The notes under the pieces: model-generated
Told to the model about the DNA's origin: nothing
The model's input: only the letters and a program-made list of their open reading frames with translations
Database searches by the model: none
DNA from: Xanthomonas campestris pv. campestris str. ATCC 33913
Lineage (GTDB): Bacteria > Pseudomonadota > Gammaproteobacteria > Xanthomonadales > Xanthomonadaceae
Reading direction: 5' to 3'
DNA length: 32,000 nt
Assembly: GCF_000007145.1 (NCBI RefSeq)
Contig: NC_003902.1
Location: forward strand, 2,576,497-2,608,496
Translations under genes and position numbers: made by a program
In this document: positions 1 to 32,000 of the stretch, one piece after another
Layout of the letters: every line of letters begins with the position of its first letter
How positions within the stretch are numbered: the first letter of the stretch is position 1

Positions 1-756
1 ATGGCCGTGCGCGGTATCGACGATGACCACGTCCACACCCGCAGCAGCGAGCAGTTCGATACGTTGTTCGGTATCGCCGCCCACACCCACCGCCGCACCG
101 ACCAGCAAGCGCTTGGCGCCGTCCTTGGCGGCGTTGGGGTTGTCGGTCTTCTTCTGGATGTCCTTGACCGTAATCAGCCCGCGCAGCTCGAAGCTGTCGT
201 TGACCACCAGGATCTTTTCGATGCGGTTGCGATGCAGCAGCTCGAGCACTTCCTCATCGCTGGCGCCTTCGCGCACAGTGATCAGGCGATCCTTCTTGGT
301 CATGATGTGGCGGACCGGATCGTCGAGCTTCTTTTCGAAGCGCATGTCGCGGCTGGTCACGATGCCAACCAGTTCGCTGCCATCCACCACCGGCACGCCG
401 GAGATGTTGCGCGCGCGGGTCAGCGCGATCACTTCACCGATGGTGGTGTCCGGGCTCACCGTAAACGGCTCGGTGATCACGCCGGACTCGAACTTCTTGA
501 CCTTGGCCACCTCGCCCGCCTGCTGCGCCGGGGTCAGGTTCTTGTGGATGATGCCGATGCCGCCCAGCTGGGCCATCGCCACCGCCAGGCGGTGTTCGGT
601 CACCGTATCCATGGCCGCGGACAAGATCGGCAGTTTGAGGCGCAGGTCGCGTGTCAGCCGAGTCTCAAGGCTGACGTCCTTTGGCAGGACAATGGAATGC
701 GCGGGGACGAGCGAGACGTCGTCGTAGGTAAGAGCTTCAGCCTGGATGCGGAGCAT
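1..756 (-). CDS. guaB: IMP dehydrogenase, N-terminal part (gene runs off the left window edge)
   Basis: Absent from the ORF track because it has no in-window stop. Reverse-strand translation from ATG at 756-754 gives [54 protein letters not shown]... A CBS-pair region follows ([21 protein letters not shown]...ITVKDI) and the sequence reaches the edge as ...[10 protein letters not shown], typical of IMPDH. The + ORFs 1..945 and 23..727 are antisense shadows. Confidence 0.9.
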
Positions 757-859
757 CGGCGGACCCGAGTTTGGGGAAGCGCGACATTTTACCCTGAAAG
801 CGGCCGCGAAGACACTGCGGCAGCTGAGTGCCGCCGCAATGCTGCGCTACACCAACGGC

Positions 860-1744
860 TCAACCAGCCGCATCGGCCGCCTCGAGCGTGTTCTGCATCA
901 GCGTGGCCACCGTCATCGGCCCCACCCCGCCCGGCACCGGGGTGATCCAGCCGGCGCGCTGCGCTGCGGCCTCGAACCCCACATCGCCGACCAGGCGCCC
1001 ATCGTCCAGGCGGTTGATGCCCACGTCGATGACCACCGCCCCAGGCTTGACCCATTCGCCCGGGATCAGCCCCGGCCGGCCCACCGCCACCACCAGGATG
1101 TCGGCGTTGCGCACGCTGGCTTCCAGCACATCCGGCGGGGTGAACTTGTGGCAGCTGGTCACCGTGCACCCGGCAATCAGCAGCTCCAGCCCCATCGGGC
1201 GGCCCACATGGTTACTCACCCCGACGATGGTGGCGTTGCGCCCGCGCACCGGCTGGTCGGTATGCGCCAGCAAGGTCACGATGCCGCGCGGGGTACACGG
1301 CCGCAAACCGAATTCGCGCAGCGCCAGATGCCCGACGTTCTGCGGATGGAACCCGTCCACGTCCTTGCGCGGGTCGATGCGCTGGATCAACCGGTTGGCA
1401 TCGGGAATGCCCGGCAGCGGCAACTGGATCAGGATGCCGTGGATCTTGGGATCGGTGTTGAGCTGGTCGATCAACGCGGCCAGCTCGGCTTCGGTGGTGC
1501 CTTGTGGCAGGTCGTAGTCGAAGGCCTCGATGCCCACTTTTTCGGCCGCACGGCGCTTGTTGCGCACATACACCGACGAAGCCGGATCGCCGCCTACCAG
1601 CACCACCGCCAGCCCGGGCCGGGTCTTGCCCGCCGCCAGGCGCGCATCCACGCGCAGCTTCAGACCGTCGAGCAATTCCTCGGCAATGCGGCGACCATCG
1701 AGGAGGCGGGCCGGAGCGAGGGCAGCTGGCGCGGGAGCGGTCAT
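860..1744 (-). CDS. folD: Bifunctional 5,10-methylenetetrahydrofolate dehydrogenase / methenyl-THF cyclohydrolase
   Basis: 294-aa ORF. The stretch [21 protein letters not shown]...[30 protein letters not shown]...[11 protein letters not shown]...GFHPQNVG...CTPRGI...[12 protein letters not shown]...[10 protein letters not shown] is the canonical FolD motif series. Confidence 0.95.
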
Positions 1745-1793
1745 GGGGCGTCAGGTGTAGAGTCGAAGGCCGTCTATTGTCCCCGATTCCGCC

Positions 1794-2090
1794 ATGACCG
1801 ACACCACTTCGATCGAAGCCGCCGCGTTCCGCCGCCTGCTGCAGCATCTCAACCAGGACCGCACCGACGTGCAGAACATCGACCTGATGATTCTTGCCGG
1901 CTTCTGCCGCAACTGCCTGGGCGACTGGTACCGCGAAGCCGCCGAGGCGCAAGGCCAACCCATGAGCAAGGAGCAGGCGCGCGAAGCGGTGTACGGCATG
2001 CCATTTGCGCATTGGAAACAGCAGCACCAACAGGAAGCGACACCGGAACAGCTGGAAGCCTTCGCGGCGGCGCAGCGCAAGCACGGCTGA
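1794..2090 (+). CDS. DUF1244 family small protein
   Basis: 98-aa ORF divergent from folD across a 49-bp gap. It carries the conserved core AAAFRRLLQHL...DVQNIDLMILAGFCRNCLGDWYREAA...YGMPFAHWK that I recognise as DUF1244. Confidence 0.8.
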   Translation: MTDTTSIEAAAFRRLLQHLNQDRTDVQNIDLMILAGFCRNCLGDWYREAAEAQGQPMSKEQAREAVYGMPFAHWKQQHQQEATPEQLEAFAAAQRKHG

Positions 2091-2181
2091 GCGATGACAG
2101 CCGGCACGTTATGTGCTGGCCGTTCTGAATCACCTTAAAGCGGCCGACGAAACGTCGCGAGCAATCGTCAAGGCGGGTGCG

Positions 2182-2222
2182 AAGAAACCTAAGTGCCTCG
2201 GGCAAATGCAGATCCCGAGCAC
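2182..2222 (-). terminator. Possible rho-independent terminator downstream of the Kef gene
   Basis: Imperfect hairpin GTGCCTCGGG(2193-2202)/CCCGAGCAC(2214-2222). On the minus strand it is followed by TTAGGTTTCTTCG, a U-rich run. It lies about 45 nt after the stop at 2268. Confidence 0.4.
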
Positions 2223-2267
2223 CGGCCGCGCCCGCCTGCCAGTTACGCGGTGATTTGACCGCTGTGT

Positions 2268-4118
2268 TTAGTCCCGCTCAGCCGTTTCTTCGCGCAACTC
2301 CTGCGGCAGCGCATCGCGATTGAGCGTGCGGCTCTCGCGCTTGGGCGGGGTAAAGGGCGTGGGCTTGGGCACGGTCGGCATGATGTTGCCGTACATCAGC
2401 CCTGCCCCGGCGCGCACATTGCCCGCGGCAATTTCCAGCTCCAGGCGCTCGGCATCGCGGCGCCGGATCTCGCGCGCAATCGTGCGGGCCTCATCCTCGT
2501 CCACGCCCAGTTCGACCAGGGCCACTTCGCCGAACGCGACCGCCGACTCGAAGGTTTCGCGGATCTGGTAGTCCACGCCAGCAGCAATCAACTCCAAAGC
2601 GTGTTCGCGATCAAAGGAACGCACCAGCAATTTCGCGTGCGGGAACTCGCGCGTTGCCAATTCGACGATGCGATTGGCCGCCTCGCGGTTGTCAACGCAC
2701 ACCGCAATCGCACGCGCGGTATGTGCACCGGAGGCATGCAACACATCCAACCGGGTGCCATCGCCGTAGTAGATCTTGAACCCGAATTCCTCCGCGCTCT
2801 GAATCATCTCGATGTCGTTATCGATGATGGTCACGTCCACATCGCGCGCCAGCAGCGACTGGCTGGCCACCTGACCGAAGCGCCCGAACCCGATGATCAA
2901 TACGCTGCCGGTCTGGCCGCTGGCTTCCTCCACGCCATCCAGCGACACCGCCGCTGCCGGCGTCAGGCGCCGCTGCAACAGCACGAACAACGGCGTCAGT
3001 GCCATCGACAACACCACGATCGCGGTAAGGCTGGCATTGACCTGCGCGTCGATGACACCGGATGCGGACGCCGCCGCGAACAACACAAACGCAAACTCGC
3101 CGCCCTGCGCCATCAGCACGCCACGATCCAGCGCCTGCCGGTGATCGCTGCGCATCAGGCGCGCCACCGCATAGATGCACACCGCCTTGCCCACCATCAA
3201 CGCCAGCACGCCGACCAGGATCAAGCGCCAGTCCGCCGCGACCACGCGCAGATCCAGGCTCATGCCGACACCCAGGAAGAACAGACCCAGCAGGATGCCG
3301 CGGAACGGTTCGATGTCGGCTTCGATCTGATGGCGGAAGGTGGATTCAGACAACAGCACCCCGGCCAGGAACGCGCCCATCGCCATCGACAACCCGCCAA
3401 CCTGCATCAAGAGCGCGGCGCCCAGCACCACCAGCAGCGCGGCAGCGGTCATCACCTCGCGCGCCTTGCTGGCGGCCAGGATGCGGAACAAAGGATTGAG
3501 CAACCACCGGCCGGCCACCAGCAGTCCAACGATGCAGGCCAGGCCAATGCCAATGCCCTGCCAACGCTGCGAAGCGGCTTGCGGGTCGCCACTGGCGCCC
3601 ATCCAGGCAACGATCGCCAACAGCGGCACGATCAGCAGGTCCTCGAACAGCAGGATCGCCACGATCTTCTGCCCCGATGGCAGCGCCACGTCGCCGCGCT
3701 CGGCAAGCAACTGCATCACCACTGCAGTGGAGGTCAGCACGAAACCGGACGCGGCCACGAAGGCCACCGGCGGCGCAAAGCCGAGCAGGATGCCGATGCC
3801 GGTCAAGACCAGCGCGCACACGCAGATCTGCACCGTGCCTAGGCCAAAAATTTCAGAGCGCAAGCTCCACAGATGCGAGGGCCGCATCTCCAGCCCGATC
3901 ACGAACAGAAACATCACCACGCCCAGTTCGGCCACATGCAGGATCGCTTGCGGGTCATCGAACAGGCCAAACCCGAACGGCCCAATCGCCAAGCCGGCGG
4001 CCAGATAGCCGAGCACCGAGCCAAGGCCCAGCCGTCGGAACAGCGGAATGGCGACCACCGCAGCGCCCAGCAGGGTCACCACGTTGATCAGTTCACTGGA
4101 TTCGGCAGGCTGGCTCAT
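2268..4118 (-). CDS. kefB: Glutathione-regulated K+ efflux / CPA2 monovalent cation:proton antiporter (KefB/KefC type) with C-terminal RCK/TrkA-N domain
   Basis: 616-aa ORF. The N-terminal half is polytopic and hydrophobic (…LGSVLGYLAAGLAIGPFGFGL…). It is followed by the Rossmann motif VLIIGFGRFGQ, typical of the KTN/RCK domain. KefB versus KefC cannot be separated by eye. Confidence 0.88.
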   Translation of the reverse strand: MSQPAESSELINVVTLLGAAVVAIPLFRRLGLGSVLGYLAAGLAIGPFGFGLFDDPQAILHVAELGVVMFLFVIGLEMRPSHLWSLRSEIFGLGTVQICVCALVLTGIGILLGFAPPVAFVAASGFVLTSTAVVMQLLAERGDVALPSGQKIVAILLFEDLLIVPLLAIVAWMGASGDPQAASQRWQGIGIGLACIVGLLVAGRWLLNPLFRILAASKAREVMTAAALLVVLGAALLMQVGGLSMAMGAFLAGVLLSESTFRHQIEADIEPFRGILLGLFFLGVGMSLDLRVVAADWRLILVGVLALMVGKAVCIYAVARLMRSDHRQALDRGVLMAQGGEFAFVLFAAASASGVIDAQVNASLTAIVVLSMALTPLFVLLQRRLTPAAAVSLDGVEEASGQTGSVLIIGFGRFGQVASQSLLARDVDVTIIDNDIEMIQSAEEFGFKIYYGDGTRLDVLHASGAHTARAIAVCVDNREAANRIVELATREFPHAKLLVRSFDREHALELIAAGVDYQIRETFESAVAFGEVALVELGVDEDEARTIAREIRRRDAERLELEIAAGNVRAGAGLMYGNIMPTVPKPTPFTPPKRESRTLNRDALPQELREETAERD

Positions 4119-4234
4119 GACAAGGATTTTAGCGGCACGTGGCGGCCGCTGGCCTGCACGTGCTTGCGTATGTGACGCGCGATATGGATGGCAGCGATCT
4201 CAAGCATGGCACCACTCTTCGCTAACGCGCGGAC

Positions 4235-4270
4235 CCAAAACGACGAACGGCGCCCAATGGCGCCGTTCGT
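4235..4270 (-). terminator. Rho-independent terminator of galU
   Basis: Perfect 12-bp stem ACGAACGGCGCC(4243-4254)/GGCGCCGTTCGT(4259-4270) with loop CAAT. On the minus strand it is followed by CGTTTTGGG. It lies 23 nt downstream of the galU stop. Confidence 0.65.
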
Positions 4271-4292
4271 TGCAACACTGCTAGCCGAACAC

Positions 4293-5186
4293 TCAGCCGC
4301 GTGCGTCTGCCGCGGCCAAGGCGCTGCGAATGATTTCCTTCGCCGGTGCGCCATGCTTCTCGTGCTCGAGCGCAAAGTGCACCGTGGCCTCGATCAAACC
4401 GATGTGCGCGCCGCAGTCGAAGCGACGGCCCTCGAAACGGAACGCATCGACCTGTTCCTGCTTGAGCAGTTCGGCGATCGCATCGGTGAGCTGGATCTCG
4501 CCACCTGCACCGGCGCCCGTGGACTCCAGGTACTCGAAGATCTTCGGGCTCAGCACGTAACGACCGACGACCGCCAGATTGCTCGGCGCCACTTCCGGCT
4601 TGGGCTTTTCGACGATGGCATTGATGCGGCCCTTGCGGCCGTCGAACGCATCGGTGGACACGATGCCATAACTGGCCGTCTTGTCGTGCGGCACATCTTC
4701 CACGGCGATCACGCTGCCGCCGGAGGCTTCTGCCACATCGGCCATCTGGGTCAGCGCCGCATCGCCGCGGTTCCACATCAGGTCGTCGGGCAGCAGCACT
4801 GCGAACGGTTCGTCACCGACCACGGCCTTGGCACACATCACCGCATGGCCCAGGCCGAGCGCTTCGGCCTGCGTCACAAAAATGGCGCGGACGCCTTCGG
4901 GCAGTGCATGGCGCACCAGCTCCAATTGCTCGAGCTTGCCTGCGCGCTCGAGCTTCTGCTCCAGCTCATAGGCCTTGTCGAAGTAGTCGGCGATCGAGTG
5001 CTTGTAGCGATTGGTGACGAAGATCAGCGTATCGCAACCGGCCTGGATGGCTTCGTCCACGGCGTACTGGATAAGCGGTTTATCGATGATCGGCAGCATT
5101 TCCTTCGGCACCGTCTTGGTTGCCGGAAGAAAGCGGGTCCCAAGACCTGCGACGGGGAATACGGCCTTGCGAATACGCTTGCTCAT
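4293..5186 (-). CDS. galU: UTP-glucose-1-phosphate uridylyltransferase
   Basis: 297-aa ORF beginning MSKRIRKAVFPVAGLGTRFLPATKTVPKEMLPIIDKPLIQYAVDEA..., the GalU signature. Its start overlaps the upstream stop (TAATG). Confidence 0.95.
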   Translation of the reverse strand: MSKRIRKAVFPVAGLGTRFLPATKTVPKEMLPIIDKPLIQYAVDEAIQAGCDTLIFVTNRYKHSIADYFDKAYELEQKLERAGKLEQLELVRHALPEGVRAIFVTQAEALGLGHAVMCAKAVVGDEPFAVLLPDDLMWNRGDAALTQMADVAEASGGSVIAVEDVPHDKTASYGIVSTDAFDGRKGRINAIVEKPKPEVAPSNLAVVGRYVLSPKIFEYLESTGAGAGGEIQLTDAIAELLKQEQVDAFRFEGRRFDCGAHIGLIEATVHFALEHEKHGAPAKEIIRSALAAADARG

Positions 5187-7093
5187 TAAAGTCTTCTGAC
5201 CTCACGTGCGGGGAATGGAACGACCGTATCAGATCGCGTGTCGACTTTCCGTCGAGCAGCCGCAAAATCCGGCATCAGACTGCCCAGCACAGTCTCCATT
5301 GCGTTGATGTCATAGCGGTTAACCGCCTCGCGCAGGCGCGTCACCAGTTGCAACACCTGCTCGTGCGAGAACTCGCGCACACCGGCTTCCAGGATCTTGG
5401 GATGCGCGGTGGGTCGGTAGTCCTCGTCGGAATAGAACAAGGTCTCGTGCAATTTTTCGCCCGGGCGCAGACCGGTGTAGAGAATGGCGATGTCCTTGCC
5501 CGGCTGCTTGCCTGCCAGGCGGATCATCTGCTCGGCCAGGAGCCGGATCGGCACCGGCTCGCCCATGTCCAGCGTATAGATGGCGCCGTGCGACGCAGAT
5601 GCTGCGGCCTGCACCACCAGCTGGCAGGCTTCGGGAATGGTCATGAAGTAACGCGTCACATCCGGATGCGTCACCGTGACCGGGCCGCCCTGCCGGATCT
5701 GTTCACGGAACAACGGCACCACGCTGCCGGCCGAATCCAGCACGTTGCCGAAGCGCACGGTAATGAAGCGCGTCGGCGCATCGCGGGCGTCAAGACTCTG
5801 GCAGATCATCTCCGCATAGCGCTTGCTCGCGCCGAGCACGTTGACCGGCTCCACCGCCTTGTCGGTGGAGATGAACACAAACGTTTCGATCCGCGCCCGC
5901 TGGCAGGCACGCGCCACGTTCTCGGTTGCGAGCACGTTGTTGCGCACCGCTTCGCGCAGCTGCTCTTCCAGCAGCGGCACCTGCTTGTAGGCGGCCGCAT
6001 GGAACACGGCATCGGGCGTAGCAGTGCGTAAGGCATGCGCCACCACTGCCGGGTCGCCGCAGTCGCCAAGCACGCGCACCACTTCGATATCGGGGAACAA
6101 CCGGCGCAGGTCCGAATCGATGGTCAGCAGCGCCAGCTCATCGATTTCCAGCAGCACGATGCGACGCGCGCCATGACGCGCGCACTGCCGGCAGACTTCC
6201 GAGCCGATCGAACCGCCGGCGCCGGTCACCATCACGGTCTTGTTGGTGAGCCAGTCGCGGATCAGGCGCCAGTCCGGCGTGACCGGCTTGCGGTTGAGCA
6301 GGTCCTCGATCGCCACTTCCTTCAACTCGCCTGGCAGCGACCGGCCCTCCAGCACGTTGATCAGCTTGGGCACCATCCGGAACGGCAGACCGGTGCTTTC
6401 GCAGATGGCCACCACCCGCTGCATGCCGGATGCATCCAACGATGGAATCGCGATGACGAGGAGCTTGGCCGCAGTTTCCTTGGCGATCGCCGCGGCCTGA
6501 TCCAGGTTGCCCAGCACATTCAGGCCCTGGATCTTGGCGCCGTGCAAATGGGTGGCGTCATCCAGAAAGCCGACCGGGACGAACGTGCCGCTACGGCGCA
6601 GGTCACGCACCAGACCCTCGGCCGCACGCCCTGCGCCAAGAATCAGCACCCGCTGCGCGGCATCGCCAGAGTGGGCAATTTGGTAATCCTTCCAGGCGCG
6701 GTAGAGCAACCGCGGCGTGCCGAGCAACGCCGACAGCGCAAACGGATAGACCACCAGCACCGAGAGCGGCACGCCATCAAGGCGGTCGTACGACAACGCC
6801 AGCACAATCGCGACCAGGCCGAGAAAACTGGACTTGAAGATGTTCCACAGATCCGGCACCGAGGCAAAGCGCCAGAGGCCGCGATACAACCCCATCCGCC
6901 AGAACACCAGCCCCTGTGCGACCAAGACCACCGCCGTACGCCAATCCCACAGTGGCAGGTCTGGCGCGTCGCGCAGCATGGAGTAACGGCCCGCATGCAG
7001 CAGCTGCCAGCACACCCAGACCATCAGCAGGTCATGGACGACCACAGCGATCTGTGGAAGCGACTTGGTCAAACGATCACGCCAGGAAATCAT
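5186..7093 (-). CDS. Membrane-anchored polysaccharide biosynthesis protein, nucleotide-sugar 4,6-dehydratase/epimerase (WbpM/CapD/PglF family)
   Basis: 635-aa ORF. It has N-terminal transmembrane segments and two Rossmann regions (LILGAGRAAEGL and VMVTGAGGSIGSE). The SDR-type core ...ISTDKAVEPVNVLGASKRYAE... is typical of CapD/WbpM. Confidence 0.9.
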   Translation of the reverse strand: MISWRDRLTKSLPQIAVVVHDLLMVWVCWQLLHAGRYSMLRDAPDLPLWDWRTAVVLVAQGLVFWRMGLYRGLWRFASVPDLWNIFKSSFLGLVAIVLALSYDRLDGVPLSVLVVYPFALSALLGTPRLLYRAWKDYQIAHSGDAAQRVLILGAGRAAEGLVRDLRRSGTFVPVGFLDDATHLHGAKIQGLNVLGNLDQAAAIAKETAAKLLVIAIPSLDASGMQRVVAICESTGLPFRMVPKLINVLEGRSLPGELKEVAIEDLLNRKPVTPDWRLIRDWLTNKTVMVTGAGGSIGSEVCRQCARHGARRIVLLEIDELALLTIDSDLRRLFPDIEVVRVLGDCGDPAVVAHALRTATPDAVFHAAAYKQVPLLEEQLREAVRNNVLATENVARACQRARIETFVFISTDKAVEPVNVLGASKRYAEMICQSLDARDAPTRFITVRFGNVLDSAGSVVPLFREQIRQGGPVTVTHPDVTRYFMTIPEACQLVVQAAASASHGAIYTLDMGEPVPIRLLAEQMIRLAGKQPGKDIAILYTGLRPGEKLHETLFYSDEDYRPTAHPKILEAGVREFSHEQVLQLVTRLREAVNRYDINAMETVLGSLMPDFAAARRKVDTRSDTVVPFPAREVRRL

Positions 7094-7106
7094 AAAAATC
7101 CATTAC

Positions 7107-8081
7107 TCAAGAATTGCGCAATCCATGGCGCAGAAGTTGCCAGATCGCCGTTGCGCCGATGCCCCATGCCACCGCATCAGCCATGAGCCACCCGCGCGAA
7201 TCGGTACGAATTATGACAAACAAGCAAACAGCGATGAGACTGAAAGCGAAGTAAACCGTGGTCACCGGCACATGATTGGTCAGCAATCGTGCCAGGCGTT
7301 GATAGACGTGCGAGGCGTGAGGCTCCCACCAGCGCTGTCCGGAAAGCATGCGAGACAGCAGCGTGAAGCCCGCGTCGACAAGAAACGAAGTCAACGGAAA
7401 CCACACGATCCACCAACTCACCTGCCCCGCTCCCACTGACAAGGCCAGGAGCCCGGCGAGCACATAGCCGAGTGCCCCGCTGCCGCCATCGCCCAGGAAA
7501 ATGCGCGCGCGCGGAAAGTTGAATGGGAGAAATCCAAGGCATGCGGCTGTCAGTGCCCATCCAGCCCACGAAAGGTTGCCTGGGACAACAAGCGCGAACG
7601 CGGCACCCGCAAGTGCGGCTTGACTGGAAGCCAGCCCGTTGATGCCATCCATGAAATTCCAGACATTGATGAGCACCACCGACGCCAACGCCGCGAGGAT
7701 CCCATCCAGCGGTTGCCCTGTATGGCGTACCACCAGCAGGCCAAGCGACACCGATGCGAGGGCATGGATCGCAAAGCGCAGTTTGGCCGAGAGCGGCCTG
7801 TGGTCGTCCCACCAGCCCACGCCCGCAACCAGGAGTAAGCCTGCAGCGAACCAGGCAATCGATAGACGCCCGGTGGGCCATACAAATGAGGCCACCAAGC
7901 AGCCCGTCAGGAGCGCAACGACAATGGCCATGCCACCACCACGCGGGGTAGCCACGGTATGGCTGCGCCGCTCGCCGGGATGGTCGAGCAGGCGCCGCTG
8001 CAACGCATAGCGCCGCAGCCCCCAGGTTGCCAGCGCTGCGATCAGCAGATGTAGCGCGCACCACAGCCAGAGCGGCGGCAC
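7107..8081 (-). CDS. Glycosyltransferase family 4 polyprenyl-phosphate HexNAc-1-phosphate transferase (WbpL/WecA/MraY-like)
   Basis: Polytopic ORF with motifs ...NFMDGINGLA... and ...FLGDGGSGALGY..., typical of the MraY/WecA superfamily. The longest ORF (ATG 8141) overlaps lapB by 61 nt. I prefer GTG at 8081, which overlaps the lapB stop by 1 nt (TAGTG). That start puts the PRGGG motif about 50 aa from the N-terminus, as in WecA. The start is uncertain (8081, 8123 or 8141). Confidence 0.8.
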   Translation of the reverse strand: MPPLWLWCALHLLIAALATWGLRRYALQRRLLDHPGERRSHTVATPRGGGMAIVVALLTGCLVASFVWPTGRLSIAWFAAGLLLVAGVGWWDDHRPLSAKLRFAIHALASVSLGLLVVRHTGQPLDGILAALASVVLINVWNFMDGINGLASSQAALAGAAFALVVPGNLSWAGWALTAACLGFLPFNFPRARIFLGDGGSGALGYVLAGLLALSVGAGQVSWWIVWFPLTSFLVDAGFTLLSRMLSGQRWWEPHASHVYQRLARLLTNHVPVTTVYFAFSLIAVCLFVIIRTDSRGWLMADAVAWGIGATAIWQLLRHGLRNS

Positions 8082-9259
8082 TAGACCACCGCGTAGTTCA
8101 GCAGCGGCTTGACGGTTCCCCATTCCTTGCAGCTGGGACATTGCCAGTGATGGGTCTTTGCGCCGAACCCGCAGCGGGTGCAGCGATAGCTGGGATTGCG
8201 CACCAGCAATTGGTCGGTGATGTGCTTGAGATCCTGCAACGTGCCGACCGGGTCGCTGCCTTCGGCGAGCGTCAGATCGATCAAGGCAGACTCGCCGCGT
8301 ACCGAGGGGCGATCCTTGAGCTGACGACCCAGATAGGCCAGGGCCGGCGCTACGCCGTCCTGCGCCTCCATCAACTGGGTCAGGGCCAGCACCGGCGCGA
8401 TGCCGCGATAGTGCTCGGTCATCTCCGACAGGAAATTGCGCGCGCCGGCGATGTCGCCCACCCGGCGGTAGGCCGCCATCAGTGCGGGAATGATTTCCGG
8501 CAGGTATTCTGGATCGTGCCGCGCGGCACGCTCGAACGCGCGGACCGCCGCCTCGTCGTGACCGCGCTCGGCCTCGATCCGGCCTTCCAGAATGCCGGCG
8601 CGCACCGAGGTGCCGTCGGCCTGATAGGCGCGTGCGATGGCCTGCAGCGCGTCGTCCGGTTTGCTCAGGCCACGGTAGCGATCGGCCAGCTCACATTCGA
8701 ACTGCGAGATCAGCTTGCCCATCGGCTCGCCGGTGACTTCTTCGTAGCGAGTGGCGTTGTCGATCGCCTTTTCCCAGTCACGCTCGGCCTGGTAGATGCC
8801 GATCAGATGGCGCAACGCCTGCGGCGCGCGCTGGTCCAGCTGCGCCAGCTCGGTGAACACGGTTTCGGCGCGATCCAGCAGGCCGGACTTCATGTAGTCC
8901 TCGCCCAGTGCCAGCAAGGCCTGGACACGCTGCTGATCGGTCAGATCGGCGCGCTGCACCAGTCCTTGGTGAAGGCGGATGGCGCGGTCCACTTCACCGC
9001 GGCGGCGGAACAGATGCCCCAACGCGACCTGGGTCTCGAAGGTTTCCTTGTCCAGTTCGGCGATATGCAGAAACAGCTCGATGGCCTTGTCCGGCTGCTC
9101 GTTGAGCAGATAGTTCAGACCACGGAAGTAGGTGCTGGACAGACGGCTGACCTGGGTGTCGCCGTGGCGCTGGCCACCGCGCCGGCCAACGATCCAGCCG
9201 CCAAGCGCGGCGATCGGCAGAAACAGGAAGAACCAGAACCATTCGGTCAGGAAGTCCAT
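8081..9259 (-). CDS. lapB: Lipopolysaccharide assembly protein B (TPR protein with C-terminal rubredoxin-like zinc site)
   Basis: 392-aa ORF with an N-terminal membrane anchor (WFWFFLFLPIAALGGWIVG) and multiple TPR-like repeats. The C-terminal CTRCGF...WQCPSCKEWGTVKP is the CxxC...CxxC hallmark of LapB/YciM. It lies directly downstream of lapA. Confidence 0.9.
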   Translation of the reverse strand: MDFLTEWFWFFLFLPIAALGGWIVGRRGGQRHGDTQVSRLSSTYFRGLNYLLNEQPDKAIELFLHIAELDKETFETQVALGHLFRRRGEVDRAIRLHQGLVQRADLTDQQRVQALLALGEDYMKSGLLDRAETVFTELAQLDQRAPQALRHLIGIYQAERDWEKAIDNATRYEEVTGEPMGKLISQFECELADRYRGLSKPDDALQAIARAYQADGTSVRAGILEGRIEAERGHDEAAVRAFERAARHDPEYLPEIIPALMAAYRRVGDIAGARNFLSEMTEHYRGIAPVLALTQLMEAQDGVAPALAYLGRQLKDRPSVRGESALIDLTLAEGSDPVGTLQDLKHITDQLLVRNPSYRCTRCGFGAKTHHWQCPSCKEWGTVKPLLNYAVV

Positions 9260-9265
9260 ACGTAC

Positions 9266-9571
9266 TTACAGTCCATCAAGCGGGCGCGGCTCGACGGCGA
9301 CAGGTGCAACTGGCCCGGCGTCGGCGCGACTGACCGCGGCAGCCTTGTTGGCCTGGCGCAGCTTGGAATAGAGGGGAATGACCACACTGACCAGCACCAT
9401 GCCGGCGCCGATCAACACACCGACCAGCAGCGCGACGATGATCGCGATCCCGGAGGTCGTGTGCACACTGGAGAACAGGAAGTCGAGCGTGACGTCCTGG
9501 GAATTGACCGCGCCAATGATCAGACCAACCAGCAGGAAGGCCAACATCACCAGCAAGCGAAACACCCTCAT
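9266..9571 (-). CDS. lapA: Lipopolysaccharide assembly protein A (DUF1049/YciS)
   Basis: 101-aa ORF with two transmembrane helices (MRVFRLLVMLAFLLVGLIIGAVN... and ...GIAIIVALLVGVLIGAGMVLV). It sits 6 nt upstream of lapB, and GGAG lies 8 nt before the ATG. Confidence 0.85.
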   Translation of the reverse strand: MRVFRLLVMLAFLLVGLIIGAVNSQDVTLDFLFSSVHTTSGIAIIVALLVGVLIGAGMVLVSVVIPLYSKLRQANKAAAVSRADAGPVAPVAVEPRPLDGL

Positions 9572-9637
9572 GGCGGAACTCCGTCGGGAAGGCGCCTAGC
9601 TTAACCGAGCGGACATCAACGCAGCAGCAGCACGGAC

Positions 9638-9949
9638 TCAGTCCGCTGCATCCACCATGTCGACCGGCACCACCGAGCTCACGCGCTCGCGCAGCTCCTT
9701 GCCGGGTTTGAAATGCGGAACATGCTTGCCAGGCAGCGCGACCGATTCACCGGTCTTCGGGTTGCGGCCCAGGCGTGGCGGGCGGTAATGCAGCGAGAAG
9801 CTGCCAAACCCACGGATTTCGATCCGATCACCATCGGACAAGGCCTGCCCCATCATTTCAAGCAGCGATTTGACCGCCAGATCCACATCGTCCGACTTCA
9901 GATGCGCTTGGCGTCGCGCCAGGATTTCGATCAATTCGGACTTGGTCAT
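9638..9949 (-). CDS. ihfB: Integration host factor subunit beta
   Basis: [90 protein letters not shown] is the IHF-beta/HU fold. The internal ATG at 9949 is chosen because the 16-aa 5' extension of track ORF 9638..9997 is not IHF-like. Confidence 0.95.
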
Positions 9950-10038
9950 GGGAAGACTTGCTTTTTTCGACTGACACATCGGAATCGGCCCGGGCAAGCC
10001 CGGGCCGATCCATCACGCTCTCAAAGAGCGCTACGCGC

Positions 10039-11718
10039 TTACTCGGACTTGTTGCTGTTCAACTGCGCGCGCAGCAGCGCACCCAGCTGAGTCGTGCCGC
10101 CCGACGCGGACTGGTATTCCTCCAGCACTTCGCGCATTTCGGCATCGTCCTTGGCCTTGATCGACAGCTGCAGGGTACGGCCCTTGCGGTCCATGCCCAC
10201 GAACTTGGCTTCGATCTTGTCGCCAACCTTCAGATGCTGGGTCGCATCGTCCACACGCTCGTTGGCGATGTCGCGTGCAGCGACGTAGCCTTCGATGCCA
10301 TCGGCCAGGTCGATCGTGGCGCCCTTCGCATCCACTTCACGGACCACGCCTTCGACCTTCGAACCCTTCGGGTTGGACGCCATGTACTGGCCGAACGGAT
10401 CCTGCTCCAGCTGCTTAACGCCCAGGCTGATGCGCTCACGTTCCGGGTCCACTGCCAGCACGACGGCTTCCAGCGTGTCGCCCTTCTTGTAATTGCGCAC
10501 GACATCTTCGCCGGTGGTGTTCCAGCTGATGTCGGACAGGTGCACCAGACCGTCGATGCCGCCGTCCAGACCAATGAAGATGCCGAAGTCGGTGATCGAC
10601 TTGATCTGACCGGACACCTTGTCGTTCTTCTTGTGGGTCGCAGCGAAGGTTTCCCACGGATTGGCGGCAACCTGCTTCATGCCCAGCGAGATGCGGCGAC
10701 GCTCTTCATCGACGTCCAGCACCATCACTTCGACTTCGTCACCGACCTGCACAACCTTGGACGGGTTGACGTTCTTGTTGGTCCAATCCATCTCGGACAC
10801 GTGCACCAGACCTTCGACGCCCGGCTCGATCTCGACGAATGCGCCGTAATCGGTGACGTTGGAGACCTTGCCGAACACGCGGCTGTTGGCCGGGTAACGA
10901 CGGGCGATGTTGTCCCACGGATCTTCGCCCAGCTGCTTCAGGCCGAGGCTGACGCGGTTACGCTCGCGATCGAACTTCAGCACGCGCACGTCCAGCTCGT
11001 CGCCGACGTTCACGACTTCGGACGGATGGCGCACGCGCTTCCAGGCCATGTCGGTGATGTGCAGCAGGCCGTCGATACCGCCCAGGTCCACGAATGCGCC
11101 GTAGTCGGTCAGGTTCTTGACGACACCCTTCAGGATCGCGCCTTCCTGCAGCTTGTCCATCAGCTGCTCGCGCTCTTCCGAATGCTCGCTCTCGACCACT
11201 GCACGGCGGGACACAACCACGTTGTTGCGCTTGCGGTCCAGCTTGATCAGCTTGAACTCGAGTTCCTTGCCTTCCAGGTAGGCCGGGTCGCGCACCGGGC
11301 GCACATCCACCAGCGAACCAGGCAGGAACGCGCGAACATCCTTGATGTCCACGGTGAAACCACCCTTGACCTTGCCGCTGATGCGGCCGGTGATGGTTTC
11401 GTTCTTTTCCAACGCTTCTTCCAGCTCGTCCCACACCATCGCGCGCTTGGCCTTCTCGCGCGACAACACGGTTTCGCCGAAGCCGTTTTCGATGGAGTCG
11501 AGGGCAACCTTGACCTGGTCGCCAACGCCGACATCGATTTCGCCAGCGTCGTTACGGAACTGCTCGATCGGCACGATGCCTTCGGACTTCAGGCCAGCGT
11601 TGATCACCACCACGTCGCCGCGGACTTCCACGACGGTACCGGTGACAATGGAGCCCGGCTTCAGCTTCGCCAGATTGGCTTGGCTGGCTTCGAACAGTTC
11701 GGCAAAAGATTCTGTCAT
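10039..11718 (-). CDS. rpsA: 30S ribosomal protein S1
   Basis: 559 aa from [32 protein letters not shown]..., with six S1 repeats (…[17 protein letters not shown]…, …[21 protein letters not shown]…, …[20 protein letters not shown]…). The 77-aa extension in the track ORF (to 11949) overlaps cmk and is rejected. Confidence 0.97.
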
Positions 11719-11902
11719 TTGGAGTTTACTCAGTTGAACACACGGGCGTTGATCGTCGCCTAGCGACCGATACGTACCGCCCAGCCTGTTTGACCCCGGC
11801 ACCGCGGGTCGGTTGTGAAGTAATAGAACCGCCACGCGGGATGCGCGACGGAGCCTTTGAAACGCCTTACGGTCGGCGGGACGTGCCCGCTGGCTGCAAC
11901 AC

Positions 11903-12583
11903 TTACGGCGTGCGGGAGTCCAACAGCCCCACCACACGCTGGACGACATCTTCGATCCCGATCCCGCTGGTATCGATCAGCACGGCGTCTTCGGCCGGCC
12001 GCAATGGCGCCACCACCCGCTGCGCATCACGGGCATCACGGGCCATGATCTCGCGCAGCAGGTCGTCAAAGATAACCGAAACACCCTTTTCCATCAACTG
12101 TTTATGGCGACGGCCCGCACGTTCTTCGGCACTGGCGGTCAGGAAGACCTTGAATGCGGCATCCGGGAAGATGACCGTGCCCATGTCGCGGCCGTCGGCG
12201 ACCAGGCCCGGCGGCTGGCGGAACGCGCGCTGGCGCTCCTTCAGGGCCGAGCGCACCTCCGGAATGGCGGCGATCGCCGAAGCGAGCGCACCGGTGGTTT
12301 CCAAGCGCAGCTCGCTGGTGGCGTCCACGCCGTTGACCAGCACCCGCAGGCCTGCCTCGCCAGCCTCATCGAACTCGACCTTGGTATCGAAGGCGCAACG
12401 CACCAGCGCGGCCGGGTCAGACACATCAAGGTCGGCCCAGCTCGCCGCCACGCCCACCGCACGGTAAAGTGCGCCCGAATCGAGGTAATGCCAGCCCAGC
12501 CGGGCGGCGACGATCCGGCTCACGGTTCCCTTGCCGGCGCCGGAGGGTCCATCGATGGTGAGCACGGGTGACAGGTCGGTCAT
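11903..12583 (-). CDS. cmk: Cytidylate kinase
   Basis: 226-aa ORF with P-loop [16 protein letters not shown] and ...[10 protein letters not shown]..., in the conserved cmk-rpsA-ihfB order. Confidence 0.95.
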
Positions 12584-12755
12584 TCAGGTTTCCGGAAGGT
12601 CATCAGGCGGTAGTGTAGCGCCGCTCGCAGCCATTCGGATGCAACCACTTGAAAGCACGACGAAAAGCCGGTTAGAATTGCCGGCTTAATTCCGGGTGCA
12701 CCCTCGATCGCGGGCACTCTTCCATCGAATCCAACCGTTTACGCCGAGGTGTGCC

Positions 12756-12881
12756 ATGAAAGTCCTGTCCTCCCTGAAGTCTGCGAAGACCCGTCACCGC
12801 GACTGCAAGGTGGTCCGCCGCCGCGGCAAGGTCTTCGTGATCTGCAAGTCGAACCCGCGCTTCAAGGCCCGTCAGCGCTAA
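12756..12881 (+). CDS. rpmJ: 50S ribosomal protein L36, type 2 (YkgO-like, degenerate zinc site)
   Basis: 41 aa, [41 protein letters not shown], inside track ORF 12696..12881. The start is placed at the internal ATG, preceded by GAGG. A terminator follows. Confidence 0.9.
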
Positions 12882-12910
12882 GCCGACGCCTTGCGCAGCA
12901 AGACCCGAGA

Positions 12911-12934
12911 AAGCCGCCTCCGGGCGGTTTTTTC
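12911..12934 (+). terminator. Rho-independent terminator of rpmJ
   Basis: AAGCCGCC-TCCG-GGCGGTTTTTTC: a GC stem (12914-12918/12923-12927) extended by A:U and G:U pairs, then a T6 run. Confidence 0.7.
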
Positions 12935-13083
12935 TTGGCTGATGTCCGCACGATGCTGCACCCATGCGCATCGGCCTGCATGACAGGTCCGGCCGGCAAC
13001 GCTCACCGGGGCGTGCACCAGTTTTTGCGATGTTTTTTTGCTGTAATCACCGTTCGAATCTTGTCCACTGGGGAGTAGATGAC

Positions 13084-13413
13084 ATGCGCAACCGTCTGTT
13101 TGTAGGGTCACTGATGGCATTGATGGGGATCAGTGCCAGTGCTTATGCCGAAACGCTGCTGGTTGACCGGGCGCAGCAGAAACCTGCCGCTGCCCTGCCC
13201 TTGCGTGGCGACAGCATGGGCCAGGTGGAAAGCCGCTACGGTGCGCCGCAGGAAAAGCTGGACCCGCGCGGCGGCCAGAAGCGTCAATGGCCGACCATCC
13301 ATCGCTGGGTGTATCCCGCCTTCACGGTGTACTTCGAAAAGAGCAAGGTGATCGACGTGGTGGCCAACCAGGCCGACGCCGACGAGATCGGCCCGAAGCC
13401 GCCGATTCGCTAA
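13084..13413 (+). CDS. Small secreted hypothetical protein (Sec signal peptide)
   Basis: 109 aa from an ATG preceded by GGGGAG. The signal peptide MRNRLFVGSLMALMGISASAYA|ETLL has an AxA cleavage site. The mature part (…GDSMGQVESRYGAPQEKLDP…WVYPAFTVYFEKSKVIDVV…) vaguely resembles small BamE/SmpA-like beta folds, which is a guess. A GC hairpin at 13434-13462 follows. Confidence 0.65.
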   Translation: MRNRLFVGSLMALMGISASAYAETLLVDRAQQKPAAALPLRGDSMGQVESRYGAPQEKLDPRGGQKRQWPTIHRWVYPAFTVYFEKSKVIDVVANQADADEIGPKPPIR

Positions 13414-13605
13414 GCACCACGTCCGCAACATCAGGCGCGGCGCGCATGCGTGCCGCCGCGCCGCTTGACACAACCGGGGCGTACAACGCTCCGGTGCAGC
13501 CACCGAGCACTGCCGCCCAAGTGGCATGAACGGACTGCAAGCCTTCGCACCTGGGTGCGGAGATAGCCCACCGCCGGGGCGTTGCCCCAGGCATCAGATG
13601 AGTAA

Positions 13606-14649
13606 GTGACCGGCATGACCGACAGCGTTCGTTTTCCTGCGGAGTGGGAATCCCAATCCGCCATCCTGATTGCCTGGCCACATGCCGGCACCGACTGGGC
13701 CGAGCGCCTGGCCGAGGTGGAAGACACCTATATTGCCTTGGTCACCGCGATCACCCGCTTCCAGCCGGTGATCATCTGCGTGGCCGACGATGACCTGCAG
13801 ATCTATGCCGAAGCCCGCCTGCGTTCGGCGCGGGTGGAGATGGCACAGGTACGCTTCGTGGTTGCCGCCTACAACGACACCTGGCTGCGCGATTCGGGCC
13901 CGATCACGCTGCGCCATGGCGACGGCTTCCGGCTGATGGATTTTCGCTTCACCGGCTGGGGTGGCAAGTTCGAGGCGAGCCTGGACGATCAACTGGTTAG
14001 CAGCCTGGATGCGGCGAGCGTCTTCGTGCCCGCCGATGTGCAGACGGTCGACTTCGCGCTGGAAGGTGGCGCGATCGAAACCGATGGCGCCGGCACCTTG
14101 CTGACCACCTGGAAGTGCCTGCACGAACGGCACCCGCAGCGCTCGCGCGACTCCCTCAGCAGCGACCTGGCGACCTGGCTGGCGCAGGACCGCGTGCTGT
14201 GGCTGGACCACGGCTATCTGGAAGGCGATGACACCGACGCGCATATCGATACGCTGGCGCGCTTCGCCGGCGCGGATGCGATCGTCTACCAGGGCTGCGC
14301 CGTACCGAGCGATTCCCACTACGCCGAGCTGCAGGCGATGGGCGAAGAACTGGCTGCGCTGCGCAAGGCTGATGGGCAGCCGTATCGCCTGTTCGTGCTG
14401 CCGTGGGCAGAGCCGATCCTGGACCAGGGCCGGCGCCTTGCCGCGTCGTACGCCAATTTTTTGATCGTCAACGGCGCGGTGCTGATGCCGGCCTATGGCG
14501 ACGCCGCGGATGCTGCGGCGCAGGCAGTGCTGGCCGACGCGTTTCCGCAGCACCAGATTGTGCCGGTGCCATGCCGCCCGCTGATCTGGCAGAACGGCAG
14601 CCTGCATTGTCTGACCATGCAGTTGCCTGCCGGCCTGCTGGCCGCCTGA
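13606..14649 (+). CDS. aguA: Agmatine deiminase (peptidyl-arginine deiminase, Porphyromonas type family)
   Basis: 347 aa. The stretch ...RFPAEWESQSAILIAWPH...DTWLRDSGPI...GGAIETDGAGTLLTT...DAHIDTLARF...NGSLHCLTMQ ends in the catalytic Cys motif. The start is either GTG 13606 or ATG 13615. Confidence 0.9.
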   Translation: MTGMTDSVRFPAEWESQSAILIAWPHAGTDWAERLAEVEDTYIALVTAITRFQPVIICVADDDLQIYAEARLRSARVEMAQVRFVVAAYNDTWLRDSGPITLRHGDGFRLMDFRFTGWGGKFEASLDDQLVSSLDAASVFVPADVQTVDFALEGGAIETDGAGTLLTTWKCLHERHPQRSRDSLSSDLATWLAQDRVLWLDHGYLEGDDTDAHIDTLARFAGADAIVYQGCAVPSDSHYAELQAMGEELAALRKADGQPYRLFVLPWAEPILDQGRRLAASYANFLIVNGAVLMPAYGDAADAAAQAVLADAFPQHQIVPVPCRPLIWQNGSLHCLTMQLPAGLLAA

Positions 14650-14727
14650 CCCGTATTGTTCCGGCCGGCAGGCCGGCGTTCCACCATGGCGCGCTACCCT
14701 GTGCGCCACCTAGCAGGACGAGTAGCC

Positions 14728-15612
14728 ATGACCCGACATCTCCTTCCCGTCGCGCTGATCCAGGAGCGCAACCACGGCGACGCCGAGGCCAATCTGGCCG
14801 TCATCGAGTCGCGCGTGGCCGAAGCCGCCGCGCAGGGCGCCAAACTGGTGCTGCTGCAGGAACTGCACAACGGCGCGTATTTCTGCCAGCACGAATCGGT
14901 AGACGTGTTCGATCTGGCCGAGCCGATTCCCGGCCCCAGCACCGAGCGCCTGGGCGCGCTGGCCAAGCAGCATGGCGTGGTGATCGTGGCCTCGTTGTTC
15001 GAGCGCCGCGCCGCCGGCCTGTACCACAACACTGCCGTGGTGCTGGAGGCGGACGGCCGTTTGCTTGGCAAGTACCGCAAGATGCACATCCCCGACGACC
15101 CGGGCTTCTACGAGAAGTTCTACTTCACCCCGGGCGATCTGGGCTTTACGCCGGTGGATACCTCGGTCGGCCGGCTCGGCGTGTTGGTGTGCTGGGACCA
15201 GTGGTACCCGGAAGCGGCGCGCCTGATGGCGCTGGCTGGTGCCGAATTGCTGCTCTACCCCACCGCGATCGGTTGGGATCCGGACGATGCGCAGGCCGAG
15301 CAGGAACGCCAGCGCGATGCGTGGGTGCTGAGCCATCGCGGCCATGCGGTGGCCAACGGCGTGCCGGTGCTGTCGTGCAACCGTGTCGGTCACGAGCCGT
15401 CGCCGATCGGTGCTTCGGGCATCCAGTTCTGGGGCAATAGCCACGTGCTGGGGCCGCAGGGCGAGTTCATTGCCGAAGCCGGGCAGGATCCGACCATCCT
15501 GGTGTGCGATGTGGACCTGCAGCGCAGCGAGCATGTGCGGCGCATCTGGCCGTTCCTGCGCGACCGCCGCATCGACGCGTATGGCGATCTGCTCAAGCGT
15601 TACATCGACTGA
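14728..15612 (+). CDS. aguB: N-carbamoylputrescine amidase (carbon-nitrogen hydrolase / nitrilase superfamily)
   Basis: 294 aa from MTRHLLPVALIQ..., preceded by AGGACGAG. The E-K-C triad context is present (LLQELHN, YRKMHIP, VLVCWDQWYPE). It lies next to aguA. The 24-aa extension of track ORF 14656 is rejected. Confidence 0.9.
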   Translation: MTRHLLPVALIQERNHGDAEANLAVIESRVAEAAAQGAKLVLLQELHNGAYFCQHESVDVFDLAEPIPGPSTERLGALAKQHGVVIVASLFERRAAGLYHNTAVVLEADGRLLGKYRKMHIPDDPGFYEKFYFTPGDLGFTPVDTSVGRLGVLVCWDQWYPEAARLMALAGAELLLYPTAIGWDPDDAQAEQERQRDAWVLSHRGHAVANGVPVLSCNRVGHEPSPIGASGIQFWGNSHVLGPQGEFIAEAGQDPTILVCDVDLQRSEHVRRIWPFLRDRRIDAYGDLLKRYID

Positions 15613-15618
15613 CCGCGC

Positions 15619-16146
15619 ATGCCCGTCGAGCTGCGTGAGGTCCGCGACGCGGACATCCCGGCGATCACCGCGATCTACGCGGAGCAGATCGCCGGGTGCA
15701 ACACCTACGAATACGTCGCGCCGTCGGCCGAGCAGATGCGCGGCCGCGTGCGCGCCATCGTGGACGCCGGTTATCCGTATCTGGTGGCCGAACGCGATGG
15801 CGCGGTGATCGGGTACGCCTACGCAAGCAGCTACCGCGCACGCGCCGGCTACCGCTGGACGGTGGAAAATTCGATTTATCTGGCCGCTGCCGCGCAAGGA
15901 TGCGGCATCGGTTCGCAGCTGCTTGGCGCCTTGATTGCCGTCTGCGAGCAGCGCGGCTACCGGCAGATGATTGCCGTGATCGGCGATGCCACCAACCAGG
16001 CGTCACTGCGCCTGCATGAACGTTTTGAGTTTCGTACGGTCGGAGTCTTCACCGGACTGGGCCGCAAGCATGGCCGCTGGTTGGACGCGGTGCAGATGCA
16101 GCGCCCGCTCGGCTCCGGTCACACCGCCCCTCCTTCCGATGAATGA
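15619..16146 (+). CDS. GNAT family N-acetyltransferase (phosphinothricin/methionine-sulfoximine acetyltransferase-like)
   Basis: 175 aa. IREVRDADIPAITAIY...YLVAERDGAVIGYAYASSYRARAGYRWTVENSIYL...QGCGIGSQLL...HERFEFRTVGVF...GRWLDAVQMQR matches the PAT/YwnH-type GNAT pattern. Confidence 0.85.
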   Translation: MPVELREVRDADIPAITAIYAEQIAGCNTYEYVAPSAEQMRGRVRAIVDAGYPYLVAERDGAVIGYAYASSYRARAGYRWTVENSIYLAAAAQGCGIGSQLLGALIAVCEQRGYRQMIAVIGDATNQASLRLHERFEFRTVGVFTGLGRKHGRWLDAVQMQRPLGSGHTAPPSDE

Positions 16147-17371
16147 CCCCATGACCGAAATCACCCCCGTGTTGCAGGACGATGCGCTGTCCGGCCAGCC
16201 GCACCGCATCGTCGAACGCGACGGTGTGCGCTACACCCTGCTCGGCACCGCGCATGTCTCGCTGGCAAGCGTGGCCGCGGTGCAGCGGGCGATCGGCAGC
16301 GGCCGGTACGACGCGGTGGCCGTGGAGCTGGACGCGCAGCGCCTGCAGGCGCTCAGCGACCCCGATGCCCTCGCCCGCCTGGATCTGGTGCAGGTAATCC
16401 GGAAGGGTCGCGTGGCGCTGTTCGCCGCCAACCTGGCATTGGCCGCCTACCAACGTCGCCTGGCCAAGCAGTTGGGCATCGAGCCGGGTGCGGAGCTGAA
16501 GGAAGCGGTGAACCTGGCACGTGCGCAGGGCCTGCCGGTGCATTTGATCGACCGCGAAGTGGGGCTGACCTTCAAACGTGCTTCCGGGCGGCTGGGCTTC
16601 TTCGGCAAGATGAAGCTGGCCGGTGGCCTGCTGGCGGGGCTGTTCGCCGCTGACGAAGTGGGCGAAGAAGAGATCGAAAAGCTCAAGCAAGGCGACATGC
16701 TGGAGGCCAGTTTCGGCGATTTCGCCAGCGAAAGCCCGGAGCTGTACGAGACGGTGATTGCCGAGCGCGATCGCTACATGGCCACGCGGCTGCGCGAAGA
16801 AGCTAGCCCCACCCAGCGCGAGGTACTGGCCGTGGTCGGCGCTGGCCATCTTGCCGGGCTCGCCCGCCACCTTGCGCAGGACACCGATGCGCCCGGCCCG
16901 CTGCGCGAGTCGCTGGAATACGTGCAGCAGCGCAAGCGTATTCCCTGGATCACGCTGGGCATGCTGACGGTGATCGTTGCCGGGATCGGGATCGGGTTCT
17001 GGCGCGGCGGCATGTCGATGGGTGCGGACCTGCTGCTGCAATGGGCGATGTACACCGGCGGCCTGGCAGCGCTGGGCTGCCTATTGGCCGGTAGTCATCC
17101 GCTGAGCATTCTCACCGCCGCGGTGGTGGCACCGTTCAAGCCGTTCCGGCTGAGCGTGCCGACCGGCGCGTTCGCCGCCTTGGTCGAAGTGCATATGCGC
17201 AAGCCGGCCTATGGCGACTTCCTCACCCTGCGCGACGATGCACAGACCTTGCGTGGCTGGTACCGCAATCGTGTGTCGCGGGTGGTGCTGACGTTCCTGC
17301 TGACCAACCTGGGCAGCGGCGCGGGCGTGTGGCTGGCCGGTGTGCAGATTTTTCAGCGCCTGCATGGGTGA
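16139..17371 (+). CDS. TraB/PrgY/GumN-family protein with C-terminal membrane domain
   Basis: The N-terminus ...VRYTLLGTAHVSLASVAAVQRAI...DAVAVELD...ERDRYMA...VLAVVGAGHLAGL is typical of the TraB family. Four predicted C-terminal transmembrane helices follow. ATG 16139 overlaps the GNAT stop (ATGAATGA); ATG 16151 is an alternative start. Confidence 0.8.
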   Translation: MNDPMTEITPVLQDDALSGQPHRIVERDGVRYTLLGTAHVSLASVAAVQRAIGSGRYDAVAVELDAQRLQALSDPDALARLDLVQVIRKGRVALFAANLALAAYQRRLAKQLGIEPGAELKEAVNLARAQGLPVHLIDREVGLTFKRASGRLGFFGKMKLAGGLLAGLFAADEVGEEEIEKLKQGDMLEASFGDFASESPELYETVIAERDRYMATRLREEASPTQREVLAVVGAGHLAGLARHLAQDTDAPGPLRESLEYVQQRKRIPWITLGMLTVIVAGIGIGFWRGGMSMGADLLLQWAMYTGGLAALGCLLAGSHPLSILTAAVVAPFKPFRLSVPTGAFAALVEVHMRKPAYGDFLTLRDDAQTLRGWYRNRVSRVVLTFLLTNLGSGAGVWLAGVQIFQRLHG

Positions 17372-17418
17372 GTTGGGGGAGCGCGGCCGCCGCATCAGCA
17401 GTTGATGCGGTCCTACCG

Positions 17419-17504
17419 TTGTAGGAGCGCACCTGGACGCAATGGTGACTTGCGCGACTGACAGCTGGAATAGGCAGCCTGATCGCGCCCAACTACGCTC
17501 CTAC
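17419..17504. repeat. REP-like intergenic palindromic element (GTAGGAGCGCAC type)
   Basis: Lies in the convergent gap between TraB and the EEP gene. GTAGGAGCG (17421-17429) is repeated inverted as CGCTCCTAC (17496-17504). Internal GCGCA...TGCGC dyads are present, and an adjacent 8-bp hairpin CCGCATCA/TGATGCGG sits at 17390-17410. It resembles the GTAGGAGCGCAC...GTGCGCGAC repeats that I recall as abundant in Xanthomonas. Copy number cannot be checked here. Confidence 0.35.
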
Positions 17505-17518
17505 GACGAGGGCTGCTG

Positions 17519-18457
17519 CTACGGGGCGGCAGCCGTCTCCGGCGCGAATTGCAGGCGTACCCACACCCCGTAATGGTCCGAGGCCCAGCGGCCTTCGGCA
17601 TACGGGGTGTCGAACAGGATGCGCGCCTCGCGTGCGAGCAGGCGGTTCTGCTGGAAGAACACGTGATCGATGCGCGCGGGTTTGTCGAACACATGCAGGT
17701 TCAAGGTGCTGACAGTTGCATCGCTGTTGCGGTGCACGCTGCCATAGCTGTCGCCATAGCCCTTGCGTAGCGCTTCCAGATCCAGGGTATCGGCCGCAGT
17801 GTTGAAATCACCGGCGATCACCACCGGCGCCTGGTTGCTGTTGGACGCGATGAAGTCCAGCAAGTCGGCCACCTGGCGGGTGCGGGTCGCCGCACCGCGC
17901 GCATCGGACCGCTCGTTGAGATGCGTCACGTAGACGTTGACCGGCTGGCCATCCATATCAACCTGCAGATGCGCGGCCACGCGGTAATCGTCCAGCGGTT
18001 GCAGCAGGCGCTGATGCTGGGCCAGCACGCTGCGCTTGCTCAGCAGCGCGTTGCCATAGCGCTTGGGCGCGCCGGGCGGGTCGACCGATGCGAACGTGTA
18101 CGCGTAGCCAAGCCGACTGGCCAGCCAGGCGGCCTGATTCTCCACACTGCCGCGGCGTTCGATCACTTCCTGCAAGGCGATCACATCCGGCGCCAGCTGT
18201 TTGAGTTCCTTGGCGATATAGGCACGGCGTGCCGGCCAGTCTTCGCGGTCGTGATGCAGGTTGAGGGTGACCAGGGTCATCTCGCGCGGGGCCGCGCTGG
18301 CGGTTTGCTGCGAGCGCGATGTTTGTTCTGCGTTCTGGACGTTGGCTTGCTCCGCGTGCGCACCCGTGCAGGACAGGGCCAGCACCATCAACACACCGAA
18401 CCGGCCGCGATAGCGCCGCGACGTTGTTGCCCGCAACGACCGGCGCCACGTGTTCAT
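17519..18457 (-). CDS. Secreted endonuclease/exonuclease/phosphatase (EEP) family protein
   Basis: 312 aa from ATG 18457, which overlaps the upstream stop as ATGA. The signal peptide MNTWRR...VLMVLALSCTGAHA|EQ has AxA cleavage, with a possible lipobox. EEP motifs are present: TLVTLNLHH, DVIALQEV, VYVTHL, VIAGDFN, SDHYGVWV. The 613-aa track ORF (to 19360) is an artefactual 5' extension into the neighbouring gene. Confidence 0.85.
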   Translation of the reverse strand: MNTWRRSLRATTSRRYRGRFGVLMVLALSCTGAHAEQANVQNAEQTSRSQQTASAAPREMTLVTLNLHHDREDWPARRAYIAKELKQLAPDVIALQEVIERRGSVENQAAWLASRLGYAYTFASVDPPGAPKRYGNALLSKRSVLAQHQRLLQPLDDYRVAAHLQVDMDGQPVNVYVTHLNERSDARGAATRTRQVADLLDFIASNSNQAPVVIAGDFNTAADTLDLEALRKGYGDSYGSVHRNSDATVSTLNLHVFDKPARIDHVFFQQNRLLAREARILFDTPYAEGRWASDHYGVWVRLQFAPETAAAP

Positions 18458-21400
18458 TGCGCGGCCCGTTCGGCCCGCCGCACCGCGCTCGGCACGTCGA
18501 TCTGCACGGAGGCCGGCAACTGCTGGATGCGCAACTCGCCATTCTCCCACTGCACCGCCTCGCCATTGATGCTGGCCTTGCCCGGTTCGCCCTGATACGG
18601 CCAGGCAAACACCACGCCGCCGGGCGGCAGGATCAGGCCGGGCTGCAGCTGCAGCACCAGCTGCTTGTCGGTGCGCTGCAAGGTGTAGTTGAGGCGGCCA
18701 TAGGGCGTGCGCAGCTCGGCAATGCCAATGCCCTTGCCGTCGAACCAACGCGTTGGCGTGCCGGCGGCAATCACCAGGCTGGCGTCGGCCTCGCGCCCGT
18801 AGGCAAACATGTCCAGCACCGAGCGCACGAAGTCCGAAGCCACCCATGCATGCGGTAGGTCGCCAACGAAGAACGGCGTGCGCGGCGTACGCGAGACCAC
18901 TTCGGCCCACTGGTTCCAGGGCTGCGGCGCGCGGTCCTTGAAGAAGAACGCGGTGGCATCCCAGGCGCGGTCGCGCCAGCCCAGGCGCACGAATGCAGCC
19001 ACGTTGCGCCATTCGTACGGCGTGTAGTCCTTCCATTCGCGCTTGCTGTCGCGGCGATCGGTGAATTCCTTCCAGTACCGCTCGAAGGTGTTGTTCAACA
19101 GCTCCGGCGGCAGGCGCTGCTGCTCGCCACCGGGCGCCAGCGCGATGGTGGTGGAGGTTGCATCGAAGTCGCCCAGTTCCGCCGAACCGGGCAGGAAATC
19201 CAGCTGATGCTGGCGTACCGCCGCCGCCAGCGAGGCGGTGAGATCGCCGCTGAATTCGTCGCGGGCGGTGCTGAAGCGCGCAACCTCGTCGGGCTTGTCC
19301 AGCGCACCGGCCAACATCACCGCGTCCTTGTAGCCGCGCAGCGCCCAGAAGTTGTCCCAATACGAATGCACCGGCTTGGCCGAATAGCCTTCGTGGCTGA
19401 TCGACACCGGCATCATTCCGTAGAAAGCCGGGTTACGCATGAAGTTGTCTTCGGTGCGCTCGCTGGCGCGCAGCTTTTCCATGTAGTCGTACGCGCCGAG
19501 CACGTGCGGCCACATCTTTTCCAGGAACGGCTTGTCGCCGGTGTAGCGGTAGTACTCGGCGACGTTGAAGATCAGCTCGCCATGGCTGTCGTTTTCCGGC
19601 ACCGGGTCGCTGCCACGGTCGTCCACGCAGCACGGCACCATGCCGTCGGCAAATTGATACGGCGCAAACCAGTCGACGTAGTCACGCACCACGTCTTCGC
19701 GGCCGAGCCGCAGCAGGCCTTCGGAAATCATGGCGCCGTCGCGGATCCAGCTGCGCGAATATGAGCGCGTGCCCGGCTGCAGGCGCGGGCCGATGCGCGA
19801 GATCAGCATGTGCGCTAACGCGGTACGCAGCGTATCGACAACCGGCTTGCCTTCGGCCGGCACGCTGATGCGCACGCGATCGAGCTTGCCGCGCCACTGC
19901 TGGGCCACTTGCTGCTGCGCCTTGTCGGCATCGAAGCCGGCCGGCAGCTGCGCGCTGCCGGTCTGCGGAATGACCAGCGCAACCTCGCGGCTCTGGCCCG
20001 GCTCCAGCTTCCAGCGATACACCAGCACGCCCGAGGCCAGCCCGGTTTCGTCCTTGACCTGCGTGGTTGTGGGCAGCGTCGCGGCGGTGAGATGGGTGAC
20101 ATCCATGCCGCTGTCGAAGGCGCTGGCGAAGGCGGCATCCGGCCGCTGCGCGGCAAACACGCGCGGCTTGCCGTTGACGTTGACCTGCGCCCCGTCCACC
20201 GACAACTGCTCGATGCGGCTGATGCCGCCCAGGGTGTTGAGGAACTGCGCCGGCGGGTTGACCTGGAACGGCCGTACCGCCAATGCGAGGGTGAACTCGC
20301 GCGCGTCCTTGCCGGTATTGCGCAGCTGATAGCGCGCGACCAACTGTGCCTGATCAGGAGTGCCCTGCACGAAGCCGGTGATGCGCAGGTTCATGAGGTC
20401 GTGGTGCCAGTCGACGCTGGGGATTGGCAGGTAATCGTCCTGCAGGCTTTGTTCGCTGCTGACATCGGCCCAGCGCAACAGCTTGCCGCCGACACTGACG
20501 AACGGCTCCACGCTGAAACCGCCCTTGCCCACTTCCACCGCGCCGTCTTCGCCGATCAGGCCTTGCTCGGTGCCGCCATCCAGGCCGAGGATGGTCCAGT
20601 ACGGTTGCTCGCCGGAAAACCCGCGCGGAAAGTTGCCACGCGGCGATTGCGTCGCCAGCGATTTGATGAAGTCATTCGGCGTCGCGGCGAAGGCCAGCGG
20701 CTGCAGCTGCACTTCCTTGATGCCATAGCGCCAGTTGGGACCATCCTTGAGATCGAAACGCAGGTAGCGCGCCTCGGTATCCGGCAAGGCCAGCCAATCG
20801 GTGCCGCCGGCGCCGGCGATGACCGTGCGCAGGTCGCGCCAGCTACGCCCATCGCTGGACGACCGCACCACGTACTGCGATGCCTGCAGGCCCGGCACCC
20901 ACTGCACGATGGCACCGCCGAACTCGCGCACCTTGCCCAGGTCCAGGGTCACCGTCTGCTGTTTGACTGCGCCGCTGAGCCAGAAGGTGTCCGGCTTGCC
21001 ATCGGCCAGACGCTGCTCCAGCGCCGGTGCGGTGTCGGTAATGGCCTCGGCCTTCAACGGCGAGGTGTCCTCTGGCGGCAACGGGGTCAGGGTCAGGCGG
21101 TCGAAGCACACCGAGCCCTTGCCACCGACCTTGTTGTAGATGGTGAACTCGACATCGGCACTGCTGCGCAACTGCTTGTCCGCGCCTGGGCCCCAGGCCT
21201 TTTCGATGTTGCGCTTGCGGTAGTTGAAGGTGGTCCAGGTCTTGGGGAAAGTGAAGCCCGGCCGGTTGATCCACCACACGTTGTCGCCGCTGGCATCGAT
21301 CAACTTGACCTGCAGATCGTTGGACGGCGACTCGCCGCGTAGCGCAAAGCCAATGCGGTAGTTGTCCGGAAACTCGATCGGCAGGCTGCGGCGGATGCCG

Positions 21401-21618
21401 ACATAGCCAGACACGCCGTTGAAGTTGTAGTCCAGGCACAAGGCGTGGCCGCCGGAGGTGGTTGCTACCGGGCGCAGCGAGCCGCTGACCTGGTTGGAGA
21501 CCACCAGCCGCCACGCGGCGATGTCGTTGAATCCGTCGAGCACGCGCTCCTGCGCCTGTGCCGCACCCGCGGTGGCAACAGCGGCCATGGCAAACAGTCG
21601 CAGGAAAATTGGCTTCAC
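18454..21618 (-). CDS. Large secreted multidomain protein: N-terminal CBM-like beta-sandwich + F5/8 type C (discoidin/CBM32-like) domain + central beta region + putative (alpha/alpha)6 glycoside-hydrolase-like domain
   Basis: 1054 aa from GTG 21618, which overlaps the permease stop as GTGA. The signal peptide is VKPIFLRLFAMAAVATAGAAQA|QE. A discoidin-like segment lies at about aa 190-308 (…DGKPDTFWLSG…QTVTLDLGKVREFGGAIVQW…SQYVVRSSSDGRSWRDL…ARYLRFDL…GIKEVQL). The C-terminal half carries SWIRDGAM (nt 19732-19749), ENDSHGEL and YWDNFWALRGY, reminiscent of six-hairpin glycosidases (GH15-like W-x-RD-A). The catalytic assignment is inference. Confidence 0.8.
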   Translation of the reverse strand: MKPIFLRLFAMAAVATAGAAQAQERVLDGFNDIAAWRLVVSNQVSGSLRPVATTSGGHALCLDYNFNGVSGYVGIRRSLPIEFPDNYRIGFALRGESPSNDLQVKLIDASGDNVWWINRPGFTFPKTWTTFNYRKRNIEKAWGPGADKQLRSSADVEFTIYNKVGGKGSVCFDRLTLTPLPPEDTSPLKAEAITDTAPALEQRLADGKPDTFWLSGAVKQQTVTLDLGKVREFGGAIVQWVPGLQASQYVVRSSSDGRSWRDLRTVIAGAGGTDWLALPDTEARYLRFDLKDGPNWRYGIKEVQLQPLAFAATPNDFIKSLATQSPRGNFPRGFSGEQPYWTILGLDGGTEQGLIGEDGAVEVGKGGFSVEPFVSVGGKLLRWADVSSEQSLQDDYLPIPSVDWHHDLMNLRITGFVQGTPDQAQLVARYQLRNTGKDAREFTLALAVRPFQVNPPAQFLNTLGGISRIEQLSVDGAQVNVNGKPRVFAAQRPDAAFASAFDSGMDVTHLTAATLPTTTQVKDETGLASGVLVYRWKLEPGQSREVALVIPQTGSAQLPAGFDADKAQQQVAQQWRGKLDRVRISVPAEGKPVVDTLRTALAHMLISRIGPRLQPGTRSYSRSWIRDGAMISEGLLRLGREDVVRDYVDWFAPYQFADGMVPCCVDDRGSDPVPENDSHGELIFNVAEYYRYTGDKPFLEKMWPHVLGAYDYMEKLRASERTEDNFMRNPAFYGMMPVSISHEGYSAKPVHSYWDNFWALRGYKDAVMLAGALDKPDEVARFSTARDEFSGDLTASLAAAVRQHQLDFLPGSAELGDFDATSTTIALAPGGEQQRLPPELLNNTFERYWKEFTDRRDSKREWKDYTPYEWRNVAAFVRLGWRDRAWDATAFFFKDRAPQPWNQWAEVVSRTPRTPFFVGDLPHAWVASDFVRSVLDMFAYGREADASLVIAAGTPTRWFDGKGIGIAELRTPYGRLNYTLQRTDKQLVLQLQPGLILPPGGVVFAWPYQGEPGKASINGEAVQWENGELRIQQLPASVQIDVPSAVRRAERAAQ

Positions 21619-22451
21619 CCCTTCACACTCCCCAGCAGAAGACCTTGGATGTAGTAACGCTGCAGCGCCAGGAACAATAGCAGCACCGGAATCACCGTCA
21701 CCACCGCGCCGGCCATCATCAATTCCACGTCCATGATGTGCTCGCGCGACAATGCGGCCAGCGCCACCGGCAAGGTGTATTGCTCCTGGTCGGTCAGCAC
21801 GATCAGCGGCCACATGAAGTCGTTCCACGAGCCCATGAAGGTGAAGATGGTCAAGGTGACAAGCACCGGCTTGAGCATCGGCAGCACGATCTGGAAGAAG
21901 ATCCGCATCTCGCTGGCGCCATCGATGCGTGCCGCTTCGATCAGCTCATCGGGAATGCTGCGCGCGTACTGGCGCACCAAGAAGATACCGAACACGGTGG
22001 CCAGTGCCGGCACCACCACCCCGCCGATGTTGTTGACCAGATGCAGCTGCTTCATCAGCAGGAACAGCGGCAGCATCGCCACCTGCGCCGGGATCACCAG
22101 CGCGGCCATCAGGATCTTGAAGATGCGCTCGCGGCCGATGAACTGCAGCTTGGCAAACGCGTAGCCGGCCATGGTGTTGATCAGCAACGAGCCCAGCGTG
22201 ATCAGCCCCGACACCATCAGGCTGTTGGCGAAGTTGCGCGCCATGCCGGTGCGGGCGAACAGCTCGTGGTAGTTGGCCAGGGTGAACGCCGACGGCAGCA
22301 TCGGCGGCGGAAACCGGCTGGCCTCGCCGGTGGGCATGAACGACACCGACAGCATCCACAACAGCGGCGCCAGGCTGACCAGCGCCAGCAGCAACAACCC
22401 GCCATTGATCAGCAGGCCATTCCAGCGCGATTCGCCCACATCACGACTCAT
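21615..22451 (-). CDS. Carbohydrate ABC transporter permease (MalG/CUT1 type)
   Basis: 278 aa from ATG 22451 (ATGA overlap with the upstream stop), with six hydrophobic segments and the EAA loop IEAARIDGASEMRIFFQIVLPMLKP. The 405-aa track ORF is a 5' over-extension. Confidence 0.9.
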   Translation of the reverse strand: MSRDVGESRWNGLLINGGLLLLALVSLAPLLWMLSVSFMPTGEASRFPPPMLPSAFTLANYHELFARTGMARNFANSLMVSGLITLGSLLINTMAGYAFAKLQFIGRERIFKILMAALVIPAQVAMLPLFLLMKQLHLVNNIGGVVVPALATVFGIFLVRQYARSIPDELIEAARIDGASEMRIFFQIVLPMLKPVLVTLTIFTFMGSWNDFMWPLIVLTDQEQYTLPVALAALSREHIMDVELMMAGAVVTVIPVLLLFLALQRYYIQGLLLGSVKG

Positions 22452-23332
22452 ATCAGGTCCTTCTTGCGCCCGAAGCGCAGCATCACGGTGGTCACGGTCA
22501 GGATGATCAGGAACAGCAGGAACGCCACCGCCGACGCGCGGCCGAGGTTCCACCACTTGAAGCCTTCCTCGAACATGAAATACAGCACGCTCACGGTGCT
22601 TTGCAGTGGGTCGCCGCGGGTCATCACATAGGGTTCGGCGAACAGCTGGAAATAACCGGAGATGGTGATCACACCGACCACCATCAGCACCGGGCCGAGC
22701 ATCGGCAAGGTGATGTGCAGGAACTGCTTCCAGCGCGAGGCACCGTCGATGCGCGCCGCCTCGTAGAGGTCTTGCGGGATCGCCTGCAGGCCGGCCAGGA
22801 AGATCACCATGTTGTAGCCGAAGTTCTTCCACACCGCGAACAGCATGATGGTCGGCATTGCCCAGCGCGGATCACCCAGCCAGTCGATCGGGGCGATGCC
22901 CAGGTGGCTCAGGCCGAAATTCACCAGGCCGTACTTGATGTGGAACAGGTAGCGCCAGATCACCGCGACTGCCACCAGCGTGGTGACCACCGGCGCGAAC
23001 AACGCGGTGCGGAACAAGGCCTTGAACCGCGAAGCCTTGGCATTGAGCAGCAGCGCCGCGCCCAGCGACACCGCGATGGACATCGGTACGCCCAGCAGCA
23101 CGAAGTAGGTGGTATTCCACAGCGACTTCCAGAACAGCGGCGTCTGCAGCAGCTCGATGTAGTTGCCCAGGCCGACGAAGCGCAGATGGCTGCTGTCGGC
23201 CAGTGCGTACAGGTCGAAGTCGGTGACGCTGAGCACCAGCGCGGCGAACACCGGCACGCCGAAGAACATGCCCAGCACCAGGATCGACGGCGCGGCGAAG
23301 ACCCAGCCGGCCACGGAGTTGCGCTTCATCAT
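22448..23332 (-). CDS. Carbohydrate ABC transporter permease (MalF/CUT1 type)
   Basis: 294 aa with the EAA loop LYEAARIDGASRWKQFLHITLPMLGP. Its start ATG overlaps the SBP stop (ATGA). Confidence 0.9.
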   Translation of the reverse strand: MMKRNSVAGWVFAAPSILVLGMFFGVPVFAALVLSVTDFDLYALADSSHLRFVGLGNYIELLQTPLFWKSLWNTTYFVLLGVPMSIAVSLGAALLLNAKASRFKALFRTALFAPVVTTLVAVAVIWRYLFHIKYGLVNFGLSHLGIAPIDWLGDPRWAMPTIMLFAVWKNFGYNMVIFLAGLQAIPQDLYEAARIDGASRWKQFLHITLPMLGPVLMVVGVITISGYFQLFAEPYVMTRGDPLQSTVSVLYFMFEEGFKWWNLGRASAVAFLLFLIILTVTTVMLRFGRKKDLI

Positions 23333-24675
23333 CGGGCAGCTCCTTCAGCCGCTGCATTCGCCGGCGCAGGCATCGGCGTGGCCGGTGCGGCCGCCGGGCC
23401 GACATGCCCGCCTTCCTGTTCGTAGATCCAGCGGCGCTTGGCCAGAATCTCGTCCACGCGTTTGTCCAATTCCTGCACGGCGTCCTCGTGCGATTGCCCG
23501 CCGCGCACCACGCGCTCGGTCACCAGGCGCATCTCCTGCACGATGCGCTCCCACTCCAGCACCTTCGGCGTGGCCTTGACCCGCTCGAGCTGGTCGCCGA
23601 AGGCATGCGCCAGCTCGTCATTGGCCAGCGACGGCAACTTCCAGGTGCTGCGGCGCGGCGGCAGGTCGCCGATGATGGCGTGGAAGCGCGCCTGCACGGT
23701 CGGCTGGGACAGATATTCGATCAGCTTCCAGGCGGCGTCCTTGTGCTGGGACGACTTGAAGATCACCAGGCTGGAGCCACCCGCAATGCCGGCACCCAGG
23801 CCGTTGGGGCCCGGCAACGGCGCGGTGCCCCACTTGCCTTCCATGCCCGGCGGCTGGCGCAGCTTGAACTCGCGCACGTTCCAGGGCCCGGACAGGTAGA
23901 ACGCGTAGTAGCCGTTGAAGAATTCGTACCAAACGTTGGAGACCTGGGTCTCGGAGACCTTGGGTGCCCAGCCCTTCTGGTACATGGTGTCGTAGAAGCC
24001 CAGCGCCTTGCGGAAGCCTTCTCCACGGAAGTTGCCGTAGTTATCGTGGTCGCGTAGCAGGCGGTCGTCCTGCTGCAGCGCAAACGACAGCTGCTGCTCG
24101 AACTCGTTGAGCGGCATCAGGATGGCGTAGCGGTCCGGGCCGACATGGCGCTTGATCGCCGCCATCACCTGCTCCATCTCCGCCCAGGTCTTGGGCATCT
24201 CGGTATAGCCGGCTTCGCGCAGCAAATCCTTGCGATAGAACAACAGGCGCGTGTCCACGTACCACGGCACCCCGTACAAGGTGCCGTCGACCAGATTGGT
24301 GTCCCATACGCCGGGGAAGTAGTCCTTGGGATCGACGATGCTCGAGCGCGCCACATACGGCTGCATCGGCTCCAGCGTGTCCAGCAGCGCGAATTCCGGC
24401 AGCCAGGTGTTGCCGAGCTGGCACACATCCGGCAGCCCATCGGCGGCGAAGGCGGTGAGCAGCTTTTCGTGCGCGGCCGTCATCGGGATGTTCTGCACAT
24501 CCACCTTGATGCCGGGATTCTGCCGCTCGAACTCATCCACCAGCTCGGCCACCACCTCCGCTTCCTTGCCCATCGCCCAGAAGCGCACGGTGGTCTGGCC
24601 CTGCTCGGAACGTTCACATCCCGCCGCACCCAGACACAGTGCGGCGGCCATCATCATCAGTTTCAAAAGGCGCAC
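23329..24675 (-). CDS. Extracellular solute-binding lipoprotein of a sugar ABC importer (family 1 SBP)
   Basis: 448 aa from GTG 24675, 3 nt after the upstream stop. It has a lipoprotein signal (M)RLLKLMMMAAALCLGAAG|C and an SBP_bac_1-like core (…TVRFWAMGKEAEVVAELVDEFERQNPGIKVDVQNIP…WYVDTRLLFYRKDLL…). The C-terminus is an Ala/Pro-rich tail. Confidence 0.9.
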   Translation of the reverse strand: MRLLKLMMMAAALCLGAAGCERSEQGQTTVRFWAMGKEAEVVAELVDEFERQNPGIKVDVQNIPMTAAHEKLLTAFAADGLPDVCQLGNTWLPEFALLDTLEPMQPYVARSSIVDPKDYFPGVWDTNLVDGTLYGVPWYVDTRLLFYRKDLLREAGYTEMPKTWAEMEQVMAAIKRHVGPDRYAILMPLNEFEQQLSFALQQDDRLLRDHDNYGNFRGEGFRKALGFYDTMYQKGWAPKVSETQVSNVWYEFFNGYYAFYLSGPWNVREFKLRQPPGMEGKWGTAPLPGPNGLGAGIAGGSSLVIFKSSQHKDAAWKLIEYLSQPTVQARFHAIIGDLPPRRSTWKLPSLANDELAHAFGDQLERVKATPKVLEWERIVQEMRLVTERVVRGGQSHEDAVQELDKRVDEILAKRRWIYEQEGGHVGPAAAPATPMPAPANAAAEGAAR

Positions 24676-24678
24676 GGA

Positions 24679-26316
24679 TTACTCGGGTTTGGGGCGTTGC
24701 GAGGAGTGTTGCCGCTGCGACGGGTCCTGCTGCGCCTGGGCAGCGGCCGCACGCGATTCGGCCATGCCCAGCGCGCGCGCTGCGGCGGCCTGCTCGTCCT
24801 TCTTGGGCAGCGGCTGCGGCTCGCCGTCGGGCGTGAGCCAGCCACCGGTGAAGCCGGCGCGTTCCAGGCCGGTACGGATGTAGGCGTTCTTCTTCATCAC
24901 GTTCCAGACAAATTCGTTCTGGTAGTTGGCGATCATCGCCAGGATCGGGCCCTGGTCGATGGCGATGTAGTCGCTGGCCACCCAGCCACGGTCCGGCACC
25001 ATGCGCCCGGTCTTGAGCGGGATGTCGTAGTTGAAGCTGGGGTTGAACGAATCCAGGAAACCATAGCTCGAATACAGGAAGTCGCCATAGCGCTTGTGCA
25101 TCTCTTCGGTGGCCGGAATCACCACCTCCGGTGCGAACACGATCGAGGAAATCGCCGCGGTTGGCGCGATGGTGCCGTCGTCGAAGTTCTCGCGCAGGCC
25201 GGCGCCGCGTGAAGAGTAATGGCGGAACTGGCGCTGCTCGCCGCGGTATTCCTGGCTGGTGTTCTGCGGGCCGTCGCCGGCGGTGAGGCCCCAGACGTTT
25301 TCGCCATAGTCCTTCCACTTCATCGGGTTATCGATGGCGTAGTCGCGCTGGGCCAGCGTGGCGCGGCGGCTGTTGAGGAAGTAGTCGATGCCGCGCTCGC
25401 GCATGTACTGGTCCTGGATATCGCGGAAGTCGATCCAGACATGGCTGTACTGGTGGCCGAACATCGGGCCGAAGGACAGGTATTCCTGGCCCTGGTAGAC
25501 GCCCCAGTCGTTGTTGTAGGTGCGGGTCCAGACCGTCCACGCATCCGGCTCCACGCCGTGCGTGGGCGAGCCGAGCGCCAGGATGTACAGCATCATGGCT
25601 TCGTTGTAGCCCATCCAGTCGTGGTCGATGAAGCCGCTCTCGGGGAACCAACCCATCGAGATCAGCGGCGCCCGCTGCTGCAGCCAGCGCCAGTCCACAC
25701 GCTTGTACAGCGTGTCGGCGATCTGGCGGATTTCCTTTTCGCGCGGGTCGTCACCGTCGTAGTACGACTGGGTGAACAGCACGCCCATCATCAGCAGCGC
25801 GGTGTCCACGCTCGACAGCTCGACCCAGCTGTCATAGCGGTTGCCCTGCTGCATATCCAGAAAGTGATAGTAAAAGCCCTTGTAGCCGGCCTTACCGGTC
25901 CGCTGCGGCCCCATCGGCGCATCGCGGAAGAATTTGAGGGTGGTCAAGGTGCGGTCGATCGCCTGATTGCGGCTGACCCAGCCGTTCTCGATACCGATCG
26001 GATACGCGGTGAGCGCAAAGCCCACCGAGGCGATGCTGGCGAACGGACGCGAGGGAAACCGGTCCGGCGACAGCCCATTGAGTTCGTTGGTGGTGTCCCA
26101 GAAAAACTGGAAGGTGCGGCGTTCGATATCGGAAAACAGCGGCGGCAGCGGCGGCTTGACCGGCTTGGGCGGAATCTGTGCTTCCACCAGGATCACTTTC
26201 ACGGGTGCCTTCTTTTCAGCCACCTTGGGCTCCTCGGCCTGTTTGCAGGACGCCAGCAACAGCGCCCCCACCATCAGTGGAACTGCCAGCCAACGCGATG
26301 TCTTACCCCTGTTCAT
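24679..26316 (-). CDS. Lipoprotein of the PF10091 'glucoamylase-like' / CAZy GH144 family (predicted beta-1,2-glucanase-type enzyme)
   Basis: 545 aa from ATG 26316, preceded by GGGGGGCGG. The lipoprotein signal is MNRGKTSRWLAVPLMVGALLLAS|C. The conserved blocks are those I associate with the DUF3131/GH144 (alpha/alpha)6 fold: FFWDTTNELNGLSPDRFPS, SVGFALTAYPIG, GFYYHFLD, MGYNEAMMLYILALGSP, FGHQYSHVWIDFR, WGLTAGDGP and DGTIAPTAAISSIVFAPE. The upstream GTG 26352 would place the LacI operator inside the coding region and is rejected. Confidence 0.8.
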   Translation of the reverse strand: MNRGKTSRWLAVPLMVGALLLASCKQAEEPKVAEKKAPVKVILVEAQIPPKPVKPPLPPLFSDIERRTFQFFWDTTNELNGLSPDRFPSRPFASIASVGFALTAYPIGIENGWVSRNQAIDRTLTTLKFFRDAPMGPQRTGKAGYKGFYYHFLDMQQGNRYDSWVELSSVDTALLMMGVLFTQSYYDGDDPREKEIRQIADTLYKRVDWRWLQQRAPLISMGWFPESGFIDHDWMGYNEAMMLYILALGSPTHGVEPDAWTVWTRTYNNDWGVYQGQEYLSFGPMFGHQYSHVWIDFRDIQDQYMRERGIDYFLNSRRATLAQRDYAIDNPMKWKDYGENVWGLTAGDGPQNTSQEYRGEQRQFRHYSSRGAGLRENFDDGTIAPTAAISSIVFAPEVVIPATEEMHKRYGDFLYSSYGFLDSFNPSFNYDIPLKTGRMVPDRGWVASDYIAIDQGPILAMIANYQNEFVWNVMKKNAYIRTGLERAGFTGGWLTPDGEPQPLPKKDEQAAAARALGMAESRAAAAQAQQDPSQRQHSSQRPKPE

Positions 26317-26330
26317 CCGCCCCCCACTCG

Positions 26331-26344
26331 TGTAATCGATTACA
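26331..26344. promoter_or_regulatory. LacI-family operator O1, perfect 14-bp palindrome TGTAATCGATTACA
   Basis: Exact self-complementary 14-mer that fits the LacI/GalR consensus TGnAAnCGnTTnCA at all 10 specified positions. It lies 15-28 nt upstream of the GH144-like start codon. Its left half TGTAAT doubles as a -10-like hexamer on either strand. Confidence 0.6.
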
Positions 26345-26381
26345 TCTCGCACGCAAACCTACCCTATCCGGGCGCCGACTT

Positions 26382-26411
26382 CGACCGTCCTGGCACCTGC
26401 CAGGACGGTCG
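26382..26411 (-). terminator. Strong GC hairpin just after the TBDR stop (terminator/attenuator or mRNA-processing structure, no U-tract)
   Basis: CGACCGTCCTGGCA-CC-TGCCAGGACGGTCG, with 14 complementary positions (about 11-12 bp of effective stem and a 4-6 nt loop). It starts 9 nt downstream of the TAA at 26420-26422. On the minus strand AAGTCGGCGCC follows, with no U run. Confidence 0.45.
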
Positions 26412-26419
26412 CGTGCTCC

Positions 26420-29398
26420 TTACCAGTTCAGACCGAAGGCCAGACGGAAGGTGCGCATCGGCGATGCCAGCACGCCGGTTGGCGTGCCGTATGCCGTGTT
26501 CAAGTCACCGAGTGTCCCGGTCTCGCCGTTAAAGTTGGCGTAGTTCACCCAATTGAACACGTTGAGGATATCCGCACGGACGTTGAATTTGACACCGCCA
26601 CCGGTATCCCATTCTTTATTGGCCGCAATGCTGAACTCCTTGTAGCCCAGCGTGCCGTCCGGCTTGAACTGCACGATGTAGCACTGGTCGTTGCCGGCCA
26701 GACAGTTCTGCCCGTAGCGCGCGGTCTGGCTGGCAAGCGACAACTTGCCGGACAGCTTGATCTCATACGGCAGCTCGTAGATGCCGGTTACGACCAGACG
26801 GTTCTTGGCAATACCGCCGGCCTCGCGCCAGCCGTAGTCTTCGACGCGCTCGCGGTCCAGTGCGTAGTGCTCGCCGAACTGGCGGTTCTCCTTGGCATCG
26901 GAGAAGGTGTAGGCCACGGTCAGACCCCATCCGGATTCTTCGTCGTAGGGCTTCTCGATCTGCAACGCGAGCTGGTTGTTGCGGGTTTCCACACCATTGG
27001 TGCCGAGCACGATGGCGCTGTAGCCGTCCGGGCCGTCGGTCGGCGAGCCGGAGGTGGTGCCCGGCAGGAAGAACGAGCCATCGGGCAGCCGGTTGCCGCG
27101 CACGAAGGCGAAGCCGTCATGACTTTCGATCCGGCTCAGGGTCACGTCGGTGAACCAGTCCTGGCCCCATAGCGGCACCATGTTGCGCATGCCGATGCTG
27201 AATTGGTCGGAGTACGGGGTCTTGATGTTGTTGTCGATCAGGTAGACCTCACGACCACCGCCGCCGGCGCTGTTGGCGGTGAGGGTGTTCAGGCCTTCCT
27301 GCGTGCTGTAGGCCGGGTTCCATGCCGTACATGGGTCGCCCAGGCAGGCCGGGTTGTTGGCACTGGTGAAGTAGTAGCTATACGAATTGAACGAGTTGTT
27401 GAGCTGCTCGAGCGCCAGGTAGTCGAAGATGTTGCGGTCATAGGCACGCCCGGCACCGCCGTAGATCACGTGGGCCTGGTCGCCGAACAGGTCGTACGAC
27501 GCACCCAGGCGTGGCTGCCAGGCGTTCTTGAACGCCTTGCGGTTGTTGCCGGTGCTGATGAAGTTGTTGATGTTGTAGTTGGCGTTCTGCAGGTTGGGCC
27601 AGTTCTGCAGCGCACCGGCCACATCCGACGGGGTCACGAAGTCCAGGAACGCCGGGCTTTCTTCATAGTCGTAGCGCACGCCCAGGTTCAAGGTCCAGTG
27701 CTCGTTGACCTCCCAGTCGTCCTGCAGGTAGATGCCGTACTGCTTGTTCTTGGACACCACCGAGCCGCCGCCTTCGGTCAACGGCGCACCAAAGCGCACC
27801 CGGTACGGCGTTTCGACATCGGAGAGGATGTTGTAGTAGTACTGCGGGTTGGCCGGGTTGAACTGGGTGGAATCCAGATCGATGCTCTTGAACTTCACGC
27901 CCATCTTGACGGTGTGCGCGCCATGCCATTCCAGGCTGTTCAAGGTCAGGTCGTCCTGGAAGGTCCAGCCCTTCTGGCCCTTGCGCTGGAAGCTGCTGCC
28001 GGCGCCGGCAGCGAGCACGTCGGTCTCGTTGCCACGGTTGGGCGTGTAGCTGAGCACGTAGCCCGTGCCGTCGTTGAGCGGCGCCTGGTTCCAGAACGCG
28101 CTCTCGTAGCTGAGGTTGGCTTCGTTGAGGAAGTTGGCACCGCTGTACTGCCAGCGCAGGTTGGCGCGCTTTTCTTCCTGGCCGTTGACGCTACCGTGCT
28201 CGAAGGTCGAGGTCTGGCCGACGTCGTTGAGCTCGTCTTCCTTGCGGTACTTGCCGGTCAGCTCGAACAGGTTGTTGTCGCCAATGGTCCAGTCGATCTT
28301 GCCGAAGTACAGGTCTTCCTTGAACGGGGTGCTGTAGGTAGCCACCAGCGGCTGCAGCTGCGCCGGCAGCTGGTCGATGCGGTCCGAGTAGATCGAGCCA
28401 GGAATCACCACGTTGGGGGTGGTGTATTCCTTGGCTTCATAGGCAATGAAGAAATGTGCCTTGTCCTTGAGGATCGGGCCGCTGAAGGTCGCACCGTACT
28501 GGGTTTCCTCGAAGTCGTCGCGCACGCCGGCCTTCTTCTCCAGCGGGCTCTCTTCGCGCCAGCCATCGTTGCTGGTATCCCAGAAGAAGCTGCCGTGGAA
28601 ATCGTTGGTGCCGGACTTGGACGAGGCCACGATGGCGGCGCCGCTGACCTGGTCGAACTCGGCCTTGTAGTTGGAGGTGATGACCTTGTATTCGCCGATC
28701 GCCGACTGCGGGAACGGGTTGCCGCGGCTGGAATCCTGGCCGCTGACGCCGCCGGTCAGCACGTAGTTCTTCTGGCTGACGCCATCGATGTAGACATTGG
28801 TGCCTTCAGCCGAAGTGGCGCCCGAGCGCACCTTGGTGGTGCCGTTGGCATCACGGGTGAACTGCACGTTCGGCACGGTGTCGGCCAGCTCCAGGAAGTT
28901 GCGCGTGGCACGCGGCAGGTTCTGGATCTGCACGTTGGAAATATACGTCGCGTTCTCGGAGGTGCGCGTCTCCACCAGCACCGGCGGCGCCTTGACCTGC
29001 ACCGCGTCCAGCGTGGTGGCGTTACCACCTGCGGCCGTGGCCGGCTCGCCGCCGACGCCCAGGTTCAAGGTGGCGGTCTGGCCGACCTGCACGGTGACGT
29101 TCTGCGAGGTGGTCTGCCCATTGGCGGTGACATCCAGGCGGTACGAACCCGGCGGCAGGCCGCCAACCGAATAGCCGCCATTGGTGACCTGCACGGTGCG
29201 GGTCAGGCCGGTGGCCAGATTGGTGGCGGTGACCTGGGCCTGGGCAGCAGGTGCGGAGTCGACCGTGACCTGGCCGCGGATGGTCGCAGCGGTGCTCTGC
29301 GCGAACGCGGGCGCGGCGCCCAGCAACAGGCAGCTGGCCAGGGCGCAGCTGAGCAGCTTGCGCGCCGGGCTGGCGGAATGGGGGTGGTGGTGGCTCAT
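26420..29398 (-). CDS. Oar-like TonB-dependent outer-membrane receptor with N-terminal carboxypeptidase-regulatory-like domain
   Basis: 992 aa from ATG 29398, with GGAGGG 6 nt upstream. The signal is MSHHHPHSASPARKLLSCALASCLLLGAAPAFA|QS. A CarbopepD_reg-like beta-sandwich follows (TIRGQVTVDS...GGYSVGGLPPGSYRLDVTANGQ), then a plug region (TLDAVQVKA...ETRTSENATYISNVQIQNLP), a long beta-barrel and the terminal aromatic motif ...RLAFGLNW. The 47-aa extension of the track ORF is rejected. Confidence 0.9.
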   Translation of the reverse strand: MSHHHPHSASPARKLLSCALASCLLLGAAPAFAQSTAATIRGQVTVDSAPAAQAQVTATNLATGLTRTVQVTNGGYSVGGLPPGSYRLDVTANGQTTSQNVTVQVGQTATLNLGVGGEPATAAGGNATTLDAVQVKAPPVLVETRTSENATYISNVQIQNLPRATRNFLELADTVPNVQFTRDANGTTKVRSGATSAEGTNVYIDGVSQKNYVLTGGVSGQDSSRGNPFPQSAIGEYKVITSNYKAEFDQVSGAAIVASSKSGTNDFHGSFFWDTSNDGWREESPLEKKAGVRDDFEETQYGATFSGPILKDKAHFFIAYEAKEYTTPNVVIPGSIYSDRIDQLPAQLQPLVATYSTPFKEDLYFGKIDWTIGDNNLFELTGKYRKEDELNDVGQTSTFEHGSVNGQEEKRANLRWQYSGANFLNEANLSYESAFWNQAPLNDGTGYVLSYTPNRGNETDVLAAGAGSSFQRKGQKGWTFQDDLTLNSLEWHGAHTVKMGVKFKSIDLDSTQFNPANPQYYYNILSDVETPYRVRFGAPLTEGGGSVVSKNKQYGIYLQDDWEVNEHWTLNLGVRYDYEESPAFLDFVTPSDVAGALQNWPNLQNANYNINNFISTGNNRKAFKNAWQPRLGASYDLFGDQAHVIYGGAGRAYDRNIFDYLALEQLNNSFNSYSYYFTSANNPACLGDPCTAWNPAYSTQEGLNTLTANSAGGGGREVYLIDNNIKTPYSDQFSIGMRNMVPLWGQDWFTDVTLSRIESHDGFAFVRGNRLPDGSFFLPGTTSGSPTDGPDGYSAIVLGTNGVETRNNQLALQIEKPYDEESGWGLTVAYTFSDAKENRQFGEHYALDRERVEDYGWREAGGIAKNRLVVTGIYELPYEIKLSGKLSLASQTARYGQNCLAGNDQCYIVQFKPDGTLGYKEFSIAANKEWDTGGGVKFNVRADILNVFNWVNYANFNGETGTLGDLNTAYGTPTGVLASPMRTFRLAFGLNW

Positions 29399-29456
29399 TG
29401 GTCCCTCCAGGGATCGATATCTTGTTGTTGTGGGCACTAAGGTCTTGCAGGAACAA

Positions 29457-29477
29457 CCGCTGCGGGGGAGGCAGCGG
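29457..29477 (-). terminator. Weak hairpin between lacI and the TBDR gene (possible partial terminator)
   Basis: CCGCTGC(29457-29463)/GCAGCGG(29471-29477), a 7-bp stem with a 7-nt loop. On the minus strand TTGTTCC follows, a poor U-tract. Confidence 0.25.
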
Positions 29478-29504
29478 GAGCGGACAGGACGTCCGCGAAA
29501 AGGG

Positions 29505-30527
29505 TCAGGCGCCGGGCTCGCCGGCTCCGCAGGACGCACGCACCACCAGCTCCGGGGTGAGCAACTGGCGGATGCCGTCGTCGTGGCCGGGCTGGTCCAC
29601 CAGCCGCATCAGACGGGTCATCGCCTGCTCGCCAAGGCGCGCAATGCTGACCCGCATCGTGGTCAGCGCGGGGTGCACGAAGCGCGCCAGCGGGATGTCG
29701 TCGAACCCGGCCAGCGCCACGTCGTCGTGCACCGACACATCCGCCTGGGCGAAGGCGTACAGGCAGCCGAGCGCGGTCATGTCATTGGCAGCGAAGACCG
29801 CATCGGGCAGATCCCCGGCGGCCAGCATGGCAAGGCCGGCGCGATGGCCGGAGGCTTCGTCGAAGTCGCCGGCGAATTCGAGCCCCTCCGCTCCGCCCGC
29901 ATGGCCGGCGATCGCGTCACGGAAGCCGCGCAAGCGCTCGCGCGCATCGAAGTTCAGCGCCGGCCCGCCGATGAAGGCGATGCGGCGGTGCCCGGCAGCA
30001 AGCAGGTGCTCGGTCATCGCCATTGCGCCGGCGTGGTCGTCGATGCTCAGCACCGGGTAGTCGGCGCCCGGCAGATGCGCGTTGATCAGGACGGTGGGCA
30101 GTGCCTGCGGCAGGTTGTCGGTGAGAAAACCCGGCTGCTCGGCGTACGGGGACAACACCAGCAAGCCATCCACGCGGCCGCGCATGGAACGCAGCGCCCT
30201 GCCCTGGGCTTCGGGATCGCCGTGGTAGCTGGAGACCAGCAAATGCTGCCCGGCCGCACGCGCCGCCCCATCGATGCCGCGAATCAGTTCGGAAAAGAAC
30301 TCGCCGTACAGATCAGGCAGCACCACACCCAGGGTCTGGGTGCGCCGGCTGCTGAGGCTGCGTGCCGCCGCATGCGGGCTGTAGCGCAGGCGTTCGGCCA
30401 CGTCCAGGACCACCTGGCGCACCGGCCCGGCGACGTTGTCGTGCCCATTGAGCGCCCGCGATACCGTGGCAACGGAGACGCGTGCTTCTCGAGCGACATC
30501 TTTGATGGTGACCGCACCTTTGGCCAT
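29505..30527 (-). CDS. LacI family transcriptional regulator
   Basis: 340 aa from ATG 30527, with GGAGGG 8 nt upstream. The N-terminal HTH MAKGAVTIKDVAREARVSVATVSRALNGHDNV is the LacI/PurR signature. The remainder is a periplasmic-binding-protein-like sugar-binding fold (…LGVVLPDLYGEFFSELIRGI…IAFIGGP…). Confidence 0.9.
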   Translation of the reverse strand: MAKGAVTIKDVAREARVSVATVSRALNGHDNVAGPVRQVVLDVAERLRYSPHAAARSLSSRRTQTLGVVLPDLYGEFFSELIRGIDGAARAAGQHLLVSSYHGDPEAQGRALRSMRGRVDGLLVLSPYAEQPGFLTDNLPQALPTVLINAHLPGADYPVLSIDDHAGAMAMTEHLLAAGHRRIAFIGGPALNFDARERLRGFRDAIAGHAGGAEGLEFAGDFDEASGHRAGLAMLAAGDLPDAVFAANDMTALGCLYAFAQADVSVHDDVALAGFDDIPLARFVHPALTTMRVSIARLGEQAMTRLMRLVDQPGHDDGIRQLLTPELVVRASCGAGEPGA

Positions 30528-30571
30528 TCGGGTCGCCCTCCGCGACCGACTTCCCAAAATCTGGCGCGGAC

Positions 30572-30585
30572 TGTAAGCGTTTTCA
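30572..30585. promoter_or_regulatory. LacI-family operator O2 (TGTAAGCGTTTTCA)
   Basis: Matches TGnAAnCGnTTnCA at all specified positions and lies 45-58 nt upstream of the lacI ATG. It is the exact reverse complement of O3, and the identity extends to 15 nt (30571-30585 versus 30618-30632). Confidence 0.55.
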
Positions 30586-30609
30586 TACGGAGGCGTAAAC
30601 CCCTGTGAA
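30582..30609 (-). promoter_or_regulatory. Candidate sigma70 promoter of lacI (and possibly of the whole locus)
   Basis: On the minus strand, TTCACA (30609-30604), a 16-nt spacer, then TATGAA (30587-30582). The -10 overlaps O2, and O3 lies just upstream of the -35. This is a hexamer-match call only. Confidence 0.3.
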
Positions 30610-30617
30610 TGGGCTTG

Positions 30618-30631
30618 TGAAAACGCTTACA
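30618..30631. promoter_or_regulatory. LacI-family operator O3 (TGAAAACGCTTACA)
   Basis: Full match to TGnAAnCGnTTnCA. Its centre lies 46 bp from the centre of O2, in inverted orientation. Confidence 0.55.
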
Positions 30632-31002
30632 GATCAAGCATCTAGAAGTGATGGATGCGTGAATAAGTATGCTGCGTCGCAACAACCCCGCAGCGATTGC
30701 TCCACAGACGAAGCGCGACGCCGGTCTCGTTGGCGCCACGGGATGACGCCGCGACTGACGCATGGACAGCAGCGGACAGGTCAGTGTTTGCAGGCGTCGC
30801 GCAGGGCCAGCAGCGCCTTGATTCGCTTGGGCAAAGGCGCGAGTCGTGCGCGCTTGGCGAGCGTCAGCCTGACCGCCCGCTTGATGATTCAGGCAGCTGC
30901 GGCCCCGATCTTGGAGATCACAAGAAAGCTGCAACCAGCATGGTCCTGCCTCGCAATCGCTTCCGGCCAACCAGTCAGAACCGGATTGACCGAACGGTCG
31001 CC

Positions 31003-31272
31003 CTACCCCGCCTCACCAGGCGCCAGCGCCTCGATCGAGAGCGCATGGATATCGGTCTGCATCATCTCGCCCACCGCGGCGTACACCGCACGGTGCCGCG
31101 CCAGTGGCGCCTTGCCGGCGAACACACTGCTGACCACGCGCACATTGAAGTGCCCACGCCCATCCCGCGCGCCCGCATGCCCGGCATGGCGATGACTGTC
31201 GTCGACCACCTCCAGTTCGACGGGTGCCAGCGCGGCCTGCAGCGCGGCGCGGATGCGGTCGACCCGGCTCAT
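31003..31272 (-). CDS. bolA: BolA family protein
   Basis: 89 aa: [34 protein letters not shown]...[48 protein letters not shown], the BolA pattern. The start ATG overlaps the upstream stop (ATGA). Confidence 0.85.
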
Positions 31273-31586
31273 GGCAGCACCCGCCGGAACGGGCGGACGT
31301 CGACCCGCGCATACACCCCGGCCGCCACATACGGGTCGGCATCGGCCCACGCGCGTGCTGCCTCCAGTGAAGCGAACTCGGCAATCATCACGCTGCCGCT
31401 AAAGCCGGCCGGGCCCGGGTCCTCGGCGTCGATTGCCGGGCATGGGCCGGCCACCAGCAGCCGCCCTTCTGCCGTCAGTGCCTGCAGGCGCTGCAGATGC
31501 GCCGGTCTCGCCTGCTGCCGTGCCGCCAGGGCATCGGCCCGGTCATAGCCTTCGATTACGTACCACACACGCCACCTCGCCCACAT
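31269..31586 (-). CDS. YciI family protein
   Basis: About 100 aa: ...[41 protein letters not shown]...[40 protein letters not shown], typical YciI-like. The start is ATG 31586 or GTG 31568. Confidence 0.8.
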
Positions 31587-31934
31587 CGGAAGATCACCCC
31601 GCCAATTCTAGCCGCGCCAGCGCTGGACACCGCCCCCACCCACGCATTACCCTTGACACCACTGCACACGCAACCGGACGCAGCGGCCCGTCGGCCCAGG
31701 CTCAACGCTTCTCTCGACGGCCGATTCGCTGCCCACCGCCGGCCCGCGTAGACGACCTCCCCGCTGTTCCGTCGCCGCCTGCCACGCGGCGCCTGATTGC
31801 ATGCGGACCGGCGTATGTGGATTTGTGGGATCGTGCCGAAGCAGGCACGACATTGATCGCAATAACTCAAGGCAAAGCCCTGCAGGCACGGCTCCGTACC
31901 GTGGCCGGCGACCGCAAGACCCGATGTCGACCTG

Positions 31935-32000
31935 ATGAATTCCGAACTCGCGCACGACGCGAATCCGCCAGCCACGAGCGCGCCACCGCAGCAGCAGGAA
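31935..32000 (+). CDS. Possible 5' end of an unidentified gene running off the right edge
   Basis: ATG at 31935 opens a frame that stays open to the window end (MNSELAHDANPPATSAPPQQQE). An in-frame TAA lies at 31863-31865. With only 22 codons and no recognisable motif, this is very tentative. Confidence 0.15.
   Translation, partial: MNSELAHDANPPATSAPPQQQE

Follow-up and report, generated by a model that had tools for sequence, protein, structure and literature searches.

The region analysed here is the XCC2202-XCC2209 cluster of Xanthomonas campestris pv. campestris, which very probably forms a LacI-repressed, TonB-dependent (CUT-type) system for the uptake and breakdown of beta-1,2-glucans. 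Neither the locus nor its key enzyme is new to the literature. Blanvillain et al. (2007) list XCC2203-XCC2211 as conserved and call it a "putative partial CUT locus", with the lacI gene entered as XCC2209 in their Table S3, and the glucanase has been characterised as XcSGL (PMC12102758). We found no publication that joins this CUT locus to XcSGL. The cluster also encodes XCC2203, a large exported protein of unclassified family that lies beside the beta-1,2-glucan genes. An earlier note on this DNA had read it as a CUT-type locus for beta-1,2-glucan or sophoro-oligosaccharide utilisation. The 2007 listing shows the first part to be right, and the second is supported by the published specificity of XcSGL together with the kinship of the solute-binding protein to Lin1841.

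An ORF and Pfam scan of the window, i.e. the whole stretch of 32,000 nucleotides, resulted in eight minus-strand genes that all run in the same direction, each with the domains given below. Gene starts were taken directly from the sequence, and the resulting length of the receptor, 992 aa, agrees with Table S1 of Blanvillain et al. (2007). The intergenic gaps are 106 bp between lacI and the receptor gene, 103 bp between the receptor and GH144 genes, and 3 bp between the GH144 and solute-binding protein genes. The remaining four junctions, from the solute-binding protein gene through to the EEP gene, are 4-nt overlaps, which couple these genes. The arrangement that the earlier note described, eight co-directional genes with gaps no longer than 106 bp and several overlaps, is thus present in full. 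Among the scanned ORFs of the window we detected no ABC ATPase, a point that the earlier note did not raise, and, as had also been claimed, no cytoplasmic beta-glucosidase or phosphorylase. The missing ATPase and glucosidase count against the main explanation.

The glucanase gene, XCC2207 (24679..26316, minus strand, ATG at 26316), encodes a GH144 endo-beta-1,2-glucanase of 545 aa. Its proposed GH144 identity was put to a check set beforehand, and the product matches PF10091 with E = 2e-90. Residues 73-498 are identical to AAM41487.1 (XCC2207) at 426 of 426 positions, the match to PDB 8XUL scores 1252 bits, and the clan residues E239, F286 and Y367 are all found. The protein carries a classic lipobox (LLAS/C) and an Ala/Gln-rich, disordered C-terminal tail. 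Purified XcSGL displays 3.85 U/mg on beta-1,2-glucan alditol, is inactive on all other polysaccharides tested, has been crystallised with Sop7 and has a pH optimum of 5.0 (PMC12102758), a value that suits the periplasm or the plant apoplast.

The solute-binding protein of the CUT1-type ABC importer is encoded by XCC2206 (23329..24675, minus strand, GTG at 24675; SBP_bac_1). In the PDB it matches its X. citri orthologue, 3UOR, best (917 bits). The closest non-orthologous solved relative is Lin1841 (E = 1e-67), a Listeria protein that binds Sop3-5 (PMC12369401), whereas the nearest maltose or acarbose binder is far weaker at E = 5e-34. XCC2206 therefore probably binds sophoro-oligosaccharides, judging by this homology. 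It had been described as a lipoprotein; a lipobox (AAG/C) is indeed present, but lipoprotein status is only probable because the motif is non-canonical. The two permeases, XCC2205 (22448..23332, start at 23332) and XCC2204 (21615..22451, start at 22451), both lie on the minus strand and carry BPD_transp_1; in NCBIfam they show sub-threshold similarity to UgpA and MalF, and to UgpE and MalG, respectively.

For the outer-membrane step, XCC2208 (26420..29398, minus strand, ATG at 29398) encodes an Oar-like TonB-dependent receptor (TBDR) with CarboxypepD_reg, OMP_b-brl_4 and TonB_dep_Rec_b-barrel domains, for which Table S1 of Blanvillain et al. (2007) places signal-peptide cleavage at 33-34 and the TonB box at residue 96, under the label 'Ps-TBDR/Oar-like'. 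Its classification there as a pseudo-TBDR counts against our main explanation, as does the lack of a Pfam match to a Plug domain in XCC2208. So do its reporter ratios, which are about 1 or below in Table S4 of that paper; the inducers that the paper names do not include beta-1,2-glucan. A search for solved structures related to XCC2208 by sequence found none.

The putative regulator, XCC2209 (29505..30527, minus strand, ATG at 30527), is a LacI-family repressor of 340 aa with LacI HTH, Peripla_BP_1 and Peripla_BP_3 domains; in NCBIfam it gave sub-threshold matches only, to RbsR, GalR and similar regulators. A pattern scan found the three LacI-consensus operators that the earlier note had reported. 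O1 (TGTAAGCGTTTTCA on the gene strand; 30618..30631, minus strand) lies upstream of lacI, and an equivalent site is kept in Lysobacterales loci. Its inverted partner O2 (TGAAAACGCTTACA on the gene strand; 30572..30585, minus strand) is located 45 nt before the lacI ATG. O3 is a perfect palindrome (TGTAATCGATTACA; 26331..26344) 15 nt before the GH144 ATG, and falls within the database-annotated 5' extension of the GH144 gene (extension start GTG at 26352). Three matches to the LacI-type pattern TGNAANCGNTTNCA compare with 0.74 expected, and since 4 of 100 shuffles also reached three, this number is weak evidence when taken by itself. Placement and positional conservation carry more weight: all three putative operators fall within one or other of the two promoter regions, and more than 20 Lysobacterales loci have matching sites in corresponding positions. 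No operator was found in the window directly upstream of the TBDR gene, which counts against the main explanation.

Folding pointed to three structured elements. Between lacI and the TBDR gene lies a terminator-like hairpin followed by TTGTT (29457..29477, minus strand; -14.1 kcal/mol, z = -3.4), which we counted against simple LacI control of the TBDR. Just past the TBDR stop, a perfect 13-bp hairpin without a T-run (26383..26410, minus strand; -29 kcal/mol, z = -4.8), matched in stability by none of 200 shuffles, may be a transcript boundary or stabiliser. The strongly structured spacer between the EEP stop and a convergent GumN/TraB-family gene (17372..17518; -66.8 kcal/mol, z = -4.2) is likely the 3' end of the operon.

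Taken as one system, these genes suggest the following route. Glucans or large sophoro-oligosaccharides would enter across the outer membrane through XCC2208. XcSGL, whose activity is published in vitro, would then cleave them internally as a lipoprotein outside the cytoplasm. XCC2203, as its conserved synteny suggests, would hold the glucan by means of two binding modules, CBM11-like and CBM32, and hydrolyse a structure that GH144 leaves unresolved. By homology to Lin1841, XCC2206 would bind oligosaccharides of Sop3-5 size for import by XCC2205 and XCC2204, powered by an ATPase presumably encoded elsewhere, and conversion to glucose in the cytoplasm would fall to enzymes encoded outside the window. 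XCC2209 would repress from the two operators before its own gene and from the perfect palindrome before the GH144 operon, and would presumably be released by the imported oligosaccharide.

XCC2203 (18454..21618, minus strand, GTG at 21618) is an exported multidomain protein of 1054 aa and a putative glycosidase, with an F5/8 type C domain in Pfam. It comprises a signal peptide (1-22), a CBM11-like module (25-180), a CBM32 (190-306), a beta-sandwich (340-551), an (alpha/alpha)6 barrel (564-938) and a C-terminal beta-sandwich (939-1041); its AlphaFold2 model has a pLDDT of 81. It passed none of the Pfam glycosidase thresholds, and outside the CBM32 domain, including the catalytic part, it has no PDB sequence match. 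The earlier claim that XCC2203 and the EEP protein are uncharacterised holds. Structure comparison by Foldseek placed XCC2203 near (alpha/alpha)6 glycosidases and phosphorylases, namely dextran dextrinase 9JU0 (GH15-like), GH94 cellobiose phosphorylase, GH116, GH78, GH95 and GH65, with E-values of 1e-14 to 1e-10 and target-normalised TM-scores of 0.37 to 0.56. It shares with them an N-terminal beta-sandwich, the barrel and a C-terminal beta-sandwich, but is only 8-15% identical, reaches no family model at its threshold, and also carries a signal peptide and, as extra modules, the CBM11-like and CBM32 domains. The family comprises 2690 clusters at 50% identity, and a crude hydrophobicity heuristic found a signal-like N-terminus in 100 of 122 distant members. 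Homologues about 40% identical adjoin GH144 or SOGP genes in 7 of the 10 distant loci sampled; five of these seven come from Ignavibacteriales, Bacteroidota, Longimicrobiales and Kiritimatiellia, and the other two are L085 and L090. Judged by gene neighbourhood, XCC2203-type proteins go together with beta-1,2-glucan genes in no fewer than five bacterial phyla. Taken together, these findings make XCC2203 a strong candidate for a glycosidase family that is new and associated with beta-1,2-glucan.

As to which bond it would cleave, two readings can be weighed. XCC2203 may be a second beta-1,2-specific enzyme that trims chains to the Sop3-5 range of the transporter, a reading to which we give somewhat less than an even chance. 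It could be exo-acting, as a sophorohydrolase or glucosidase, or an endo-glucanase that opens rings or is polymer-specific; further variants are a debrancher of beta-1,6-branched periplasmic glucans and a phosphorylase, although to our knowledge an exported phosphorylase is without precedent. The tight cross-phylum linkage to GH144, SOGP, SBP and permease genes argues for it, the CBM11-like and CBM32 modules suggest polymer binding, the top structural matches include GH94 phosphorylases, one being the phosphorylase portion of cyclic glucan synthase, and barrel residues R618, R622, R626, R855, R871, H742 and H923 are invariant. However, sequence comparison relates XCC2203 neither to GH144 (hhalign probability 0.3%) nor, at the Pfam level, to GH94, and the need for a second beta-1,2 endo-enzyme is not obvious because linear and cyclic glucans alike are already substrates of GH144 enzymes. 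It is improbable, by our estimate, that XCC2203 instead cleaves the single alpha-1,6 linkage of alpha-1,6-cyclised beta-1,2-glucans, or a remnant holding it, and so finishes a breakdown beyond the reach of GH144 and beta-glucosidase. Digestion of these cyclic glucans with CpSGL (GH144) and BtBGL does leave a 'non-degradable glucopentaose' (bioRxiv 10.1101/2025.04.21.649730). The barrel's only sequence-level hints, all below threshold, are to families acting on alpha-linkages. GDE_C, to which the amylo-alpha-1,6-glucosidases belong, is matched by 24 of 29 members (best E = 3e-6); the others are GH15-like TIGR01577 (8.7e-8) and GH78, GH95 and GH63-like families. The best Foldseek match is the GH15-like dextran dextrinase, and the motif SWIRDGAM may resemble the W-x-R-D motif of GH15 and GDE. 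Yet the beta-acting GH94 and GH116 are equally among the structural neighbours, all at 10-13% identity, and the family is tied to GH144 or SOGP in phyla for which our analysis gave no sign of contact with alpha-1,6-cyclised glucans.

A broader question is whether the locus serves foraging at all. Its core function could be to turn over glucan that the cell itself makes, periplasmic as well as secreted, an alpha-1,6-cyclised beta-1,2-glucohexadecaose, e.g. after osmotic shift, with TBDR and LacI as a later add-on that recaptures secreted glucan; we hold this to be rather unlikely. Xanthomonas produces CbG16a (PMC11228985), and GH144, XCC2203 and EEP all bear export signals. The order LacI-TBDR-GH144-SBP-permease-permease-XCC2203, which speaks for the main explanation, is kept in Xanthomonas, Stenotrophomonas, Pseudoxanthomonas, Luteimonas and Lysobacter. 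Xylella and X. albilineans retain GH144, SBP, permeases and XCC2203 without TBDR and LacI, so outer-membrane import is not essential to the core function; this counts for the turnover reading and against our main explanation. On the other hand, the TBDR is present in 60 of 80 Lysobacterales loci, and Bacteroidota, Ignavibacteriales and Kiritimatiellia share the gene set with T9SS-tagged GH144s and TBDRs, typical of foraging, nor are the two roles mutually exclusive. The EEP gene (17519..18457, minus strand, ATG at 18457, stop at 17519; XCC2202 by position) encodes an exported phosphodiesterase of 312 aa (PF03372) with a signal peptide and invariant catalytic motifs. In 31 of 80 Lysobacterales loci it is a direct neighbour of the XCC2203 orthologue, which marks it as an apparently lineage-restricted accessory, and it may remove phosphodiester-linked substituents from glucans. 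That it is instead an unrelated passenger, such as an exported nuclease or lipid phosphodiesterase co-transcribed by chance in one lineage, is quite possible, if a little short of even. This would fit the limited adjacency and the gene not being at this position in Pseudoxanthomonas, Lysobacter, Luteimonas, X. translucens and X. albilineans. Its fold neighbours are TDP2, 3TEB, neutral sphingomyelinase and nocturnin, the closest being the DNA and RNA phosphodiesterases TDP2 and nocturnin, and its weak NCBIfam matches are exonuclease III and ExeM/NucH. However, the ATGA overlap with XCC2203, indicating translational coupling, is retained across Xanthomonas, adjacency is kept across Xanthomonas, Stenotrophomonas and several other Lysobacterales, and phosphoesterases of unrelated families (Metallophos, PF01663) adjoin two distant loci.

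The uptake and breakdown system proposed here resembles the known CUT loci of X. campestris (sux, xylan, maltose, pectin; Blanvillain et al., 2007) in that genes for a TBDR, a CAZyme and a sugar-family regulator are clustered with those for an inner-membrane transporter, in a conserved arrangement. It differs in that the substrate would be a bacterial glucan rather than a plant carbohydrate, in its Oar-like 'pseudo-TBDR' without a Pfam Plug match, and in using a binding-protein-dependent ABC system without its ATPase where sux has an MFS transporter; its CAZyme was still a 'hypothetical protein' in 2007. With the Listeria innocua lin1839-1841 cluster (SOGP GH94, GH3 beta-glucosidase and the SO-BP Lin1841; PMC12369401) it shares a homologous SBP, two permeases and a sophoro-oligosaccharide pathway. 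Listeria, being Gram-positive, has no TBDR and encodes in its cluster the cytoplasmic phosphorylase and beta-glucosidase that the window lacks; the Listeria genes named in that source include no GH144, XCC2203-type protein or EEP. Compared with the known GH144 enzymes, CpSGL of Chitinophaga pinensis and XcSGL, the glucanase of the locus is XcSGL itself, to which our analysis adds the genomic system and the putative operator.

The locus consists of eight consecutive minus-strand genes, as the earlier note had claimed, and ORF listing together with Pfam scans confirmed this. The first gene, lacI (XCC2209, start 30527), encodes a LacI HTH and a periplasmic-binding-protein-like effector domain, and the second, the Oar-like TonB-dependent receptor (TBDR) gene XCC2208 (start 29398), a CarboxypepD_reg extension and a barrel. 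They are followed by the GH144 gene XCC2207 (start 26316), the binding protein (SBP) gene XCC2206 (start 24675; SBP_bac_1), two permease genes, XCC2205 and XCC2204 (starts 23332 and 22451; BPD_transp_1), XCC2203 (start 21618; F5/8-type-C domain) and the gene of the phosphodiesterase-family protein EEP (XCC2202 by position; start 18457), whose stop at 17519 is the last of the locus. The short gaps and 4-nt overlaps noticed before were borne out when the junctions were read in the sequence: the first three genes are followed by gaps of 106, 103 and 3 bp, and from there on each of the four junctions is an overlap of 4 nt.

The enzyme at 24679-26316 had been taken for a GH144 protein, and the HMM check named beforehand agrees with this assignment (PF10091, E = 2e-90). 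Its product matches PDB 8XUL, deposited as “XCC2207”, with 1252 bits; residues 73-498 are identical to AAM41487.1 of X. campestris pv. campestris ATCC 33913 at 426 of 426 positions, and the SGL-clan residues E239, F286 and Y367 (XcSGL numbering) are all found. This enzyme, XcSGL, was purified and characterised as an endo-beta-1,2-glucanase by Nakajima et al. 2025 (PMC12102758). It cleaves beta-1,2-glucan alditol at 3.85 U/mg with a pH optimum of 5.0, activity was not detected on the other polysaccharides tested, and Sop7, a sophoro-oligosaccharide, was bound in the crystal structure (PMC12102758). The C-terminal tail of about 55 residues (24679-24840) is Ala/Gln/Pro-rich and annotated as disordered in UniProt. 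The database start of XCC2207 is GTG 26352 (557 aa), and the second Met is ATG 26316 (545 aa), which is preceded by a G-rich ribosome-binding site. The longer form would place a LacI-type operator (26331-26344) inside the coding sequence, and the shorter one leaves it in the promoter region. The position of the operator therefore provides independent support for the shorter start, which Nakajima et al. used on other grounds (PMC12102758).

The transporter points to the same substrate. The best PDB match of the SBP is 3UOR, its X. citri orthologue, which the literature that we found cites solely as a structural comparator. The next is Lin1841 (E = 1e-67 over residues 28-413), a Listeria protein that binds Sop3-5 (PMC12369401); maltose, acarbose and trehalose binders follow well behind at 5e-34 or weaker. 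Because the identical enzyme has been characterised and the SBP is homologous to Lin1841, the proposed use of beta-1,2-glucan or sophoro-oligosaccharides is now supported by published biochemistry as well as by transporter homology. By Pfam and NCBIfam, the Cluster-B SBP and two MalF/MalG-type permeases form a CUT1-type importer. An ABC_tran domain, as expected of a MalK/MsiK-type ATPase, was absent from all window ORFs scanned, and thus the ATPase must be encoded elsewhere in this organism. In one of the distant loci compared, L085, a MalK-like gene lies immediately after the XCC2203 homologue. The C-terminal 22-strand barrel domain of XCC2208 points to a TonB-dependent receptor (OMP_b-brl_4 1.2e-48, TonB_dep_Rec_b-barrel 1.5e-12). 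Blanvillain et al. (2007, PMC1790865) describe this 992-aa protein as “Ps-TBDR/Oar-like”, without a canonical plug and with the TonB box TLDAVQV at residue 96 (Table S1). Weak matches to Plug (PF07715) occur in distant orthologues. In their Table S4 the XCC2208 reporter ratios are about 1 or below, and the inducers that they name do not include beta-1,2-glucan (PMC1790865).

The operator pattern TGNAANCGNTTNCA occurs at 30618-30631, 30572-30585 and 26331-26344, confirming the three LacI-consensus operators reported earlier. With 0.74 matches expected and three reached in 4 of 100 shuffles, the number of sites by itself exceeds chance only to a modest degree. The case for the operators rests, beyond the count, on their placement and positional conservation: all three fall in the two promoter regions, and over 20 orthologous loci have equivalent sites upstream of lacI and of the GH144 or TBDR gene. 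Two operators precede lacI, and the third (26331-26344) is the perfect palindrome TGTAATCGATTACA. The domains of the regulator and the palindromic operators with a central CG mark it as a predicted repressor of the LacI/GalR family. Reading the spacer upstream of the TBDR gene in the window revealed no operator; loci of the Lysobacter type differ in having their second operator ahead of the TBDR gene.

Folding placed a terminator-like hairpin 3′ of lacI. Right after the TBDR stop, a perfect 13-bp GC-rich hairpin without a T-run (26383-26410; -29 kcal/mol, z = -4.8) has three possible readings: Rho-independent-like boundary, RNA stabiliser or REP-like element. At the other end of the locus, the 147 nt that separate EEP from the convergent GumN/TraB-family gene (17372-17518; -66.8 kcal/mol, z = -4.2) fold as a long, imperfectly paired hairpin with a further stem, possibly a terminator for both directions or a repeat element. 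Together, the operator positions, the hairpins after lacI and the TBDR gene and the structured 3′ spacer suggest at least two transcription units, one with lacI with or without the TBDR gene and one running from the GH144 gene through EEP. A sigma-70 promoter scan over 17000-31000 returned zero sites.

XCC2203, the large protein of the locus, carries a Sec signal peptide cleaved at …AQA|QE, and a signal-like N-terminus was scored by a crude hydrophobicity heuristic in 100 of 122 family members. An AlphaFold2 model built from 29 homologues (pLDDT 81, pTM 0.78) comprises a CBM11-like beta-sandwich (residues 25-180), a CBM32 (190-306; PF00754 1.1e-14, solved CBM32 modules 5e-9), a further beta-sandwich (340-551), an (alpha/alpha)6 barrel (564-938) and a C-terminal beta-sandwich (939-1041). 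A Kiritimatiellia member of the family (L088, 10001-17644) reaches 2547 aa with at least four tandem CBM32 modules. PDB sequences gave no match outside the CBM32 domain, either with the single protein or with a 29-sequence profile, and none of the models for GH15, GH63, GH65, GH78, GH94, GH95, GH116, GH133 and GH144 scored above its curated threshold. XCC2203 thus falls outside every family tested. The barrel gave sub-threshold scores for GDE_C (17.4 bits, cutoff 21), Bac_rhamnosid6H (15.1, cutoff 24.5), GH95 (13.2, cutoff 27) and TIGR01577 (31 against 821). With an hhalign probability of 0.3% against GH144, divergence of XCC2203 from a paralogue in the SGL clan was rejected at the sequence level.

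The family is large, with 2690 clusters at 50% identity at E ≤ 1e-3 and 913 at E ≤ 1e-30. In 123 members at 39-60% identity, conservation is 97% or higher at 59 positions, among them R618, Y620, R622, W624, R626, D627, E675, D677, H742, E743, D755, D817, D819, E869, E906, D920, H923 and W925. Conservation of this kind fits an active enzyme.

Gene neighbourhood gives a clue to its substrate. In Lysobacterales, the order GH144-SBP-permease-permease-XCC2203 is kept in all 80 loci retrieved wherever enough flanking sequence is available; 68 of the 80 have GH144, 60 the TBDR and 55 LacI. A locus labelled Nocardiopsis yanglingensis, L029, resembles the Stenotrophomonas loci both in its full gene order and in its levels of identity, and is probably a contaminated or mislabelled assembly. 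We also sampled ten distant loci, whose XCC2203 homologues (X) are about 40% identical. The order in Xanthomonas campestris recurs in Longimicrobiales (L089, TBDR-GH144-SBP-permease-permease-X), and L085 reads LacI-TBDR-GH144-SBP-permease-permease-X-MalK. Other arrangements are TBDR … GH144-X-GH2-GH144-SBP-permease-permease in Ignavibacteriales (L081), TBDR … GH144-X (L082/L083) and GH94-GH2-GH144-GH144-SBP-permease-permease-X (L084) in Bacteroidota, and GH144-X-GH2 in a metagenome (L090). In L088 the order is LacI-permease-permease-X-SOGP, where the gene directly after X has the Pfam domains specific to SOGP (1,2-beta-oligoglucan phosphorylase). A short contig (L091) contains permease-X, and no beta-1,2-glucan marker was seen in the flanks of L086 and L087. 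An independent marker thus lies beside the homologue in seven of the ten distant loci, which makes XCC2203 a regular and conserved part of loci for beta-1,2-glucan; the family accompanies GH144, SOGP and sophoro-oligosaccharide transporter genes across five or more phyla. Judged from this gene context, XCC2203 probably acts on a substrate derived from beta-1,2-glucan.

Foldseek searches of the PDB with the full model returned generic multidomain (alpha/alpha)6 enzymes at 8-15% identity, namely a GH15-like dextran dextrinase, GH94 phosphorylases and cyclic glucan synthase, and GH116, GH78, GH95 and GH65 enzymes, and neighbours this generic do not permit a choice between alpha- and beta-acting families. 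Linear and cyclic beta-1,2-glucans are already cleaved by GH144 enzymes, but digestion of alpha-1,6-cyclised glucans with CpSGL and beta-glucosidase leaves a “non-degradable glucopentaose” (bioRxiv 10.1101/2025.04.21.649730). This resistant product and the weak GDE/GH15-type signals in the barrel motivate the hypothesis that XCC2203 cleaves the alpha-1,6 junction of alpha-1,6-cyclised beta-1,2-glucans, which we nevertheless regard as unlikely. At least as likely, at somewhat less than even chances, is another activity directed at beta-1,2-glucan beside that of GH144, which might be exo-acting, polymer-specific, debranching or phosphorolytic. A search for literature on enzymes degrading glucohexadecaose found none. 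The most far-reaching proposal combines three elements: XCC2203 would found a new beta-1,2-glucan GH family breaking the alpha-1,6 junction that resists GH144 and beta-glucosidase, the locus would cover, as one complete pathway, both turnover and recapture of the Xanthomonas virulence glucan CbG16a, an alpha-1,6-cyclised beta-1,2-glucohexadecaose, and EEP would strip phosphodiester substituents from foreign glucans. We consider this combination improbable.

EEP begins with a signal peptide (…AHA|EQ) and a variable low-complexity linker (N-terminal region 18280-18400 in the window), whose length differs widely among species. PF03372 (1.7e-27) and the Asn, Glu, Asp and His metal-binding/catalytic motifs place it in the endonuclease/exonuclease/phosphatase (EEP) superfamily, and N66, E97, H179, D217/N219, D264/H265 and D294/H295 are invariant in 22 homologues. 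Foldseek confirmed the fold of the model with the generic EEP phosphodiesterases TDP2, 3TEB, sphingomyelinase and nocturnin, neighbours that yielded no substrate clue. The gene overlaps XCC2203 by ATGA and is adjacent in only 31 of the 80 loci, which belong to lineages of the Xanthomonas campestris and Stenotrophomonas maltophilia types. No replacement gene was found 3′ of XCC2203 in loci without EEP, where only 6-phosphogluconolactonase-family genes on the other strand and spurious high-GC ORFs occur. Cyclic glucans and OPGs can bear phosphoglycerol or phosphoethanolamine, and hence the idea that EEP handles phospho-substituents. Unrelated phosphoesterases (PF01663 Phosphodiest, PF00149 Metallophos) beside two distant GH144/XCC2203 loci (L084, 14905-16548; L085, 16077-17030 and 17312-18760) may be analogues of EEP or coincidence, and give a weak hint that such substituents may be removed from the glucan.

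Around the locus, a convergent plus-strand gene at 15986-17371 encodes a 461-aa TraB/PrgY/GumN-family protein (PF01963, 1e-26) and is syntenic in 9 of the 80 loci, only in Xanthomonas campestris-type genomes. Two adjacent minus-strand ORFs of 371 and 395 aa (13594-15897) have no Pfam match and keep their relative position in nine Xanthomonas-type loci at 60-77% identity. In Lysobacter and Luteimonas, PF01182 6-phosphogluconolactonase-family genes lie directly 3′ of the XCC2203 orthologue on the opposite strand (L073, L050, L078 and L061, about 13100-17500), so that the locus appears to abut glucose-catabolism genes there. Window positions 1-12600 hold housekeeping and envelope genes, among them a Kef-type cation/proton antiporter (2268-4118), a CapD/WbpM-like polysaccharide-synthesis gene (5186-7093), a GT4 WecA-like gene (7107-8141), a LapB-like TPR/rubredoxin protein (8081-9259), rpsA (10039-11949) and cmk (11903-12583). 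Scans of the window for tRNAs and Rfam families gave no matches.

In Xanthomonas, alpha-1,6-cyclised beta-1,2-glucan acts as a virulence factor by suppressing the immunity of the plant, whereas linear beta-1,2-glucans set off immune responses in plants, according to one report (PMC11630039). Since the two forms have these opposite effects, regulated cutting and re-import of glucans could control the amounts of the two forms to which the plant is exposed; recycling of a costly polymer is another possible benefit to the bacterium. The concrete lead is the XCC2203 family itself, a large, exported and unclassified (alpha/alpha)6 enzyme family. An assay of recombinant XCC2203 would probably define a new CAZy family, and its activity could explain how the GH144-resistant remnant of cyclic glucan is degraded.

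Among described systems, the locus is best classed with the CUT-type loci, as a complete one directed at a bacterial glucan. All four gene classes in the definition of Blanvillain et al. (2007, PMC1790865), i.e. TBDR, CAZyme, inner-membrane transporter and sugar-related regulator, were found co-directional by Pfam, and the locus is listed in their Table S3, which upholds the CUT-type assignment of the earlier note. The same study records orthologues in Xcv, Xac, Xoo and Sphingopyxis, and a Xylella version without TBDR and LacI. Literature searches by locus tags, including those of Xac, Xcv and Xylella, found nothing on XCC2203, EEP or the transporter. The locus and its key enzyme are thus largely in the literature already, listed in 2007 and characterised in 2025, respectively, and what stays new is the XCC2203 family and, to a lesser extent, EEP.

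Follow-up and report, generated by a model that had tools for sequence, protein, structure and literature searches.

A putative GH15-like glycoside hydrolase encoded in a β-1,2-glucan operon of Xanthomonas campestris

A gene of Xanthomonas campestris pv. campestris located behind those of an endo-β-1,2-glucanase and a sugar importer encodes a large protein on which no publications were found in the literature, and the question is whether this protein is an enzyme and what it could contribute to the use of β-1,2-glucans. The window, i.e. the whole stretch of DNA analysed, is 32,000 nucleotides long, and all positions refer to it (Table 1).

The gene and its linkage to β-1,2-glucan genes

By position, counted from the GH144 gene (XCC2207) four genes upstream, the gene would correspond to XCC2203. 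Full-length homologues with 99% down to about 35% identity are present in many phyla; therefore, it is a real gene and not a chance high-GC ORF. The ORF and its exported product had been noted in a preliminary description, and both were borne out. All of the motifs quoted there were located in the protein: LCLDYNFNGVSGYVGIRR (residues 60-77), VEFTIYNKVGGKGSVCFDRLTL (156-177), YVVRSSSDGRSWRDL (249-263), ARYLRFDL (283-290), SWIRDGAM (623-630), ENDSHGEL (675-682) and YWDNFWALRGY (753-763). The 'many Trp/Tyr' of its C-terminal part represent an enrichment, but a modest one (7.8% in the last 450 aa versus 5.9% overall). As had been expected, annotation is uninformative, and the public names of family members do not go beyond 'discoidin / F5/8 type C domain protein' and 'hypothetical'.

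The protein is predicted from its sequence to be exported, being either periplasmic or secreted. The proposed cleavage site (AQA/QE, residues 20-24) is present, and the signal peptide contains no lipobox. A short hydrophobic segment starts all homologues compared with this N-terminus, and a simple hydropathy heuristic detected one in 95 of 103 distant homologues. Residues 1-20 have a pLDDT of <50 in the AlphaFold2 (AF2) model.

The operon has the order LacI–Oar-type TBDR–GH144–SBP–permease–permease–target gene. The target gene is translationally coupled into it, with start and stop codons overlapping both neighbours; at the upstream end, the tetranucleotide GTGA contains both its GTG start and the TGA stop of the permease gene. 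The GH144 protein is 100% identical to residues 73-498 of AAM41487.1 (XcSGL), and XcSGL/XCC2207 is a characterised endo-β-1,2-glucanase with a determined structure (8XUL; PMC12102758). The Oar-type protein is, by position, XCC2208, which has been described as having no canonical plug domain (PMC1790865). A LacI gene occupies the equivalent position in five other loci (L081, L083, L088, L090 and L091). Of the 80 Lysobacterales loci, 30 have the downstream endonuclease/exonuclease/phosphatase gene; these are mainly from Xanthomonas and Stenotrophomonas, and the others are from a few MAGs of unclassified Lysobacteraceae/Proteobacteria and from one record with the title Nocardiopsis.

Table 1. Features of the operon and of the target protein, with positions in the window
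Feature	Position	Strand	Basis or remark
LacI-family regulator, upstream of operon	29505..30557	-	Pfam LacI + Peripla_BP_3; start codon uncertain
Oar-type TonB-dependent outer-membrane protein	26420..29539	-	Pfam CarboxypepD_reg + OMP_b-brl_4; start codon uncertain
GH144 endo-β-1,2-glucanase XcSGL (XCC2207), lipoprotein	24679..26352	-	Pfam PF10091, 2e-90; lipobox LLLASC
Solute-binding protein, sugar ABC importer	23329..24675	-	Pfam SBP_bac_1, 3.9e-44
ABC permease 1	22448..23332	-	Pfam BPD_transp_1
ABC permease 2	21615..22451	-	Pfam BPD_transp_1; stop overlaps target start codon
Target gene	18454..21618	-	1054-aa product, GTG start
Predicted Sec signal peptide, residues 1-22	21553..21618	-	Sequence
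N-terminal β-sandwich, CBM11-like, residues 25-180	21079..21546	-	AF2 strands, weak Pfam CBM_11
Discoidin / F5_F8_type_C (CBM32-like), residues 190-306	20701..21051	-	Pfam, AF2, PDB profile match
β-sandwich 'N-domain' ahead of barrel, residues 340-551	19966..20601	-	AF2
Linker helix (564-579) + 12-helix (α/α)6 barrel (588-938), putative catalytic	18805..19929	-	AF2, Foldseek
W624-I-R626-D627-G-A, start of helix α2, predicted -1 subsite	19732..19749	-	Dextran dextrinase alignment
P-E675-N-D677-S-H-G, α3→α4 loop	19579..19599	-	Dextran dextrinase alignment
S-I-S-H742-E743-G-Y, α5→α6 loop, predicted general-acid loop	19384..19404	-	Dextran dextrinase alignment
W904-A-E906, α11→α12 loop, predicted general base	18901..18909	-	Loop position in barrel model
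C-terminal β-sandwich, residues 939-1041	18496..18804	-	AF2, pLDDT above 90
Exported endonuclease/exonuclease/phosphatase-family protein	17519..18457	-	ATG overlaps target TGA stop (ATGA)

A GH144 gene lies upstream of the target gene in 71 of the 80 Lysobacterales loci, and the remaining nine are on contigs truncated upstream; the linkage is thus 71/71 where the flank is sufficient. Of the 12 loci from other phyla, 8 have GH144 at a distance of no more than 10 kb, and 11 have GH144, GH94, GH1/GH3, GH35 or a sugar ABC-importer cassette beside the gene. The co-occurrence with GH144, suggested beforehand as a check, is therefore very strong. In several non-Lysobacterales loci, GH94 (SOGP-like) and GH1/GH3 β-glucosidases are already encoded by genes of their own, as is GH35 (SGT-like) in one. 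Because the loci own these genes, the target protein would supply something else. The best explanation is that it is a dedicated part of a β-1,2-glucan utilisation operon in X. campestris.

Domain architecture and relationship to GH15

In the full-length AF2 model (pLDDT 81, pTM 0.79), the signal peptide is followed by five domains: a CBM11-like β-sandwich, the discoidin/CBM32 domain, another β-sandwich, an (α/α)6 barrel and a C-terminal β-domain. The β-rich N-terminal module described previously corresponds to the first β-sandwich and is CBM-like, with weak Pfam CBM_11 matches in 15 of 33 homologues (best E 5.9e-5). The discoidin/CBM32 module was also recovered: Pfam PF00754 matches residues 200-299 at 1.1e-14 (55 bits versus a cut-off of 28.2), and CBM32 modules in the PDB, such as 4zy9 and 2rva, match the family profile (E 3e-9). 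For the 'C-terminal ~450 aa', a six-hairpin barrel had been proposed, with a structure model as the check. A barrel was indeed predicted (barrel-only model: 12 helices, pLDDT 86.5, pTM 0.89), but this region comprises the barrel plus a β-domain. Two β-domains, including the β-sandwich at residues 340-551, go beyond the earlier description. In the Foldseek search with the whole model, alignments to enzymes of GH94, GH65 and GH78 extend over 800-900 columns.

No Pfam/NCBIfam catalytic model matches the target protein at its cut-off, in line with the earlier view that no named GH family could be assigned, and no solved structure has a convincing sequence match to the barrel. The best sequence-profile match of the barrel in the PDB, a weak one, is the GH15 dextran dextrinase 9ju0 (E 0.005), which is also the best Foldseek match of the barrel alone (E 8e-5, TMq 0.51). 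The W-x-R-D-G-A motif, previously taken as a pointer to GH15, thus agrees with the best match by both sequence and fold. TIGR01577 (GH15-like) matches at E 8.7e-8, with 31 bits versus a cut-off of 820, and further weak Pfam matches are to GDE_C, Bac_rhamnosid6H, GH95 and MGH1-like. All of these weak sequence-level matches are to six-hairpin families of inverting α-glycosidases. A search of the 33 homologues with Pfam Glyco_hydro_15 gave no match at E ≤ 1, and the similarity to GH15 lies under every curated threshold. The match is weak but consistent, and on the best reading the barrel is a remote GH15 relative belonging to an unclassified family.

Conserved residues and candidate active site

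Conservation was counted in 116 diverse full-length family members. Across the family, conservation reaches ≥97% at about 60 residues, which are clustered in loops bearing the catalytic residues of GH15. Among the domains, the barrel is conserved best, and ∼35 of its residues are ≥97% conserved from Xanthomonas to Ignavibacteria. These include ten carboxylates, which sit in loops that form GH15 active sites.

Three motifs align to dextran dextrinase. WIRD627 aligns to WVRD543, and R626 and D627 are conserved in 116/116 sequences. Asp543 of dextran dextrinase binds sugar O4/O6 (PMC12446779), and D627 is predicted to do the same in the -1 subsite. PENDSHG aligns to PENDSQG. Among the acidic residues proposed previously, E675 (115/116) and D677 (116/116) are conserved, whereas E681 is variable (72 of the 116 sequences have E and 43 have Q). 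SISH742E743GY aligns to SIWE671D, where E671 is the general acid (PMC12446779), and H742 and E743 are each conserved in 115/116. In this sole residue-level alignment, the general-acid Glu of GH15 aligns to H742 and not to a carboxylate; the canonical GH15 acid motif is 'WEE', whereas the target protein has 'SHE'. The same α5→α6 loop aligns weakly to the GDWND loop of GH94.

The GH15 base is located in the α11→α12 loop (PMC12446779). E906 (115/116) may be the general base by loop topology alone, as it lies outside the residue-level alignment; E869, D755, D817, D819 and D920 (the last at least 97% conserved among the 116) are base candidates as conserved as E906. The catalytic residues are likely E743 (with H742) and E906, and not E681. 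The loops of the putative active site (611-625, 740-747 and 900-921) are precisely where AF2 confidence is low.

Proposed function and alternatives

The target protein is probably an active carbohydrate-processing enzyme, of putative activity, that serves β-1,2-glucan catabolism. The full reading, a GH15-like hydrolase for β-1,2-glucan catabolism with α-linkage specificity, is plausible but tentative. To our knowledge, one step of cyclic-glucan breakdown has no known enzyme, and if the full reading is true, this protein may perform it.

We infer its catalysis, catalytic residues, anomer specificity and substrate as follows. A GH15-type pocket would grip one glucosyl residue, with R626/D627 binding O4/O6. 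E743, possibly helped by H742, would protonate the glycosidic oxygen, and E906 would activate water, so that the reaction would be inverting and proceed by single displacement. The glucan would be held or shaped by the CBM11-like and CBM32-like domains. The enzyme would cut linkages beyond the reach of β-glucosidases and of the GH144 endo-β-1,2-glucanase encoded nearby, the likeliest substrate being the single α-1,6-glucosidic linkage of α-1,6-cyclised β-1,2-glucans (e.g. Xanthomonas CβG16α) or of their limit oligosaccharide; leftover β-1,2-oligosaccharides would then enter via the co-encoded ABC importer. BtBGL and CpSGL convert CβG16α to 11 glucose plus a glucopentaose that resists degradation (bioRxiv 10.1101/2023.11.26.568766; 10.1101/2025.04.21.649730). 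However, this family occurs in many phyla for which no encounter with α-1,6-cyclised glucans is known, and two CBM-like domains would fit a polymer better than a pentasaccharide.

The α reading is also countered by the whole-protein fold search, which puts GH94 β-glucoside phosphorylases first (E 2e-14 to 1e-12, TMt 0.5-0.57), including the GH94 domain of cyclic β-1,2-glucan synthase (8rf0) and SOGP (5h42). The protein could instead be a β-specific exo-hydrolase of β-1,2-glucans, a hydrolytic cousin of these phosphorylases, that releases glucose/sophorose from non-reducing ends, debranches osmoregulated periplasmic glucans (OPGs) at β-1,6 linkages or opens cyclic β-1,2-glucans. Its domain order is that of GH94 (β-sandwich, linker helix, barrel, C-terminal β-domain), and β-1,2 linkages are the substrate of all neighbouring enzymes. 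Furthermore, the phosphate-binding 'GGQYTH' region of GH94 aligns near the invariant Y868-E869 in hhalign, a pattern expected if a hydrolase base replaces phosphate. We nevertheless consider this possibility somewhat less likely: with the barrel alone, Foldseek ranks GH15 first and GH94 only 24th, the hhalign probability to GH94 is only 10.8%, and Pfam GH94 models have no match at E ≤ 1 among 33 homologues. Moreover, linear and cyclic β-1,2-glucans are already cut by GH144, and an extra β-1,2 enzyme looks redundant because the loci usually own GH1/GH3 β-glucosidases.

A transglycosylase or phosphorylase remodelling the chain length or cyclic forms of periplasmic β-1,2-oligosaccharides is unlikely, even though dextran dextrinase, the closest relative, is a transglucosidase (PMC12446779). 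That enzyme is retaining within GH15, a property that such a transglycosylase could share, and its authors warn that the mechanism is not readable from conserved GH15 residues (PMC12446779). Unusual transglycosylases already exist in β-1,2-glucan biology (GH186 XccOpgD, GH189 and GH35 SGT), and the overall fold resembles GH94 and GH65 phosphorylases. However, with its LacI regulator, TBDR and ABC importer, the locus is a catabolic one, both GH15 catalytic loops contain invariant carboxylates, and the known phosphorylases with such a fold are cytoplasmic, whereas the target protein is exported. Action on an unrelated glycan, such as a plant cell-wall or microbial α-L-rhamnoside, α-L-fucoside or α-mannoside, would account for the weak Pfam matches to GH78 and GH95 models, the Foldseek matches to GH78, GH95, GH125 and GH100 barrels at E-values near that of GH15, the many glycans bound by CBM32 and CBM11 domains and one orphan homologue (L085). 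It would, however, make the linkage to β-1,2-glucan genes a matter of chance, which is quite improbable given that linkage to GH144, GH94 and ABC-importer genes, often overlapping or abutting, is found in at least six named lineages and that genes specific to other polysaccharides do not recur in the examined loci. Finally, the two CBM-like domains and the change from 'WEE' to 'SHE' would also suit a non-catalytic glucan-binding protein or lectin with a dead six-hairpin domain, but this is very improbable for a protein whose barrel, with its ten conserved carboxylates, is better conserved than any other domain.

Genetic context and domain organisation of XCC2203

The gene analysed here encodes an exported protein of 1054 aa and corresponds, by its position in the operon, to XCC2203 of Xanthomonas campestris pv. 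campestris (Xcc). Its GTG start codon overlaps, as GTGA, the TGA stop codon of the ABC permease gene upstream, and its TGA stop codon overlaps the ATG of the following gene (ATGA). These overlaps couple its translation to that of both neighbours, and the phosphatase-family gene downstream belongs to the same operon. A scan of window positions 17300-18600 for promoters and terminators found neither.

Over residues 73-498, the GH144 protein of the operon matches AAM41487.1 with 100% identity; the latter is XCC2207 (XcSGL), a biochemically characterised endo-β-1,2-glucanase with a Sop7 complex structure, 8XUL (PMC12102758). GH144 and a sugar ABC importer are thus encoded together in the window, the combination that marks SGL clusters. 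The Oar-type TonB-dependent protein corresponds by position to XCC2208, which was noted in 2007 as being without a canonical plug domain (PMC1790865). The Pfam Plug domain was not found in the window protein, which contains CarboxypepD_reg and OMP_b-brl_4. The phosphatase-family protein has 312 aa and a lipobox-like LALSC sequence; that it acts as a phosphodiesterase stripping phosphoglycerol-type substituents from periplasmic glucans is speculation.

Genes of the operon (window positions) and folded parts of XCC2203 (residue numbers)
Feature	Position	Strand	Basis
LacI regulator	29505-30557	minus	
Oar-type TonB-dependent protein	26420-29539	minus	
GH144 lipoprotein	24679-26352	minus	
Solute-binding protein	23329-24675	minus	
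ABC permease 1	22448-23332	minus	
ABC permease 2	21615-22451	minus	
XCC2203 (by position)	18454-21618	minus	
Exported endonuclease/exonuclease/phosphatase-family protein	17519-18457	minus	
CBM11-like β-sandwich	residues 25-180		AlphaFold2; weak Pfam CBM_11 in 15 of 33 homologues
Discoidin/CBM32 domain	residues 190-306		AlphaFold2; PF00754; PDB CBM32 matches
Second β-sandwich	residues 340-551		AlphaFold2
Linker helix and helical barrel	residues 564-938		AlphaFold2
C-terminal β-domain	residues 939-1041		AlphaFold2

A preliminary description had proposed that XCC2203 is a six-hairpin glycosidase, and all of the motifs it quoted were found where it had placed them. Judged by eye, the N-terminus, MKPIFLRLFAMAAVATAGAAQA with cleavage before QE, is Sec-signal-like and lacks a lipobox. 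The same N-terminal start was seen in all close homologues, and a hydropathy heuristic detected a hydrophobic N-terminal segment in 95 of 103 distant full-length homologues. Only one Pfam family scored above threshold, the discoidin domain PF00754 (55 bits versus a cut-off of 28.2, residues 200-299). PDB CBM32 modules matched this part of the family profile at E 3e-9, and the discoidin β-sandwich conforms to the CBM32/F5_F8_type_C family model. The full AlphaFold2 model, built with 33 homologues (pLDDT 81, pTM 0.79), consists of five folded parts. The CBM_11 matches of the first part were obtained at E ≤ 1 (best, 5.9e-5), and XCC2203 itself had none. A barrel-only model from a more diverse set of 50 sequences (pLDDT 86.5, pTM 0.89) contains 12 helices, which agrees with an (α/α)6 barrel.

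Relationship of the barrel to known glycosidases

No Pfam, NCBIfam or PDB entry covers the barrel of XCC2203. PDB sequence searches with the whole protein and with the family profile yielded only CBM32 matches to the discoidin domain, and the GH15 match emerged only when the profile was restricted to the barrel. In that search, the GH15 dextran dextrinase of Gluconobacter (DDase, 9ju0) ranked first (E 0.005); the next hits were a rhamnosidase of GH78, MmpH and a glycosidase related to GH15. Foldseek with the barrel alone also placed 9ju0 first (E 8e-5, TMq 0.51), with GH78, GH100, GH63, GH125, GH95 and MmpH close behind and GH94 at rank 24. With the whole model, GH94 phosphorylases came first (E ~1e-14, TMt 0.5-0.57, 10-13% identity), followed by GH116, GH78, GH95 and GH65; GH94 leads this list because the architecture of β-sandwich, linker, barrel and β-domain is shared.

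Weak Pfam matches among the 33 homologues were to GDE_C (28 homologues), Bac_rhamnosid6H (30), the GH95 catalytic domain (16) and MGH1-like (2), while Glyco_hydro_15 matched none of the 33 at E ≤ 1. On XCC2203 itself, Bac_rhamnosid6H (PF17389, GH78) scored 15.1 bits against a gathering score of 24.5, and the NCBIfam model TIGR01577 (GH15-like 'oligosaccharide amylase') scored 31.2 bits against a cut-off of 820.7, over residues 619-722 only. GDE_C (PF06202), the model of GH133 amylo-α-1,6-glucosidases, scored 17.4 bits against 21 over residues 611-710 (best E among the homologues, 3e-6). The exo-α-1,6-glucosidase activity of GH133 is of the kind proposed below for XCC2203. However, the match to GH133 and the archaeal-type GDE is weak and confined to the first third of the barrel, with only ~100 of the 367 GDE_C profile positions (16-114) aligned, below the Pfam threshold and in a different domain context.

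GH15 belongs to clan GH-L and includes isomaltose glucohydrolase and glucodextranase. The AlphaFold2 models of XCC2203 show the bacterial-type GH15 layout, in which a β-sandwich N-domain and a helical linker precede a 12-helix (α/α)6 barrel, as in DDase and the Kribbella isomaltose glucohydrolase (5z3a). Also shared are W-x-R-D at α2, P-E-N-D-S-x-G in the α3→α4 loop, a conserved S-I-x-x-E/D-x-Y loop between α5 and α6 that bears the putative acid, and, by the topology of the barrel model, an α11→α12 loop with an invariant Glu. In contrast, identity to DDase is ~15% with a TM of ~0.5, 'SHE' replaces the 'WEE' of GH15, and XCC2203 has additional CBM11-like, CBM32 and C-terminal β-domains. Furthermore, its genomic setting is β-1,2-glucan, whereas that of GH15 is starch, dextran or trehalose.

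GH94, which includes cellobiose and chitobiose phosphorylases, shares with XCC2203 the four-part architecture and the metabolic theme of β-1,2-glucan, as illustrated by the 1,2-β-oligoglucan phosphorylase 5h42 and by 8rf0, the GH94 domain of cyclic β-1,2-glucan synthase. The R-D and acid loops of the two groups align roughly in a weak hhalign comparison with four GH94 sequences (probability 10.8%). Nevertheless, we rejected GH94 membership in view of this low probability, the barrel-alone ranking and the Pfam result: the GH94 models PF06165 and PF17167 matched none of the 33 homologues at E ≤ 1, whereas both are present in the true GH94 genes of five loci from other phyla (L081-L083, L088 and L089). 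Because genuine GH94 genes adjoin relatives of XCC2203 in several such loci, the two are not interchangeable. In addition, the named GH94 phosphorylases are cytoplasmic, and the exported location of XCC2203 argues against an enzyme of that type.

Together, the model, fold and profile results indicate that XCC2203 is a six-hairpin glycosidase-like protein outside the Pfam and NCBIfam families tested, with GH15 as its nearest known relative. The GH15 relationship rests on the barrel-profile and barrel-fold E-values of 0.005 and 8e-5 together with the motif correspondence.

Putative active site

Correspondences with DDase were read from a HMMER alignment against the published DDase residue roles, allowing for a 19-residue numbering offset, and conservation was assessed in 116 diverse full-length family members. 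Residues conserved in at least 113 of these were R618, Y620, R622, W624, R626, D627, C663, E675 and D677; S739, S741, H742, E743, Y745, W754 and D755; D817, D819, R855, Y868, E869 and R871; and W904, E906, D920, P922, H923 and W925.

W624-I-R626-D627 aligns to WVRD543 of DDase, in which Asp543 binds O4/O6 of the -1 sugar (PMC12446779). The equivalent D627, conserved in all 116 members, is thus the predicted O4/O6 binder of the -1 glucose. P-E675-N-D677-S-H-G aligns to P-E-N-D-S-Q-G. The S-I-S-H742-E743-G-Y segment aligns to S-I-W-E671-D-M-Y, in which E671 is the GH15 general acid of the α5→α6 loop (PMC12446779). In the barrel model, SISHEGY likewise occupies the α5→α6 loop (residues 728-752). 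The GH15 acid position falls on H742, and the carboxylate of E743 comes one residue later. We infer that E743, perhaps together with H742, is the putative general acid. The GH15 general base lies in the α11→α12 loop (PMC12446779), which in the barrel model (residues 895-923) holds W904, E906, D920, P922 and H923; this loop topology points to E906 as the putative general base. E869, D755 and D920 are alternative candidates for catalytic carboxylates. In the weak GH94 comparison (hhalign probability 10.8%), the 'GDWND' acid loop falls on SISHEGY and the 'GGQYTH' region near Y868-E869.

Two other candidates were considered. The preliminary description had pointed to E675, D677 and E681 as acidic residues; the last of these is Glu in 72 and Gln in 43 of the 116 members and was rejected as a catalytic residue. 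W754-D755 of 'YWDNFW' was weighed as the general acid by analogy with W-E and W-x-D and was set aside, because SISHEGY is the acid loop in both the GH15 and the GH94 alignment; D755 is nevertheless an alternative.

AlphaFold2 confidence was lowest in invariant loops at residues 611-625, 740-747, 815-829 and 900-921 (window ~18856-19787). These segments carry the most strictly conserved motifs, RSYSRSW, SISHEGY, GDFDATS and WAE…GDLPH, which suggests mobile active-site loops or lids that may become ordered on substrate binding. The barrel also contains a P-C-C-V-D-D motif (residues 662-667, window 19618-19635), in which C663 is conserved in 115 of the 116 members, whereas position 664 holds either Cys or Val. 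For the barrel of an exported glycosidase an invariant cysteine is unusual, and a structural, metal-binding or catalytic role is conceivable.

Conservation of the gene cassette and candidate activity

Relatives of XCC2203 were found in at least 597 stretches in a scan of one genome per species. The best 80 came from records bearing a Lysobacterales title or from unclassified metagenome-assembled genomes (MAGs), the exceptions being a Nocardiopsis-titled record and a Duganella MAG. A tblastn search with the window proteins found the order TonB-dependent receptor (TBDR)-GH144-solute-binding protein (SBP)-permease-permease-XCC2203 in 71 of these 80 loci, the other nine being contigs that end upstream. 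The phosphatase-family gene was present in 30 of the 80, mainly in Xanthomonas and Stenotrophomonas; all 12 loci examined from other phyla lack it. An exhaustive search of representatives yielded 2708 clusters at 50% identity with E ≤ 1e-3, 941 of them with E ≤ 1e-30. The best 150 clusters, which reach down to E 1e-157, are mostly 1000-1120 aa long and share the N-terminal part of ~320 aa. Among the taxa represented are Gemmatimonadota, KSB1, Ignavibacteria, Kiritimatiellia, Acidobacteriota, Binatia, Verrucomicrobiota, Bacteroidota, Competibacteraceae and an Anaerolineae-labelled MAG. Their public names are only 'discoidin domain-containing' or hypothetical, with occasional JGI names such as 'Glucoamylase and related glycosyl hydrolases' and 'F5/8 type C domain/Amylo-alpha-1,6-glucosidase'.

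Five of the 12 loci from other phyla have the order LacI-Oar-TBDR-GH144-SBP-permease-permease-target (the XCC2203 relative), followed by GH1 and a MalK-type ATPase; three of these five additionally carry a large GH94 downstream. The remaining seven are GH144-GH94-GH144-target-(GDSL+GH3)-SBP-permeases; GH144-target-GH35-GH144-SBP; GH144-GH144-GH3-target-SBP-permeases-ROK kinases-TBDR; target-GH94; SBP-permeases-target with a GH94 fragment nearby; a GDSL-target fusion followed by SBP-permeases-GH1; and an orphan relative. GH144 lies within 10 kb of the relative in eight of the 12 loci, and a β-1,2-glucan-associated gene or an ABC-importer cassette is present in 11. The Oar-like outer-membrane gene, preceded by LacI, heads the operon in the Gemmatimonadota-like loci L081, L083, L088, L090 and L091, indicating that the whole seven-gene cassette, not XCC2203 alone, has been kept across phyla. 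The GH94 phosphorylase, GH1 β-glucosidase and MalK-type ATPase that follow the gene in these loci are absent from the Xanthomonas operon, and the cytoplasmic steps are thus encoded elsewhere in Xcc or absent.

Many of the distant loci already encode a GH144 endo-glucanase, a GH94 phosphorylase and a GH1 or GH3 β-glucosidase, and one encodes a GH35 glucosyltransferase; XCC2203 must therefore contribute a different activity. The same holds in comparison with the accessory enzymes of SGL/SOGP clusters described by the Nakajima laboratory, such as the GH144 sophorohydrolase BDI_3064, the GH35 β-1,2-glucosyltransferase IaSGT and the GH3/GH1 Sopn β-glucosidases. Like these, XCC2203 is encoded beside GH144 and the Sopn ABC importer, and a specialised function linked to β-1,2-glucan is expected of it. 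However, it has no sequence relationship to any of them, and its co-occurrence with GH35 (L084) and with GH1 or GH3 (L081, L082 and L086) indicates that it fills a different role.

β-1,2-Glucans, the cyclic forms included, serve as osmoprotectants and as factors in host interaction, and the α-1,6-cyclised β-1,2-glucan of Xanthomonas (CβG16α) is needed for virulence (PMC11228985). Two preprints by the group that studied XcSGL report that the GH144 enzyme CpSGL and the β-glucosidase BtBGL convert CβG16α to 11 glucose and a 'non-degradable glucopentaose' (10.1101/2023.11.26.568766; 10.1101/2025.04.21.649730). The α-1,6 linkage thus withstands the enzymes known so far. To our knowledge, no enzyme that removes the α-1,6 linkage of cyclised β-1,2-glucans has been published. 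XCC2203 is exported, is nearest to inverting α-glucoside hydrolases and has a predicted -1 pocket that grips glucose O4/O6; for these reasons, we tentatively propose that it may hydrolyse the α-1,6 linkage of CβG16α, on either the limit oligosaccharide or the ring. All functional statements on XCC2203 made here are computational.

Almost as probable is a β-specific hydrolase of the exo or debranching kind, because the overall architecture is GH94-like, although the barrel alone is closest to GH15. A transglycosylase is conceivable as well, since the DDase study shows that mechanism is unreadable from the conserved GH15 residues (PMC12446779). A non-catalytic lectin, in contrast, is unlikely, because the barrel is the most conserved domain of the family. 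The most far-reaching form of the α-1,6 proposal is less likely than not: XCC2203 would found a new GH family, cleave, as the missing enzyme, the α-1,6 closure of α-1,6-cyclised β-1,2-glucans, CβG16α and the resistant glucopentaose among them, and so complete the catabolic or recycling pathway for these glucans in many bacterial phyla.

The enzymology of β-1,2-glucans has grown family by family (GH144, GH162, GH186, GH189 and new SGL families). The fold of XCC2203 and its probable chemistry are of a known kind, while the family, the domain combination and the place in β-1,2-glucan metabolism appear undescribed, as judged from Pfam, NCBIfam, the PDB and the open full-text literature. Searches of the open full-text literature for XCC2203, the neighbouring locus tags, discoidin with β-1,2-glucan, and α-1,6-cyclised glucan degradation found no characterisation of the protein or its orthologues. 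The family is large, cross-phylum and unnamed (941 clusters at 50% identity, E ≤ 1e-30), and its member next to XcSGL, itself characterised, in a model pathogen can be cloned as a candidate founder of a new GH family and, possibly, as the enzyme of the missing step. If confirmed, the activity would be useful in the analysis and synthesis of cyclic glucans and allow the re-annotation of thousands of proteins now called only 'discoidin domain-containing protein'.

Several records bear implausible taxon labels: the loci L028 (Nocardiopsis yanglingensis A18), L042 (Duganella MAG) and L083 (Anaerolineae MAG) and the relatives P0008 and P0038. The L028 scaffold equals loci of the Stenotrophomonas maltophilia group in gene order and identities, and the L083 MAG carries a TonB-dependent outer-membrane gene. 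These records look like contamination or mis-binning.

Beyond the operon, window positions 13606-15612 (+) and 15986-17371 (+) encode a PAD_porph-family deiminase, a carbon-nitrogen hydrolase and a TraB/GumN-family protein. The longest opposite-strand ORFs (13594-14709 and 14710-15897) resemble shadow ORFs of high-GC DNA and match no Pfam family. The deiminase, agmatine-deiminase-like by reading, and the carbon-nitrogen hydrolase are possibly a putrescine-pathway pair.

Esterases recur beside the relatives of XCC2203, as a GDSL-lipase fused to the relative itself (P0298; L092 3447-7253), as a GDSL::GH3 fusion directly after it in the KSB1 locus (L082 13247-16075) and as a separate esterase directly after it in L088 (13636-14664). 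From this recurrence, the pathway may also include removal of the succinyl or acetyl groups that natural β-1,2-glucans carry as acyl substituents.
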